DNA of 64,000 nt from an uncultured Trueperaceae bacterium (GCA_963799485.1 CAWCXJ010000008.1:256001-320000); one strand, 5' to 3'; numbered from the stretch's first letter, positions 1 to 64,000 are shown. Notes: generated by a model from the sequence alone, not told the origin. Program-made: numbers and translations.

Positions 1-65
1 AAGACGGTGGCCTCGAGCTTCTCTTGCAACTCATCCGGCAAAGTTATGTCGAAAAGTCTTATCAA
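1..65 (-). CDS. Possible 5' part of a gene running off the window edge (LIRLFDITLPDELQEKLEATV), possibly ribbon-helix-helix-like
   Basis: TTG overlaps the folD stop and the frame is open to the edge; only 21 codons are visible. Confidence 0.25.
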   Translation of the reverse strand, partial: MIRLFDITLPDELQEKLEATV

Positions 66-943
66 GCGCCGCCGCCCCCGCGCCGCCGCGTAGCAGCAAT
101 CACCGTATTTTGCATGAGCATCGCTACCGTCATCGGCCCGACGCCGCCCGGAACCGGGGTCAGGTAGCCCGCAACCTCGGCGACTTCAGGTCGTACATCG
201 CCGCGCAGCGCCCAACCGGACTTTTTCGTAAAGTCGGTAACGCGGGTAATGCCAACGTCCAACACGACTGCGCCTGGTTTGACCATCGCCGGGGTGATGA
301 GGCCCACACGCCCAACGGCTGCAACCAGAATGTCGGCTTCGGCGGTCAGCGCCGGGAGCTCCCTGGTCTTCGAGTGTGCCACGGTAACGGTCGCGTCCCG
401 CTGTAAAAAGAGTGCCGCCGCCGGTTTCCCGACAAGCGACGAACGTCCGACGACGACAACCCGCTTGCCTGCTACCGGCAACTTGTAAAAATCCATAATG
501 CGAATCAGCCCCGCCGGAGTACACGGCACCAAGGCCCGTCCACCGTTCCAGAGCCGACCGACGTTGACCGGGTGAAACCCGTCCACGTCTTTCGCCGGGT
601 CGATGACCTCCTGGACGAAGCGAATATCGAGGTGTGGCGGCAGCGGGTCTTGCACCAAAATACCGTCGACTTCGGGATCGTCGTTGAGTGCCCGAACGCG
701 CGCGAGCAGGTCGTTTTGCGCGGTCATTTCACCCATCACCACAACCCGAGACTTGAGGCCGAGCTGCGTCGCGGCGCGGTCTTTACCACGTACATAAGCG
801 ACGCTCGCCGGGTCTTCACCGACGCGCACGACGACGAGTTGCGGCGCAAAGGGGAGCGTCCGGAGCGTCTCTTTAAGTTCAGCGGTGACGCTCGCCGCGA
901 CCGTTTTACCGTCTAAACGCTGAGCTGTTTCGGTTTCAGCCAT
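62..943 (-). CDS. folD: Bifunctional methylenetetrahydrofolate dehydrogenase/cyclohydrolase
   Basis: YVRGK, KDVDGFHPVN, PCTP, VGRSSLVGKP and TPVPGGVGPMTVAML motifs. Confidence 0.97.
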   Translation of the reverse strand: MAETETAQRLDGKTVAASVTAELKETLRTLPFAPQLVVVRVGEDPASVAYVRGKDRAATQLGLKSRVVVMGEMTAQNDLLARVRALNDDPEVDGILVQDPLPPHLDIRFVQEVIDPAKDVDGFHPVNVGRLWNGGRALVPCTPAGLIRIMDFYKLPVAGKRVVVVGRSSLVGKPAAALFLQRDATVTVAHSKTRELPALTAEADILVAAVGRVGLITPAMVKPGAVVLDVGITRVTDFTKKSGWALRGDVRPEVAEVAGYLTPVPGGVGPMTVAMLMQNTVIAATRRRGGGGA

Positions 944-1424
944 GCTCTACCTCGGTAGGCGCTGCGTCAGCTTCGGGCGTAGCTACCCCTTCACGGTGAA
1001 GCTTCGCCAAGACGCCGTTGACAAACCGCCCTGATTCCTCACCGCCGTAGCGTTTGGCAATCCGCACCGCGACCTCGAACGTGACTTCGGGCGGGAGGGC
1101 TTCATAGGTCATTTCCGTTAGAGCCAGCCGCAACACGGCGAGGTCGGTCTGCGACATCTGCGAAAATGTCCAGCCCTCGAGTACCCGCGAGAGCCTGCCG
1201 TCGAGTTCCGCCTGATGTTCGGCAAACGCCTGCACGAGCCGTTCAGCAAACGCCGCACCGTCGGCGTCCAACCCTTCGCCGTAGGCTTCGGCGGCTTCTC
1301 CCGGCGTCTGTTCGGTGAGGTCGTCGTGGATACTCTCCCACGCCTCGAGTAAAGGTTCGCCTCCACGCTCGGCTTGAAAAAGCGCGCGAAACGCCAGTTC
1401 TCTGGCGCGACGCCTAGTTGTCAT
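936..1424 (-). CDS. nusB: Transcription antitermination factor NusB
   Basis: RRRARELA N-terminus, DLAVLRLA, FVNGVL; synteny with folD. Confidence 0.95.
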   Translation of the reverse strand: MTTRRRARELAFRALFQAERGGEPLLEAWESIHDDLTEQTPGEAAEAYGEGLDADGAAFAERLVQAFAEHQAELDGRLSRVLEGWTFSQMSQTDLAVLRLALTEMTYEALPPEVTFEVAVRIAKRYGGEESGRFVNGVLAKLHREGVATPEADAAPTEVEHG

Positions 1425-1439
1425 ATCGACCCGTAACGT

Positions 1440-2777
1440 TCATCCCTGCATCCGTTTGGCGATAAAGGTGGTGTAGACCGCGCCGCGCTGATAAAAGGCG
1501 TTGTCCAAGACGCGGAGGTGAAAGGGAATCGTCGTTTTAATGCCTTCCAATACGGTTTCGGTCAGCGCCCGTTTCATCCGGGCGATGGCTTCTTCACGGG
1601 TCGGAGCCCAGGCGATGATTTTAGCCACCAGCGAGTCGTAGTACGGCGGAATCCGGTAGCCCGAATAGACGTGCGAATCGACGCGGATGCCGGGGCCGCC
1701 GGGCCAGTGGACGTCGGTGACGGTTCCCGCTGAAGGCCGAAAGTCAAAGTCGGGGTCTTCGGCGTTGACGCGCACTTCGATGGCGTGACCCGAAACCTGC
1801 ACGTCGTCTTGCGCGAGCGATAACCCCTGTCCCGCCGCGACAAGGAACTGTTCGCGTACCAAATCGAAGCGTGTAACCATTTCGGTGACGGGATGCTCGA
1901 CCTGAATCCGGGTGTTCATCTCGGAAAAGTAAAACGAACCGTCACGGTCAACTAGAAATTCACACGTCCCGGCACCCCGGTAGTTGATGTGTTTGGCGAG
2001 CCGGACGGCAGCGTCGGCAATCTCGAGCCTCAACCCCATATCCAGGGTACTGGGCGCTTCCTCGAGCAGCTTCTGATACCGACGCTGAATCGAACAGTCG
2101 CGGTCGAAAAAGTGGATGGCATTTCCCTCGCCGTCACCGAACACCTGAATCTCGACGTGGCGCGGCTCTTCTAAAAACTTCTCCATGTACATCTCACCGT
2201 TGCCGAAAGCGGCTTTCGCCTCCTCTTGCGCGTTGGTGAGGTTGCGCTGCAACTCGTCTTCGGCGCGGACAATCCGCATCCCACGCCCGCCGCCACCTGC
2301 CGACGCCTTAAGAATGACCGGATAACCGATCTTTTCCGCAAAGCTTTTCGCCTCGTCAACGGACGCCAGTGCGCCCGACCCCGGGACAATCGGCACGCTG
2401 CTCTCCTGCGCTACGCGCCGTGCGCTCGCCTTGTCGCCGATGGCGCGAATGTTTTTCGGGCGTGGGCCGATGAAGGTGATGCCGTGCTCTTCGCACTTCT
2501 GCGCGAACTCGGGGTTTTCGCTTAAAAAGCCGTAACCCGGATGAATCGCCTCCGCGCCCGTAACAAGCGCCGCCGAGAGCAGGTTGCGCACGTTCAGGTA
2601 CGACCCCGCAGACGCCGCCGGGCCGACACAAATCGACTCGTCGGCGAGCAGCACGGGCAGGGAGTTTTCGTCGGCTTCCGAATACGCTTGTACCGCCGTT
2701 ACGCCGAGTTCGCGGGCGGCGCGCAAGATGCGCAGGGCGATTTCGCCGCGGTTGGCGATAAGAATTTTCTTAAACAT
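1440..2777 (-). CDS. accC: Acetyl-CoA carboxylase biotin carboxylase subunit
   Basis: MFKKILIANRGEIA start, HPGYGFLSEN, GGGGRG, EMNTRIQVEH. Confidence 0.97.
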   Translation of the reverse strand: MFKKILIANRGEIALRILRAARELGVTAVQAYSEADENSLPVLLADESICVGPAASAGSYLNVRNLLSAALVTGAEAIHPGYGFLSENPEFAQKCEEHGITFIGPRPKNIRAIGDKASARRVAQESSVPIVPGSGALASVDEAKSFAEKIGYPVILKASAGGGGRGMRIVRAEDELQRNLTNAQEEAKAAFGNGEMYMEKFLEEPRHVEIQVFGDGEGNAIHFFDRDCSIQRRYQKLLEEAPSTLDMGLRLEIADAAVRLAKHINYRGAGTCEFLVDRDGSFYFSEMNTRIQVEHPVTEMVTRFDLVREQFLVAAGQGLSLAQDDVQVSGHAIEVRVNAEDPDFDFRPSAGTVTDVHWPGGPGIRVDSHVYSGYRIPPYYDSLVAKIIAWAPTREEAIARMKRALTETVLEGIKTTIPFHLRVLDNAFYQRGAVYTTFIAKRMQG

Positions 2778-2789
2778 AAGAACCCAAGT

Positions 2790-2859
2790 AACGAGCAACG
2801 AGCAATGAGCAACGAGATGAAGTACTTGCCTCGTTGCTCACTGCTCCGCACTCATTGCT
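2790..2859. repeat. Heptamer tandem repeats (AACGAGC)n facing an inverted copy, forming a hairpin between accB and accC
   Basis: aacgagc aacgagc aatgagc aacgag (2790-2816) versus ctcgtt gctcact gctccgc actcatt gct (2830-2859). Confidence 0.75.
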
Positions 2860-2864
2860 GCTTT

Positions 2865-3356
<492 letters not shown>

Positions 3357-3360
3357 CTGT

Positions 3361-3918
3361 TTAGGCGCGGCCCAGATAGTCGCCGCTGCGGGTGTCAACC
3401 CGAATCGTTTCGCCCTGGTCGATAAAAAGCGGTACCGCGACGGTTGCGCCGGTCTCCAACACTGCCGGTTTCGAACCGCCTGAAACCGTATCGCCCTTCA
3501 CGCCGGGGTCGGTCTGGGTAATGGTCAGCGCGACGACGTTCGGCAGCGTGACCTTGAGCGCCTTGTCCTGAAAATAATCGACCGTGACCTCCATCGATTC
3601 TTTTAAGAACTTGACCGGCGTCCCGATTTGCTCGGCGGTCAGGGTGGGCTGCTCGAAGGTTTCGGTGTCCATGAAGGTGTACACGTCACCATCAGAATAG
3701 AGGTACTGCATGGTGCGGTAGTCGATAAAGATGTCTTGGAGTTTTTCACCCGAGTTGAAGGTGCGCTCGACAATCGAGCCGGTTTCCATGTTGCGAAACT
3801 TCGTCACGACTTTCGCCCCGCCGCGCCCCATCTTGAGGTGCGAGTACTCTAAGCACTCCCAGAGCCCGCCGTCCATCTCGACTTTGGTGCCGTTACGCAG
3901 TTCGGTTACGCTGATCAT
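3361..3918 (-). CDS. efp: Translation elongation factor P
   Basis: MISVTELRNG start, KMGRGGA loop, PGVKGDT, VPLFI; GGAG RBS. Confidence 0.97.
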   Translation of the reverse strand: MISVTELRNGTKVEMDGGLWECLEYSHLKMGRGGAKVVTKFRNMETGSIVERTFNSGEKLQDIFIDYRTMQYLYSDGDVYTFMDTETFEQPTLTAEQIGTPVKFLKESMEVTVDYFQDKALKVTLPNVVALTITQTDPGVKGDTVSGGSKPAVLETGATVAVPLFIDQGETIRVDTRSGDYLGRA

Positions 3919-4052
3919 CTTTCCTCCATTGGTCGCCACATATTCGGTATATTTCAGGCAAGCGGGCGCAAACCCCGTCGTTGCGCCGACAAAAGCTATT
4001 GCAGCCAGTTTAACACCCGTGTCAATCGGGGTGCCTCAACCGCACGCTACAC

Positions 4053-4964
4053 CTAGTCGAAGCTGATGAACGTTCCGCTTAGACCCGATTCGGCGACGTC
4101 GCCGGAGAGTTCTTCCGGACTGAGGAGCTTCCCGCCGGTTACGGCGACGAAGGCGGCCTCGAGCACATTCGTCGGCACACTTCGGCCCCCCAAGCGCGGC
4201 GTCGTTGTGACCAGGAGCGACGCCCCACGTTGCCGTAAAAGTTCGGCGTCGTTTTGCGTGGTCGTATTCGTCAGGATGATTTTGCCGTCCAGACGCTCCG
4301 GCAAATAGCGGCGGATAAAGTGCCAGTCTCCGGCGACGACGTCGGCCTCGCCGTAAATCCTTTCATAAAACGGGCTCAGCTTTCGGCCCTGCTCTTGTGC
4401 GCTGCCGGTTGGGTAGAGCAGACTGATAGGCAACTTTGTGATAACCGGCAGAAGCACCGCCGCCAGCATCCGCAGCTGACGAACGCCGTAAACGAGTTTG
4501 GGAATACCCAGCGCAAACGCCAGATCGCCGAAGGCGACCTTTGCGCCGGTTTGGGTTAAAGCTTTAGCCATCCCGAAACGGTCTACGGCTGAAACCATCA
4601 GCACTCTTTTGTTCTCGAGGGGTATTCGGTAGTTTAATTTTTCTACTACGACGCGCTCGAGGCTTCTCTTGAGCCCTGCCCCGCACACGACCGGCGTTGC
4701 CTTTGCCTGCGCCGCCAACCGCGCCCCCTGCCGCAGCGTATAACGCCTGTCGCCGACGTAAAAGTAAAGGTCGAGTCCGCCTAACCCAATGGCGTCCACC
4801 GGGCCGTGAACGCCCGTATCAAGCGCACGAATCAGCGCCGCCGCCCGCTTTACGTCAGCGTCTGTCCCAAGCCGCCGCACTTCGACCGCAACGCCTAAAA
4901 GGTTCAGGACTTCCAAAAAATCACGCTTGGAAGACCCCAAGGAGACGCTGACGACGTGTTTCAC
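4053..4964 (-). CDS. Conserved protein (family often annotated quinate 5-dehydrogenase-like), function uncertain
   Basis: VVSVSLGSSKRD, DAIGLGG, TTTPRLGGRS.PTNVLEA; leaderless GTG after TAAACT. Confidence 0.7.
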   Translation of the reverse strand: MKHVVSVSLGSSKRDFLEVLNLLGVAVEVRRLGTDADVKRAAALIRALDTGVHGPVDAIGLGGLDLYFYVGDRRYTLRQGARLAAQAKATPVVCGAGLKRSLERVVVEKLNYRIPLENKRVLMVSAVDRFGMAKALTQTGAKVAFGDLAFALGIPKLVYGVRQLRMLAAVLLPVITKLPISLLYPTGSAQEQGRKLSPFYERIYGEADVVAGDWHFIRRYLPERLDGKIILTNTTTQNDAELLRQRGASLLVTTTPRLGGRSVPTNVLEAAFVAVTGGKLLSPEELSGDVAESGLSGTFISFD

Positions 4965-5081
4965 GTAGTTGAGTTTACCCTAATGTGTAAAAGCGACAAG
5001 CTTGAGATTGGGTACGGCTCGCGGCAGTAGCGCCTACAGCTAACCTGGGTGACGTAATAAGTGAGACGCATAAGTAAAGCC

Positions 5082-5175
5082 CCGCCGGTTTTCAGCGGCA
5101 CCTGACGATCACCCCTTATGGCTGCTTCTTCCGACCTGACCAGGTTCGAGGGTCGCCACCGCGCTGAGCCGACGG
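5082..5175 (-). ncRNA. ffs: Signal recognition particle (4.5S) RNA
   Basis: Minus strand GAACCTGGTCAGGTCGGAAGAAGCAGCCATAAGG matches the domain IV consensus; closing stem ccgtcgg/ccggcgg. Confidence 0.9.
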
Positions 5176-5251
5176 AGCGAGCTCAAGCCTAGCACAACCG
5201 GATAAAAGGCTGCAAACAAGTACGCACATCTTGGAATGGCCCGCCAAGACT

Positions 5252-5278
5252 CTTTTTACGGTAAAAAGCAGCTATGCT
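5252..5278 (+). promoter_or_regulatory. Palindrome CTTTTTAC-G-GTAAAAAG plus -10 TATGCT of a leaderless promoter
   Basis: 8-bp inverted repeat at 5252-5268; TATGCT at 5273-5278, 7 nt before ATG 5286. Confidence 0.5.
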
Positions 5279-5285
5279 GGTGCGT

Positions 5286-5531
5286 ATGAAAAGCGAAACT
5301 TTAAGTCACTATCTGGGGCAGCCCGGTTTGCGCGAGCAGCTCGCGGGTGCTGAGGACGCGGTGGTCGGGATTGGACGCGATCCCGAAGACTCGAGGCAGA
5401 GCTGCATCGTGCTTTACGTGCCGCCGGAGTTTTCGCGCCCGTTACCTGAAACTGTCACATTAGGCGGCGAAACGGTGCGCGTCGTGCGGCGTGAACGCGG
5501 TGGTCCGCTGCGCGCCTACGCCGCCGAGTAA
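5286..5531 (+). CDS. Small protein resembling the N-terminal domain of the downstream protease
   Basis: VVGIG..CIVLYV..LPETVTLGG..VRVV..GPLRA pattern; 21 nt upstream of the protease. Confidence 0.65.
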   Translation: MKSETLSHYLGQPGLREQLAGAEDAVVGIGRDPEDSRQSCIVLYVPPEFSRPLPETVTLGGETVRVVRRERGGPLRAYAAE

Positions 5532-5552
5532 AATGCGTTCCGGGGGCACACT

Positions 5553-6491
5553 ATGACGAAGCTGTCGCACGACTTTGTAGACCTGCTCGCCGGGGTTCAG
5601 CTGCCGCCTGAGGTCAAGGCGGTCGGGGTCACGCGCCATAACGCTCAGGACGCGCTGCTCGTCGTTCTCCGGGAACGCGGGGTGCGGGCGTTCGGCGCTG
5701 AAACCATGCAAGACCTGTTTAGTAGCGTGTCGGGTTTGCCGCTGGTGATGCGCGAAGTTTCCGGCGAGTTGCGCGCCACCGGGCAGTTGCCGGTCGCGCA
5801 AAGTCAGGCGCTGACGCCTGAGCAAGAAGTTCTCGAGCCTGTCGTCCTCGGGGCGCAGGTGCAAAACGGCAGTGCCGACGAGCGTTTGGGCGGCTACGGT
5901 GTCGGGACGCTCGGTGCGTTTGCCCAAAATGCCGAGGGTCAAGCGGTTCTCCTAAGTAATAATCACGTCATCGCTGCTGAAAACGACGCCGAGGTCGGCG
6001 ACCTTGTCTTTCAAGCGCAGCGGGGGCGAGGGCGCGCCCTCGCAAAACTCTCGGCGTGGGTGCCGATTACGCTCGACGCCCCCAACCGTGTTGACATCGC
6101 CAGTGCGGTGATAGACGCCGACGCTGCGTTTGAAAACAGCTTTTTACCCCTCCGAAACCGCCCTGACCCGGTTGGCTTGGCTGCGCCTAGAATCGGGGCC
6201 AAGGTCTTCAAAGTCGGGCGCACGAGCGGCCTCACTTTCGGTTCGGTTACGGCGATTGCCGCGCGTGTTCCAGGTGTCGGCTACGGTATCGGCAGCGCCG
6301 CGTTTGAAAACAGTTTTATTATTGAAGGGCAAGGGGGCGGGACTTTCAGCGCCCCTGGTGACAGCGGCAGCGGCATCTACGATATGCGCGGTCGCTTGGT
6401 TGGGTTCTTGTATGCCGGGGACGGGACGATTACGCTCGCTTGTCCGGCAGGGGAGGCGCTCTCGGCTCTTTCCTCGAGCCTTCAGGTTTAA
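5553..6491 (+). CDS. Trypsin-like (S1, Nal1-like) serine protease without signal peptide
   Basis: GTLG, SNNHV (His), VDIA (Asp), KVGRTSGLT, GDSGS (Ser). Confidence 0.85.
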   Translation: MTKLSHDFVDLLAGVQLPPEVKAVGVTRHNAQDALLVVLRERGVRAFGAETMQDLFSSVSGLPLVMREVSGELRATGQLPVAQSQALTPEQEVLEPVVLGAQVQNGSADERLGGYGVGTLGAFAQNAEGQAVLLSNNHVIAAENDAEVGDLVFQAQRGRGRALAKLSAWVPITLDAPNRVDIASAVIDADAAFENSFLPLRNRPDPVGLAAPRIGAKVFKVGRTSGLTFGSVTAIAARVPGVGYGIGSAAFENSFIIEGQGGGTFSAPGDSGSGIYDMRGRLVGFLYAGDGTITLACPAGEALSALSSSLQV

Positions 6492-6637
6492 CTAGTGGCG
6501 CGTAACGAAACCCCTTATCCGGTAGCGCGCAGGCTCTTTTGCGAAGCTCTCGTCAGGTTTAGCGCCTGTGTTTTAGCTCGCGATACTGCTGCCGAAGGGC
6601 TACAGCCACACGCTAAGTACGGTGCTAGACTCTGTTT

Positions 6638-7786
6638 ATGAACCTGCTCACCAAAGCCGCGTCCGGAGAGCGGTTATCCCCCGAAGAAGCCGTCAAGCTC
6701 TACGACCTGCCGCTTTTCGACCTCGCTGCCGCCGCTCACGCCGTTCGGCAACAGCGCACCGACCCCGAGGTCGTGACTTACCTCATCGACCGCAACATCA
6801 ACTACTCGAACGTCTGTAACGTCGGTTGCGCCTTTTGCGGGTTTTACCGCACGCGCAATCAAGAGGGCGCGTACACGCTTTCGTTCGAAGACATCAGCGA
6901 CAAGATTTGGGAGCTCGAGGCCGTTCACGGCACCCGTATCCTGATGCAGGGCGGCGTCAATCAGTACCTACCTTTTAGCTGGTATCTGGATTTGATGCAG
7001 CACCTCAAAACGCGGCACCCGACGATTCGCGTCGAGGCATTTTCACCTGAAGAGATCAAAGGGATGGCGAAACTGACCGGCATGACAAGCGCCCAAGTTC
7101 TTGAAGAGCTGCAAGCTGCGGGCCTCGACGGACTTCCCGGCGGCGGCGGTGAGATGCTCGTAGACGCGGTGCGGCACGCGCGTCACATCTCACCGGCGCG
7201 TATTTCGTCGGATGACTGGATTCGCATCATGGGTGAAGCGCAAGAGCTGGGCCTTTACACGACCGCGACGATGGTTATCGGTTTCGGTGAGACGCCCGCG
7301 CAGCGCGTTGAGAGTATGCGCCGCGTCCGTGAGCAACAAGATATTGCCGCCGCCACCCACAGCAACGGTTTTTCGGCGTTTATCTCGTGGACGCTGCAGA
7401 CGGAGGGCGTCCGTGTGAGCGGCAAAGTACCCGGCGCAGGCGCACACGAATATCTACAAAACCTGGCGGTCAGCCGGATATTTCTTGACAATATGCCGAA
7501 CTTTCAAGCGTCATGGCCGACGATGGGCCATAAAATCGCGCAAACAGCGCTATTCTTCGGAGCCAACGACTACGGTTCGACGATGTTAGAAGAAAACGTC
7601 GTCTCACAAGCCGGGGCCAAACACCGACGCGTCAACGAACGTGAAATCATCCGGCAGATTACCGAAGCGGGCTTTAGGCCGGTGCAGCGCGGCAGTCTTT
7701 ACGAGACCATCCGGGTTCCCGACGCAGCGGCAATTTTAGCGGACAAACCGCAGATCGATTTTGGGGCGCTCAAGACCGCCTTCTAA
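6638..7786 (+). CDS. mqnC: Cyclic dehypoxanthine futalosine synthase (radical SAM)
   Basis: DRNINYSNVCNVGCAFC, LMQGG, QASW, GANDYGSTMLEENVV. Confidence 0.92.
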   Translation: MNLLTKAASGERLSPEEAVKLYDLPLFDLAAAAHAVRQQRTDPEVVTYLIDRNINYSNVCNVGCAFCGFYRTRNQEGAYTLSFEDISDKIWELEAVHGTRILMQGGVNQYLPFSWYLDLMQHLKTRHPTIRVEAFSPEEIKGMAKLTGMTSAQVLEELQAAGLDGLPGGGGEMLVDAVRHARHISPARISSDDWIRIMGEAQELGLYTTATMVIGFGETPAQRVESMRRVREQQDIAAATHSNGFSAFISWTLQTEGVRVSGKVPGAGAHEYLQNLAVSRIFLDNMPNFQASWPTMGHKIAQTALFFGANDYGSTMLEENVVSQAGAKHRRVNEREIIRQITEAGFRPVQRGSLYETIRVPDAAAILADKPQIDFGALKTAF

Positions 7787-7830
7787 AACCCTGTAATGGA
7801 CTGTTCTATACTGCGGTATGGGTACTCAAC

Positions 7831-8391
7831 ATGGGTGAAGCTGCACTAAAACTTAAACCGCTGTCGGTAGACGCGTATTTACAGCTCGAGGCGAGCAGCA
7901 AAGTTAAACACGAACTGGTAGATGGTCAGCTGTACGCTTTCGCCGGTGCTTCTGACAAACACAACCGCGTCGCAGGTAATATCTACTTCCGCATCCGTCA
8001 GAGCCTAAAAGCGGATTGCCGCGCGTATATAAGTGATATGAAGTTGCGGGTACAAGCTGAATTTGTAGACAAATTTTACTATCCCGACGTGATGGTGACG
8101 TGCAGCGAAAGCGATACGGGCGAGCTTTACAAAACTTCGCCGTCTCTGCTGGTCGAGGTGATGTCCCCGAGCACCGCGGGCGTTGACCGCCGTGAAAAGC
8201 TCATGGCTTACCAGGGTATACCGGAACTGCGCGACTACCTCATCGTCAGTGCGGATGAGCGGTATTTGGAGCGTTACCGCCGCGACGACACCGAGGGCTG
8301 GTGGTATCACGAGTACCGGCGAGACGGCACCGTAAAACTGCCTTATTTGGGGCTCAACCTGACGCTTGACGATATTTACGAAGGATTGTAG
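7831..8391 (+). CDS. Uma2 (DUF820) family putative endonuclease
   Basis: HELVDG, AGASDKH, YPDVMVTC, VEVMSPST, DRREK. Confidence 0.92.
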   Translation: MGEAALKLKPLSVDAYLQLEASSKVKHELVDGQLYAFAGASDKHNRVAGNIYFRIRQSLKADCRAYISDMKLRVQAEFVDKFYYPDVMVTCSESDTGELYKTSPSLLVEVMSPSTAGVDRREKLMAYQGIPELRDYLIVSADERYLERYRRDDTEGWWYHEYRRDGTVKLPYLGLNLTLDDIYEGL

Positions 8392-9063
8392 GTGACAGAC
8401 GGGCTAATTGCACGTGTCACTGAACCATTGCACCGTGACAAAAACGTGTGTGGCGTTTTGCTGACAGGCTCGAGGGCCAGAGGAGACGCCTGTCCTGGTT
8501 CAGATTTAGATTTGCTCGTCTTGGTACACTCTTTAACCGAATCGTCGTTTTGTTCTGAAATGATAGATGATGTGCTTGTCGAGCGACATATTCGGGATAG
8601 GGCAGGAGCAGAAGCACGTTTGCTCGAGAACCCAATGGAACTCTACAGTTATCTAGACGGTCGCGCGGTTTACGATCCTGATGGTTTGCTCGCTGAGCTG
8701 ACGAAAATTGCCAAAGACCGTTTTGAAAGTTACCAAACACCTGCCCGTAAAAAGTCAGCTCTTTACTGGCTCAAAAGCACTTCGCTCAAACTAAGCGCGG
8801 CGATGGCTGCGGGCGACATGCCAAAACTCGGGTACTATACAAGCCTCAACAGCTGGAAAGTTTTAGAAGGGCTGTGGGCGCTCAGTGATAAACCGGTGCC
8901 GCCTGCGGGCGCGGTTTGGGCACATTTGCCGGATTTGCGAGCTGTGCCTGAAGGTTTAGAAGTGTCTCTCCGAGAGCTTTTTGAAGGTGCGCCTTCGGGA
9001 AGGGCGCAGGTGATGCTCGAGCTTATAGACTGGCTACTCGAGCGCGAAAAGAGGAAACCGTGA
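8392..9063 (+). CDS. Nucleotidyltransferase domain protein with helical C-terminal domain
   Basis: GSRARGD...SDLDL Pol-beta-type motif. Confidence 0.85.
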   Translation: MTDGLIARVTEPLHRDKNVCGVLLTGSRARGDACPGSDLDLLVLVHSLTESSFCSEMIDDVLVERHIRDRAGAEARLLENPMELYSYLDGRAVYDPDGLLAELTKIAKDRFESYQTPARKKSALYWLKSTSLKLSAAMAAGDMPKLGYYTSLNSWKVLEGLWALSDKPVPPAGAVWAHLPDLRAVPEGLEVSLRELFEGAPSGRAQVMLELIDWLLEREKRKP

Positions 9064-9546
9064 AATACAAGCAGCTGGGTCAAAGTAACGTGCAGGTCAG
9101 CGAAATCGGCTACGGCTGCATGTCTCTGGGTCAAGACCATACCGGAAACATCAAGCTTTTGCACCGAGCACTCGAGCTGGGCGTCACCTTTTTCGACACC
9201 GCCGACCTTTACGACAGGGGTTTTAACGAGGAGAGCGTCGGAAGAGCGTTTACGGGAATGCGTGAGCAGGTCGTCATCGCCAGCAAGGTGGGCAACCGCT
9301 GGCGAGAAGACGGTACAAGCTGGGATTGGGACGCGTCGCCGGCGTATATCCGGCAGGCTATCGAAGCGAGCTTGAAACGGTTGCAAACCGATTATCTTGA
9401 TTTGTACCAGCTTCACGGCGGCACTTTGGACGACATTGACAGTGTGATTGAAACGTTTGAAGGTCTGAAGGCGCAGGGGCTGATTCGCGCTTACGGGATT
9501 TCGTCGATTCGGCCCAACGTCATCCGGGAGTGGGTTAAAAAGTCGT
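9060..9546 (+). pseudogene. 3'-truncated aldo/keto reductase
   Basis: LGQS..VSEIGYG, FFDTADLY, SLKRLQTDYLDLYQLH. Homology ends at IRPNVIREWVKKS, about half length, then the frame runs into AT-rich unrelated sequence. Confidence 0.85.
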
Positions 9547-9679
9547 TTACCAAAACCTATACGGCGGTGAAAATGTCTGTTACGGTCTATTGTGATAGGA
9601 GTTCTTTGGTTCGCATAAACCTGAGCTTCTCTCTTTCTCTTCCCAGCTGTCAACTAGCATCCTTTGTAGTAATTTCTTT

Positions 9680-9983
9680 TAAGTACCCTAACAGAAATAG
9701 CTTAAACTGAGAAAATGGCGAAGGTCAAAACGATTGTACTGAGCGAAGTTCAACTTGGACAAAACGGCACCTCCTGGACCTGTTCGCAATCTTATCGAAA
9801 GTCTCTGGCGCAAGCTCAAGTATCAATGGCTAAGACCTCAAGCTTACCTTTGCGAAGACAACCTCTTTTACGCCGTTACGCAAATCCTCGCTGCTGTAGG
9901 CCGTGACCTCATTGTAGGCCGTGACCTCATTCTCAACTTCGCAAGTTTCAATGCCGGTTCAAACTAGTCGTGGTGGGTACTTA
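9680..9983 (+). mobile_element. Internally deleted IS630-family element (about 304 bp)
   Basis: Perfect 9-bp terminal IR TAAGTACCC/GGGTACTTA with TA ends; IS630-like C-terminus NLIESLWRKLKYQWL; 18-bp internal tandem duplication. Confidence 0.8.
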
Positions 9984-10170
9984 GGACTGCTACCCGACCC
10001 GTAAATGACCCTCGGCGAAAGCTGTTAAGCCGCCGTTTGGGTCAGCGTAGTACCGATCTTCTGCCACACCGAAATAATGCGCGGACAGACAGGCTACCGC
10101 ACGCGCGCGCAGGCTTGGTATACTCGTATGTTTACGGAGCAGGTGCGCCCTGCTTATCCAAGGAGGCACG

Positions 10171-13035
10171 TTGCAAAACCTTGTCATCCGCGGCGCTCGA
10201 GCACACAACCTCAAAAACGTCTCGACCACGCTTCCCAGAGACAGCTTTATCGTTTTTACCGGTGTGTCCGGTTCAGGCAAATCGACGCTCGCTTTCGATA
10301 CCATTTACGCCGAAGGGCAGCGCCGCTACGTTGAAAGTTTGTCGGCCTACGCGCGGCAGTTTTTAGGCTTGATGGACAAACCCGACGTCGACAGCATCGA
10401 AGGTTTATCGCCTGCTATCAGCATCGACCAGAAGACGACCTCGCACAATCCGCGTTCGACGGTCGGCACCGTCACCGAAATTCACGACTATTTGCGGCTG
10501 CTCTTTGCGCGTGCCGGAACACCGCACTGCCCGATTTGCGGGCGCGTGATTGAAAAACAGTCGGCCTCGGAAATCGTCGACCGGATGCTGGAGCGCTTTA
10601 GCGACCAGCGTGCGCTCGTGATCGCGCCGCTCGTCCGGGGACGCAAAGGTGAATATAAAAAGCTCTTTGAAGGGCTCAAAAAAGAAGGTTTTGCCCGCGT
10701 CCGAGTCGACGGTGAAGTCCAAACGCTCGACGAAGCTTTGAAGCTGACTCTCAAGAAGTACGAAAAACACGACATCGACATCGTCGTTGACCGCCTCAAG
10801 CTCAGCGAAAGCGACCGTTCACGGATTGCCGAATCGGTCGAGCTGGCCTTGCAAAAAGGTGAGGGCTTGATGCGGGTGTTTTTACCCGACAAAAATCAAG
10901 AAGAACTCTTTAGCGAGCGCTTCGCCTGCCCCGAACACGGGACGGTGTTAGAAGAACTCGAGCCCAGAGCGTTTTCGTTTAATTCGCCCTACGGCGCGTG
11001 CCCACACTGCACCGGCCTCGGCTACCGCTCCGAGTTCGACCCGGCGCTGATTATTCCCGACGACGAGCTGTCCATCGGACAAGGCACCATCGCACCGTGG
11101 AGCCAGGGACGCGGCGACGGGAACAAGGTCTTTTACTGGGACAGAATCAAGGCGCTCGCCGAGCATCTGGACTTCGATGTCCGCACCCCTTGGCAAGAGC
11201 TGCCGGAAAAGGTGCAGAAGACGCTCCTACGCGGCTCCCGTGAGCCCATCGAGGTCGTCTACAAACGCGGCGACCGCGAGACGATGCGCTTTAACGTCGA
11301 GTTTGAAGGCGTGATTCCCAACCTCGAGCGCCGCTTGCGCGAAGCCACCTCGGATTACGCTCGGGAGAAGCTCGAGGCGTTTATGTCGCTCGTTCCCTGC
11401 CCCAAATGCCACGGCACCCGCTACAAACCCGAGGTGTTGTCGGTGACGGTCGCTGAGCGCAACATTGCCGAGCTTTCGGGTATGACCGTTTTAGAAGCCA
11501 GGGCATTTTTTGCCGCGCTGAACCTGCCCGAACCGGGCGGAGCCATCGCCGCACCCATCATGCGCGAGGTCGGCGCACGGCTCGGGTTTTTGGAAAACGT
11601 CGGGCTCGACTATCTGACGCTCGACCGCAGCGCGAATACGCTCTCAGGCGGCGAGGCGCAGCGTATCCGGCTGGCGACGCAGGTCGGCAGCGGGCTTACC
11701 GGCGTGTTGTACGTTTTGGATGAGCCCTCTATCGGGTTGCACCCACGCGACAACGCGCGGCTCTTGCAAACGCTCCTCCACCTGCGCGATCTCGGCAATA
11801 CGCTCATCGTCGTCGAACACGACGAGGAAACCATGCGGGCCGCCGACTACCTCGTTGACTTGGGGCCGGGAGCCGGGGTTCACGGCGGCGAGATCATCGC
11901 CGAAGGGACGCCGGACGCGCTGATGCAAGACCCGAACTCGCTGACCGCAGCCTATTTGCGTGGGGACAAAAAGATCGAGGTACCGAGCAAGCGGCGGGGC
12001 GGCAGCGGCAAACGCATTAAGATTTTGGGCGCTTCTGAGCACAACCTGCAAAACGTCAGCGTCGAGATTCCGCTGGGGACGCTCACCTGTATTACCGGCG
12101 CGTCGGGCTCGGGCAAGTCCACACTCGTTCACCGTATCCTGCACGCGAGTTTGGCCAAAGAGCTGTACCGCGCCAAAGAAGTACCGGGCGTGCACAAGGC
12201 GATTCAAGGTACCGAAAACATCGACAAGGTGATCGAGATCGACCAGGGCCCGATTGGGCGCACGCCGCGCAGCAACCCGGCGACGTACACCGGGATATTC
12301 ACCGAAATCCGCGACCTCTACACCCGCGCACCCGAAGCCCGTAAACGCGGCTACAAAGCTGGACGGTTTTCATTCAACGTCAAAGGTGGACGCTGCGAAG
12401 CGTGTAAGGGCGACGGGACGGTTAAAGTCGAGATGTACTTTTTGCCCGACATCTACGTGCCGTGCGAAGTTTGTAAGGGGGCGCGTTACAACCGCGAAAC
12501 CCTGGAGGTCAAAATTCGCGGCAAGTCTATCGCCGACGTTCTTGGTATGACTGTCGATGAAGGGGTGGGGTTTTTCGAAAACATTCCCAACATCGCGCGT
12601 AAACTGCAGCTGATGCAAGACGTAGGGCTGGGGTATATCAAGATCGGACAACCGTCGCCGACGCTTTCGGGAGGCGAAGCGCAGCGCGTAAAACTCGCTT
12701 CAGAACTCGGCAAGCGCAGCACCGGCAAAACGCTCTACATTCTGGACGAACCGACCACCGGCCTGCACTTCGCCGATGTGCAGCGGCTTTTGGGGGTTTT
12801 GCAACGCCTCGTCGAAGGGGGCAACACCCTGGTCGTAATCGAGCATAATATGGACGTGATTAAAACCGCCGACTGGCTTATCGATCTGGGGCCGGACGGG
12901 GGCTCGAGAGGCGGCACCGTCGTCGCCGAAGGTACGCCTGAAACCGTCGCTGTTCACCCGACCTCCTCGACCGGCGAATACCTGCGGCAAATTCCCGAAA
13001 TCGAGGCGCGCCTCCCCGAGCTGGCTCCCGCATGA
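10171..13035 (+). CDS. uvrA: Excinuclease ABC subunit A
   Basis: GARAHNLKN, two Walker A motifs, Zn fingers, LSGGEAQR twice; AGGAGG RBS. Confidence 0.98.
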
Positions 13036-13532
13036 CCCGGAGCCGCGCCACCCGCACCTCAGCCAACGCCACGTCTTATCTAATCGTCGGGACGTTTTTC
13101 TTTTTGCTCGCCGTGGTGTTGGCGGTCGCCCCTTTGCCTGTACTCGTTCGCAGTTTGGGTGTCGTTTTGTGCAGTTACGCCGCGCTTGCCTTTGCGGGTC
13201 TTCCCTTTGCGTTTGCGACGGCCCTGCTTGCCCCTGTTGCGGGTCTTCTTACAGGGGGCGAACCATGGCTCATTATGCTGCCACTGATGCTCGTTTCAGG
13301 CTTACTGGCGTTTTTAGGGCTCGACTATGCGTGGCGCTGGGGGGCGCTTATCGTCTCACCGCTGCTCTACGTTTTGCCTCAGCTCATCGTTTGGCAGCTT
13401 TCGCAACGCTCGCTTTTTGCTGTAGCCCTGCCGTGGAGTCCGTCGGCTCAGGTTTGGCTGGGGCTTCACGCGCTGGCGGCTGTAGGTGGAACTGCCGGTG
13501 CACTCGCCCTGACGCGTAGGCGTAGACGGTAG
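13032..13532 (+). CDS. Hypothetical integral membrane protein
   Basis: Multiple hydrophobic helices; ATGA overlap with the uvrA stop. Confidence 0.75.
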   Translation: MTRSRATRTSANATSYLIVGTFFFLLAVVLAVAPLPVLVRSLGVVLCSYAALAFAGLPFAFATALLAPVAGLLTGGEPWLIMLPLMLVSGLLAFLGLDYAWRWGALIVSPLLYVLPQLIVWQLSQRSLFAVALPWSPSAQVWLGLHALAAVGGTAGALALTRRRRR

Positions 13533-13536
13533 CTTT

Positions 13537-14142
13537 ATGAAAGACCTGCGGCGGCTCTGGTTTTACTATCTGGCTTCGTATCTGGTGCGGAACTACGCAC
13601 GAGTTTTCCGGCGGCTCAAAGTCGAGGGTCTAGAGCTCATCCCGCACTCCGAAGCTCGAGGTTTAATCATCGCCAGCAACCACGTATCGAACTTCGACCC
13701 GCCGCTCGTCGGTTCGCTCGTACCCCGCGAAATTCACTTTATGGCCAAACGTGAACTTTTCGAAACGCAGCCGCTCAGATGGGTTTGCGAACACCTCATG
13801 GCGTTTCCGATAGACCGTAGCAAGGGCGATACCAAAGGTATCAAAGAAGCGTTGCGGTTTCTCAAGAGTGGCGTCGCTGTCGGTATCTTTCCGCAAGGCA
13901 CGCGCAACGCCGGCGACGCGGCGGCGCAGGGCGGCGCAGCGTTTTTGGCGCAGCGCGCCGACGTGCCGCTGCAACCCGTCGCGATTTGGGAAGAGCGCGG
14001 ACGGTTGCGGGTACGTTTCGGCACCCCCATTTATCCCAAAGACAAATCGAAGGCCGAGATGCGCGCCTTGACCCAAACGCTTATGGCCCGGATTCACGAG
14101 CTACTTCCCGCTAAGGCGCAAAACACGTCGGACACGCACTAA
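13537..14142 (+). CDS. plsC: Lysophospholipid (1-acyl-G3P) acyltransferase, PlsC family
   Basis: NHVSNFDP, FMAKRELF, FPQGTR. Confidence 0.88.
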   Translation: MKDLRRLWFYYLASYLVRNYARVFRRLKVEGLELIPHSEARGLIIASNHVSNFDPPLVGSLVPREIHFMAKRELFETQPLRWVCEHLMAFPIDRSKGDTKGIKEALRFLKSGVAVGIFPQGTRNAGDAAAQGGAAFLAQRADVPLQPVAIWEERGRLRVRFGTPIYPKDKSKAEMRALTQTLMARIHELLPAKAQNTSDTH

Positions 14143-14259
14143 AACCTAAGCAGTAAACCGGTTTGCGTCCCTGAGGCCGTAAACCGAGTTGCGCCGACTA
14201 GGACTTGCTATCTTGCGGGTCTCGTGCTAAAGTACCCCGAAGTTCAAAAGGAGGTAGTT

Positions 14260-14547
14260 GTGGCGAAAGCGAAGACGGTTTCTAAAGCTGATCTCGTTGA
14301 CCGGGTGGCGGACGAGACCCAGATGAAGAAAAAAGACGTTAAAACGGTCATCGACTCGATGATCGAGCACGTAACCCAGCACCTGAACGGGGGCGACAAG
14401 GTGCAGCTTACGGGTTTCGGTACCTTTGAGGTGCGCGAGCGTAAAGCCCGCACCGGCGTCAAACCGGGTACGACGGAGAAAATCGAGATTCCGGCCAGCA
14501 AGTACCCGGCGTTCAAACCCGGCAAAGCCCTTAAAGACAAGATTTAA
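14260..14547 (+). CDS. hup: DNA-binding protein HU
   Basis: VQLTGFGTFEVRERKARTG...PAFKPGKALKD; AGGAGG RBS before GTG 14260. Confidence 0.95.
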   Translation: MAKAKTVSKADLVDRVADETQMKKKDVKTVIDSMIEHVTQHLNGGDKVQLTGFGTFEVRERKARTGVKPGTTEKIEIPASKYPAFKPGKALKDKI

Positions 14548-14565
14548 GGGCTCTTCGGTGTAGTC

Positions 14566-14592
14566 AAGGCGGCTTTTGGGCCGCCTTTTTTT
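14566..14592 (+). terminator. Rho-independent terminator after hup
   Basis: aaggcggc-ttttgg-gccgcctt followed by a T run. Confidence 0.85.
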
Positions 14593-14679
14593 AGTGCTTG
14601 AAAAAAAGAGAGATCTTCTGGTTCGAAATGTACTCACTTGAAAAAGAGTAGACGAATACACACACGAAATGGTTCGCGT

Positions 14680-15139
14680 CTCACTACCGGGACAAAAGAC
14701 GAATAAGCCAGTCTATGACACAGTTTAGGTGGGACCAAAACCACTGTCAAAGGACTGGTTTATGCACAATCGTACTGAACTGCAGCAGAAAATCCAAACT
14801 CAAAACGTTGGCAAATCGAATTCAGCGAAGCGCCGAGGCGAAGCCGTCCGCTTTTCTCTGCCCTCGAGACCCGTGGTTTCAACCTCGAAGACACGCACAT
14901 GACCACCCCAACTCGGCTCAACACCCTGTTGGCGCTGCTGGCTCTCGCTTTTGCCTGGGCGCATCTGGTCGGTGAGTGGTGCTACCAGCAGCGTCCTCTC
15001 AAAGTAAAAGCGCATGGCTACTTGCCCAAAAGCTATTTCAGGCGTGGCTTTGACGCGCTTCGCTCAGCCATTCTTGCCGGCAACTCTCCCGCAAGCATCA
15101 GCCTTGTCGACTGTCTCAAACTTTTGTCCCCGTAGTGAG
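14680..15139 (+). mobile_element. Internally deleted IS4-family element (about 460 bp)
   Basis: 19-bp terminal IR with 1 mismatch (ctcactaccgggacaaaag / cttttgtccccgtagtgag); transposase C-terminus FSALETRGFNLEDTH..KAHGY..SYFRRG. Confidence 0.8.
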
Positions 15140-15298
15140 CGGCAAAAATGTCTTGTGCAAACCTTTCAGTGATGCTGACAAGGCGAACGCGCTTACCCTC
15201 GATGTCGAGCTGAAACAAAGCCGGTTTAGTGCCGATGAAAGCAAACTCAGTCATTACGGAACAACTTTTCCTACCCACCCCAGCCCGTTCTCAGATGT

Positions 15299-15508
15299 TT
15301 AAGAGCGGTGAGACCCAGCCTGTTTTGCCAAGTCCATCAGCAGACGCAGAGCATCGTTAACCGCCTTTTCATTTGGAAAAGCTTTGGCTACGTCTTCGTC
15401 CAACAAAACCAAATTGCTACCCTGTTTGTAGGCTTCGGCGTACTTGCCACGCGCAGATTGACCCAACTTGCCGAAATCGTACTCAGGTCTCAAATCGTCT
15501 TCTGCCAT
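15299..15508 (-). CDS. BrnA-like antitoxin
   Basis: DDLRPEYDF..RGKY..LDEDVAKAFP..AVNDALR, directly downstream of BrnT. Confidence 0.8.
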   Translation of the reverse strand: MAEDDLRPEYDFGKLGQSARGKYAEAYKQGSNLVLLDEDVAKAFPNEKAVNDALRLLMDLAKQAGSHRS

Positions 15509-15509
15509 C

Positions 15510-15782
15510 CTATTCTCCCTCGTAAGCTTTTCGCTCTTGCTTGGTCAAAGCGCGTGCGCTGATGATACACACTTTGTCTTCACGGTCGGCGTGAGAAACA
15601 ATCATTTTTCCTGTAGCGGTAAGACCGGTGGGCAAAAAGCGTTTTTCTTCGTCTGAATGGTCGGGGTCATCGAAGGTATACGAAAGTGGATCGCCGAAAG
15701 CGGTTGCGGCTTCCTCGAATGAAACCTCGTGCTTTTCAAGATTACGCCGGACTTTCTCGGGGTTCCATTCAAATTGCAGCAC
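15510..15782 (-). CDS. BrnT family toxin
   Basis: FEWNPEK..NLEKHEVSFEEA..F.DP, DHS.EE.R, IISAR..T..ER..YE. Confidence 0.9.
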   Translation of the reverse strand: MLQFEWNPEKVRRNLEKHEVSFEEAATAFGDPLSYTFDDPDHSDEEKRFLPTGLTATGKMIVSHADREDKVCIISARALTKQERKAYEGE

Positions 15783-15847
15783 TGACTGATTTTAGCACTC
15801 GGTGACTAGCTGAACGCCTTCAGAAAAGGTAAAGGGGGAAACTTTCT

Positions 15848-17011
15848 TCACGGCACAACCTTCCCCACCCACCCCAGCGGATTCGTCGCCTCCTCGGCCA
15901 CACGCATCTCCCAGTGCAGATGCGGCCCTGTCGAAAGCCCGGTCGTCCCGACTTCACCGACAACCTGACCGCGTTTTACGGTCTCCCCGGCTTTGACCAG
16001 AAGTTTTGACTGGTGCAAGTATAAGCTGAACACGCCGCCGCCGTGGTCAATCACCACCAGCCCACCTTTGGTGGGATAAAACCCGGCGACGCGCACCGTC
16101 CCGGCATTTGTCGCATGAACGGGCGTACCTTCGGGCGCAGCGAGGTCGGCACCCTGGTGATACGAGATATTTCCGCCGGGGCCGTACTGCCGTGACGCGC
16201 CGAAACTGCTGGTGCTGACGCCGTCTACCGGGAGCATAAAGGGTTGCTGCCAACCCGGGTACGCCGTACCTTTGGCGTAGGCAGCGCTGAGGGTGGCCTC
16301 CTCGAGCGCCTTGTTTTCCGGCGTCGAGCTACTTAAAACTTCCGGCGAGAGGTTCAAGAGTTCGGTGCCACGCGGGTCGGCGGTGACGGCGACGCTGCGC
16401 TCTAGTTTCGTAACCCGTCCAAACTCGTCGGTAAGTGTGATGCTCAGCGGCAAGGTACTCGTTTCCGAACCGAGCGGGACACCGCCGAACGCGGCTGCGC
16501 CGGTACGGTTCCAGAAAGTAGGCAAGCGTTGACCGCTGAGCGTGACTGAAACCCGCTCGATTTTTGGATTGGTGCCGTACGCGAGCCTCACGCCTACCGG
16601 GTCGCCGACAACAGCGGTTCGGGTTGTTTGGGCCGTAACTTCTGGCTTCGGCACGCCGGCAACGGTATACCGGGCCGTCGTCTGGTTGTCGGCACCATCA
16701 GAAGCCGTCAGCTCGAGGACGTTTTCTCCCGCCCCGGCGTTCAGCTTCAGGCGCAGGTTTTGCGTCACAGCCTCGGTGGTTTTGCCCCCATAGGTGTAAC
16801 GGTAGATGACGGGTTCGCTCGAGCTGACCAGTACCTCATACCTCTCACCGGCAGGAACGCGGCTGGGAATCTGCACCTCTAGTTGCGGCGCAACCCGGTC
16901 GAGCCAGCCCTGCGAGAGCGCCAGCGAGTAAAACACGAGCAGTGTGAGCAGAAGAACGAGTAGAACACGCCGCCGACGTTTTACATGGTGGTCGGTAGGA
17001 GAACGACTCAT
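15848..17011 (-). CDS. M23 family metallopeptidase, membrane-anchored
   Basis: N-terminal TM, HQGADL, YLHQS, STGPHLHWE. Confidence 0.92.
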   Translation of the reverse strand: MSRSPTDHHVKRRRRVLLVLLLTLLVFYSLALSQGWLDRVAPQLEVQIPSRVPAGERYEVLVSSSEPVIYRYTYGGKTTEAVTQNLRLKLNAGAGENVLELTASDGADNQTTARYTVAGVPKPEVTAQTTRTAVVGDPVGVRLAYGTNPKIERVSVTLSGQRLPTFWNRTGAAAFGGVPLGSETSTLPLSITLTDEFGRVTKLERSVAVTADPRGTELLNLSPEVLSSSTPENKALEEATLSAAYAKGTAYPGWQQPFMLPVDGVSTSSFGASRQYGPGGNISYHQGADLAAPEGTPVHATNAGTVRVAGFYPTKGGLVVIDHGGGVFSLYLHQSKLLVKAGETVKRGQVVGEVGTTGLSTGPHLHWEMRVAEEATNPLGWVGKVVP

Positions 17012-17014
17012 GGG

Positions 17015-17554
17015 TTATTCGGTTTCCTGACTCGTGACAAACGGCAAGTTGCGGTACTGATGCGCTACGTCGAGGCCGTAACCGTACACGAACGCGTCGT
17101 CGATTTCAAAGCCCACGAAGTCGAGCGGCACGTCTACCTGGCGTCTCGAGGGCTTTGAGAGCAGCGTCGCCACCTTGACCGAGAGCGGCCCGCGCCCCTG
17201 CAAATAGCCGAACAGATACTTCATCGTCAGGCCCGTATCGACAATATCTTCGACCAAAATCACATGCTTGTTTTTCAGGGATTGGTCGAGGTCTTTGGTG
17301 AGCCGCACCTCACCCGAGCTTGCAGTACGTGACCCGTAAGACGATACCGCCATAAAGTCCAGCGTCAGCGGCACGTCAATCTCCCGCACGAGGTCGGCCA
17401 TAAAGAGAAACGCGCCGTTTAGGACGCAAATCAGGTGCAGCGGTTCGCCGTCCCCATACGCCGCCGTAATCTCTCTACCCAGCTCTTGCACCCGCGCTCT
17501 AACCTCTGCCTCTGAGAGTTGTACCGAGCCGCTGCCCTGCTTGAATATCGTCAT
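17015..17554 (-). CDS. hpt: Hypoxanthine phosphoribosyltransferase
   Basis: VLNGA..FMADL, VEDIVDTGLT, FVYGYGLD. Confidence 0.95.
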   Translation of the reverse strand: MTIFKQGSGSVQLSEAEVRARVQELGREITAAYGDGEPLHLICVLNGAFLFMADLVREIDVPLTLDFMAVSSYGSRTASSGEVRLTKDLDQSLKNKHVILVEDIVDTGLTMKYLFGYLQGRGPLSVKVATLLSKPSRRQVDVPLDFVGFEIDDAFVYGYGLDVAHQYRNLPFVTSQETE

Positions 17555-17570
17555 AGAAACCCCATAGCAG

Positions 17571-18257
17571 CTAGTATATGCCCAGCGGTTTCAGGTCGGC
17601 TTCGGTCAGCTGCCGGTAGTCACCCGGTTTCAGGTCGCCCAACGTCAGATGCGCCACGCGGGTACGGAGGAGCCGCGTCACCTCAAAGCCGAGACCGCCG
17701 AGCATCCGCCGCACTTCACGGTTGCGGCCTTCGCGCAACACGACGGTGCAGCCACCGGGAGAGGGCCACGCCGTAAACGCCCTGGCGGGGCCGTCGCCCA
17801 GCTCGACGCCGCTCCTGAGCGCGTGCATTTCACGTTCGGAAAGCGGCGCGTCGCACCAGACCCGGTACTCTTTTTCGTGTTCATAACGCGGGTGGGTGAG
17901 TTGCAGCGTCAACGCGCCGTCGTTGGTGACGAGCAAGAGACCTTCGGACTCGAGGTCAAGTCTACCCACCGGATGCAACCCCGGCACTTGAGGGAGCAGG
18001 TCAATCACCGTTTCCCGGCCCCGGTCGTCCGACACCGACGAGAGCACCCCGACGGGTTTGTAGAGCAGATAGGTAACATGCTCTTGCACCTCGGCCCGAA
18101 CGCCGCCCACCCTCACCTCATCTGAGGGTTCGACCTGTTGACCCAGCTCAGCGGTGACGCCGTTGACGGTGACTTTGCCCTCAAGAATCAGCGTTTCAGC
18201 TTTACGGCGACTCGCGACCCCGGCCCGCGACAAAAACTTCTGCAACCGTTCAGCCAC
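17571..18257 (-). CDS. RsuA/RluB-family pseudouridine synthase
   Basis: S4 domain RLQKFLSRAGVASRR, PVGRLD, EGRNREVRRM. Confidence 0.93.
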   Translation of the reverse strand: MAERLQKFLSRAGVASRRKAETLILEGKVTVNGVTAELGQQVEPSDEVRVGGVRAEVQEHVTYLLYKPVGVLSSVSDDRGRETVIDLLPQVPGLHPVGRLDLESEGLLLVTNDGALTLQLTHPRYEHEKEYRVWCDAPLSEREMHALRSGVELGDGPARAFTAWPSPGGCTVVLREGRNREVRRMLGGLGFEVTRLLRTRVAHLTLGDLKPGDYRQLTEADLKPLGIY

Positions 18258-18290
18258 GAGCGCCTACACCATAAACGCGCCGTAAAACCG

Positions 18291-19208
18291 TCATAAAAAG
18301 AGCTGCCCTTCACCGACTCTTACGGCGACGCCGCCGACGGAGACCTGCACACCTTTTTCGGTTCGTTTCAGACGCACGAACAGCTCGCTTTTACGGCCCA
18401 TTTCAACGCCTTGGTGACTGGTGAATTCGGCGCTGTCACCTTGCAAGATGTCTGTATGCGCCGCTAAATATGCACCCAGCGGCCCGTGCGCGCTACCGGT
18501 GGCAGGGTCTTCGTAAACGCCGAGGGCAGCGCCCAACATCCGCGCACGAATATCAGACTCAGGCGCGTGAGGGGTAAAAACGAAAACCACAGGGCGATTA
18601 TCGGGTAGTAGCTGGGAGAGTTTAGGTAGCGATACCTGCGCCCGTGCAAGTGCGTCCAGCGAAACGACCGGAACCAACAAGAACGGATTTCCGGCACTGC
18701 CGAGCTGGACGGGCAAGTCGGGCTCGAGCTCCCCCACTCCCAAACCCAAAGCCGCTGCAACCTGCGCCTTGTCGAACGTCTCCAAAAGCTCCGGCACACC
18801 CTGATTCATCCACACCCGTTTTAAGGTGCCGCCTTTACGCTCTAGGGTCATCTGCACAGGGCCGACGTTTAACGTCAGCGTTACCTTGTCCTGCCCCGTA
18901 AAATGGCCCTGCTGCGCGAGCGCAAAGACCGTACCGACGCTCGGGTGTCCCGCCACCGGTAATTCTTGCGTCGGCGTAAAGTAGCGGGCGCGGACTGCGG
19001 TTTTTACGGCAGGTTTTACGGTGGGTTTTACGGTGCTTTCTGCGGGTAACACGAAACTCGTCTCAGAGAGATTGAACTCGTTGGCGATGCGCTGCATCTG
19101 TTCGCCACTTAAACCGTCGGCATCCGGGATAACGGCTAACGGGTTGCCGTAAAAAGGTCGCGTCGTAAATACGTCCCACAGCTCATAAAGTAGGATGTCA
19201 GGTGTCAT
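18291..19208 (-). CDS. PhzF family isomerase
   Basis: DVFT..GNPLAV, NLSET, AGHP, EDPATGSA, QGVEMGR; start at ATG 19208 after TAGACT. Confidence 0.92.
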   Translation of the reverse strand: MTPDILLYELWDVFTTRPFYGNPLAVIPDADGLSGEQMQRIANEFNLSETSFVLPAESTVKPTVKPAVKTAVRARYFTPTQELPVAGHPSVGTVFALAQQGHFTGQDKVTLTLNVGPVQMTLERKGGTLKRVWMNQGVPELLETFDKAQVAAALGLGVGELEPDLPVQLGSAGNPFLLVPVVSLDALARAQVSLPKLSQLLPDNRPVVFVFTPHAPESDIRARMLGAALGVYEDPATGSAHGPLGAYLAAHTDILQGDSAEFTSHQGVEMGRKSELFVRLKRTEKGVQVSVGGVAVRVGEGQLFL

Positions 19209-19250
19209 TGGGGCAAGTCTAACCGGAAAGAGTCGTGCTAGTTTGGGCCT

Positions 19251-20336
19251 ATGATTCATCCTCTACATGAACGCTACGCCAAACTCCTCGTCGGCTACTG
19301 CACTGAAGTTCAATCCGGTGAGAATGTGCTCTTGAACCTCGAGAGTCCGGCGTTGCCGCTGGCCAGGGCGCTCACCCGCGAAGTCCTTAAAGCAGGCGGG
19401 ATTCCGCACCTGCGCGTGACTTATCCTGAACTCACTGCTGACATTTTGGAGCTTGCCACAGACACTTATCTGGAGTCTGAAGCGGGGCTCGAGCGCTCCG
19501 AAATCAAACACACCGACGCCTGGATTCGCGTCGCTGCGCCGAGCAACACCCGCACGCTGCAAGGCTCCGACAAAACCAAACTCGGACGGTTACAAAAACG
19601 GCTCCGGGACGTGTCGAATATCCGGATTCAGGAAACCCGGTGGTGCGGCACGCTCTTTCCGACCCCGGCGGGCGCACAAGACGCCGACATGAGTTTAGAC
19701 GACTACGAACGCTTCGTTTACGGCGCGATGTTCTTGTTTGAACCTGACCCGGTAGCCGAGTGGAAGAAGCTGCACGAGTTTCAGGCAGAGCTGATTGAAA
19801 GGCTTCAGGGCGCAAAAACGGTGCGGATTCAGGCCGACGGTACCGACCTCACACTCAGCGTCGGTGGGCGCACCTGGGTCAATTCGGACGGACACCGCAA
19901 TATGCCTTCGGGCGAGGTGTTTACGGGGCCGCTCGAGACCAGCGCCGAAGGCACCATTCGTTTTGACATCCCGAGCGCGGTTCAGGGAACGCTCGTCAGA
20001 GATGCCCAACTGACGTTCAAGGAAGGTCAAGTTGTCTCTGCAAAAGCCGACGAAGGCGATGAGCTGTTGCAAGCGCAGCTTACGACCGACCCCGGCGCAA
20101 GGTTTCTGGGTGAACTCGGAATCGGTACCAACACCCGAATTCAGCGCCCGACCAAAAGCATCTTGTTCGATGAAAAAATCGGTGGCACGGTGCACCTCGC
20201 GCTCGGGCAGTCGTACCGGGAAACAGGCGGGACGAACACGTCGGCAATTCACTGGGATTTGATCTGTGATTTGCGGCGAGGCGGCGTAATCACACTCGAC
20301 GATAGAGTGTTTCAAGAAAATGGGCAGTTTGTTTAG
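19251..20336 (+). CDS. Aminopeptidase, M29 (AmpS/AmpT) family
   Basis: NMPSGEVFT, GELGIG, LFDEK, HLALG, SAIHWD. Confidence 0.93.
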   Translation: MIHPLHERYAKLLVGYCTEVQSGENVLLNLESPALPLARALTREVLKAGGIPHLRVTYPELTADILELATDTYLESEAGLERSEIKHTDAWIRVAAPSNTRTLQGSDKTKLGRLQKRLRDVSNIRIQETRWCGTLFPTPAGAQDADMSLDDYERFVYGAMFLFEPDPVAEWKKLHEFQAELIERLQGAKTVRIQADGTDLTLSVGGRTWVNSDGHRNMPSGEVFTGPLETSAEGTIRFDIPSAVQGTLVRDAQLTFKEGQVVSAKADEGDELLQAQLTTDPGARFLGELGIGTNTRIQRPTKSILFDEKIGGTVHLALGQSYRETGGTNTSAIHWDLICDLRRGGVITLDDRVFQENGQFV

Positions 20337-20402
20337 GGACAGTAGGGCTTGGCCCTACCGTCTCTTGGGGTAAAAACACAAACATCTTCAACCCAAGCTA
20401 AG

Positions 20403-20710
20403 TTAGTGGTCGTACGGGAGCAAGACGTGGCTCAACTCGTCGGTACTTATCCCCAGCGTCCCGGCTGCTGCGCCCAAGTCCAAGGGGAGATTTCCTAAAG
20501 CAGCACTCAGCGCGTTGACGGTCACCTCGAGTTGCTCGGCAGCACACGCTAAACCGGGCGGGTCGTCCGGTCTAGCGCCCCCGGCGCACCGATGCCTCCG
20601 CTCACGTTCGTACTAAAGGCACCTTCGGCGCTCGTGCTCACCAAGCAAGTAGGCAGGTTGGGAAACGTAAGCGAGGCGCGACAGTGATAGCCGCGCGTTT
20701 CGTCTACCAG
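20403..20710 (-). pseudogene. Frameshifted 3' remnant of a second YHYH-type protein
   Basis: DETRGYHCRASLTFPNLPTCL, frameshift, then PGLACAAEQLEVTVNALSAALGNLPLDLGAAAGTLGIS, resembling the C-terminus of the upstream YHYH gene. Confidence 0.65.
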
Positions 20711-20819
20711 GAGGCTTGTGACCCTGCTAAAAACAACCCGTCGTTACCGGAGCATTCGGTAGTGGTTTGAGACGGTTTCATAGAGGCGATGTCAAAACCA
20801 AGTTGACATCTCTGTAAGC

Positions 20820-21878
20820 TTATTGGGGCGGCGCAGGTACGGCGCTTGTCAGTGCTTCGACGCTTAGACCAAGTTCTTCAGCGGCAGCTTCTAAATCGAA
20901 GGGAGGTTGGCCCAGCGCAGCCACGAGGGCTTCTTCTGTAACACCGAGAGTCGTGGCAGCTTCTGAAAAGTCAGGCGCACCACCGCCAGCAGGACCACCC
21001 GCACCGGGCTGATTTGCCGAGTCTCCTGTCGAGTCGTCGACAGTGCCCTTGTAACACTCGACGGAGTAGGGAGCTTCGTCAGCTGTCAAATGGTAGTGGT
21101 AGATGCCATCCGAGAATTCCGGCGTCACACCGACGTGCCCACCACACTCGTCTAGGTCGGCGTTTGTAACGGAGACGCCGTTTTCGCCTTTGTCGCCGTA
21201 AACCGGAAAGCCGTCCCGCAAAACGCCGACAATACGGGAATGCTCACCTTCGACATCGACGGTGGCAGTTACGCACGTGGGAATACCGTGGTAGTGATAG
21301 TTTGAACCGTCTGCTAACGGGTGACCATTACAGTCATCGACAAAAGCCGCGTGGTCGTGACCTGTTTCATCAAAGTTTCCAGCGTCATCTACGGGAAAAG
21401 AAGTGTTGTCATCGAGCGCCACATTGGTACGTTCCATATTTTCGTAGTCATTAAAAAGCCTGGCACCGCTAATGACGAAACCAATTTGGCCCAGATCGGT
21501 TTGCTGCACTTCGTCAGCGTAGCTCGGACTAAGTGTCAGGCTGACGTCAATAGGACTCGAGGTTAAGTATTCAGCGGTACTAACAACCGTAAAATCTTCG
21601 AAAGACTTATCGCTAAAGGGTTGGTCGTTGGGTTCATTAGGAATCAAGAACCATGTCGGCAGCTTGTGGTTCGGGAAACCGTCGGACGCGTAGCTGAAGG
21701 TGCCTTCACCCAAAGTGACCGTGACATTGTCTCCCCACTGTGCAGCTTCGATACCCGCCGTTGTGTCAAACTCTGTGGTCGTTTCTGCCGTCGTTTGGGC
21801 ACTGCAAGCAGTTACCAAAACCAAGCCCAGGGTGAGCAAAAGAGGTTTACCGGCGAACACTTTTTTAACACAGAACAT
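20820..21878 (-). CDS. YHYH-domain lipoprotein
   Basis: Lipobox VTAC, DDCNGH, YHYH twice, DGFPVYG, LDECGGH. Confidence 0.9.
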   Translation of the reverse strand: MFCVKKVFAGKPLLLTLGLVLVTACSAQTTAETTTEFDTTAGIEAAQWGDNVTVTLGEGTFSYASDGFPNHKLPTWFLIPNEPNDQPFSDKSFEDFTVVSTAEYLTSSPIDVSLTLSPSYADEVQQTDLGQIGFVISGARLFNDYENMERTNVALDDNTSFPVDDAGNFDETGHDHAAFVDDCNGHPLADGSNYHYHGIPTCVTATVDVEGEHSRIVGVLRDGFPVYGDKGENGVSVTNADLDECGGHVGVTPEFSDGIYHYHLTADEAPYSVECYKGTVDDSTGDSANQPGAGGPAGGGAPDFSEAATTLGVTEEALVAALGQPPFDLEAAAEELGLSVEALTSAVPAPPQ

Positions 21879-22076
21879 AATACCTCCTCGGTAAAGTAGT
21901 TAGAGAACAGGTGATGAGAGCCAACTCTCTAATCGCTGTAGCATAAGAACAAAAAGACCAGCCTGTCATCGCGCGAATGGCTGGGCTGCGTAGCCCAAAC
22001 GTCATGTGCCCTTTGGCTAGAAACGCAGGCCAAAAGATAGAGGTAACGACGATACCTGCCCTGCTAGACTGCAAAG

Positions 22077-23417
22077 GTGTCTGGGTTACCTTCATTCGAC
22101 CCCGTATTCAACCCTGTTTACAGGCGCTACCGCTTTATTGCACTGGCGGTTTACGGGGCCGTATTTGCCGCCGGTGTAGTCGACTTTGCTTACGACGGCG
22201 CACGCGTAGGCGCGCTCGTTCGTGCGCCCGAAGGTTTGCGGGTCGCTGTTTTTCTCCTTGCGCTCGCGTTGCTCGGCGCACTCGAGTTCTTTAGTTTCGG
22301 TCACTCGAGCTTTGAGCGTGTCCGCAAAAGTCAACTGCTCCCTTTCACCCTCAGGCTATTTTTGTTTGCAACATGCTTTTTAGTTACCGATCTCAAGTAT
22401 ACACGCGTTTTGTTTCTCATTTTGATTCTCTACAGCTATCTGGGGGTGGGTCGCTGGCTGAGTTACGCTCTGGCAACCGTAGGGTTTATCGTCCTGTTGG
22501 GGCTAAGTATCGGCAATCCTGTTCTCATGGGTATCCTCCCGGTCCCCCCGCAGGTACAAGGGCCAACCCAGGAGGCGTCGCAGCAGCCTGTCCAGCAGCC
22601 ACCTCCGAGACCCGACAACCCGCCGTTAAATATCGGCGAACTGATAAACGCCAGCATGGGCTCGGTTATCGCGCTCTTCTTTACGCTGTTACTAGCCAGG
22701 GCAATGGCGCAAGCCTTGCAAGACCAGCAGGAACTCAGGGCACTTAACCTTTCGCTCAACGCCTCGCACACCCAGCTAAAAGAGTACACGGGCCGCGTCG
22801 CCGAGCTAGCCGCGACCGAAGAGCGCAACCGTCTAGCACGGGACATTCACGACAGCTTGGGCCACCATTTGGCAGCTATCAACATCCAACTCGCCAAAGC
22901 CCACGCCTACCGTGAACGCGACCCGCAACGTGCGGCTGAAGCTGTAGGCCACGCGCAGCGCAGCGTCCAGGACGCCTTAAAAGATGTGCGCGAATCGGTG
23001 GGCAGTTTGCGGGAAGGCAAAGCGTTCTCGCTCGACGAATCGCTGGACGCGCTGGTAAAACGGATGCGTCACAGCGGGCTCGACATCAAGATAACCAAAA
23101 CCGGCAACGGTGAGGTTTACGGCAAACTCGCCCTGATGACCCTGTACCGCGTGGTACAAGAGGCGTTGACCAACGTCCATAAACACGCGGCGGCAGGCTG
23201 CGTCACCATCGACCTCGAGTTCTCCGAGCGGCAAGCTCGTCTCAGCGTGACCGACGACGGTGCAGGGTTCGACACTGCGGCCTGGGAAGACCAGCCGACT
23301 TTTGGTTTACGGGGTTTGCAGGAGCGTCTGAGTCTGGTGGGCGGTACCCTGCACCTGCACAGTGAACCCAAGCAAACGACCTTGAACGTCGCCCTGCCCA
23401 GATCTGCTAATGGCTGA
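22077..23417 (+). CDS. Membrane sensor histidine kinase (HisKA_3)
   Basis: ERNRLARDIHDSLGH, QEALTNVHKH, DDGAGF, GLRGLQER. Confidence 0.93.
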   Translation: MSGLPSFDPVFNPVYRRYRFIALAVYGAVFAAGVVDFAYDGARVGALVRAPEGLRVAVFLLALALLGALEFFSFGHSSFERVRKSQLLPFTLRLFLFATCFLVTDLKYTRVLFLILILYSYLGVGRWLSYALATVGFIVLLGLSIGNPVLMGILPVPPQVQGPTQEASQQPVQQPPPRPDNPPLNIGELINASMGSVIALFFTLLLARAMAQALQDQQELRALNLSLNASHTQLKEYTGRVAELAATEERNRLARDIHDSLGHHLAAINIQLAKAHAYRERDPQRAAEAVGHAQRSVQDALKDVRESVGSLREGKAFSLDESLDALVKRMRHSGLDIKITKTGNGEVYGKLALMTLYRVVQEALTNVHKHAAAGCVTIDLEFSERQARLSVTDDGAGFDTAAWEDQPTFGLRGLQERLSLVGGTLHLHSEPKQTTLNVALPRSANG

Positions 23418-24060
23418 CGTAAAAATCCGTATATTGCTGGTGGACGACCAGTACCTGATCCGTGAGGGGATCGCCTCGCTTTTGGAGCTCGAGGAGAGCG
23501 TTGAAGTCGTCGGCACGGCGGCTAACGGAAACGAGGCTGTTCAAAAAGCCCTCGAGCTTAGACCCGACGTCATCCTTATGGACATCCGTATGCCCGAGCT
23601 TAACGGGGTCGCGGCAACCGCGCAGATAAAGCAGCGGACGCCCGCTTGTCAGGTGATTATGCTGACCACTTTTGACGACGAAGAGTTCGTCGTGCAGTCG
23701 CTCCTGGCGGGCGCGTGCGGGTACTTGATGAAAGATATTCCGCCTAAAGACCTCGTGCGAGCAGTTGCGTCCGCGCACGCGGGCGTGTATCAGCTCGCGC
23801 CGGAAGTGGCGGGCAAACTCGTCGGCTCATTGCAGCGACAAGCCGCGCCCGAAAAACCCGTACCCGACCCGGCTTTGACGGTGCGGGAACTCAAGGTTTT
23901 ACGCCTGCTCGCCCGAGGTGCCAGCAACAAAGAAATCGCCAAAGCTTTTAGTGTGAGCGAGGGAACCGTTAAAAATCACGTGTCGAACATTTTGCTGCGG
24001 CTGGGGCTCAGAGACCGCACGCAGGCGGCGATCTACGCGGTCGAACACAGTTTGGACTAA
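23410..24060 (+). CDS. NarL/LuxR-family response regulator
   Basis: LLVDD, DVILMDIRMP, LuxR HTH SEGTVKNHVSNI. Confidence 0.95.
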   Translation: MADVKIRILLVDDQYLIREGIASLLELEESVEVVGTAANGNEAVQKALELRPDVILMDIRMPELNGVAATAQIKQRTPACQVIMLTTFDDEEFVVQSLLAGACGYLMKDIPPKDLVRAVASAHAGVYQLAPEVAGKLVGSLQRQAAPEKPVPDPALTVRELKVLRLLARGASNKEIAKAFSVSEGTVKNHVSNILLRLGLRDRTQAAIYAVEHSLD

Positions 24061-24100
24061 AAGCGGGCGCGAGTCGCCCGTCAGCGCGGTAAGCTCACGC

Positions 24101-24922
24101 ATGAAGCTTCGTGGCGTAGTACTCGACATGGACGGTGTTCTCTGGCACGGCGACAAAACGCTCCCCGGTTTCGGTGAACTGTTTGAAACTTTACGGCAGT
24201 TGAACCTTCCTTTTGTCCTGGCGACAAACAACGCGACCAAAACGGTCGCGCAGTACACCGAAAAGCTCGCCCGGTTCGGCGTGCAGGTCTCTCCTGAACA
24301 CATCCTCACCTCGCCCGGTGCAGCCGCAAATCATCTTCAAGAGCATTTTACGGCGGGTACAAATGTCTACGTCGTCGGTGAAGCGGCCCTGCATGAGACG
24401 GTTTCAGCGGCAGGCTTTACGGTACTCGGTCCCGATGAAATACGTTCAGGTCAGACTGCGCCCGTCGTCGTCGGCGGACTCACAACCGAACGTCTCAGCT
24501 ACGACTTGCTGGCGATGGCGAGCCTGCTCGTGCGGCAGGGCGCGGCGTTTGTGGCGACCAATTACGACCTGACCTATCCGGCTGAAATAGGCCAACTTCC
24601 GGGCGCAGGCGCGGTACTTTCGGTGATTGCGAGCGCCACGGGCGTAGAGCCGACCGTTGTCGGCAAACCGCACGCGGGCATGTTTCAGGCCGCCGTAAAA
24701 CGTCTCGGCGTTCAGCCCGAAGAGATATTGATGGTCGGGGACAGGCTCGAGACCGACATTTTCGGAGCCCAAGCCGCAGGCTTCAAGACGGCGCTGCTGC
24801 TGAGCGGCGTTTCAAAACGTGAAGACATCAGCAGCACAGACCCTGACGCCGCACCCGATTATGTTTTGGAAGATTTAGCGGCGCTCATTGAGGTTTTACG
24901 CGAACTGCGTGCCGACATATAA
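24101..24922 (+). CDS. HAD-IIA (NagD-like) phosphatase
   Basis: DMDGV, TNNA, GKP, GDRLETDI. Confidence 0.92.
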   Translation: MKLRGVVLDMDGVLWHGDKTLPGFGELFETLRQLNLPFVLATNNATKTVAQYTEKLARFGVQVSPEHILTSPGAAANHLQEHFTAGTNVYVVGEAALHETVSAAGFTVLGPDEIRSGQTAPVVVGGLTTERLSYDLLAMASLLVRQGAAFVATNYDLTYPAEIGQLPGAGAVLSVIASATGVEPTVVGKPHAGMFQAAVKRLGVQPEEILMVGDRLETDIFGAQAAGFKTALLLSGVSKREDISSTDPDAAPDYVLEDLAALIEVLRELRADI

Positions 24923-25029
24923 GTAAACTTTACGGGATAAATTGGGGACAAAGGTGTCAGCTCGTCAGGTTTCGTGTTGGCGGCCCCCTGTATAGTAAAA
25001 CTGCATTCGGCAAAACCAAAGGAGGCAAC

Positions 25030-25755
25030 ATGAAGCACCCCATCGCTTTTAGAGCACTCGTTTTTGGACTGCTAGTTGCAGGATTTGCAGCGGCACAGTC
25101 GTCAGGGCAAGATGTTGAGGTGATGAGCGGCGACCAGGCTTATGAATCATATTTAGCTGTGCCCGACGCCGCGGGGCCGCACCCCGCAATCGTCTTGATT
25201 CACTCGTTTAACGGGCTCGAGGAGGGCTACCGCACCCTGACCGACAATTTCGCTGCCGAAGGGTTTGTCGTGTTGGCGGTCGGTTGGCAGACTTTTGAAC
25301 GCGAGCCTTCAGACGAGACGGTCGCGCAGCTCGTCCGGGACAGCATCGGCTTTTTGACCGCAAGAGACGACGTAGACGCCGAACGCCTCGGCCTGACGGG
25401 TTTTTGCGCCGGTGGACGCTACACCATGCTGCTCCTGCCGCAAATCGGGGACTTCGGCGCGGGCGTCGCCTGGTACGGCTTTCCCAATGCGGGCGACCCG
25501 TCCCCGGCGGATATGATTGGCGATTTAGGCGCGCCCATGCTCATCATTCACGGCACCGCCGACCAGCCCAGCCCTATCGCCGACATTTACGGCTACGCCA
25601 CCGCGCTAGACGAAGCCGGGAAACCTTTTGAACTCAAAGCCTATCAGGGTGAACCGCACGGATTTATGCTGGAAGACGGACAACTTCGCACCGACGCCAC
25701 CGCGCAAAACGCCTTTGGTGAGATGGTGAGCTTTTTTCAGCGCAAGCTCGAGTGA
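25030..25755 (+). CDS. Dienelactone hydrolase family protein with signal peptide
   Basis: GFCAGG, HGTAD, HGF; N-terminal AAA-Q signal. Confidence 0.88.
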   Translation: MKHPIAFRALVFGLLVAGFAAAQSSGQDVEVMSGDQAYESYLAVPDAAGPHPAIVLIHSFNGLEEGYRTLTDNFAAEGFVVLAVGWQTFEREPSDETVAQLVRDSIGFLTARDDVDAERLGLTGFCAGGRYTMLLLPQIGDFGAGVAWYGFPNAGDPSPADMIGDLGAPMLIIHGTADQPSPIADIYGYATALDEAGKPFELKAYQGEPHGFMLEDGQLRTDATAQNAFGEMVSFFQRKLE

Positions 25756-25829
25756 CTGCCGGACAAAAACCAAGCTGCCACACAGCGTCCCCGGCTCACG
25801 CCTGCTACCGTTGGGGTGGAGGTTACACC

Positions 25830-27041
25830 GTGTACCGTTCGTACCTGCAGCACGCACTGCTCCCTTTAGTTCTTACGCTCGCCGCTTGCGGCAGCCCCCA
25901 GGCCGCTGCGAGCACGCCTGAGACCGGTTCGCCGGAGGTCAGCCTCGAGCCCGTCGTGTCGGGTCTCGAGCAGCCTACTTCGGTGGTCAGCGCCGCCGAC
26001 GGCTCCGGGCGGCTGTTTATCACTCAAAAAACCGGCTTGGCCCGCGTCATAGCAGGTGGCGAGGTGCTGAATACACCTTTTTTAGACCTGACCGGCGCTG
26101 TTTCGACGAGTAGCGAACAAGGGCTTTTAGGACTCGCCTTCCACCCAAACTACGCAGAGAACGGGCGCTTTTTCGTCAACTACACGCGTCGGGACGGCAC
26201 CACCGTCATCTCCGAATTCGCCGTTTCAGACGACCCCAACGTCGCCGACCCCGCTTCGGAACGGGTTTTACTGACCATCTCGCAACCCTACCCCAACCAT
26301 AACGGCGGCAACCTCGTGTTCGGCCCGGACGGATTTCTTTATATCGGCACCGGCGACGGCGGCGCGGGCGGCGACCCCGAAAATAACGCCCAGGACAAGA
26401 GTGCGCTGCTCGGCAAAATGCTCCGTATCGACGTCGATAACGCTGCTGACGGCGAACCCTACGGGATTCCGGAGAGCAATCCGTTTGTCGGCACCGACGG
26501 GGCCGCACCCGAGGTGTGGGCGTATGGGCTGCGTAACCCGTGGCGTTTTTCGTTCGACCGGGAGACCGGCGACCTGTGGATTGCCGACGTGGGGCAAAAC
26601 CGTATCGAAGAGGTAAACCGGCAACCGGCTGCCAGCACCGGCGGCGAAAACTACGGCTGGAACCTGACCGAAGGCTCGAGCTGCTTCGACCCGGCCGACC
26701 CGTTGGCGGTTCCGGAAACCTGCGATAAAACCGGCCTGACCCTGCCGGTACTCGAGTACAGCTACAACCAGGGCCGGTCGATTATCGGCGGTTACGTCTA
26801 CCGGGGTGAGCGTGTGCCGGAGCTTGACGGACGTTATGTTTACGGCGATTTCGTCAGTCAAACGATCTGGAGCGCAGCGGTAGCGGGCGAAGGTGCGGGG
26901 ACGGCCTATAGCAGCACACCGCTGCTCGAGTCGGGCTTTAACGTCGTCGCGTTCGGTGAAGACGAAGCCGGTGAACTGTACGTCGCCGATTACGGCGGCA
27001 CGCTCTACCGGTTTGCGCCGGCTGCACAAGCCGGCAACTGA
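25830..27041 (+). CDS. PQQ-dependent sugar dehydrogenase (GSDH family) lipoprotein
   Basis: LAAC lipobox, EQGLLGLAFHP, NHNGG, GLRNPWR, NYGW; GGAGG RBS before GTG 25830. Confidence 0.92.
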   Translation: MYRSYLQHALLPLVLTLAACGSPQAAASTPETGSPEVSLEPVVSGLEQPTSVVSAADGSGRLFITQKTGLARVIAGGEVLNTPFLDLTGAVSTSSEQGLLGLAFHPNYAENGRFFVNYTRRDGTTVISEFAVSDDPNVADPASERVLLTISQPYPNHNGGNLVFGPDGFLYIGTGDGGAGGDPENNAQDKSALLGKMLRIDVDNAADGEPYGIPESNPFVGTDGAAPEVWAYGLRNPWRFSFDRETGDLWIADVGQNRIEEVNRQPAASTGGENYGWNLTEGSSCFDPADPLAVPETCDKTGLTLPVLEYSYNQGRSIIGGYVYRGERVPELDGRYVYGDFVSQTIWSAAVAGEGAGTAYSSTPLLESGFNVVAFGEDEAGELYVADYGGTLYRFAPAAQAGN

Positions 27042-27054
27042 GCTTTACCCCACG

Positions 27055-27103
27055 GACTCTGTAACACCATAGTTGCTGGTGTTACAAAGTCTGTGTAACA
27101 CCA
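27055..27103. repeat. Three copies of TGTAACACCA (inverted pair plus direct copy)
   Basis: gactctgtaacacca 27055-27069, tggtgttacaaagtc 27077-27091, tgtaacacca 27094-27103. Confidence 0.75.
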
Positions 27104-27212
27104 CTCACGGCACCGTCGCTCTTTGAACGCTCGGGCGAACGCTACGGTTACGGCGTGCTGCGTTTTAGCGGGTCAGAAGCGCGGCGTGGCCCGAGGTTCC
27201 GGGCGTCGCCCT

Positions 27213-27237
27213 ATAACCGACAAAAATAGTAGGGATT
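27213..27237. promoter_or_regulatory. Putative Rrf2/IscR-like operator upstream of fbpC
   Basis: ATAACCGACAAAAATAGTAGGGATT; 15/25 identical to the site before fbpA. Confidence 0.55.
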
Positions 27238-27258
27238 CTGTTAGAGTGGCCTTGCTCT

Positions 27259-28419
27259 ATGACGCACTTTCAGACGCCCCCACCAGAAACGACGAAGACG
27301 GGTGTGCTCGAGCTGAGCGGCTTGACCAAAAGCTATCAAGACCCCGCTCAACCTGCCTTACACGACATCTCCCTGACCATTGCAACGGGCGAACTCGTCT
27401 CGGTGCTGGGGCCGTCGGGATGCGGTAAAACGACCTTGCTGCGGCTGATTGCGGGGTTCGAGCGGCCCGACGCGGGTACGATCCGGGTAGGTGAGCGGGT
27501 CGTCGCGGGGCCGCGCTGGGTGCCGCCGGAAGCGCGCGGTATCGGCTTCGTCTTTCAGGATTACGCGCTGTTTCCGCACCTGACGGTCACGCAAAACGTC
27601 GCCTTCGGTTTGCCGCATTTAGGCCGCAAAGCGCGGCGAAAACGTACCCAAGAGGTCTTGAATCTGGTCGGCTTGACGATTTTTGCGGCGCGTTACCCGC
27701 ATCAGCTTTCGGGTGGGCAGCAGCAGCGGGTCGCTTTGGCCCGCGCCCTCGCACCCGAACCCGCCGTGATGCTCCTCGACGAACCCTTTAGCAACCTCGA
27801 CGCGGCCCTCAGAAACAGCACCCGCAAAGAGGTGCGGCGGCTGCTCAAACTCGCCGGAGTCACCGCCATTTTGGTCACGCACGACCAGGAAGAGGCGCTG
27901 AGTTTCGCCGAACGCCTGGTGCTGTTGCGGGCCGGAGAACTCGAGCAGCAGGGTGCGCCCGAAACCGTCTACGCCCGTCCGCGTACCGCTTTTGCCGCGA
28001 GCTTTTTGGGTACGACCAACCTGCTCCGCGGCGACGCCTGCGGGGATTTGGCCCGAACACCGCTGGGGACGCTCACGCTTATCCGGCAGGCGCAGGGCAG
28101 CGTCTTGTTGTCGCTCCGGCCCGAAGACGTGACGTTCGCCGGTCACGGGTTGCGGGGGCGGGTCGTTACCCGCGAGTTCAGGGGTCACGACCTGACCTAC
28201 AGCTGCGAAATCTACAGCGACGACCATAAAGGCCACAATAATGACGACCACAGTAATGACCGCCGTCACGAAACCCGCGAAACCAGGGCCGAACCGGGCA
28301 AGCTTGCGAGGCTGACGGTGCAGACCGGGCCGGAGTGCCCGTACCGGGTCGGCGACACGGTTTTTCTGGTCGCAAAAGGTCGAGCAGTACCGCTCGAGGG
28401 CCCCGCTCCACTAGGCTAA
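27259..28419 (+). CDS. fbpC: Fe(III) ABC transporter ATP-binding protein (FbpC-like)
   Basis: GPSGCGKT, VPPEAR, FQDYALFPH, LSGGQQQR, DEPFSNLD. Confidence 0.88.
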   Translation: MTHFQTPPPETTKTGVLELSGLTKSYQDPAQPALHDISLTIATGELVSVLGPSGCGKTTLLRLIAGFERPDAGTIRVGERVVAGPRWVPPEARGIGFVFQDYALFPHLTVTQNVAFGLPHLGRKARRKRTQEVLNLVGLTIFAARYPHQLSGGQQQRVALARALAPEPAVMLLDEPFSNLDAALRNSTRKEVRRLLKLAGVTAILVTHDQEEALSFAERLVLLRAGELEQQGAPETVYARPRTAFAASFLGTTNLLRGDACGDLARTPLGTLTLIRQAQGSVLLSLRPEDVTFAGHGLRGRVVTREFRGHDLTYSCEIYSDDHKGHNNDDHSNDRRHETRETRAEPGKLARLTVQTGPECPYRVGDTVFLVAKGRAVPLEGPAPLG

Positions 28420-28456
28420 CTACCACCGGCCAACTACCCGTCCCGGCCTTGCCTGG

Positions 28457-28523
28457 TTGACACGCTACCCAATCACACGCTACGATGCCCTTGCGTTTAA
28501 TCCCAACCTAAACGCTCGGATAT
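28457..28523 (+). promoter_or_regulatory. Sigma70 promoter (TTGACA-N18-TACGAT) and downstream Rrf2/IscR-like operator for fbpA
   Basis: TTGACA 28457, TACGAT 28481; reverse complement of 28499-28523 is ATATCCGAGCGTTTAGGTTGGGATT. Confidence 0.6.
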
Positions 28524-28555
28524 AAAACTGCTACTTATCCTCAGAGGAGGCGTCA

Positions 28556-29539
28556 ATGAAACGTCTGTTGGTCGTACTATCTTGTTTGCTGGTCGGAACC
28601 CAAACCCTGGCTCAAACCCTGACGGTCTATTCGGGCCGTAACGAAGAGTTTATCGCCCCGGTCGTCGAAGGCTTTACCGCCGCCACCGGCCTCGAGGTCG
28701 AGGTGCGTTACGGTGACACCGCCGAACTCGCCGCCACCATCTTGGAAGAAGGGCAAAACAGCCCCGCCGACGTGTTTTTAGCGCAAGATGCGGGCGCGCT
28801 CGGCGCACTTTCGCAAGCCGGGCTCTTCGCGCCGTTACCGGACGCGACGCTTGCAAAGGTCGAACCGCGTTTTCGCAGCGCCGAGGGGCTCTGGGTCGGC
28901 GTCACCGGGCGGGCGCGGGTTCTGGCGTACAACACGGGCGTCTACACCCCCGAAACACTGCCCCGAAGTATCTTCGATCTGACCGACGAGGCGTACCGTG
29001 GACGCGTAGGTTGGGCACCGTCGAACGGCTCGTTTCAGGCGTTTGTCACGGCGATGCGGGTTTTAGAAGGCGACGCGCGTACCCGTGCGTGGCTGACCGG
29101 GATGATGGCAAACGGCGTACAGGTTTATCCGGACAACTCGTCGCAATTAGAGGCGCTTTCGCGAGGCGAAATCGACCTGGGGCTCGTCAACCACTACTAC
29201 TTGTACCGCTACCTGGCCGAACAGGGCGACAGCTTTCCGGTACGCAACTACTACTTTGAAGACGCCGATTTGGGTTCGCTCATCAACGTCGCCGGAGCCG
29301 GTATCCTGAAAACGACCGATCAGCCGGACGAAGCGCAGAGGTTTGTAGACTACCTGCTCGGTCAGAGCGCGCAGGAGCACTTTACCAACACGGTCTACGA
29401 ATACCCGCTGGTCAGCGGCGTCCCTACGAATGAACTGCTCGTCCCGCTTTCCGAAATCGAGACCCCCGACCTCGACTTGTCGAATCTGGACGATTTAGAG
29501 GGGACGCTCGAGCTGCTCGCCGAAGTCGGCGCACTCTAA
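28556..29539 (+). CDS. fbpA: Fe(III) ABC transporter substrate-binding protein (FbpA/FutA-like)
   Basis: LTVYSGR, EG.NSPADV, GRARV, NHYY iron-ligand tyrosines, EYP. Confidence 0.9.
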   Translation: MKRLLVVLSCLLVGTQTLAQTLTVYSGRNEEFIAPVVEGFTAATGLEVEVRYGDTAELAATILEEGQNSPADVFLAQDAGALGALSQAGLFAPLPDATLAKVEPRFRSAEGLWVGVTGRARVLAYNTGVYTPETLPRSIFDLTDEAYRGRVGWAPSNGSFQAFVTAMRVLEGDARTRAWLTGMMANGVQVYPDNSSQLEALSRGEIDLGLVNHYYLYRYLAEQGDSFPVRNYYFEDADLGSLINVAGAGILKTTDQPDEAQRFVDYLLGQSAQEHFTNTVYEYPLVSGVPTNELLVPLSEIETPDLDLSNLDDLEGTLELLAEVGAL

Positions 29540-29736
29540 CACCGTTCTCGCCAAACCTGAGTCTAGTGGGCGGTGTTGTGCTTCGGAGCCAGCCGCCCAA
29601 ACTCGTGTGACCGGTTCCGGCGTCTTTCATAGCAAGTACGAGCTTGTAAAAGGTGCGCTCAGCCCGGGTTCTGCCGACCGGCACGCAGGTAAGCCTACAC
29701 CGGTGTTCACCTCTCATAAAGCTGTCAGGATAGTCT

Positions 29737-31323
29737 ATGGCGCTGACGCGCAACCGACCCCTAGCCCGTAAAACCCGTCCCCCCCTCGTCGTCTTGCTGC
29801 CGAGCCTCGTAGTCGCGGTCGCGGTACTGCTGCCGCTCAGCTACCTGCTCTTCCGGGCGGCGGGCGCGAGCGGCGGGTTTTGGGACTATCTCTTCCGGAC
29901 ACGCAGCCTCACAGCGCTCTGGACAACCCTGTCGCTGGCCTTTTCGGTGACGACCTTGACGCTCCTTATCGCCTTGCCGGTTGCGTGGCTGACGCTCCGC
30001 ACAAACCTGGCAGGGCGGCGTATCTGGTTTGTCCTGAGCATGCTGCCGCTCGTGATTCCGACCTACGTGGGCAGCTTCGCGCTGATTTCGGCGTTTGCCA
30101 CCGGTGGACTCCTGGATCAACTCGCCGGGGTGTCGCTGCCGGTTTACGGCTTCGGCGGGGCGCTGGTCGTGCTGACACTCTTTACCTACCCGTATATGCT
30201 GCTCGCTCTCCGCGCCGGCTTGCGCGGCCTCGACCCGAGTCTGGAAGAGGCGGCGCGGAGCCTCGGTTACAGCCCGCTCAAAACCTTTTTCGCGGTAACG
30301 CTGCCGCACCTGCGCCCGGCGATTGCCGCGGGCGCGCTTTTAGTGTCGCTCTACGTGATTTCAGACTTCGGCGCAGTGGCGATGCTGCGCCTCGAGACCC
30401 TCACCCGCGGCGTCTACGTGCAGTATCAAAGCTCGTTCAACCGCTCGAACGCGGCGGCGCTCGGGCTGGTTTTGGTCGGTCTCACAGGCGCGGTGATGGC
30501 CTTTGACCTGCTCGTGCGCGGGCGCTCGCGGCTCGTGCGGACGGGTTCAGGGGCGGCGCGGCCCCTGCCGCTGCAGACGTTGGGGCGGTGGCAAGTCCCG
30601 GCGCAGCTCTTTTTAGGGTTGCTCGTTGCGGTGGCGCTGGTTGCGCCTCTTTCGGTTATCGGGGTATGGCTGGGGCGCGGTCTGGTCGGAGGGTCGGGGG
30701 TGGGGATAGGGCTGTCTCCGCTTTTTAACGCTCTGCGCGTTTCGCTTTTTGCGGCGCTCACCTCGACCCTGGCGGCGTTTCCGGTGGCGGTTTTGAGCGT
30801 GCGCTATCCCTCTAAACTGAGCGCCCTCTTGGAGCGCCTTACCTACGTCGGCTACGCCTTGCCGGGGCTTGTGGTGGCTTTGGCACTCGTTTTTTTCGGG
30901 GCGCGCTACGTCCCCGCGCTCTACCAGACCGAGGCTTTGCTGATTTTCGCCTACACCCTCCTTTTTTTGCCGCAAGCTCTGGGTAACATTCGCACCAGCC
31001 TTCTCAAGGTCAACCCGCATTTAGAAGAAGCGGCTAGGGGTCTGGGCCGAAACTCGTGGGGTGTGCTGACGCAGGTCACGGTGCCGCTCGTTCGTAGCGG
31101 CGTCTTAACCGGGGCGGCGCTGGTCTTTTTAACCACGATGAAAGAGCTGCCCGCAACCCTGCTCTTGGGGCCGACCGGGTTTAACACCCTGGCGACGCGC
31201 ATCTGGTCTTGGACGGTCGAGGCGTTTTTTGCGCAGGCTGCGCCCTACTGTTTTGTCCTTATCGCTGCGTCGTCGGTGTCTCTGGCGCTGCTGTTGGCGC
31301 ACGAACCGGACGAAACTGCGTAG
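29737..31323 (+). CDS. fbpB: Fe(III) ABC transporter permease (FbpB-like)
   Basis: Two EEAAR(S/G)LG EAA loops, SDFG, MKELPATLLL. Confidence 0.9.
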   Translation: MALTRNRPLARKTRPPLVVLLPSLVVAVAVLLPLSYLLFRAAGASGGFWDYLFRTRSLTALWTTLSLAFSVTTLTLLIALPVAWLTLRTNLAGRRIWFVLSMLPLVIPTYVGSFALISAFATGGLLDQLAGVSLPVYGFGGALVVLTLFTYPYMLLALRAGLRGLDPSLEEAARSLGYSPLKTFFAVTLPHLRPAIAAGALLVSLYVISDFGAVAMLRLETLTRGVYVQYQSSFNRSNAAALGLVLVGLTGAVMAFDLLVRGRSRLVRTGSGAARPLPLQTLGRWQVPAQLFLGLLVAVALVAPLSVIGVWLGRGLVGGSGVGIGLSPLFNALRVSLFAALTSTLAAFPVAVLSVRYPSKLSALLERLTYVGYALPGLVVALALVFFGARYVPALYQTEALLIFAYTLLFLPQALGNIRTSLLKVNPHLEEAARGLGRNSWGVLTQVTVPLVRSGVLTGAALVFLTTMKELPATLLLGPTGFNTLATRIWSWTVEAFFAQAAPYCFVLIAASSVSLALLLAHEPDETA

Positions 31324-31396
31324 TTCGTGTAAAGCGCTACCATCCTACAGTCTCGAGCCCCTATAAGCGTGTACCCTAGCAGCGGAGGTTACAATT

Positions 31397-31678
31397 ATGA
31401 GCAACAATGACAAAAGTCTCGGTGAGCGCGTGGGTGGAGCCGTAGATAAGGCCAAAGACGTCGCCCAGGACACTTTCTCGAGCGCCGACGAAAAGCGCAA
31501 AGAAGCGGGCAACCGTACCGACGCCAACGTCCAGGACGCCAAGGCGGAAAACTCGGACAACGTATTTGAAAAAGCCGGACACAAAATCTCCGGCGGCGTT
31601 GACCGCGCCGAAGCCGAAAGTCACGACAGCAAGGCCGAGTTTCACGAAGAGCGGGCGAAAGAACGCGCCAAAGAGTAA
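31397..31678 (+). CDS. Small highly hydrophilic LEA/CsbD-like protein
   Basis: 93 aa, rich in K/D/E/A, repeated G.VD.AK units; GGAGG RBS. Confidence 0.75.
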   Translation: MSNNDKSLGERVGGAVDKAKDVAQDTFSSADEKRKEAGNRTDANVQDAKAENSDNVFEKAGHKISGGVDRAEAESHDSKAEFHEERAKERAKE

Positions 31679-31697
31679 CGCGCCGTAAAAATGAACT

Positions 31698-31727
31698 GGA
31701 GGCTCGAGCGGTTGGCTCGAGCCTTTT
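31698..31727. terminator. CTCGAG-based terminator between convergent genes
   Basis: GGAGGCTCGAG-cggttgg-CTCGAGCCTTTT. Confidence 0.75.
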
Positions 31728-31729
31728 TG

Positions 31730-33652
31730 TTACCGCACTTCACTCCCGCTCGCAATATCCCGGTCCAGCGCCGAAATACTCAGGTTTCCTTCAGCGTCCT
31801 CTGCTGCCAAAATCATCCCCTGTGACTCCACGCCGCGCAGTTTTACGGGTTTTAGGTTCGCCACGATGATGACCTTTTTACCCGCCAACTGCCCTGGGTC
31901 GTACCACTTTTTAATGCCGGAGACGATGGTGCGCTCTTCGCTGCCCAGCTTAACGGACAAAACCAGCAACTTGTCGGCTTTGGGGTGCGCTTCGGCTTTG
32001 ATGACCTCGGCGACGCGGAACTCGAGCCTGGCAAAATCATCGATCGTCACTTCGGGTTTGTGTTCCAAGGGTTCCTCTTTCATTTCCAGACTTTCGTTGA
32101 GCGCGGCTAAGTCTACGCGGGGAAAAAGCGGGCTACCGAGTTTTGTTTGCGTTCCGGTGGTCGTCAAACCCCACTGCGCCGCGTCAGCTAGCGTAAAGGT
32201 TCCGCTAAGCCCGAGCTGCGCCCGCAGCTCTTCGGCCTTGTTCGGAATAACGGGCGAGAGGAGGATGCTCGAGCAGCGCAGCGCCTCCAGGCAGGTATAA
32301 AGCACCGTATCCAAACGTTTTGCGTTTGCCTCATCTTTGGCGAGCGTCCACGGTTGGGTTTCGGCGATGTATTTGTTCGCCTTGCGCACCGCTTCCAGCA
32401 CGCTCTCGATGGCCCGGTCGAACTGCAAACCATCGACCATCTTTGTGATTCTGTTCGGTAAAGAGATAAAGGCGTCTCTGAGCGCTTCGTCGATGGGCTC
32501 TAACGTTCCCGTTTCAGGCACGGTGCCGGAACGGTATTTGCCGAGCATCCCCAAAGTTCGGTTGAGCAGATTGCCGAGGTCGTTGGCGAGGTCGGAGTTG
32601 ATGCGTTCAGCCAGCCCGACTTCACTAAAACTTGCGTCGAGGCCGAAGGTCATATCGCGTAAAAGGTAGTAACGGAAGGCGTCGTTGCCGTACTTGTCTT
32701 TGAGGTCTAGGGGCCGCACCACGTTCCCCTTCGACTTGCTCATCTTGCCGCCGTCTACGAGCCAGTAGCCGTGAACATTCAGGTGTTGATAGATAGGTAA
32801 GCCCGCCGATTTGAGCATGGTCGGCCAGAAGACGCCGTGCGGTTTCAAGATGTCTTTGGCGATGAAATGTTCCACGTGCGGCCAGTAGTGGTCTTCGGTG
32901 CCGTGACTTTTGAGCGCGGAGTAGTAGTTGATGAGCGCGTCGAACCAGACATAGGTGACGTGGTTTTCATCCCACGGCAGCGGGATGCCCCACGGAACGC
33001 GGGCTCTCGGGCGGCTGATGGACAAGTCGCCGATAGGCTCCCGTAAAATCCCCAAAACCTCGTTGCGGTAGCGTTCGGGCCGGATAAAGTCGGGGTTGTC
33101 TTCGATGTATTCGCGGAGCCACGGGCGGTACTTTTCCATCCGGAAGAAATAATTTTCTTCGCTGCGGTACTCCAACACGATGTCGTGTTGCGGGCACTTA
33201 CCGTCAACGAGTTCTTTTTCGGTGTAGTAGCGTTCGCACCCCGTACAGTAAAGGCCGCCGTACTCGCCAAAAATAATGTCGCCCTTGTCGTAAACGGTTT
33301 GCAGAATCTCGCTGACGACTTTTTTATGACGCTCTTCGGTGGTGCGGATAAACTCGTCGTAAGAAATGCCCAAACTGTCCCAGACGTTGCGAAACTTGCC
33401 TGAGATTTGGTCGGTGTATTCTTGCGGCGTCATTCCCGAGGCTTTCGCTACCTGGTAGATACGTTCGCCGTGTTCGTCGGTGCCGGTCAAAAAGTAGGTG
33501 TCGTCGCCTCTGAGCCGGTGAAAACGGGCGGCAACATCAACCAGCGTGGTGGTGTAGGCGTGCCCGATGTGCGGTTCGGCGTTGACGTAAAAGATGGGCG
33601 TGGTGGCGTAGTAGATATTTTTATCAGATGCGGGTTTATCAGGTTGCGTCAT
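31730..33652 (-). CDS. metG: Methionine--tRNA ligase with C-terminal tRNA-binding domain
   Basis: HIGH, KMSKS, GTDEHG, YVWFDAL, Trbp111-like C-terminus. Confidence 0.97.
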   Translation of the reverse strand: MTQPDKPASDKNIYYATTPIFYVNAEPHIGHAYTTTLVDVAARFHRLRGDDTYFLTGTDEHGERIYQVAKASGMTPQEYTDQISGKFRNVWDSLGISYDEFIRTTEERHKKVVSEILQTVYDKGDIIFGEYGGLYCTGCERYYTEKELVDGKCPQHDIVLEYRSEENYFFRMEKYRPWLREYIEDNPDFIRPERYRNEVLGILREPIGDLSISRPRARVPWGIPLPWDENHVTYVWFDALINYYSALKSHGTEDHYWPHVEHFIAKDILKPHGVFWPTMLKSAGLPIYQHLNVHGYWLVDGGKMSKSKGNVVRPLDLKDKYGNDAFRYYLLRDMTFGLDASFSEVGLAERINSDLANDLGNLLNRTLGMLGKYRSGTVPETGTLEPIDEALRDAFISLPNRITKMVDGLQFDRAIESVLEAVRKANKYIAETQPWTLAKDEANAKRLDTVLYTCLEALRCSSILLSPVIPNKAEELRAQLGLSGTFTLADAAQWGLTTTGTQTKLGSPLFPRVDLAALNESLEMKEEPLEHKPEVTIDDFARLEFRVAEVIKAEAHPKADKLLVLSVKLGSEERTIVSGIKKWYDPGQLAGKKVIIVANLKPVKLRGVESQGMILAAEDAEGNLSISALDRDIASGSEVR

Positions 33653-33670
33653 CGTGTTCTCCTTCAGGCC

Positions 33671-33697
33671 AAAAAAAAAGCGCTTGGGTGCAAGCGC
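33671..33697 (-). terminator. Attenuator terminator in the metG leader
   Basis: GCGCTTG-CACC-CAAGCGC-T9 on the minus strand, 18 nt before the metG start. Confidence 0.85.
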
Positions 33698-33719
33698 CTG
33701 GAAACGGTTAAGCGTAAAC

Positions 33720-33761
33720 TTAGCCGGGGCCAGGTCTAAGCTGCATCATTCGCCCATTCAT
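33720..33761 (-). CDS. Putative metG leader peptide MNGRMMQLRPGPG (leaderless)
   Basis: TGcTATACT 7 nt before ATG, tandem internal Met codons, followed by antiterminator/terminator. Confidence 0.8.
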   Translation of the reverse strand: MNGRMMQLRPGPG

Positions 33762-33907
33762 AAAGTCAAGTATAGCAGAGAACTCGAGAGATCAGCGCTT
33801 GGAATAGCACCACTGGTGTGATGTTGCGCGGCTCGAGCAGAATTTATAGATTTTTTGGCGAAACGCAAGGTTTTGTTTGAACGCCGGCGTCAAGCGCGGG
33901 AGCCGTG

Positions 33908-33937
33908 AAAAGGCTCGAGCGTTTGACTCGAGCCTCC
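33908..33937 (-). terminator. CTCGAG-based terminator after the SBBP gene
   Basis: Minus strand GGAGGCTCGAG-tcaaacg-CTCGAGCCTTTT. Confidence 0.75.
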
Positions 33938-33958
33938 CTTTTTTCTGCACCGAGGTGT

Positions 33959-35224
33959 CTACTGATCTGTCCAAACCTTGTTACCGCTGCCGTTTCTGCG
34001 GAGCAAAAAGGCGTCTCTGCCCCCGTGATAGCTGCCGCCCTCGAGCGCCCCCGAAGTCGTCCCGGTCAGGTAGAGTTCTTTGCTGTAAGCAATCACGTCA
34101 TCTGCCTGGTCGTAGTTGGCGTTGCCGAACTGTTTTGTCCACTGCGCTGTGCCCGAAGCTGAAAGTTTCCGCATCAAGATGTCGTCTGCGCCTGCGTTTC
34201 TCGCTGCCAGACTGCCACGCGTAACCCCGACTGCGTAGACGTTTCCGGCTGAGTCGGCGGTAATGGTCGTGCCTACGTCGCGCGTTTTGGTGCCGAAGGT
34301 GCGTTGCCACGAAATTGCGCCGCTGAGGGTGTATTTAACGACCAAGATGTCGGACTCGAAAGGGTTTTCAAAAGGGTTATTGGATTCAGGGGGGGCGTAA
34401 TAGGTTTTGTCGCCAACCGCGTAAAGCGCATTTCCAACAACTTCCAGATCAAGGTAGTGCGTATCGGTAACGGGTACACCGAATTCGTTACGTGCGGAGA
34501 GAGGCATAGCGAACATGCTGTAGTATGAAACGTTCCCGGTCGGGCTTACTTTTTGAATATAGTCCCAACAGTAGTCGTCGCAATCTACCGCATACACGTA
34601 AGCATTCCCGCTTTTGTCGATAGCAATGTCTTCGACGCCACCGGGTGCAAGGCCATTATTGCTGGTAATGGTTGCTGAATAAACTTGTGTGCCACTGCTA
34701 GCGTATTTACGCAGTTCGTAGTACGCATTGCCATTATTGGAACGATCCTCGGTCAAGTAGATGTTGCCCCCGGTATCTACCGCCATCGCCATATCCGAGC
34801 AGAAGTTGTAGGTGTGTTTCCACAACAGGAGGCCGTCGGCCCGGTATTTGCTGTGAAAACAAAGGTCACCCTGCCGTCCGGCGACGTAGAGCTGCCCTTT
34901 CGCGTCCGCTGCGATATCTTTGACGATATCGTCGGCAGCGCTGGCAATCTGACGCGTCCAGGCGACTGTTTTGTTGCGGTTGTAACGCCGCAGGTAGATG
35001 TCGAAGCCGCCCCGGTTGGGCGCGTCTAGTGAACCCTTGGTGATGCCGGCCGCGTAAAGTGCGCCGAGTCGCGGGCTAAACGCCAGCTCTTTGCCCTGGT
35101 CTTCGGCAGCTGTTCCCAACGTTTGCGACTCGAGGCCAAAGGCGGCGTCGGTTACCGGCGGCTGAACCTGTGAACAAGCGGCGAGGGTGGTGAGGACGCT
35201 CATAAAGAAGCCGAAACGTTTCAT
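33959..35224 (-). CDS. SBBP-repeat (beta-propeller) lipoprotein
   Basis: LAAC lipobox; repeated W.RQ.G...D....IA.D..GN.Y..G.T.G.L units. Confidence 0.85.
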   Translation of the reverse strand: MKRFGFFMSVLTTLAACSQVQPPVTDAAFGLESQTLGTAAEDQGKELAFSPRLGALYAAGITKGSLDAPNRGGFDIYLRRYNRNKTVAWTRQIASAADDIVKDIAADAKGQLYVAGRQGDLCFHSKYRADGLLLWKHTYNFCSDMAMAVDTGGNIYLTEDRSNNGNAYYELRKYASSGTQVYSATITSNNGLAPGGVEDIAIDKSGNAYVYAVDCDDYCWDYIQKVSPTGNVSYYSMFAMPLSARNEFGVPVTDTHYLDLEVVGNALYAVGDKTYYAPPESNNPFENPFESDILVVKYTLSGAISWQRTFGTKTRDVGTTITADSAGNVYAVGVTRGSLAARNAGADDILMRKLSASGTAQWTKQFGNANYDQADDVIAYSKELYLTGTTSGALEGGSYHGGRDAFLLRRNGSGNKVWTDQ

Positions 35225-35417
35225 GGCGGAACCTTTCTCGAGGTGAAAGGTTTAGTTTGAGGTACCTGCTTTCACCGCTTGGGAAGTTGGCCAGAGTATA
35301 GGCCAAGTGTGTAGGTTTGGTGTGAGCATCGTGTGAACCTAGCTTTAGACAGCGGGATAAATCCTAGAGGGTTGCTTGCCCTAGCTATTTCTTATCAGCG
35401 CCGCTCGGTAGTCGTAG

Positions 35418-36947
<1,530 letters not shown>

Positions 36948-37128
36948 AAACACAAAAATGCATAAACGAAGCTGCTGAAGGTACGGTATATTGCGCCGCG
37001 TCAAGCTTTAAGGTGACGTGGAGCAATTTTTTCGTGTGCGTGCTGAACGTAAAAAATAACACACGACTAAAATCTTCGGAGACCGGCACGACGGTAAACA
37101 AGGGCTGTACTTTGTGATGTATATACGC

Positions 37129-37157
37129 TTGCATATACCGCAAATCAGTGTTACACT
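37129..37157 (+). promoter_or_regulatory. Sigma70 promoter for the small-ORF cluster
   Basis: TTGCAT-N17-TACACT with extended TG. Confidence 0.6.
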
Positions 37158-37250
37158 AGACTATGTCCGTTGAGGACACTCGAGGCTTCCAAACCTCCCC
37201 TGAAAACCAAACTTCTTCCCCGCAGTTCAACGACTGCTGAAAGGTCAACT

Positions 37251-37394
37251 ATGTACCCACTGCTTAGCGCCACCCTGCTCGCCAATAACCACATCGCCGA
37301 ACTTCAGCGCCACACCAAAAGCGCCCGCGTCGCCCGCGCCGGTCAGCTCGAGCACCGCACCGTACGCATCCCAAGACACTGGACAAACGGTTAA
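37251..37394 (+). CDS. Small protein A (47 aa, MYPLLSATLLANNHIAELQRH...)
   Basis: GAAAGG RBS; N-terminal helix resembles those of small proteins B-D. Confidence 0.55.
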   Translation: MYPLLSATLLANNHIAELQRHTKSARVARAGQLEHRTVRIPRHWTNG

Positions 37395-37435
37395 ACAACC
37401 CCGCCTGTAAACGAGACTGACGATGTACAGTAACG

Positions 37436-37624
37436 ATGTACAGCACCGACTTTTTGACCGCATACGCCGCTGACAAGATGACCGCCGCGCAACACCACGC
37501 CTGGGCGGAAAGCCTTCGCGTAGGCCGCCGTAACCGTTTAGCGCGGCAGTTTTCTCGCCTGACTACGCGCCTTCAATCCGACCTTGCGAGTACCACCTCA
37601 GCCCCTAAACGCCGAGCTTGCTAA
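37436..37624 (+). CDS. Small protein B (62 aa)
   Basis: RNRLARQFSRLTTRLQSDLA resembles protein C; 13-bp duplication at the start. Confidence 0.6.
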   Translation: MYSTDFLTAYAADKMTAAQHHAWAESLRVGRRNRLARQFSRLTTRLQSDLASTTSAPKRRAC

Positions 37625-37725
37625 CGTTGTGGCTTTTTACGGCGGCTAGCAATAGCGGGCTTGCGTACAGTCTCGAGTTCTGCTACTACGACAGCCGCCT
37701 GAAAAGGCAGAAAGGAGTAGAGATA

Positions 37726-37812
37726 GTGAATAAGCCGCTGATTCCAATCTGTACAGTTTGTGACACTGTTCATTCTGCCCCTACCCTTTTCACGCGGAGG
37801 CGATTCGTCTAG
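37726..37812 (+). CDS. Putative leader peptide (28 aa, MNKPLIPICTVCDTVHSAPTLFTRRRFV)
   Basis: AAGGAG RBS and GTG start; 3' end can pair with the downstream terminator arm. Confidence 0.6.
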   Translation: MNKPLIPICTVCDTVHSAPTLFTRRRFV

Positions 37813-37839
37813 TTCAGGTTTACCCTGCTGCCCCGAGTC

Positions 37840-37864
37840 GTCCCGGTCAGCCGGGACTTTTTTT
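37840..37864 (+). terminator. Terminator, probably an attenuator
   Basis: GTCCCGG-tcag-CCGGGAC-T7. Confidence 0.85.
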
Positions 37865-37903
37865 GTACCTTTGGCCTTAGACGACCGCCAGAGAGGAGTT
37901 TGC

Positions 37904-37981
37904 ATGACTGAGCTACGTTGTAGCGACGTAGGCGCACACCCAGAAACCAAAGCCGACCTGATACACCGGGCGAACCGCTAG
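37904..37981 (+). pseudogene. 25-aa ORF resembling the start of a DUF1059-like small metal-binding protein
   Basis: GAGGAG RBS; MTELRCSDVG N-terminus, then early stop. Confidence 0.4.
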
Positions 37982-38026
37982 CCGAATATGGGACGCGGTT
38001 GCCCTCCAGACGATCTAGGAGAAACC

Positions 38027-38221
38027 ATGTACCCTTATCCAAACCGACCCGAGCAGCTTTTACGGGCTGCTCACAGCCGGATGCGAGCCGCGGAGTTGGA
38101 GGCTGAGCACGCACGTTACGCGCCCTCACCGCGCCGCCGTTTAGCTTACGCTTTGCAGGCAGTTGCGGGGTGGCTCGAGCCCGACCTTGCCGCCGAGCCG
38201 TCCGCCAAGCACGTTTACTAA
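38027..38221 (+). CDS. Small protein C (64 aa)
   Basis: AGGAG RBS; RRRLAYALQAVAGWLEPDLA. Confidence 0.75.
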   Translation: MYPYPNRPEQLLRAAHSRMRAAELEAEHARYAPSPRRRLAYALQAVAGWLEPDLAAEPSAKHVY

Positions 38222-38239
38222 ACGCCCAACATTCGGTTC

Positions 38240-38267
38240 GCCCAGCCCTCAGTGGCTGGGTTTTTTT
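38240..38267. terminator. Terminator between small protein C and the convergent regulator
   Basis: cccagcc-ctcagt-ggctggg followed by a T run. Confidence 0.75.
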
Positions 38268-38928
38268 AGTGCTCGTCTTCTACCGGCGTAAGGCCGAGGC
38301 GAACGGCGTAGGTCTGGCCTTTGGGATTTTGCTTTTCGCTATAGCGTTTATAAAGCTCGTAAAGGTCTTTTTGCAGCGCCTTGGCAGTCTGAAACGTAAG
38401 CGTCAGGCTGCCGTCGGTAGCAAATAGCGCCTCGGCGTCGGGGGAGAAAAACGCGCTTGCCGTATCGACGCGCCCATCAGTGTGCGGAGTCAACGCAATT
38501 CTGACGCCGCCATCGTCACACGAAACCGCCAAACCCCAGACCGGCGACTGGTGTTGCAATACGCGCGCGGCCTCCCTATGAAAAAGTTTTTCTTGCGGCG
38601 TACTGAGGTCGTAAAGCAGCCGTTCTAACGTCTCACTCGGCGTCACCTGGAATGGGACGAAAAAAACTTCGGCGGTGGCCCGGTACACTTTTACGGCGCG
38701 GCCCCCGCGTTTTTGTTCGCGCACGACCTCGAGTAGTCCCAACTCGGCAAACCTGTTCACCTGGTAAAGCAGGTGCGGGAGTTTGAGCCCGAGTTCTGCG
38801 GCAGCTTCACTCAGCGTCACGTCGCGTTTCATAAAGGGCTCGAGACGTCTTACGCTGTCTGTATTAGTCAGCATACGTGCGGCGGTTTCGTCGGTAATTG
38901 TCAGCTGGTTCAAGAGCTCCCCTTTCAT
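38266..38928 (-). CDS. Winged-helix (ArsR-like) transcriptional regulator
   Basis: LEPF..VTLSEAAAELG...LLYQV..F.ELGLL.V...RGGR..K.YR; start taken at MKGELL. Confidence 0.85.
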   Translation of the reverse strand: MKGELLNQLTITDETAARMLTNTDSVRRLEPFMKRDVTLSEAAAELGLKLPHLLYQVNRFAELGLLEVVREQKRGGRAVKVYRATAEVFFVPFQVTPSETLERLLYDLSTPQEKLFHREAARVLQHQSPVWGLAVSCDDGGVRIALTPHTDGRVDTASAFFSPDAEALFATDGSLTLTFQTAKALQKDLYELYKRYSEKQNPKGQTYAVRLGLTPVEDEH

Positions 38929-38972
38929 TTGAAGTAGATACGTTTCACTATAGACCCTGTGAGGAGGCGGTG

Positions 38973-39131
38973 ATGAATACTTACGAACAGGCGAAAGAAA
39001 AACTGGCAACGTACCGTTTAGCAGCGGACGTTCGGCGTCAACTTCCCAAAAGAGTATGGCAGGCTGAGCTGGCGCAGGTGCTTAGGAGGGTGGCAGAGCG
39101 GCTCGAGCCCACCCACACAGCGGCGGCGTGA
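38973..39131 (+). CDS. Small protein D (52 aa), first gene of the ABC exporter operon
   Basis: GAGGAGG RBS; WQAELAQVLRRVAERLEP. Confidence 0.75.
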   Translation: MNTYEQAKEKLATYRLAADVRRQLPKRVWQAELAQVLRRVAERLEPTHTAAA

Positions 39132-39191
39132 CTTCTGGCAGTCCGTTCCCCGGCTATGCTGGGCTCTATAAGCTGATTCCGGGGAGCTGAT

Positions 39192-40142
39192 ATGCCGGCA
39201 CTCATCGAGGTTGAAAACTTACGCAAAACCTACCGCAAACGCGCGTCGAAAGAGCGGGTTACGGCGGCGCACAGCGTCTCGTTTCAGGTCGCAGAAGGTG
39301 AGATTCTAGGGCTGCTAGGGCCGAACGGCGCGGGTAAAACGACGACTATCAAGATGATTTGCAGTCTCCTCAAACCCGATGCGGGGCGGGTGTTGGTGAG
39401 AGGCATCGATAATCAGCAGCAGCGGTTACAGGCGCTCCGCCACCTCAGCGCCGTTTTGGAAGGAAACCGCAACCTCTACTGGCGTCTAAGCGTCCGCGAA
39501 AACATGCTCTACTTTGCCGGAAACCGGGGTGTGTCGGCGCGGGCGGCGCGGCCTAAAATTGCAGAACTGTTGACGCGTTTTAAGCTGAGCGATAAGGCCG
39601 ACGAACTGGTCAACAACCTCTCGCGGGGGATGCAGCAAAAGCTTGCGATTGCCGTTGCGCTACTTGCCGACACCGACGTCATTTTGCTCGACGAACCGAC
39701 GCTCGGCCTTGACGTGGGGACGGGGCTCGAGGTTCGTGCGCTGCTGCGTGAGGTCGCCGCCGAAGGCCGCACAGTCATCATCTCGACGCACGATATGGAC
39801 GTGGTGCAGGAGCTTTGCGGGCGCACCGTGATTATCAGTGCCGGACGCGTGGTGGCCGACGAGCGGGTCGCGGATTTGCTCGAGCTTTTCGCTACCCGTT
39901 CGTACCGAGTCACACTGGGAGCGCCGCTGAGCAGTGAGCAGCAAAGGCGTATCGCGCAGCGTTTTACGGTGTTTAGCTATGAAGACCTCCTGACCTTAAA
40001 CGTCACTTTAGAGCACCCCGAAGACATTTACGCTTTGATGGACGTGCTGAAGTTGGAGCGCACCCCGGTTGAGGATTTGGGCCGTACCCAACCCGACTTT
40101 GAACAGGTCTTTTTAGAGCTTACGCGAGCCGAACATGGCTAG
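39192..40142 (+). CDS. ABC-2 exporter ATP-binding protein
   Basis: GPNGAGKTT, LSRGMQQK, LDEPTLGLD. Confidence 0.92.
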   Translation: MPALIEVENLRKTYRKRASKERVTAAHSVSFQVAEGEILGLLGPNGAGKTTTIKMICSLLKPDAGRVLVRGIDNQQQRLQALRHLSAVLEGNRNLYWRLSVRENMLYFAGNRGVSARAARPKIAELLTRFKLSDKADELVNNLSRGMQQKLAIAVALLADTDVILLDEPTLGLDVGTGLEVRALLREVAAEGRTVIISTHDMDVVQELCGRTVIISAGRVVADERVADLLELFATRSYRVTLGAPLSSEQQRRIAQRFTVFSYEDLLTLNVTLEHPEDIYALMDVLKLERTPVEDLGRTQPDFEQVFLELTRAEHG

Positions 40143-40911
40143 TTACCTGAACGTTTTACGGGCCAATCTGCGTAAAGTTGCCACCGAGATGCGGCGCTAC
40201 TTACCCAACACCATCAGCACGGTGATTACCTTTTACGCGATATTCCTGATGTTTTTTCTGGGGATTCAGGTCTTGGGCGCACCAGAAAGTGCCGGGGTGA
40301 ATACGCAGTACGTCATCGTCAGTACGGCGCTGTGGTTTTTGGCGCTGATGGCGATGCAGGGTATCGGCTGGGAGATTACGCTCGAGGCGACGCGCGGCAC
40401 CCTCGAGCAGCTTTATATGTCACCGATGGGTGCGTGGCGGATTTTGCTGGCGCGGATGGTTGGAACGGTTCTGGTGAACCTCGTCATCATCGTGCTGATG
40501 GTCTTTTTGAGTATGCTTACGGCGCGGCAGTGGCTGAATCTCGACCTCGTAACGCTCTTACCTATCTTGTTTTTGACAATTGTCGGGATGCTCGGTGTCG
40601 GCTTTATGGTCGCGGGTTTGGCGCTCGTTTATAAACAGGTCGATTCACTTTTGCAAATCGCGCAGTTCGTCTTTTTGGCGCTTGTGGCTGTGCCGCTCTC
40701 GGCTGCGCCACTCTTAGAACTTGCGCCCGTTGTTAAAGGGGCCGATATGGTGCGCGAAGTGATGGTCGAAGGGAAAGCTTTAGGCGGGTTCGGGGGGCTC
40801 GAGTGGGCCTCTTTAGTCGTCAATGCGGCGGTTTACTTTCTGCTGGGTGTTTTTCTCTACCAACGCGCTGAGCGCCGTGCGCTAAACCGGGGGTTGTTGG
40901 GACAATACTGA
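40135..40911 (+). CDS. ABC-2 type permease
   Basis: EATRGTLEQLYMSP and about 6 TM helices. Confidence 0.9.
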   Translation: MASYLNVLRANLRKVATEMRRYLPNTISTVITFYAIFLMFFLGIQVLGAPESAGVNTQYVIVSTALWFLALMAMQGIGWEITLEATRGTLEQLYMSPMGAWRILLARMVGTVLVNLVIIVLMVFLSMLTARQWLNLDLVTLLPILFLTIVGMLGVGFMVAGLALVYKQVDSLLQIAQFVFLALVAVPLSAAPLLELAPVVKGADMVREVMVEGKALGGFGGLEWASLVVNAAVYFLLGVFLYQRAERRALNRGLLGQY

Positions 40912-41049
40912 TTTTGTACCGGGCACGTTCTGTTCAGCTTCTTTTAAGTCCGTTGTATACTGCTTTTGTTCTATCATTTACCCCTACCTAAACATAAGTG
41001 GGGGAACATAAAGTAGGGGGATTTCCCAAACACCTTCTAGGAGGCTCCG

Positions 41050-42357
41050 ATGACCCATACCGCCAGCAAAACCCAAGACTTGAGAGCGCGCCAGCAAAAA
41101 TACCTCGCGCCGAGCCTCACCAACATGCTCTACTACGGCGACGACCCCATTGCTGTAGACCACGCCAAAGACCAGTACCTCTGGGACGTTGAGGGTACGC
41201 GCTATCTGGACTTTTTCGGCGGTATTTTAACCGTCTCTATCGGGCACTGTAACGACGAAGTGGTCGAGGCGACCTATCGGCAGATGAAGCGGACGGGACA
41301 CACCAGCACTTTATACATCAACGAAATAACCTTAAAGGTCGCTGAAAAGATTGCTGAGCTTACGCCTGGACGCCTGCAACACTCGTTTTTTACCAATTCG
41401 GGTACCGAGGCCGACGAAACGGCGATTATGGCGGCCCGCGTCTACACCGGCAACACCGACATTATCGCCCTGCGGCACGCCTATTCGGGGCGCTCGAGCG
41501 CCATGATGGGAATGACCGCGCACGCCAACTGGAAGCTCGGCGGCGTCTATGACGGCACTATCAAACATGTCCGCAGTCCGAACATGTACCGCCGACCCGA
41601 CGGGATGAGTGAAGCGGCCTATCTGGACTTTCTGGTCGAGGATTTCGAAGACTTTTTAGCCACCTCTACAGACGGTAAAATTGCGGCGTTTATGGCAGAG
41701 CCGATTCAGGGCGTCGGCGGCTTCGGCGTCGTGCCGAAAGAGTACTTCAAACGGATTTTGCCGCTCGTCAAAGCAGCGGGCGGGGTGCTGATTATCGATG
41801 AGGTGCAGACCGGGTGGGGCCGGACGGGTCGGTACTGGTGTGGTATCGAACACTGGGGCGTCGAACCCGACATCATGACCTTTGCCAAGGGGATTGCCAA
41901 CGGTGCGCCGGTCGGCTGCACGGTGATGACGCCCGAAGTGGCCGAAGCGCTGAGCGGGTTGACGCTTTCGACTTACGGCGGTAATCCGGTATCGATGGCG
42001 CAGACTTATGCGACGATCTCTTATATCGAAAAGCACAAGCTCTGGGAGAACGCCGAAACGCAAGGCGGTGCGCTCCGTGCTTTCATGGACGGACAGGGCG
42101 AACGCTACGACTTTATCGGTGATGTGCGCGGTATGGGGCTGATGCAGGCGTTTGAGATGGTGCAGCCGGGAACCCGAAAACCCGACGCGGCGCGGGCCAA
42201 CGCACTCGTCAATGCGGCGCGTAAACGGGGCTTGCTCATCGGTAAGGGCGGGCGTTACAGCAACGTCAACCGGATTGCGCCGCACCTGAATGTTTCAGCC
42301 CAAGATATGACCGCGGGGTGTGATTTGTTGGGACAGGCGCTCGCCGACATTGCCTAA
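41050..42357 (+). CDS. Class III PLP aminotransferase (AGXT2-like)
   Basis: YLDFFGG, NSGTEADE, AEPIQG, DEVQTGWGRTG, FAKG. Confidence 0.92.
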   Translation: MTHTASKTQDLRARQQKYLAPSLTNMLYYGDDPIAVDHAKDQYLWDVEGTRYLDFFGGILTVSIGHCNDEVVEATYRQMKRTGHTSTLYINEITLKVAEKIAELTPGRLQHSFFTNSGTEADETAIMAARVYTGNTDIIALRHAYSGRSSAMMGMTAHANWKLGGVYDGTIKHVRSPNMYRRPDGMSEAAYLDFLVEDFEDFLATSTDGKIAAFMAEPIQGVGGFGVVPKEYFKRILPLVKAAGGVLIIDEVQTGWGRTGRYWCGIEHWGVEPDIMTFAKGIANGAPVGCTVMTPEVAEALSGLTLSTYGGNPVSMAQTYATISYIEKHKLWENAETQGGALRAFMDGQGERYDFIGDVRGMGLMQAFEMVQPGTRKPDAARANALVNAARKRGLLIGKGGRYSNVNRIAPHLNVSAQDMTAGCDLLGQALADIA

Positions 42358-43063
42358 ACGGTCTGGTGTGGCCCTCGAGCTCTGCACCGAAAACGTCGCC
42401 GGGGTTCTGGTAGCAGAGGCGGCGGGCGTCCACCGAATTGAGCTTTGCAGCGCCCTCGCCGAGGGCGGCGTCACCCCGAGTTTGGGGTTGTTCAAGCAGG
42501 TGAAGGCGCGGTCACAATTGCCGATCCATGTACTGATTCGGCCCCGGGCAGGAGATTTTTGCTATGAGGAACTCGAGCTCTCGGTTATGCTGGACGACGT
42601 TGCCCGGTTCCGAGAGGTGGGCGCGGCAGGTTTGGTCTTTGGCGCACTGACCACTGACAGGACGCTCGACCTGCCGGGGATGAAGCGGCTGCTGACCGCC
42701 GCCGACCCGCTACCCGTGACCTTTCACCGCGCCTTCGACGTTTGCCGGGAACCTTTCAAGGTTTTGGAGCAGCTTGTCGCGTTAGGCGTCGTGCGCCTTC
42801 TGACTTCCGGGCAACAACCGGACGCTTTAGCCGGTGTTCCCCTCTTAAAAGCGCTGAATGAACAAGCTGCTGAACGTATCGTCATCATGGCAGGCGGCGG
42901 TATCCGGGCGTCGAACGCGGCGCGGATCGTGCGAGAAACCGGCGTTAATGAATTGCATTTCTCTGCCCAAAAACCTGTGCAACTGCCCTTTTCCCCTTTT
43001 TCTTTCGGTTCCCCGGCGTTGACCGACGCCGCAGCTACCAAAGCGTTAGCGAGGCGTCTTTAG
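42350..43063 (+). CDS. cutC: CutC-family TIM-barrel protein
   Basis: RIELC..L.EGG.TPS, LIRPR.GDF.Y, TFHRAFD, LTSG; start uncertain. Confidence 0.9.
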   Translation: MPKRSGVALELCTENVAGVLVAEAAGVHRIELCSALAEGGVTPSLGLFKQVKARSQLPIHVLIRPRAGDFCYEELELSVMLDDVARFREVGAAGLVFGALTTDRTLDLPGMKRLLTAADPLPVTFHRAFDVCREPFKVLEQLVALGVVRLLTSGQQPDALAGVPLLKALNEQAAERIVIMAGGGIRASNAARIVRETGVNELHFSAQKPVQLPFSPFSFGSPALTDAAATKALARRL

Positions 43064-44478
43064 TGCACTACCGCATCGCTTTCGGCGGGATTTACACCGA
43101 ATCGAGCACCTTCAATCCCGTACCGACCCACGCTGAAGATTTTCGGGTGCTGTGCGGCGACGCCCTGCGGCAGAGTGAACGCTACCGCTTTTTAGACGCC
43201 TACGACGCCGAGTTTTTACCGACGCTGCACGCTAGGGCGCTTCCCGGTGGGCCGGTAACTTCCGAGGCTTACGGGGCGTTCAAAGACGAGTTCTTAGAGC
43301 GGCTCGTTAAACTCGGCCCCGTAAACGGCCTCTACCTCGACATGCACGGCGCGATGAACGTTTCCGGGATGGACGACGCTGAAGGGGACTGGATTACGGC
43401 GGCGCGGGCGGTCGTCGGGCCGGAATGCTTGATCGTCGCAAGTTACGACCTGCACGGCAACCTTTCACGGCGTATCGTTGACGCGCTCGACGGCTTGAGT
43501 GCGTTTCGTACCGCGCCGCATATCGACGTTGTAGAGACCAAAAAACGTGCTTGTACGCTGCTTGTCAACGCACTTTACGGTAAATATCGGCCCCGGCTCG
43601 AGTGGCTGCCTATCCCGGTCGTCTTGCCCGGTGAAATGACCGCTACCGACGACGAACCGGCCCGGAGTCTTTACGGCAGTTTGCCTAGCATCGACGCGGT
43701 AGACGGCATTCTCGACGCTTCGCTGCTGGTCGGGTACGTCTGGGCCGATGAGCCGAGGGCGGGGGCAAGCGTGGTGCTGACCGGAACGGATAAGGGTGTG
43801 TTAAAACGCGAAGCCGCGCAACTTGCCGAACGTTACTGGAACGCCCGCCGTGCGTTTCGCTTTGGCGTCCCGGCAGGGAGTTTGACGTGGTGTTTGGAGC
43901 AGTTTGCCACGCTGGACAGCTATCCGGTCATCCTGAGCGATTCCGGTGACAACCCGACGGGCGGCGGGGTCGGCGATACGACGTTTGTTTTAGAAGCGTT
44001 GCTGGAGCGCAACATAGAGGGTGCGGTTGTCGCCGGACTCGCCGACGCGCCCGCCGTAAACGCGTGTTATACAGCGGGGGCAGGGGCGAGCCTCGAGCTG
44101 ACCCTCGGCGCAACCCTAGACCCGGAGACGAGCCGACCTCTGGATGTACGTGCTCACGTCGTCCATTTAGCGCCCGCTGAGACCGACCGCGAACGCCAAG
44201 CCGTCGTTCAGATCGGCGCAGTCAAGGTCATTCTAAGCGCTGCCCGTCGCCCCTATCATTATCCAGCAGATATTGAACGGTTAGGTCTCGAGCTTTCAAA
44301 AGTGCGCTTGCTGGTGGTTAAATCGGGTTACTTAACGGCTGAACTGACGCGTGCGGCGGCCCATACGCTGCTCGCCTTGACGCCCGGAACGGTGAGTCAA
44401 GAGCTGAACAACCTGACCTACAAAAGACAGGGGGCGAGGTTTCCGCTCGAGCCCAACTTAACCTGGACGCCCGGATAA
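43063..44478 (+). CDS. M81 (MlrC-like) metallohydrolase
   Basis: ES.TF, DMHGAM, DLHGN, TAPHID, DSGDNPTGGG, VVKSGY. Confidence 0.9.
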   Translation: MHYRIAFGGIYTESSTFNPVPTHAEDFRVLCGDALRQSERYRFLDAYDAEFLPTLHARALPGGPVTSEAYGAFKDEFLERLVKLGPVNGLYLDMHGAMNVSGMDDAEGDWITAARAVVGPECLIVASYDLHGNLSRRIVDALDGLSAFRTAPHIDVVETKKRACTLLVNALYGKYRPRLEWLPIPVVLPGEMTATDDEPARSLYGSLPSIDAVDGILDASLLVGYVWADEPRAGASVVLTGTDKGVLKREAAQLAERYWNARRAFRFGVPAGSLTWCLEQFATLDSYPVILSDSGDNPTGGGVGDTTFVLEALLERNIEGAVVAGLADAPAVNACYTAGAGASLELTLGATLDPETSRPLDVRAHVVHLAPAETDRERQAVVQIGAVKVILSAARRPYHYPADIERLGLELSKVRLLVVKSGYLTAELTRAAAHTLLALTPGTVSQELNNLTYKRQGARFPLEPNLTWTPG

Positions 44479-44617
44479 TTGGGGCATAACACGTTTCGAC
44501 TTTCTTACTCCCCGATCGTTGTTTCTTACGCTCGAATGAGCTTTTCATGACAAGATTGGTAGCCTAGTGGTATACTCAGCGCGTAAGCATTTTAGGTAAA
44601 ATCTGAGGAGGTCGGTT

Positions 44618-46372
44618 ATGTGGCGCAGGTTTAAGAAAGTCTCGCTCAAAGCTGTTTTCGTCTTAGCGCTGTTGGGTACGCTTCTGGGTACGGCGGCGGC
44701 GCAAGAAGGCCCGACGTTTTACGGCGGCTATCCGTATCCGGTTCCCCCCGACGGTCACTTCAATACCTTTGCCACAAACGCGATCAACTTTTACGGCTTT
44801 TATTCGGATTTACTCGAGCCCCCCTTAGGTGTCTACAAATGGGCCGAGGGTGAATACGAAGGGATGCTCGCCGAGGAGTTCGGCTTTGACGGCAGCGACT
44901 ACATCGTCACGCTCAAAGACGGCGTCACCTGGAGCGACGGCACGCCGTTTTCTTCGGCCGACGTGGTAACGACGTTTAACGTCCTTTACCTACTCAACGC
45001 CCCCGTTTGGGACGGTTTGGAGCGCGTCGAGGCCGTTGACGAACGGACGGTCAGGTTCGTTTTTAACGAGCCGTCGTTCGCTGCCGAGCGGCAGATCATG
45101 GTCGAGGCGATCCGCGCCAACAGCGTTTACGGCGACTTCGGCGAGCGTGCCGCCGCGCTTATCGAAGAGGGCGTTACCTCGGACGACGAAGCGTTCGGCG
45201 ACCTGCTGACCGAGCTAACCGAATTCCGCCCCGAGCAGTACGTCACCTCCGGCCCCTACACCCTCACCAGGAATAACGTCGGTGACGCGCGCGCCCTGCT
45301 GACTAAAAACGACGGCGGCTTTAACGCCGACGTGGTGCGGTTCGACAACATCGTCTTGTGGAACGGCGAGACCGAAACCGTCACCCCGCTCGTCACGGCG
45401 GGCGAACTCTGGTACGGCACCTACGGCTTTCCGCCCGCGACCGAAGCGGCGTTTGTCGATCAGGGTATCGACATCATCCGCGGCCCGCTCTACTCCGGCC
45501 CGGCGCTGTACTTCAACCACACCATTGCGCCCCTAGACCGCCCCGAAGTGCGCCGCGCTCTAGCTCACGCCATCGACCGCGATGAAAACGGCTTCGTCGC
45601 ATTGGGCGACTCGGGGGTTGCCGTTGAATACATGTCTGGGATGAGCGACCTTATTGCGGAAAATACCGTCGATGAAGCGGTCTTGGACGAACTCGACACC
45701 TACGATTACGACCCCGAGCTGGCCGCGCAGATGCTCATGGACATCGGTTTTACCAAAGGGGACGACGGCGTGTGGGTCGACGACACCGGCAAACGCATGG
45801 CGTTTACGCTTATCTTCCCGTCCGATTACGCAGATTGGGCCGCCGCCGCTGAAAACGCCACGCAAGCGCTCAACGATTTCGGCTTCGACATTACCGCGCG
45901 CGGCGTGTTATCGGCGCAGCAGCAGCAAGACGTGTACGACGGTAACTTCGAGCTGGCCATTCGCAACTGGGGCGCGGCAAGTCCGCTGCCTTATGTGAGC
46001 TATCTCGAGCCGTATCAGCGCTACAACGGCCAGGGTCAGCTCGCCGGTGAAGGCACCGGGGGCGGGATGGGTTTTGATACCAACGTGACCTATTCGGGTG
46101 GCGAGGTCGACCTCTTGGAGCTGGCGCTGGCGTCGTCTCGAGGTCTCGACGAAGCGCAGCAGCGTGAACAGGCCGGAGAACTGGCAAAATCGTACAACGA
46201 ACTCCTGCCCGCAATTCCGCTCTGGGAGCGTTACGGCAACAACCCCCTAAACCGCGAATTTGTCGACGCGCCGCCGAGTGACGACCCGATCTACCAAAAC
46301 GGCACCGCCATTCCCGACCCGTTTATGACCTACTTGCTGCTGACCGGGGGCATCGGCCCCGCAGCTCAGTAA
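44618..46372 (+). CDS. Opp/Dpp-family (SBP_bac_5) substrate-binding protein
   Basis: Signal peptide, GVTWSDGTPFSSADV, VRRALAHAIDR. Confidence 0.9.
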   Translation: MWRRFKKVSLKAVFVLALLGTLLGTAAAQEGPTFYGGYPYPVPPDGHFNTFATNAINFYGFYSDLLEPPLGVYKWAEGEYEGMLAEEFGFDGSDYIVTLKDGVTWSDGTPFSSADVVTTFNVLYLLNAPVWDGLERVEAVDERTVRFVFNEPSFAAERQIMVEAIRANSVYGDFGERAAALIEEGVTSDDEAFGDLLTELTEFRPEQYVTSGPYTLTRNNVGDARALLTKNDGGFNADVVRFDNIVLWNGETETVTPLVTAGELWYGTYGFPPATEAAFVDQGIDIIRGPLYSGPALYFNHTIAPLDRPEVRRALAHAIDRDENGFVALGDSGVAVEYMSGMSDLIAENTVDEAVLDELDTYDYDPELAAQMLMDIGFTKGDDGVWVDDTGKRMAFTLIFPSDYADWAAAAENATQALNDFGFDITARGVLSAQQQQDVYDGNFELAIRNWGAASPLPYVSYLEPYQRYNGQGQLAGEGTGGGMGFDTNVTYSGGEVDLLELALASSRGLDEAQQREQAGELAKSYNELLPAIPLWERYGNNPLNREFVDAPPSDDPIYQNGTAIPDPFMTYLLLTGGIGPAAQ

Positions 46373-46380
46373 ACGAAACG

Positions 46381-46414
46381 TCAGGGGTAGAGCTGCGCCA
46401 AGCTCTGCCCCTGA
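46381..46414 (+). terminator. Intercistronic stem-loop after the substrate-binding protein
   Basis: tcaggggtagagct...agctctgcccctga. Confidence 0.65.
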
Positions 46415-46515
46415 ACATTTGCAGATGAGGTTCAGAGAACGCCGCGAAGAACGCCGTAAAAAAAGCTGCCAAAAAGCTGTAAAAGGGGTTGCAACCCCCT
46501 TACGAGAGGACGTGT

Positions 46516-47589
46516 ATGCAACCCTCTAAAACGCTTGCCGGCCCCCCACCCGTCACAAGCAACTGGCTTCAGCGGGTAGTCTCGAGCTACGCTGTCCGCA
46601 CACTCTTGCAGGCGCTGCTCACCATCTGGGCCGTCGCGACCTTCACCTTCTTCTTGATCCGGTTGATGCCCGGCAATCCTGTCGATGTGTACGTCGGCTT
46701 TTTGATGAACCAGTCGAATGTGACCTACAGAGAAGCGCTTCAGCAGGCCGCCTCGCAGTTCTCCTTCGACCCGAACGCGAGCGTGTTCCAGCAATACCTG
46801 GGCTACCTGGGCGACCTCGTGCGCGGTGATCTGGGTCGCTCCATCACCTCGACCGGCACCCGGGTCATCGACCAGATTGCCCGGTACCTGCCCTGGACGC
46901 TCTTTAGCGTCGGGCTCGGGCTGCTGCTCAGCTTTATCATCGGGATGCTCTCCGGTATGCTGATTGCTTATTACCGCAACTCGGCGCTCGACACCTTTGT
47001 CTCGTTTTTCGCCGCAGTTTTGGGCGCAGTACCGGACTATATCTGGGGTCTCCTTATCTTGGTGATTTTCGGCGTGCAACTCGGTTGGTTTAATATCGGG
47101 CAACTGCGCGGTACCTATGACCCCAACCTGACGCCCGGCTTTACCCCGGCGTTTATCTGGAGCGTTTTACAGCACGCCTTTTTGCCGGTTTTGGTCTACA
47201 TTATCGGCACACTCGGCAGCTGGACGCTCAATATGCGGAGCAGCACCATCAGCGTGTTGGGCGAAGATTATGTCAATGTGGCGAGGGCCCGCGGCCTGTC
47301 GCCGGGGCGCATCGCCGGAACCTACGTCGGGCGCAACGCGGCGCTGCCGCTGTTTACGCTGCTCGCGGTCAACATCGGTCTGGTCATCGGCGGCAGCGTG
47401 ATTATCGAAGAGCTGTTCGTTTACAAAGGCATCGGCAGTTTTTTATTTTTTTCCATTTCACAGCGCGACTACACCTCGATGCAGGGGGTATTTCTGGTAA
47501 TCGCTATTTCGGTTGTGGTGGCAAATATTTTGGCTGACCTGCTCTATAGCCGCCTCGACCCCCGGGTACGGGTAGAGGGAGAAGGCTGA
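46516..47589 (+). CDS. OppB-like ABC permease
   Basis: RLMPGNP, GDLGRS, EDYV..ARARGL, LDPRV. Confidence 0.92.
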   Translation: MQPSKTLAGPPPVTSNWLQRVVSSYAVRTLLQALLTIWAVATFTFFLIRLMPGNPVDVYVGFLMNQSNVTYREALQQAASQFSFDPNASVFQQYLGYLGDLVRGDLGRSITSTGTRVIDQIARYLPWTLFSVGLGLLLSFIIGMLSGMLIAYYRNSALDTFVSFFAAVLGAVPDYIWGLLILVIFGVQLGWFNIGQLRGTYDPNLTPGFTPAFIWSVLQHAFLPVLVYIIGTLGSWTLNMRSSTISVLGEDYVNVARARGLSPGRIAGTYVGRNAALPLFTLLAVNIGLVIGGSVIIEELFVYKGIGSFLFFSISQRDYTSMQGVFLVIAISVVVANILADLLYSRLDPRVRVEGEG

Positions 47590-48743
47590 TGGGCGGTGTA
47601 GGACGGTTTTTTCGGGCGCTCGGGCGCACCAGAGCGGGGCTTATCGGTTTTGTCGGCTTGGTTTTTTACGCGCTGCTGGTCTTTATCGGGCCGCTCTTCG
47701 TGCCCTTTGACAACGAGGTCAAAACCGATCAGGTCAACGCGCCGCCGGGCTCACGCTTGGAGCTTGTCACCCGCGCCGCCGACGCTGAGCGCTACACGTC
47801 GCTGGCGTCGTTGGAGGGTCAGGTTATCGGTTACGTCCGCAGTTCAGCGGGCGAAGATATGGTTGGCCCCTTGGAGGACACGTTTGAAGACACCGAGGGC
47901 TACCGCCGGGGTGCGGGTGTCGAAGACGGTTTAGAAGAACTCGCAGACGATAAGATTGACGCGCTCGTGTTGTTCTCCGAATCGCTCAAAACCTACCCTG
48001 TCGGCCCCGGTACCGATTTTCCCGGTTTGGCAGTCTCGAACGCCGCGCTCGGCCCCCGCCATCTGCTCGGCACCGATACGCAGGGGCGCGACATCTTCAG
48101 CCACATCGTCAACGGAGGCCGCACACTTATTGTGACAGCGCTTCTGGCGGGCCTGATTTCGACGACGATTGCCGTTTTGCTCGGGTCGCTCGCTGCGCTT
48201 TTAGGTGGCCCGGTCGACCGGGTGCTGACGGCACTGGCGAACTTCATCCTGGTACTCCCGCGTTTTCCGCTCTTGATCGTGTTGGCGGCGCTTTTTACGC
48301 TCAACAATATCTTGCTGTTGGCGACGCTCATCGGTCTTTTGGTGTGGCCTGCGCTGATGCGGGCGGTGCGCGCGCAGGTCTTGAGTTTGCGTGAACGCGA
48401 CTACGTCGAGGCGGCGCGGGCGCTCGATTTGGGCCGCCGTCACATCATCCTCCGTGAAATCCTGCCGAACATGATGAGTTTCGTGCTGATCAACCTGATT
48501 TTGGCGGTAACGTTTGCCATGTACGACCAGATCGGTCTGATTTTTCTCGGGATGGCCCCCATCAACGATTACTCTTGGGGCGTGATGCTCTACTTTGGGC
48601 GGACGCGGGGGGCGCTTTTTAGCCCCGACAGCGCCGCGATGGTGCTTGCGCCGGTGGTGGCGATTGCGCTTTTTCAGGTAAGCATGGTGATGTTTGCTCG
48701 GGCCTTAGAGGAAGTCTTTGACCCCCGGTTGCGGGCAGCCTGA
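47589..48743 (+). CDS. OppC-like ABC permease with inserted extracytoplasmic domain
   Basis: HLLGTDTQGRD, RERDYVEAARA, ILPN; about 104-aa insert after APP. Confidence 0.9.
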   Translation: MGGVGRFFRALGRTRAGLIGFVGLVFYALLVFIGPLFVPFDNEVKTDQVNAPPGSRLELVTRAADAERYTSLASLEGQVIGYVRSSAGEDMVGPLEDTFEDTEGYRRGAGVEDGLEELADDKIDALVLFSESLKTYPVGPGTDFPGLAVSNAALGPRHLLGTDTQGRDIFSHIVNGGRTLIVTALLAGLISTTIAVLLGSLAALLGGPVDRVLTALANFILVLPRFPLLIVLAALFTLNNILLLATLIGLLVWPALMRAVRAQVLSLRERDYVEAARALDLGRRHIILREILPNMMSFVLINLILAVTFAMYDQIGLIFLGMAPINDYSWGVMLYFGRTRGALFSPDSAAMVLAPVVAIALFQVSMVMFARALEEVFDPRLRAA

Positions 48744-49783
48744 TGGCTGCAAAGATGGGTGAGAAGGTACTCGAGGTCGAAAATGTGTCCGTCGCCTACG
48801 CTGCCGCGCGCGGCGCAGTCCGGGCCGTCAACGACGTATCGTTCACCCTCCACCGGGGCGAAGCACTCGCACTCATCGGGGAGTCGGGCAGCGGGAAGAC
48901 CACCCTGTCACTCGCGCTTATTCGGATGCTGGTACGCTCCGCGAAAGTGACGCGGGGCGGCGTCCGCTACTTCAAAGACGGCAAAACCCAAGACGTGCTG
49001 GCGATGAGTGAACGTGAACTCCGGCGCTTTCGCTGGAACGAGTGTGCGATGGTCTTTCAGGGCGCACAAAACGCCTTTAACCCGGTGCTAAAGATTCACG
49101 AGCAGTTTTTAGATACCGCCTACGCGCACGGCGAACGCAGTGCGGCAAAGATCAAACAGCGGACGTTGGAGCTGTTCAAACTCGTCCGGCTCGACCCCGA
49201 GCGGGTCTGGCACAGCTATCCGCACGAGCTCTCCGGTGGCATGAAACAGCGGGCGCTGTTGGCTTTAGGTGTCTTGCTCGACCCGCAGGTCGTGATTCTG
49301 GACGAACCGACCACCGCGCTCGACATCCTCACCCAACGCGCGATTATCGACGTTTTAAGCGAGATGCAGGAGCGCCTCGGTTTCAGCATCATCTTTATCA
49401 GTCACGACCTGGCGCTTGCAGCAGAGATGGCCGACCGGGTGGCGACGATGTACGCCGGTGAAATCGTCGAGCTGGGCGCGGTTGACGATATTTTCTATAA
49501 GCCGCTGCACCCTTATACGCTCGGACTGCTCCGCTCGGTGCCGCGTCTGAGCGGGTCGCTCGATTTGGTGAGCATCGCCGGGACGCCGCCCGACCTCATC
49601 GACCCGCCGCCGGGGTGCAAGTTTCATCCGCGTTGCCCTTTTGCGAGTGAACGCTGCAAAAAAGAAGCTCCGCCACTGACCGATTTCGGTGACGCACACG
49701 CGGCGGCGTGCTGGCATACCGAAAAAGTCGTCGAGGCTCGTGAGGGGCTGTGGGACAAAGACACGATTCCGGTGAACGGGTGA
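48743..49783 (+). CDS. OppD-like ABC ATPase
   Basis: GESGSGKT, YPHELSGGMKQR, HPYT, GCKFHPRC. Confidence 0.93.
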   Translation: MAAKMGEKVLEVENVSVAYAAARGAVRAVNDVSFTLHRGEALALIGESGSGKTTLSLALIRMLVRSAKVTRGGVRYFKDGKTQDVLAMSERELRRFRWNECAMVFQGAQNAFNPVLKIHEQFLDTAYAHGERSAAKIKQRTLELFKLVRLDPERVWHSYPHELSGGMKQRALLALGVLLDPQVVILDEPTTALDILTQRAIIDVLSEMQERLGFSIIFISHDLALAAEMADRVATMYAGEIVELGAVDDIFYKPLHPYTLGLLRSVPRLSGSLDLVSIAGTPPDLIDPPPGCKFHPRCPFASERCKKEAPPLTDFGDAHAAACWHTEKVVEAREGLWDKDTIPVNG

Positions 49784-50814
49784 CGCAGCAAATAACACAG
49801 CAAGAGACGGACGTGCCGCTGCTCGAGTTTAGCCGGGTCGGGCGCGACTTTCGCAAAGGACGTACCGTCGTCCCGGTGCTTAGAGACATAGATTTGCGGG
49901 TAAACGGGCTCGAGTTCCTCTGTTTGGTCGGCGAATCGGGGTGCGGCAAAACCACGACCGGTAAAATCCTCTCGGGGCTGCTCTCACCCACAGCCGGGCG
50001 CGTCATGTTTGAAGGGCAAGACGTCAGCACGCTCCGGGGCGACGCCTACAAACGCTACCGCCGCGCCGTACAGATTATCCACCAAGACCCCTACGCGTCT
50101 TTGAACCCGACGCAGAGCGTGTTCGACATCATGAGTTATCCGCTACTCCGTCACGGCTTTGCCAAGAACCGTAAAGAAGCCCGCGAACGCGCCGAGGAAC
50201 TTTTAGAGTTGGTCGGTCTGACGCCGACTGCCGACATCATCGGCAAATACCCGCATCAACTTTCGGGTGGGCAACGCCAGCGCGTTTCGATTGCACGGGC
50301 GCTCACCACCGAACCTAAAGTCATCGTCGCCGACGAAGCCGTCAGCATGGTGGACGTGTCCATCCGCATTTCCATCCTGAACACCTTGATGAAGATGCGC
50401 GAAACCCTCAACCTGACCATCGTTTTTATCACCCACGACCTGGCTTTGGCAAAATACTTCGCCTGGGCAGGGCGCATTGCGGTGATGTATCTGGGCCGCG
50501 TCGTCGAGGTCGGGCCGACGCGTGAAGTCACCGAAAAACCGCAGCACCCGTATACCAAAACGCTCCTCGCCGCGATTCCCGAACCCGACCCCGACCGGAC
50601 GCGGCACAAGGAAATCCTGACACTTCGTAGTGAAGATGTGCCGAGCTTGACGGCGCTCCCGGCAGGTTGCACCTTTCACCCACGCTGCCCTTTTTTTGAA
50701 CCGGGGCGCTGTGATACCGAAGAGCCGGAGCTAGGCGAGGTTGAGGGGAGTGCGGCGCAGGTTGCGTGTATTCCACTTACCGAGGGCGGTAGACTCGAGC
50801 CCTATGGCGGCTGA
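49780..50814 (+). CDS. OppF-like ABC ATPase
   Basis: GESGCGKTT, QDPYASLNP, YPHQLSGGQRQR, GCTFHPRC. Confidence 0.93.
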   Translation: MTQQITQQETDVPLLEFSRVGRDFRKGRTVVPVLRDIDLRVNGLEFLCLVGESGCGKTTTGKILSGLLSPTAGRVMFEGQDVSTLRGDAYKRYRRAVQIIHQDPYASLNPTQSVFDIMSYPLLRHGFAKNRKEARERAEELLELVGLTPTADIIGKYPHQLSGGQRQRVSIARALTTEPKVIVADEAVSMVDVSIRISILNTLMKMRETLNLTIVFITHDLALAKYFAWAGRIAVMYLGRVVEVGPTREVTEKPQHPYTKTLLAAIPEPDPDRTRHKEILTLRSEDVPSLTALPAGCTFHPRCPFFEPGRCDTEEPELGEVEGSAAQVACIPLTEGGRLEPYGG

Positions 50815-50834
50815 TTTAGCTGAAGGTAACGCAC

Positions 50835-51011
50835 ATGTCCGGTGACGGCCTCAAACTCTTTGCCCGCGCGGGGATGTTCGTCGTCGTGTTGTCGCTCTTG
50901 CTGCTCTTTTGGGTGCCGCGTGAGAGCGCCGAGTTCGTCGTGTCGGTGTTGTCGCTCATTATCGGCCTGGTGCTGGTAATTCTGGCCTTTCTTGTACGCG
51001 GCGGGCGGTAG
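50835..51011 (+). CDS. 58-aa two-TM membrane protein (below the ORF track cutoff)
   Basis: GAAGG RBS; MSGDGLKLFARAGMFVVVLSLLLLFWVPRESAEFVVSVLSLIIGLVLVILAFLVRGGR fills the operon gap. Confidence 0.75.
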   Translation: MSGDGLKLFARAGMFVVVLSLLLLFWVPRESAEFVVSVLSLIIGLVLVILAFLVRGGR

Positions 51012-51014
51012 CGG

Positions 51015-52214
51015 GTGCGTGAGCGCGTTTCGGTGCCGCTCTGGACGGCCTATCTGGGGTTTATCGCGGTCGGCTTGTCGAACAATGTTTTGGGTGCGTC
51101 GTGGCTGGTGCTGCGTCCGGTATTCGGGCAGTCTTTGGGTGCGGTCGGGATTTTAATCGCGGCGCTGATGCTGGGGGGGTTGGCCTCGAGCGTAACGAGC
51201 GGCTGGGCGCTCGCCCGCCTGCGAACCTCGTCGTACTGCGCCGTCGGTAGTTTCCTAGCCTTTGCCGGACTGCTCGGTTATCTGGGTTCGTCGTGGACGC
51301 TTCTAGTCGTTTCGACACTCGTTTTAGGCGTCGGCGGCGGGATGCTTAACGCGGGCCTCAATACCTTCGTCGCGGCGCACTATCCCGCCAGCCGGATGAA
51401 CTGGCTGCACGCCTTTTACGGCGTGGGCTCGAGCCTCGGCCCATTTTTGTTTACGCTCTGGGCGTTGTCGCTTGGCCTACCCTGGCGCTGGGTCTATGCG
51501 GGCATTGCTGGAGTTTACCTCGTTCTTACCTTTCTGATGCTCCGCTACCGGCAGCTGTGGCCCCCGCTTCGCTTCAAGACAGTCACGGGAACTGAACAAA
51601 ATCCGGTCAAAGCCAGTTTGCGCGTTACGCTCGGCCTCGGCGTGGTGTGGCTCGGGATGGCGCTCTTTTTTATGCACACGGGCACGTCGGTCAGTACCGG
51701 GCAGCTCAGCAGCAGCCTGCTCAACCTGGGGCGGGGTGTTCCAGCCGAAGTCGCCGGAAACGCGGCGGCGCTCTACTGGGCGTGTATCACGATTGGACGG
51801 TTGCTGATGGGCGCAGTTGTCGACCGGATAGGCAGTGTGAGGCTCCTGCGCTTTTGCACGGCTGGAACCGTTGGCGGCGCTGCCGTGCTGTGGTTTGCCC
51901 CGCTGCCGCTCGTGAGTTTTCTCGGGGTCGCCGTGATGGGTCTGACGCTCGCGCCCGTTTATCCAACCTCGGTGTCACAGACTCCGGCACTCGTCGGCCC
52001 GGCCCTAAGCGCTCACGCTATCGGCGTACAGGTCGCGGCGGGGTCTTTGGGGTCGGCGGCGCTGCCGGGGGTGCTGAGCGGTGTGGCGGATTGGGGCGGC
52101 GCGGCGCTGATTGCACCGGGTCTGGTCATTTTCGCATTGCTGCAATTTATCGCGCACGAAGCGCTCTTTCGTTACGGCGCACGCAGAGCGGTTTCTACGC
52201 CGGTGAACGTCTAA
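51015..52214 (+). CDS. MFS transporter
   Basis: About 12 TM helices, MNWLHAFYGVG, GRLLMG, APVYP. Confidence 0.9.
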   Translation: MRERVSVPLWTAYLGFIAVGLSNNVLGASWLVLRPVFGQSLGAVGILIAALMLGGLASSVTSGWALARLRTSSYCAVGSFLAFAGLLGYLGSSWTLLVVSTLVLGVGGGMLNAGLNTFVAAHYPASRMNWLHAFYGVGSSLGPFLFTLWALSLGLPWRWVYAGIAGVYLVLTFLMLRYRQLWPPLRFKTVTGTEQNPVKASLRVTLGLGVVWLGMALFFMHTGTSVSTGQLSSSLLNLGRGVPAEVAGNAAALYWACITIGRLLMGAVVDRIGSVRLLRFCTAGTVGGAAVLWFAPLPLVSFLGVAVMGLTLAPVYPTSVSQTPALVGPALSAHAIGVQVAAGSLGSAALPGVLSGVADWGGAALIAPGLVIFALLQFIAHEALFRYGARRAVSTPVNV

Positions 52215-52231
52215 ATGTTTGGGAGAACGTT

Positions 52232-53314
52232 GTGAAAATCGGCGTCATCGGCTGTGGCAATATCAGCCCGCTCTATCTTGGAGCTAAAAAGTATTTTCCA
52301 AGCCTCGAGTTCGCCTTTTGCAGCGACCTGAATATGAACGTGGCGCGCTCGAGAGCTGAAAAGTTCGGGTTGGGGGCGCTTCCGGTTGCCGAGTTGCTCG
52401 AGCATCCGGATGTTGAACTTATCGTCAACCTGACCGTGCCGCAGGCGCACGCGGCGGTTTCTAAGGCAATTCTCGAGGCGGGCAAACACGTCTACAGCGA
52501 AAAACCGCTTGCCACCTCACTAGAAGATGCTCACGCACTTTTAGACTTTGCCGACGCGAAAGGCTTACGCGTTGCCTGTGCGCCCTCGACCTTTCTGGGC
52601 GCAGCTGTCCAGACCTGCCGTAAACTTCTGGATGATTCCGCCATCGGTCAACCTGTCGCCTTTCACGCGGCGATGCTCAGTCACGGCATGGAGACCTGGC
52701 ATCCGAACCCGGCCTTCTTTTACGAACCCGGCGCGGGGCCGCTGTTCGATATCGGGCCGTACTACGTCGCGGCGCTCGTGGCGCTCTTGGGGCCGGTCGC
52801 GCGCGTTGCGAGCATGAGCCGTATCAGCTTTCCGGAACGCACCATCAGCTCAGAGCCGCTTGCCGGAACGACGTTCAAGGTCACGACGCCGACGCACATC
52901 GTCAGCACGTTGGGGTTCCAAAGCGGCGTCATCGGCACGCTCACAACTTCGTTCGATGTCTGGGCCACCGAACAGCCGAAGTTTGAGGTTTACGGCGCGG
53001 ACGGCACGCTCAGTTTGGCTGCACCTAACATGATGGACGGGCCGGTGCGGGTGCGCGGGGCAGGCGAGAAAGAGTGGCGCGAAGAACCGCTCGTGCATGG
53101 GTTCGACACGCTCGAGTCCGGTTGGGGTCTGGCGCTGGCAGATTTGGTTTCAGCGATAGAACAGGGGAGACCCCACCGGGCGGACGGACGCTTTGCGCTG
53201 CACGGGCTCGAGGTTATGTTAGCTACTTTGAAAGCCTCCGAAACCGGGCAGACGGTGACGATAGAGAGCCGGTGTGAGAGGCCGGAACCACTTCAAGACG
53301 TTTCTACGCTCTAA
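52232..53314 (+). CDS. Gfo/Idh/MocA oxidoreductase
   Basis: KIGVIGCGNIS, GKHVYSEKP, GPLFDIGPYY; GGAG RBS before GTG 52232. Confidence 0.92.
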   Translation: MKIGVIGCGNISPLYLGAKKYFPSLEFAFCSDLNMNVARSRAEKFGLGALPVAELLEHPDVELIVNLTVPQAHAAVSKAILEAGKHVYSEKPLATSLEDAHALLDFADAKGLRVACAPSTFLGAAVQTCRKLLDDSAIGQPVAFHAAMLSHGMETWHPNPAFFYEPGAGPLFDIGPYYVAALVALLGPVARVASMSRISFPERTISSEPLAGTTFKVTTPTHIVSTLGFQSGVIGTLTTSFDVWATEQPKFEVYGADGTLSLAAPNMMDGPVRVRGAGEKEWREEPLVHGFDTLESGWGLALADLVSAIEQGRPHRADGRFALHGLEVMLATLKASETGQTVTIESRCERPEPLQDVSTL

Positions 53315-53334
53315 AAGTCCCCTATACTTAGCTC

Positions 53335-53550
53335 ATGCTCCGTGACTGCATCAAGGCGGCCCTTGAACGTGCCCATTACGAAATTATCGAAGATGTCGAG
53401 CCTTTTTACGGCGAAGTGCCTGAGCTGAAAGGCGTTTGGGCAATGGGGGAGACGCTCGAGGCGTGCCGTAACAACTTAAAAAGCACGCTTGAAGGTTGGC
53501 TGCTCGTGCGTCTGTCACGCAATCTCATTGTTCCGGAAATTGCATTTTAG
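53335..53550 (+). CDS. HicB-like antitoxin, no HicA partner visible
   Basis: YEIIED...YGEVPEL.GVWA.GETLE.CR.NL...LEGW. Confidence 0.8.
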   Translation: MLRDCIKAALERAHYEIIEDVEPFYGEVPELKGVWAMGETLEACRNNLKSTLEGWLLVRLSRNLIVPEIAF

Positions 53551-53762
53551 GCTGCGTCTTTATCAGCTTGTACCGGAATGGCCTCAACAAGCGCACGCAA
53601 AGCTTTGTTGACGGATTCTGCTGTTGTAAAAACTTTTGACAGGTCTTCGTCAAGCACAGCGACGGTTCGCCGGGGATTGTCCGAAGCGAAGCGGTTGGGC
53701 TTTGCTTTCGTGTAATCAAAATCGTATTCGGGTAGCAATTCATCAGAAGAGGGCTTCTTCAT
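53547..53762 (-). CDS. BrnA-like antitoxin
   Basis: DELLPEYDFDY.KAKPNRFA..LDEDL..VF...ESVN.ALR; start at MKKPSS. Confidence 0.8.
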   Translation of the reverse strand: MKKPSSDELLPEYDFDYTKAKPNRFASDNPRRTVAVLDEDLSKVFTTAESVNKALRALVEAIPVQADKDAA

Positions 53763-54021
53763 AGTCTTTTCGCTCCTTTCGGGTTGCCGGACGTGCGCTG
53801 ATAATACGAACAGCTCCCGACCTTTCGGCAAAACTGATGACCAGTATACGGTTGCGCCGAGAGTGACCGATGATAATCTCCCTCGCTTCATCTGCTGAAT
53901 GCCTTTCGTCTTCAAAGATGACCGCGAGGGGGTTGCTGAAAACTGTCTCGGCCTCTTCAAACGTGACGCCGTGCTTTAGCTCGTTTGTCGCTTCTTTGCG
54001 GGTGTCCCACTCAAAGTTCAC
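53743..54021 (-). CDS. BrnT family toxin
   Basis: FEWD..K...N..KHGV.FEEA..VF, RIISAR.AT..ER..YE. Confidence 0.92.
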   Translation of the reverse strand: MNFEWDTRKEATNELKHGVTFEEAETVFSNPLAVIFEDERHSADEAREIIIGHSRRNRILVISFAERSGAVRIISARPATRKERKDYEEALF

Positions 54022-54064
54022 AGCAGCATCCTAGCGTAGTGGCGTCCGCACAGCTATACAGCAG

Positions 54065-54904
54065 TCAAGACTTTTCCCACGCCTCTTTCAGCACCTCAAT
54101 ACTCTTCGGCACCGCCGTATCCGCGTGTTCTTTCCCTTCCATCTCTACCGACACATACCCCTGAAACCCGGCACTTTTAAGAATGCGGAAAACGTAAGCA
54201 AAATCTATCTCAATCGTAAACACCAGCCCACCGCCCGGATACGTTTTGGCGTGGGCCAAATCCACATACGGCGCAACCCGCTCCATCGGCCCGTACATAT
54301 CGCCGTCGTAGTAAAAGTTGCCCATATCCAAAATCGCACGGAGCCACGGCGAATCCACGCCTTCTAGAACGCGGAGCATCCCCGCTGCGGTCGTCGTCAG
54401 ACCCCAGTGGTTTTCCAAGAGCATCATCACGCCCTGCTCTTTGGCGTAATCTACACATGCGCCTAAACCTTCAATCGCCCAGGCAAACCCGTCCTCGTCG
54501 CTGAGGCCGTCCCAGGGCTGTGTCCAGCCCCGACTTTCAACCAGCCCCGGCCCACCGGGATACTGCCAGGTTCCGGCGTTGACCCGAATTGAGGGCACGC
54601 CGAGCGCGTGTGCTAAATCGATGCAGTGTTTCGTGTGCTGCACCTGTTTTTTTCGTTCAGCTTTTTCTTTGGCGATAAAGTTTTGCGACGTGCCGAGGTT
54701 GTAGAGTGCCAGCCCGCGCCGAAACGCCTGACGTTTAATGTCTTGCAGGTAGCTGTTAGATTCACTTTCCAGCTGCTGATGGAGAATCTCGAGACCCATC
54801 ACACCCGAATCGGCGGCCTTATCGACAATCACCGAAAGCGGCACCTTTTCCGGGGTGAAGTGCCAGTACGAATACGAAGAGACGCCGAGGCGCAAAGTCG
54901 TCAT
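54065..54904 (-). CDS. Sugar phosphate isomerase/epimerase (xylose-isomerase-like TIM barrel)
   Basis: LENHWG, DMGNF, HAK, SVEMEG. Confidence 0.88.
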   Translation of the reverse strand: MTTLRLGVSSYSYWHFTPEKVPLSVIVDKAADSGVMGLEILHQQLESESNSYLQDIKRQAFRRGLALYNLGTSQNFIAKEKAERKKQVQHTKHCIDLAHALGVPSIRVNAGTWQYPGGPGLVESRGWTQPWDGLSDEDGFAWAIEGLGACVDYAKEQGVMMLLENHWGLTTTAAGMLRVLEGVDSPWLRAILDMGNFYYDGDMYGPMERVAPYVDLAHAKTYPGGGLVFTIEIDFAYVFRILKSAGFQGYVSVEMEGKEHADTAVPKSIEVLKEAWEKS

Positions 54905-54922
54905 AGTTTCCTTTCAAGCAAG

Positions 54923-55921
54923 CTAAAGTGCAATGGGTTTGGTCTGCTCGGCGGAGCGGTACGCGGCGAGCGCGACCTCTAGAGCTTTGAGCCCGTCCGC
55001 GCCGGTAACCGAAGGTTCACGTCCGGTTTCGATCATCTCGAGAAAATCCCGAACGAGTCCCAAGTCCGCGTCGCTGCCCCAGGGTATCCACTCGGTCTTT
55101 TGTGCCGGGGCCGAGGTCAGGGTCAACTTTTGGTCGAAGGCGTCTACGGTGACGATGCCGCGCTCGCCTAAAATCTCTATCGTGACGTCGCCCCAGGTTG
55201 GGTAAGTATCGGGCCGCGACCAGCTCGTGTCGAGCGTGCCGTACATGCCGTTTGCCAGCCGAAACGAGAGCATCCCGGCGTCGTCTATCTCGGTGTCGTG
55301 CAGGAGTCCGTGTCCGACTTCGGCGTAAACCTCTGTGACTTCGGTTTTCAGCGCCCAGCGCAACACGTCGATGACGTGGACAGTGTGGTCGATGACCGCG
55401 CCGCCGCCCGCTTTTTCCGGGTTGGCAAACCAGCCGCCCGGCATCTTGCCATGATTTGTGCATTTCGCGCTGATGAGGCGGCCTAACGCGCCGGACTCGA
55501 GTACCTCTTTAAGTTTTTGCACCGGCGGCGCAAAGCGAACCGGAAAGGCGATTTGCAGCTTGCTCCCGGCCTGCTCGCACGCTGAAATCATCTCCTGAGC
55601 CGCTTTTACGGTGGTGGCGATAGGTTTTTCGCACAAGATATTTGGGACTTTTCCGGCGGCGGCTAAAACGTGTGCCCGGTGGTTGCTGTTTTCCGAGCAG
55701 ATGGTGACGCCGTCCAAGTTCGCCGTAAAAAGCTCGTCCAGCGTGCCAAACGCCTGCGTGCCAAACTGCTCCGCCTGTTCTTTGGCTCTCGCCGCGTCAT
55801 CGTCGTAAATCCCGGCAATCCCTACGCCCAGGGTGTTTAGCGCGTTTGCGTAGCTCCGGGCGTGCATGTGGGCAAAGCTGACCATGCCGATTTTTGGGCC
55901 TGTTTTTGCGGCCTGCGTCAT
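54923..55921 (-). CDS. Gfo/Idh/MocA oxidoreductase
   Basis: SFAHMHA, ILCEKP, GGGAVIDHTVH. Confidence 0.9.
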   Translation of the reverse strand: MTQAAKTGPKIGMVSFAHMHARSYANALNTLGVGIAGIYDDDAARAKEQAEQFGTQAFGTLDELFTANLDGVTICSENSNHRAHVLAAAGKVPNILCEKPIATTVKAAQEMISACEQAGSKLQIAFPVRFAPPVQKLKEVLESGALGRLISAKCTNHGKMPGGWFANPEKAGGGAVIDHTVHVIDVLRWALKTEVTEVYAEVGHGLLHDTEIDDAGMLSFRLANGMYGTLDTSWSRPDTYPTWGDVTIEILGERGIVTVDAFDQKLTLTSAPAQKTEWIPWGSDADLGLVRDFLEMIETGREPSVTGADGLKALEVALAAYRSAEQTKPIAL

Positions 55922-56934
55922 GCGAGCACCTCTTCGGAAAACGTGTCTACGGTGACGGGTTGCCCCGTCTTCACCGAGGCAATCGCCGCCAGCGAAAGCT
56001 TGAGCGCCATCAGGCCGTCTTGTGGCGAAACGAGAAAAGGTTCCCCGGTGTCGAGGCAGTGCAAAACATGTTGAAGTTCTTTGTAGTACGGGTCGTCGGT
56101 GGGCACCAGCGGATTATCCGAGCCCGGAATCTTTTCATCGCCGGTTTTTGCGGCGTCAACGTGCAGGATAAAAGGCGGCGGTTCGCTCCCGCTCCACTCC
56201 AAGAGGGTACCTTCCCCGGCGACCTCCAAAGACGTGACAAACTGTCCCGGTGGCGACGCCCAGCTCCCCTCGATATGCCCGATGGCCCCGTTTTTGAACC
56301 GCAAGGTAATCAGCGACTGGTCGCGCATACTCTCACCGGCAAAGGTCAGGCCGTGCGCGAAGACCCGCTCGACCTCGCCGTAAAGCCAGTGCGCGAAGTC
56401 GAGGTCGTGAATCGACAAGTCCATGACCACGCCGCCGCCCTGCTCGAAGCTGTTGTACCAGGTGCCCGGGTCGGTGCGCGGAAAGCTCCCGGCCCGCACG
56501 GTTCGTAAAACGCCAGGTCTTCCAAGCTCGCCGCTGTCTTGCAGAGCTTTGGCCCTTTCGTACTGCGGAAAAAAGCGCACCACATGGGCGATAAAAAGCC
56601 GCACACCCGCCTTTTCACATACTTTGACCATCTCGTCGGCGTCTCTCAGGTGCCGTGCAACCGGTTTTTCGCAGATGATGTCTTTGCCCGCTGCCGCTGC
56701 TGCCAGCACACCTTCTTTGTGGGCGTAGGTCGGGGTACATACGTCAACTAAGTCGGCGGCCTCGAGCAGCTCATCCAAAGTATCAAACGCCCGCCCCCCG
56801 AACTGCTCGGCGGCGCGTTCGGCGTTCTCTAAAGTATGGTCGTAAAAACCTACTAGCTCGACCGGTAAGTTTTTCCAGCGTTCGGCGTGCCAGCTGCCGA
56901 TAAGCCCTGCGCCCACAATTCCTACACGTCTCAC
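55918..56934 (-). CDS. Gfo/Idh/MocA oxidoreductase
   Basis: VGIVGAG, ICEKP, GGVVMDLSIHD. Confidence 0.9.
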   Translation of the reverse strand: MRRVGIVGAGLIGSWHAERWKNLPVELVGFYDHTLENAERAAEQFGGRAFDTLDELLEAADLVDVCTPTYAHKEGVLAAAAAGKDIICEKPVARHLRDADEMVKVCEKAGVRLFIAHVVRFFPQYERAKALQDSGELGRPGVLRTVRAGSFPRTDPGTWYNSFEQGGGVVMDLSIHDLDFAHWLYGEVERVFAHGLTFAGESMRDQSLITLRFKNGAIGHIEGSWASPPGQFVTSLEVAGEGTLLEWSGSEPPPFILHVDAAKTGDEKIPGSDNPLVPTDDPYYKELQHVLHCLDTGEPFLVSPQDGLMALKLSLAAIASVKTGQPVTVDTFSEEVLA

Positions 56935-57105
56935 ACCGCGCTCCTTTGGGTAGGTTGATACTCGAAAAACATTGTCAAATCAATGTAACACTTGAGAGAG
57001 GTATAGCACAGGTATAGCCCTGATAACTAGAGATGACGAGTCCGATTTTTTGTCGCTCTTTCCGGACAGACATCTTAAACTTTGGATATCTACTAGAGGA
57101 GAACG

Positions 57106-58614
57106 ATGTTCAACGCTTTTGTCTGGCAGCTCTACAAAGAATCTGAACGGGGTAAAAGGGCGATAGAGCATTGCTCGAGCTTCGCTAACGCTCTTTATGA
57201 CGGCGCGTACGCCGCACTATTTTTCGGTTTGTCTTTTGACGCAGTGCCGAGCGGTTATCCAGAAACGGACTCTGCCGGCGCTGAGCTTATTGGGGCAGTT
57301 CGAGACTTTGCGGCAAAAAGCTGTATCAGCACTTCTCAACAAGCTACCGATTTGTTCGAGCGTCTCGTTTCGCGCGGTTTGCCCATCCACTTTTCGGGTG
57401 AAGCTGAGCCGATGACCTTTAACAACGAGAACTTAACCGACTGCATTCAGCAGGTCTCTATCGGGCTTCATCTGGCGCACCCGGACTACTTTACGCCTTA
57501 CGGGTTTAGAACCTCGTTTGCCGACCTTTTACGGATTGGCGACCTTTTCGGGCTTGCGCTCCCCTCAGTTCCAGGTAAGAAAGACGCCGAGGGAAGAGGG
57601 CGCTACTACGGTCGGCTTAGCCGAGCTTTCTACGAGTTTCGCCGAAGCCACGACCTAAGTTCAGCTGAGATGTGCGCGTTTTTGCACGACTTCGCCCCGA
57701 GATTTTTGGTCGAGGAAGATGACGCTTTGCCTGAGCCGTCTAAAGTTTGGTTGATAACAGGGGGCACGGGAAATAACGGAGATTTTGAGTGGTTAGAAGA
57801 GGCCGTAAAAAACAAAGGCGCTTTGGATTTTTGGCAAGGCAACCTTGACACACGTCGGGGCGACGTTTTACTTATGTATTGCGTATCGCCGAACAGCTAT
57901 ATCCATTCGATTTGGCGTGTAACAACAGACGGTTTCGTTGACCCATTCTTTCACTATCACAGCACCATCTGGATTGAGCAGCCGATTAAGACGGTGCCTG
58001 TCACCTTTCGGGAAATGAAAGCAGACCCACTACTGTCTCAGAAGGGTAAGGCGCATTTGCAGGGGTCGAGCGGTAAGCCGTTCACTGTTGAGGAATACAA
58101 CGCCATCCTAGAGATTATGGCGAGTAAAGGGCAAGACATCAGCAAGCTCCCCCGACCGAAGACAGTTTCGTTTTTACCGTCCACCGAACTTAGAAACGAA
58201 CGTGATGTTGAAACCGAGCTTATTGAACCGCTACTTTTGCACCTTGGCTACACCGAAAAAGACTGGTTGCGGCAGATGCGTTTGCGGATGGGCCGAGGTG
58301 AACGCATTTATCCCGATTATGTGTTTGGCGCACAGACTAAAAGGGGCGAAGAACGTGCTGACATGGTACTCGAGGCCAAATTCACCATCAGCGGTGAAAA
58401 AACGTTACGAGAAAGCTACGTGCAAGCCGTGTCTTACGCCTACAGGTTGCGCGCCGAAGTTGTGATGTTGGGGGCTCGAGAAGGTCTCTGGCTATTCAAA
58501 CAAAAACGGGGCAGCTTTTCTCTTACATCTTTCGACTTTTACGATTGGGACGCCCTGCAGCACCCCGACAAGCTTTTTGAACTTGGGAAATTGCTTGTCA
58601 AACCCAAACGCTGA
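57106..58614 (+). CDS. Putative restriction-like nuclease: EVE/PUA-like domain plus HsdR_N-like PD-(D/E)xK domain
   Basis: KVWLI..WQGN..TRRGD..LMY central domain; NERDVE..LIEPLL..LGY..PDY..VLEAK..QAVSYA C-terminus; AGGAG RBS. Confidence 0.75.
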   Translation: MFNAFVWQLYKESERGKRAIEHCSSFANALYDGAYAALFFGLSFDAVPSGYPETDSAGAELIGAVRDFAAKSCISTSQQATDLFERLVSRGLPIHFSGEAEPMTFNNENLTDCIQQVSIGLHLAHPDYFTPYGFRTSFADLLRIGDLFGLALPSVPGKKDAEGRGRYYGRLSRAFYEFRRSHDLSSAEMCAFLHDFAPRFLVEEDDALPEPSKVWLITGGTGNNGDFEWLEEAVKNKGALDFWQGNLDTRRGDVLLMYCVSPNSYIHSIWRVTTDGFVDPFFHYHSTIWIEQPIKTVPVTFREMKADPLLSQKGKAHLQGSSGKPFTVEEYNAILEIMASKGQDISKLPRPKTVSFLPSTELRNERDVETELIEPLLLHLGYTEKDWLRQMRLRMGRGERIYPDYVFGAQTKRGEERADMVLEAKFTISGEKTLRESYVQAVSYAYRLRAEVVMLGAREGLWLFKQKRGSFSLTSFDFYDWDALQHPDKLFELGKLLVKPKR

Positions 58615-58665
58615 ACTGTGCCCCCACCGCTCTCACCCGCACAACCCACCCCGGTACAATGACCT

Positions 58666-60156
58666 GTGAAGAAGAAGATCATCATTATCGGCAGCGGCTT
58701 CGGCGCACTCGGGGCCGCTGCTCGCCTGCTCGCCGCCGGACACGACGTAACCATGTTCGAAAAACGCGACAAGCTCGGGGGCCGCGCCTACGTCTACGAG
58801 CTGGGCGGCTTCAAGTTCGACGGCGGCCCGACGATCGTCACCGCGCCGTTTATGTTCGACGACATCTTCGAGGCGGCCGGAAAGCGCCGTGAAGACTATT
58901 TCGAGCTGGTCAAGTGCGACCCGTTCTACCGGATTTTCGACGCCGACGGGCGGCCCTTCGACTACAACGACGACGAGATGTTTACCCTCCGCGAGATTCA
59001 CGAGCGCAACCCAAAAGACAAAGAGGGCTACCTGCGCTTTATCCGTTCGACCAAGGCGATTTTTCAAAAAGGGTTTGTGGAGCTTGCCGATAAGCCTTTT
59101 TTGAGCGTGTGGGACATGCTCAAGGTCGCGCCCGACTTGGTACGTTTGCAGTCGTACAAGAGCGTGTACAAATACGCGTCGGGCTTTGTTGAGGACGAAT
59201 TCTTGCGGAAAGTCTTTTCGTTTCACCCGCTTTTGGTCGGTGGCAATCCGTTCGATACAACCTCGATTTACGCGATGATTCATTACCTCGAGCGCGAGTG
59301 GGGCGTGTGGTACGCCCTCGGCGGCACCGGCGCGATTGTCAAAGGTCTGGGGCGGCTGATTACCGAACTCGGCGGCGAAATCTACTTAAACGCCGAAGTT
59401 GACGAAATTGTCGTAGACAAGGGCGAAGGTGAGCGGCGCGTGAAAGGCGTGCGGATGCAAGACGGCAGTGTTCGCACCGCCGACGCCGTAATCTCCAACG
59501 CCGACGTCGCCTACACCTACCGCAGCATGATTGCGCCTGAACACCGCCGTAAATACACCGACAAAAAAATTGAGAACATGAAGTACGCGATGTCGCTCTT
59601 TGTCATCTATTTCGGCACCAAAAAACGCTACCTCGACACCAAGCTCAAGCACCACAACATCATTCTGGGCGAGCGCTACGAGGAGCTGCTCCAAGACATC
59701 TTTAACAAACATCACGTCGCCGAGGACTTTTCCTTGTACCTGCATATGCCGACCTACACCGACCCGAGCATGGCCCCGGAGGGCTGCGAGTCGTTTTACG
59801 TCTTGTCGCCGGTGCCGCACTTGGGTTCGGGGACGGACTGGAAGGTTGCCGCCAAACCCTACCGCGACCTCATCATGCAGTTCTTAGAGGACAACTACCT
59901 GCCGGATTTGCAGGAAAACATCGTGGTCGAACACATGATCGACCCGCTGCATTTTCAGGACACGCTCAACTCGTATCAGGGGTCGGCGTTTAGCGTGCAA
60001 CCTCTTTTGACGCAGTCGGCGTGGTTCCGGCCGCACAACCGCAGCGAGGAGTTCAGCAACCTCTACTTTGTGGGTGCGGGGACGCATCCGGGGGCGGGGT
60101 TGCCGGGGGTGTTGTCGAGTTCGAAGATCGTTGAAAACCTTATCGGGGCGGCCTAA
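58666..60156 (+). CDS. crtI: Phytoene desaturase (CrtI family)
   Basis: [42 protein letters not shown]. Confidence 0.9.
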
Positions 60157-60295
60157 AATCGTCCCCGTAAAATGCTGGTTTGTAGGCTGAAAGAATACGT
60201 GAACGGCTGAGACGTACTATCAATAGGGCGACGCGTCGCGTTCGCAGTGTGTTTTTGCCGTACATCTTTTACGGGGCGCAGGTGAGGAGAAAACG

Positions 60296-60679
60296 ATGGA
60301 AAGCCGTGCGTTTAGACGTGACTTGAAAGCTTTACGGCGTGAGTTGGAGGAACTCCAGGAAACCCTGGAAGACTTGGGCGAATCGGGCAGTGAGGCCGCT
60401 AAAAGCGCCTTAAACGAGATGAAAGGGAGTCTCGAGGCCAAACTCAGAGACGTTTTCAGCTCGGTCAAGGACACCTCTCAGGGAACGGAAAGCCGGGGCC
60501 AGAGCTTTTTCCGGGACGCCGAACAAGGGGGTAAAAGGTTTACAAAACGCGCTGAATACCGGGGTAAAGGCGCATTTTACGAGGCCCGGCCCGGCAATGC
60601 GACTCGGGGTACCGGGGCGGCGTCTCTCGTGGGTTTCGGTCTCGGGTTTGCGGTGGGCTGGCTGTTGGCTCGGCGCTAA
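60296..60679 (+). CDS. DUF883/ElaB-like tail-anchored protein
   Basis: Coiled-coil N-terminus and C-terminal TM G.GFAVGWLLARR; GAGGAG RBS. Confidence 0.65.
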   Translation: MESRAFRRDLKALRRELEELQETLEDLGESGSEAAKSALNEMKGSLEAKLRDVFSSVKDTSQGTESRGQSFFRDAEQGGKRFTKRAEYRGKGAFYEARPGNATRGTGAASLVGFGLGFAVGWLLARR

Positions 60680-60772
60680 GCGTTTACCGGTTTCAAAGAG
60701 ACCACCGTAAAACGGTCTCTTTTTTGGCAGTCGGCTGCCGCTCTGCTCGTTCGCTACGTTTTACGGTGGCTG

Positions 60773-61096
60773 TTAAAACACCGCTTGCAGCGCCCAGAGG
60801 GCAATCATGCCTGCTAAAAGCGTCCAGATGATGCTTTTGGTGTACCACGCCACGACGCTCGCCACGAGTCCGGCCATGAGTTTTTCGTTGCTGAGGGTGA
60901 GCTCGAGCGCACCCTCCCGAAACACAATCGCCGGCACGACAATCGCCGGAAGCACCGCCACCGGCACGAACCGGAGCGCCCGCTGCACCACCGGCGGCAA
61001 CCTGAGGCGATCTGACAACGCGATAAACGACACGCGCAGCGCAAAGGTAATAAGTCCCATCGCCAGCATCGTCCACCAGAGTGTTGTTCCGCTCAT
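60773..61096 (-). CDS. AzlD-family membrane protein
   Basis: TFALRVSF..L..VP.AVL.A. Confidence 0.85.
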   Translation of the reverse strand: MSGTTLWWTMLAMGLITFALRVSFIALSDRLRLPPVVQRALRFVPVAVLPAIVVPAIVFREGALELTLSNEKLMAGLVASVVAWYTKSIIWTLLAGMIALWALQAVF

Positions 61097-61788
61097 GTAG
61101 TCGCCCGTTGCTGCACGGCTTCAACGAGTGTGCCCGTTCCGATGCCGACGAGCGCCGCGACGATGAGCGCGAGGTTAAACGGTAAAGCGTGGGCAACGAC
61201 GACGGTGACGCCGGCAGCAAGCGCCGCTGCGACCGCCGCGCGGTCAACCAGAACGGGAAAAATCAGCGCCATAAAAATCAGCGGAATGGCGAACTCTAAA
61301 GACCAGCCTTCCGGCACCTGCGACCCGACAAAAACGCCGACCGCCGTGGTCAGCATCCACACCGCCCAAATCGGCGCGGCAAAACCCAGATAGTAGAGAC
61401 TTTTGTAGGGCATGTCGGGCTCGGCGACGAAGCGGCGGATAGAGAGCGCGTAAGCCTGATCGGTCATAAGGTACGCCATGAGGCTCTTGGGTCCCACCGA
61501 AAAACGCGCCAGGTAGGGGGCAATCGATGCGCTGTACATCATAAAGCGCAAATTGATAAAAAACGTCGTCAGGAGGATGACGAACAGGGGCGCGCCAGAG
61601 GCGATAAGTTGTAACCCTGCGAGCTGCGACGCGCCCGCAAAAACAAGCGCCGACATCGCAATCGCCTGAACATCAGGCAACCCGACGCTCGCCGCGCTGA
61701 CACCGGCTACGAGTCCGAAAGGGATAATACCAAGCATCACGGGTAAACCGACCTGAAAGCCGGAGAAGAGGGTCGCTCGAGGAGACAC
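61093..61788 (-). CDS. AzlC-family branched-chain amino acid exporter
   Basis: FAGASQ, INLR..MYS, MTDQAYA. Confidence 0.9.
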   Translation of the reverse strand: MSPRATLFSGFQVGLPVMLGIIPFGLVAGVSAASVGLPDVQAIAMSALVFAGASQLAGLQLIASGAPLFVILLTTFFINLRFMMYSASIAPYLARFSVGPKSLMAYLMTDQAYALSIRRFVAEPDMPYKSLYYLGFAAPIWAVWMLTTAVGVFVGSQVPEGWSLEFAIPLIFMALIFPVLVDRAAVAAALAAGVTVVVAHALPFNLALIVAALVGIGTGTLVEAVQQRATT

Positions 61789-61818
61789 AGGGTTTATTCT
61801 ACGGGACGCTAAGCCGTA

Positions 61819-62967
61819 CTAAAGCCCACGCATGGTAAATGCCCGTGCAAACGGGTGCTTGAGCGGGGTGTGCAAGATGCTCCAGGCGAAGGTGTCACGG
61901 AGGACGGCGAGCGGTGTGGCGCGGCCCATCACGGTATTGAACTCGGCGCGGCAGGCGGCGCTCTTTGCCGTGTTACGGTGCGCGTCGTAGTCGCCAAACC
62001 CTTCACCTCGCGCTAAAGCGTCCGCCAGTCGCCACGCGCCCAGCCAGCCGAGGTTCATCCCCTGTCCGCCGATTGGACTCAGCACATGTGCGGCGTCGCC
62101 GACGAAGGCTACCCGGCCCACCGTAAAACGTTCGGCTAGAAAACGCTGGACGCCGAAGCTCGACGGCGTGGTATTCGTCTCTGCAGGTACACCGAGGCGT
62201 ACACTGCGGCGTATATTGCGACCAAGTCGCTCATCGACTAGATTGGCAACGAGTTCGTAAGTCGGTTTTCGAACGAACTGCGGCGTTTTGACGACCCAGC
62301 GCCGTACCCCGCCGGGGAGCGGAAACGACTCGACCAGCCCCGCGTGCGTAAAGTAAAGCTCTGCGTCGCCGACCAACCCGGTCGTATCGGCAAAGTCGCC
62401 CATAACATAAGCATCGGGATAGCGTTTGCCGAGAAACGGAACGCCCAAGGTCTGCCGGACGAAACTGTCTTTGCCGTCGGCGGCGACCAAAAAACGGCTC
62501 CGCAGGGCTTCACCGGATTTTAGGGTTACGGTAACACCGTTCGGGTCAGGCTCGAGCCCCGCCACTTCAGCCCCGGATAAACGGGCGCACGGTGCGAGCT
62601 CGTCTAATCGCGCTGCTAGCAGCGCTTCGGTACGTGGTTGCGGCAGCGTGAGGATAAACGGGTAGGGTGCAGGACACGAAGAAAAGAGCAGCGTTCCCAA
62701 ATGCTGCGTCCCGCGTTTGGTGCCGGTGTAGGCGTGACCGCGCGTGACCTGAACGCCTGCTTGAATGAATTTTTCCGCCAGGCCGAGGACGGCAAGACGC
62801 TCCAAAGCGGGAGGATGCACGCCGATGGCGCGTGAATGTAGTGACGGGGTGGGGTAGCGCTCGAGCACCCTCACCCTCACCCCGAGCTGCGCCAGACGGC
62901 AGCTCAAAAAGAGGCCGACTGCACCTCCGCCAACGACAAAGACATCGGCGTCGAACGTTTCAGTCAT
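61819..62967 (-). CDS. FAD-dependent monooxygenase
   Basis: VVGGG.VG, AADG, GDAAHVLSPIGGQGMNLG. Confidence 0.9.
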   Translation of the reverse strand: MTETFDADVFVVGGGAVGLFLSCRLAQLGVRVRVLERYPTPSLHSRAIGVHPPALERLAVLGLAEKFIQAGVQVTRGHAYTGTKRGTQHLGTLLFSSCPAPYPFILTLPQPRTEALLAARLDELAPCARLSGAEVAGLEPDPNGVTVTLKSGEALRSRFLVAADGKDSFVRQTLGVPFLGKRYPDAYVMGDFADTTGLVGDAELYFTHAGLVESFPLPGGVRRWVVKTPQFVRKPTYELVANLVDERLGRNIRRSVRLGVPAETNTTPSSFGVQRFLAERFTVGRVAFVGDAAHVLSPIGGQGMNLGWLGAWRLADALARGEGFGDYDAHRNTAKSAACRAEFNTVMGRATPLAVLRDTFAWSILHTPLKHPFARAFTMRGL

Positions 62968-63658
62968 TACTAAGGCCGTGACTTAGAAGTAGACGGTACG
63001 GATAAGGGCTCGCGACCTGCCAACCGGGAGGGACGACGGTACGCAGCTCTGCGGGCGTGTATGAGCGCCGAACCGAGGTGAGGCCGTCGGGGGTGATATA
63101 CGACCTGGGAAAAAACGGCCCGGTCAGCGCGGCGAAGCCCACGTAGGCGAGGTCGGCGCGGGCGATATCGTTATGCAGCACCACGCGTCCAAGCGCGGCG
63201 CTGTCACAGCAAAGTTCTTTGACCTCTGCGTCGGACAGGTGATGGAGCAGGTGGTTTGAAATCACCATATCGAACGTGTCGCCGCGCGCCCGTACCGCGC
63301 GGGTATCGGTCTGTTCAAACGAAAGTTTGGGATGAGAGGGCAAGTCGCTCGCAAACGCGGCTGCGCGCGGGTCAGGGTCGATAGCTTTGATGTTCAGCTC
63401 GAGCCCGTCGCGTTCGGCCCAGCGTAGCAGCACACGCGGAACATCGCCGCCGCCGAAACCGATATCTAGCAAACGGCTGCGGCGGTCTGCCGAGAGCTGC
63501 GGGCGCAGATAACACCGGTAGAGCGTCCACCAGCCCGAAAAAACTCGGTTGACGGTGCCGAAACGGGCATACGTCGCCTGAAGCTTACGCGGGTTACACG
63601 CCGGGTCATCCATGTGTTCGCGCAGGTCGGCCCTGCGTGTATGCAAAACGAGTGGCAT
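62960..63658 (-). CDS. SAM-dependent methyltransferase (type III PKS-associated)
   Basis: E.MDDP, LLDIGFGGGD, SNHLLHH, DGLTSVRRSY. Confidence 0.88.
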   Translation of the reverse strand: MPLVLHTRRADLREHMDDPACNPRKLQATYARFGTVNRVFSGWWTLYRCYLRPQLSADRRSRLLDIGFGGGDVPRVLLRWAERDGLELNIKAIDPDPRAAAFASDLPSHPKLSFEQTDTRAVRARGDTFDMVISNHLLHHLSDAEVKELCCDSAALGRVVLHNDIARADLAYVGFAALTGPFFPRSYITPDGLTSVRRSYTPAELRTVVPPGWQVASPYPYRLLLSHGLSND

Positions 63659-64000
63659 CAGCAGCGTGTCAGGAGGCCGCTCTCAACCGTTAGACCGGGG
63701 CCGAACGCCACCGCGCAAACCCGTTCGCCACGCGCCGAGTTCGCCAAAATCTTTTGCAGGACAAATAAAACCGTCGCACTGCTCATGTTGCCGTAGTTGC
63801 GGAGGACGGTGCGGGAGGGCTCGAGCGCACTTTCCCCCAACCCCAGGCTCTTTGCTACCTTGTCCAAAATGGCCCGTCCGCCGGGGTGAACGCCCCACCG
63901 CTCGATATCAGAAACGCCTAGTCCGAACTGCTCGAACAAGGGAGCCAGGGCCGCGCCGATGTTCGCTTCTAAAATTTCCGGTACATAACTCGATAAAACA
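63658..64000 (-). CDS. Type III polyketide synthase, 3' part (5' end outside window)
   Basis: VHPGG (His), YGNMSSAT (Asn), FGPGLTVE. Confidence 0.92.
   Translation of the reverse strand, partial: VLSSYVPEILEANIGAALAPLFEQFGLGVSDIERWGVHPGGRAILDKVAKSLGLGESALEPSRTVLRNYGNMSSATVLFVLQKILANSARGERVCAVAFGPGLTVESGLLTRC

Follow-up and report, generated by a model that had tools for sequence, protein, structure and literature searches.

The window, a stretch of 64,000 nt of DNA from an uncultured Trueperaceae bacterium, carries 71 exact copies of the word CCGTAAA or its reverse complement TTTACGG, where 100 dinucleotide-preserving shuffles gave 10.50 +/- 3.33 copies and never more than 19. An earlier note on this DNA had counted about 70 by hand, about 30 CCGTAAA and about 40 TTTACGG, in close agreement with our exact count of 31 and 40, and the arithmetic of its zero-order expectation of 5-6 copies for the window is correct. 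The span of the copies and the sites discussed below are as follows.

4233..62127, 31 copies on + and 40 on -: span of all 71 copies in the window (exact-match listing)
10131..10137, -: copy lying 34 nt 5' of the start of uvrA (10171) (ORF map)
19002..19034, -: 33-nt in-frame insertion in a PhzF-family gene (18291-19259, -) (sequence and congener alignment)
31683..31689, +: copy in the spacer of two convergent ORFs (29737-31323, +; metG 31730-33652, -) (ORF map)
60165..60171, +: copy 9 nt 3' of the stop of a crtI-like (phytoene-desaturase-family) ORF, 58666-60156 (ORF map)
60702..60713, +: left arm of a 12-nt inverted pair, CCACCGTAAAAC (sequence, folding)
60757..60768, -: right arm of the same pair, GTTTTACGGTGG on the + strand, between convergent ORFs (sequence, folding)

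Several of these sites had been singled out in the earlier note, and its promoter-region copy at 10131, its copy right after a stop codon at 60165, its 12-nt inverted pair between convergent genes and its in-frame triple tandem in phzF (at 19003-19033) are all present. In the PhzF-family gene the insertion is a tandem of three 12-nt units (ACC GTA AAA CCx), each with the word in it, and encodes TVKPTVKPAVK; in alignment it occurs in this genome (G000) alone and is missing from all five congeners, the enzyme being a conserved one. When the 60702-60768 region was folded, the minimum-energy structure paired both arms (-37.6 kcal/mol, z -2.67), and the left arm doubles as the loop of a local hairpin, GAGACC...GGTCTC, that is followed by TTTTTT.

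Across the 3.66-Mb genome we found 3,274 copies of CCGTAAA (0.9 per kb), 1,667 forward and 1,607 reverse, a copy number and density typical of uptake sequences, which run to hundreds or thousands of copies at about 1 per kb and in excess of composition. CCGTAAA is the core of c-G-CCGTAAA-a, with CGCCGTAAAA as its fullest form. Among all 8-mers of the genome CCGTAAAA (1,547 copies) has the highest observed/expected ratio, 23x over zero order, and CGCCGTAAAA is the most frequent 10-mer, with 540 copies or about 90x over zero order. The word is a soft one, in that the CG prefix is present on just 540 of the 1,547 copies of the 8-mer and single-mismatch variants are still found at 0.6-2.5x relative to synonymous shuffling. 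A palindrome, GCTCGAGC, is also hyper-abundant in G000, where it is the commonest 8-mer (6.4x vs synonymous shuffle).

Per kb, the word occurs 0.87 times in coding DNA and 0.96 times in intergenic DNA, the coding counts resting on genes called within this analysis. Markov models of order 1 and order 3 predict 102 and 164 intergenic copies where 590 are found. Genes hold 2,645, or 3.7x the 711 of a synonymous shuffle, which keeps the amino-acid sequence, and 2.9x the 921 of a codon-pair Markov null; the enrichment also survives shuffling of codon order. The earlier note had named dicodon composition and a shorter core such as GTAAA as two things that might account for the signal. Neither does, since the enrichment persists under the codon-pair null and the synonymous shuffle, and the core is insufficient, with enrichment climbing at each added base (observed/expected vs synonymous shuffle: GTAAA 1.72, CGTAAA 2.55, CCGTAAA 3.72, CCGTAAAA 5.56). 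All five stop-free frames are used and enriched, with per-frame ratios of 1.8 to 20.1 against the same shuffle, and the highest of these, 20x, belongs to the frame that requires the rare TTA codon. Valine between xCC and AAx is encoded by GTA in 66% of cases (12% overall) and leucine between xTT and CGG by TTA in 77% (7% overall); CCGTAAA overrides codon preference, and rare codons are recruited in word context only. The word is realised in 2,645 of 11,824 permissive amino-acid contexts, and 77% of [F/L/I/V]-Y-G contexts carry it. Some frames are indeed built of common codons, for example TTT ACG GCG and xTT TAC GGC, as would suit a codon, dicodon or peptide-level artefact, but the equal intergenic density, the strongest enrichment lying in the TTA frame and the persistence through the synonymous, codon-order and codon-pair nulls refute that explanation, and we give it practically no credence. 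Taken together, density, frame usage and shuffles uphold the earlier note's view of a DNA-level signal over a coding artefact, and strongly support the conclusion that CCGTAAA acts at the DNA level.

In its arrangement the word shows no replichore-type strand skew, either at contig scale or over 1.8 Mb of a congener, the GC skew being too weak for replichore mapping: forward and reverse copies balance on each large contig of G000, the first 1.8 Mb of the 4.02-Mb contig of G005 holds 92 forward and 93 reverse 10-mers, and the word's strand bias is uncorrelated with GC skew (rho -0.09, 63 windows). This agrees with the lack of Chi- or KOPS-type bias proposed earlier. Two analogies with uptake sequences fared worse. 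Genome-wide, neighbours no more than 100 nt apart comprise 88 convergent, 83 divergent and 257 same-orientation pairs, so that the inverted pairs expected at terminators by analogy with the DUS of Neisseriaceae are not in excess, and in place of the even spacing likewise taken from uptake sequences the copies are clustered (coefficient of variation 1.34). The 100 nt following stop codons are merely about 1.4x enriched. A logo of all 3,274 copies is uninformative beyond +/-2 nt and shows no larger element around the word, conserved or palindromic, of the REP or MITE type.

The hyper-abundance, thousands of copies in genes as well as spacers, is specific to one clade of three related Trueperaceae-like species, and it calls to mind the 'self' tags by which certain bacteria tell their own DNA. 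Within the six species of the genus, heavy load is limited to G000 and its two nearest congeners, and it is graded: counts of the 10-mer (reversed-pattern control in brackets) are 540 (24) in G000, 435 (17) in G005 and 196 (34) in G001, or about 148, 99 and 41 per Mb, and 25 (17), 16 (15) and 21 (5) in G003, G004 and G002, or about 4-7 per Mb. Load declines in step with UvrA identity to G000, which is 98% for G005, 94% for G001, 92% for G003, 90% for G004 and 86% for G002. At orthologous positions the word is kept in 41-63% of cases, compared with 25-29% for all 7-mers, a conservation beyond background that is also a trait of the cyanobacterial word HIP1, and going from G001 to G000 it ranks 3rd among 1,600 words. 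Accumulation is still under way, as in 40 shared orthologues 14 sites are found in G000 only and 13 in G005 only against 5 inferred losses (about 27:5). Duplication also supplies new copies, the three in the PhzF-family insertion being one case: among exact tandem duplications with 10-14-nt units 9 of 115 bear the word, against about 1.3 by our own estimate. DNA of short residence is depleted of it. It reaches 0.25 and 0.27 copies per kb on the phage-like contigs C2 and C3 and is missing from a 24-kb island of 66% GC, likely acquired. In these genomes the word is a sensitive marker of resident versus recently acquired DNA.

Our tentative best guess is that these observations reflect uptake-sequence-like molecular drive via natural transformation. 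Some process would favour word-bearing DNA irrespective of strand, frame and coding status, so that G000 and its two closest sister species gain and keep copies; fragments with the word may be preferred by the competence machinery or at a stage directly following uptake, and homologous recombination would then swap word-less alleles for word-bearing ones, so that the resident chromosome would fill with the word while incoming phage or foreign DNA stayed without it. Similar to DUS and to the USS of Pasteurellaceae, CCGTAAA is short and non-palindromic, occurs about once per kb on both strands without replichore-type skew, lies within genes in several frames, is conserved at orthologous sites and is scarce in mobile DNA, and its host has competence genes. 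Any link of the word to DNA uptake or recombination is an inference. The enrichment of CCGTAAA is softer than that of DUS and USS (8-mer 23x, 10-mer about 90x over zero order) and its distribution narrower, with a graded load in three of six species of one genus, and it belongs to another phylum, Deinococcota. DUS and USS are clearly richer in spacers than in genes, whereas CCGTAAA in spacers is barely above genes, and inverted pairs of it are not over-represented at terminators; these two DUS-typical extras, which are not strictly defining, are thus lacking. We count the absence of an inverted-pair excess against the uptake reading, together with the clustered spacing and the fact that ComEC is encoded in all six congeners, the word-poor ones equally. 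G000 further encodes DprA, a PilQ-type secretin and, adjoining comEC, a ComEA-type HHH protein, genes which speak to capability only. The cognate receptor of DUS is the minor pilin ComP, and the DUS core also includes GCCGT, an overlap with CCGTAAA that may be coincidence. DNA uptake by Thermus and Deinococcus is, to our knowledge, not known to be sequence-selective, and a paper on transformation in D. radiodurans names uptake sequences in its reference list alone. That CCGTAAA represents a third independent origin of a DUS, the first outside Proteobacteria and caught while still spreading, is possible but doubtful.

The main rivals are a HIP1-like process of repair or methylation and a site for a chromosomal protein. 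The first, which we consider rather unlikely, is a process of the kind put forward for HIP1 (GCGATCGC), in which sequence-specific modification or repair would convert near-cognates and protect existing copies (cf. Elhai's model), or else selection of the word for whatever genome-wide role HIP1 has, the function of HIP1 being still debated. As with HIP1 and the alternative HIPs, the 8-mer of CCGTAAA is hyper-abundant in coding and non-coding DNA, conserved and lineage-variable; PMC5861425 describes HIP1 as positionally conserved and as occurring both inside and outside coding DNA, PMC4390886 describes HIPs as palindromes tied to cognate methyltransferases, and a preprint from 2024 reports a link between HIP1 and the efficiency of transformation. 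In favour of such a process, the hyper-abundant palindrome GCTCGAGC (6.4x) sits in the same genome and shares with CCGTAAA both the coding and non-coding occurrence and the positional conservation, and at all three positions of the CCG part the transition neighbours rank lowest or come within 0.05 of the lowest variant. Moreover, the word-rich clade is far richer in DNA methyltransferase genes. Of the families scanned in the six genomes (PF00145, PF01555, PF02384, PF07669 and PF02086), PF02384 has 6 matches in G000, 10 in G005 and 11 in G001 but 2, 2 and 3 in the other three congeners, and matches to PF00145 and PF01555 are confined to the three word-rich genomes. Against it, depletion of neighbour words is weak, 0.6-0.9 at best, where a strong converting activity would leave a deeper one, no Vsr-family gene was found in the six genomes, and CCGTAAA is asymmetric, unlike the HIPs and unlike GCTCGAGC, which is the closer HIP analogue. 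Nor does any followed-up methyltransferase of G000 fit the species pattern: none is common to exactly G000, G005 and G001, and among the enzymes followed up no co-distributed methyltransferase of the kind that accompanies HIPs was found. These enzymes were the C5-methyltransferases, located on phage contigs, an MmeI-family enzyme without an orthologue in G005 or G001, a 1,084-aa N6/N4 enzyme absent from G005, and two further enzymes that are members of type I systems, the targets of which are bipartite. A search for PglZ (BREX) found no gene among the six genomes, and there is no Dam-type enzyme common to the three word-rich ones.

The remaining explanations appear less probable. CCGTAAA could be the site of an abundant chromosomal protein, nucleoid-associated or condensin-loading, or a structural element combining a CG step with an A-tract, held by selection at about 1 per kb; the conservation and continuing gain of sites are consistent with this, as are the general favouring of A-tracts (AAAA 3.9x over zero order) and the preference for CCGT as their 5' flank (1,547 occurrences before AAAA, against 731 for the runner-up and a median of 167). 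However, spacing is uneven, congeners of similar GC manage without the word, and a requirement for a given number of sites is no obvious reason for one permissive frame to be 77% saturated or for an enzyme to contain three tandem copies, which makes this improbable in our view. We hold it to be decidedly improbable that the word is a neutral by-product, with neither function nor drive, of context-dependent mutation bias during a drift from high GC towards AT. The word-rich clade has 57-59% GC and the outgroup G002 68%, the outgroup bases at word sites are GC-richer versions (CCGTAGA, CCGCAAG, CCGCAAA), which indicates that GC-to-AT transitions create the word, and amino-acid identity at word codons is near background (0.70 vs 0.745 against G002, and equal against G005). 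Yet G003 and G004, at 61.7% and 62.2% GC and thus near G000, have 0.11-0.15 copies per kb, the word is conserved at 0.45-0.63 where medians for other AT-rich 7-mers are about 0.27-0.30, and word-bearing duplications are preferentially retained; we also know of no mutational precedent for context dependence over seven to ten bases. Like Chi and KOPS/AIMS, which are chromosomal 5-8-mers, CCGTAAA is an over-represented, non-palindromic word, 7-8 nt in length, that is scarce in phage DNA, and a UvrD-helicase/PD-(D/E)XK nuclease fusion of about 950 aa, found in all six congeners, might read a Chi-like recombination signal or a polar KOPS-type signal for a translocating helicase-nuclease. But Chi sites and KOPS/AIMS are strongly co-oriented with replication and CCGTAAA lacks such skew on the contigs of G000, over 1.8 Mb of G005 and in relation to GC skew, itself very weak; in addition RecC was not found in G000, no AddB-like gene adjoins the helicase-nuclease, and the word-poor congeners have the same enzyme. 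We consider a signal of this type very unlikely, and Chi, KOPS and codon bias can be taken as rejected or unlikely.

Hyper-abundant 'self' words are, as far as we know, understood in two bacterial families only (DUS and USS) and are unexplained in cyanobacteria (HIP1). The present case concerns an asymmetric word that is young and graded over one genus. Its phylum is noted for natural competence and extreme DNA repair, and word-free congeners whose GC is similar serve as built-in controls. With these properties, the origin of such words and the identity of the protein that reads them become practical questions. Since gains exceed losses, comparison of the six genomes could lead to the receptor and show how uptake specificity was born, should the uptake reading be true, and if CCGTAAA is an uptake or recombination tag, then including it in constructs could ease genetic access to this group.

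The earlier note had put the copies of the non-palindromic word CCGTAAA (reverse complement TTTACGG) in the window at about 70, and we count exactly 71 (31 forward and 40 reverse, from 4233 to 62127), against 10.5 ± 3.3 and a maximum of 19 in 100 dinucleotide-preserving shuffles of the window. The window is C8:256001-320000 of the source genome, G000 (3,655,195 bp in 15 contigs, 59% GC), which as a whole carries 1,667 and 1,607 copies on its two strands, or 0.9 per kb. There the 8-mer extension CCGTAAAA/TTTTACGG has the highest zero-order observed/expected ratio of any 8-mer (23-fold), and the fullest 10-mer, CGCCGTAAAA, has the highest raw count of any 10-mer (540 on both strands, where simple arithmetic gives about 6). 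The word family also stays among the leading outliers when the expectation comes from a maximal-order Markov model, with z-scores of 26 for CCGTAA, 12 for CCGTAAA, 13.6 for TTTACGG and 8.5 for CCGTAAAA. The logo built from all 3,274 copies reads c-G-CCGTAAA-a and is flat past ±2 nt, so that the word is not a fragment of a longer repeat or MITE.

Protein coding does not account for this abundance. Genes in G000 were called from ORFs 80 aa or longer by a codon log-likelihood score, which gave 3,161 genes over 83% of the genome (start codons are unreliable), and the word occurs at 0.87 per kb within them and at 0.96 per kb between them, where "intergenic" DNA still holds unrecognised small genes. 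Copies in genes occupy both stop-free sense frames (526 and 397) and three antisense frames (555, 666 and 495), while the sense frame reading TAA holds a single copy. The earlier note had named two ways in which the signal might dissolve, under shuffling that preserves codons or dicodons and into a shorter core such as GTAAA, and it withstands both. Genes hold 2,645 copies against 711 ± 19 after synonymous shuffling (3.7-fold; 5.6-fold for the 8-mer), 518 after shuffling of codon order (5.1-fold) and 921 under a codon-pair Markov null that keeps the protein sequence (2.9-fold); under this last null the 10-mer, found 436 times in genes, is expected 66.5 times. By frame, the observed/expected ratio runs from 1.8 to 20.1 and peaks in the frame requiring the rare TTA codon. 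In the 615 kb between genes there are 590 copies against expectations of 102, 164 and 491 at orders 1, 3 and 5, and 101 copies of the 10-mer against 3.8, 5.8 and 34. Intergenic density, shuffles, codon-pair null and per-frame enrichment thus rule out a codon or dicodon artefact, and codon bias as the source of the word is effectively excluded. The synonymous-shuffle ratio climbs stepwise up to 8-10 nt (TAAA 1.48, GTAAA 1.72, CGTAAA 2.55, CCGTAAA 3.72, CCGTAAAA 5.56), so GTAAA does not explain the enrichment, and changing one base of the 8-mer brings the ratio to 0.6-2.5 against the same shuffle, or up to 3.8 at the soft last position.

Codon choice in G000 genes shifts where the neighbouring bases would complete the word: Val is encoded by GTA in 66% of xCC_AAx contexts against 12% overall, Leu by TTA in 77% of xTT_CGG contexts against 7%, and Arg by CGT in 56% of xxC_AAA contexts against 18%. 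The word is present at 2,645 of the 11,824 amino-acid triplets able to encode it (22%), and in the xTT TAC GGx frame at 77% of permissive triplets. Amino-acid identity to congeners at word codons is near background (0.70 against 0.745 for G002, 0.85 against 0.86 for G001 and 0.87 against 0.87 for G005), which indicates that the word was fitted mostly through synonymous choice.

Within the genus a heavy load of the word is confined to G000 and two of its five congeners, G005 and G001. We counted the 10-mer, forward plus reverse, in 41 genomes beside a reversed-pattern control.

Copies of the 10-mer and of its reversed-pattern control
G000, source genome: 10-mer 540, control 24
G005, congener: 10-mer 435, control 17
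G001, congener: 10-mer 196, control 34
G003, congener: 10-mer 25, control 17
G004, congener: 10-mer 16, control 15
G002, congener: 10-mer 21, control 5
G008, another genus: 10-mer 49, control 21
G022, another genus: 10-mer 31, control 4

Counts in the remaining family and order genomes are near control. Set against UvrA identity to G000 (G005 98%, G001 94%, G003 92%, G004 90%, G002 86%), the word load drops with distance; the closest named records to the G000 UvrA itself (10171-13035) are a Trueperaceae MAG at 77%, a Deinococcaceae MAG at 69% and Meiothermus at 68%, which makes the organism a Trueperaceae-like member of Deinococcota. In samples, CCGTAAA stands at 0.79 per kb in G005 and 0.52 in G001 (both 56.9% GC), at 0.15 in G002 (68.0% GC), at 0.11 in G003 (61.7% GC, 130-kb sample) and at 0.15 in G004 (62.2% GC, 33-kb sample). 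Because G003 and G004 sit near baseline at similar GC, GC content alone does not create the word, and a by-product of base composition is ruled out. No second asymmetric word stood out in 20-80 kb samples of five other family genera, a size that may miss one; the sole standout there was GCTCGAGC.

Synteny with the congeners is poor (BLASTN gave 21-30 kb of matches per 400-kb sample), and we therefore used codon alignments in place of whole-region alignment, built from the best tblastn hits that G000 genes gave in 400-kb samples, with no reciprocal check. They cover 196 genes in G005, 214 in G001 and 199 in G002, at third-position identities of 0.63, 0.59 and 0.50, respectively.

Conservation of word sites and of all 7-mers, by direction
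G000 to G005: word sites 46%, all 7-mers 29%
G005 to G000: word sites 50%, all 7-mers 29%
G000 to G001: word sites 41%, all 7-mers 25%
G001 to G000: word sites 63%, all 7-mers 25%
G000 to G002: word sites 4%, all 7-mers 14%

In a conservation ranking of the roughly 1,600 words that occur 40 times or more, CCGTAAA comes 3rd from G001 to G000 and 103rd-122nd in three directions, with CTCGAGC also near the top. At orthologous positions G002 most commonly has CCGTAGA, CCGCAAG or CCGCAAA. For 40 genes an orthologue was available from the G005 sample as well as from the G001 sample; in these, 11 word sites are common to all three genomes, 10 to G000 and G005, 4 to G000 and G001 and 1 to G005 and G001, while 14 are found in G000 alone, 13 in G005 alone and 6 in G001 alone; parsimony on this small sample, with no formal model, puts lineage-specific gains at about 27 and losses at 5. 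The triple tandem reported by the earlier note in a PhzF-family gene is indeed there, as a 33-nt insertion of three 12-nt units encoding TVKPTVKPAVK, and it is specific to G000, as no orthologue in the five congeners has it. G000 contains 66 clusters in which same-strand copies are separated by at most 24 nt, several of them exact tandem duplications. Exact duplications with units of 10-14 nt number 115 in all; both copies contain the word in 9 of these (about 1.3 expected by rough estimate) and CTCGAG in none.

Some DNA in G000 is poor in the word. Contigs C2 (87,954 bp) and C3 (52,597 bp) have 0.25 and 0.27 copies per kb; these related contigs appear phage-like from their gene content, which includes a serine recombinase, an S24 repressor-like peptidase, RepB primase, DnaB-type helicases, a phage capsid protein, a 2,199-aa ORF and C5 cytosine methyltransferases. 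The longest word-free stretch (C4:217359-241697; 24 kb, 66% GC, normal CTCGAG density) holds metabolic genes (cyclopropane-fatty-acid synthase-like, glucodextranase, G6PD, 6PGD, cytochrome b and multicopper oxidase) and was probably acquired from a high-GC relative. On this evidence the force behind the word has so far left phage DNA and recent acquisitions untouched. In G005, the interval C8:1600000-1800000 has 3 forward and 3 reverse 10-mers against 5-20 per strand in adjoining bins, and may likewise be an acquired region.

Of the strand bias that the earlier note associated with Chi and KOPS there is no sign: forward and reverse copies are balanced on every large contig of G000 (361/349 on C6, 272/248 on C7, 230/225 on C13). 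Across 63 windows of 50 kb, strand bias of the word does not track GC skew (rho -0.09), the skew being so tiny that replichores could not be mapped, and tracks gene orientation only weakly (rho -0.31), as the forbidden TAA frame would predict. In G005, a 4.02-Mb contig has 92 forward and 93 reverse 10-mers over its first 1.8 Mb; our own tally splits these 38:51 (forward:reverse) over the first Mb and 54:42 over the remaining 0.8 Mb, an imbalance far from Chi or KOPS levels. Spacing in G000 is clustered (coefficient of variation 1.34), density rises about 1.4-fold within 100 nt past stop codons, and CCG TAA A forms the gene end in 34 genes. The 12-nt inverted pair described in the window was confirmed; its arms pair in the predicted fold of the region (-37.6 kcal/mol, z -2.67), and a local hairpin, itself followed by TTTTTT, has the left copy in its loop. 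The broader analogy drawn from it does not extend to the genome, where pairs within 100 nt are convergent in 88 cases, divergent in 83 and in the same orientation in 257, so that inversion is not favoured.

Other words are also unevenly represented. The palindrome CTCGAG, in its fullest form GCTCGAGC, is hyper-abundant in G000 as well as G001-G006, G008, G012, G021, G022 and loci L006 and L013. In G000 it occurs 7,252 times, or about 2 per kb (6.2-fold over zero order, 3.5-fold over synonymous shuffle); the enrichment extends to all frames, and orthologous sites are conserved. The palindrome is top or near-top in six congeneric genomes and in samples of five other family genera spanning 42 to 62% GC; it is frequent in a 13-kb Meiothermus locus (1.6 per kb) but not in a Deinococcaceae locus (0.04 per kb). 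It looks like a family-wide analogue of the cyanobacterial palindrome HIP1; a paper on HIP1 (PMC4390886) mentions neither CTCGAG nor Deinococcus. TTTAAA is nearly absent from G000 (whose genes contain 24 copies against 922 expected), G005 and G001 and is not avoided in samples of G002 or G003, so its avoidance co-occurs with the CCGTAAA load. G000 also all but lacks GTTAAC, GGATCC, GGCGCC, CCGCGG, GCATGC and GGACC-type words, and these missing words, TTTAAA included, presumably reflect restriction avoidance. A third enriched family, TCTAAAA/TTTTAGA with related CTAAAA words, reaches 5.4-fold over synonymous shuffle in G000 genes (n=676). That enriched TCTAAA and TTTACG are mutated TTTAAA sites finds no support in a small sample of orthologues, in which 25 TTTAAA sites of G002 correspond to varied G000 words and TCTAAA sites of G000 mostly to TCCAAA or TCGAG in G002. 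ACCTCTT exceeds its reversed control 2.5-3.9-fold in the six genomes of the genus and about 3-4-fold in G012 and G022, and is hyper-abundant in none of the 41 genomes (maximum 1,092, in G001). In a 400-kb sample of G001 (C9:2710001-3110000, loci L106-L125), GTTTCAATCCTCA-type 10-mers recur 18-19 times and may belong to a CRISPR array or other repeat.

Candidate genes for reading or writing the word were sought in the six genomes. ComEC was found in all six, and G000 also encodes DprA, a secretin and a ComEA-type HHH protein adjoining comEC. Modification genes are far more numerous in the word-rich clade: PF00145 and PF01555 matches are limited to G000, G005 and G001, and PF02384 matches number 6, 10 and 11 there against 2, 2 and 3 in the others; recognisable DNA methyltransferases are few in G002. 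None of the G000 methyltransferases followed up matches the species pattern. The C5 enzymes sit on the phage-like contigs; a 979-aa type IIL restriction-modification enzyme of the MmeI family (C5:165410-168350) is matched only in part, at 31-49% identity, by the other genomes; and a 1,084-aa N6/N4 methyltransferase is split in G001 and missing from G005. The last lies in a defence-type island (C4:99001-111000) with an SNF2 helicase, a PIN protein, a ResIII/SWI2-SNF2 helicase and a WYL regulator. Two further methyltransferases are type I systems that do not fit the pattern. A scan found no Dam-type enzyme common to the three word-rich genomes, and neither Vsr nor PglZ in any of the six. RecC was not found in G000, which has one UvrD/PD-(D/E)XK fusion, without an AddB-like neighbour, of a kind present in all six genomes.

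Of the explanations weighed, we tentatively place first an uptake-bias drive like that of the Neisseriaceae (DUS) and Pasteurellaceae (USS) uptake sequences, which by analogy may maintain the word. To our knowledge no other known mechanism yields an asymmetric, non-polar word about once per kb, and CCGTAAA resembles DUS and USS in all three respects; this likeness, along with the presence of transformation genes, favours it. However, inverted pairs are not in excess, spacers are not enriched, spacing is clustered and the word is soft, and Thermus and Deinococcus, as far as we know, take up DNA without sequence specificity. In a paper on D. radiodurans transformation (PMC11784314), uptake sequences appear in the reference list only. 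A HIP1-like modification or repair process, next in order, is attractive in that a HIP-like palindrome is present in the same genomes, but it seems rather unlikely, as no candidate enzyme emerged from the scans and neighbouring words are not clearly depleted. After it come a protein-binding or structural role, which we consider unlikely, and neutral mutation bias, more doubtful again; a Chi or KOPS signal is very improbable, and codon bias ranks last.

Our searches of the literature on uptake sequences and over-represented words in Deinococcus or Truepera did not find such a word, nor any paper mentioning Truepera with these terms. Taken together, CCGTAAA is a real, hyper-abundant asymmetric word, confined to one clade and, as far as these searches show, undescribed. 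Some force acts on the DNA sequence as such in the word-rich clade, and the comparisons presented here show that it is heritable in that one clade, is still adding copies and protects those that exist.
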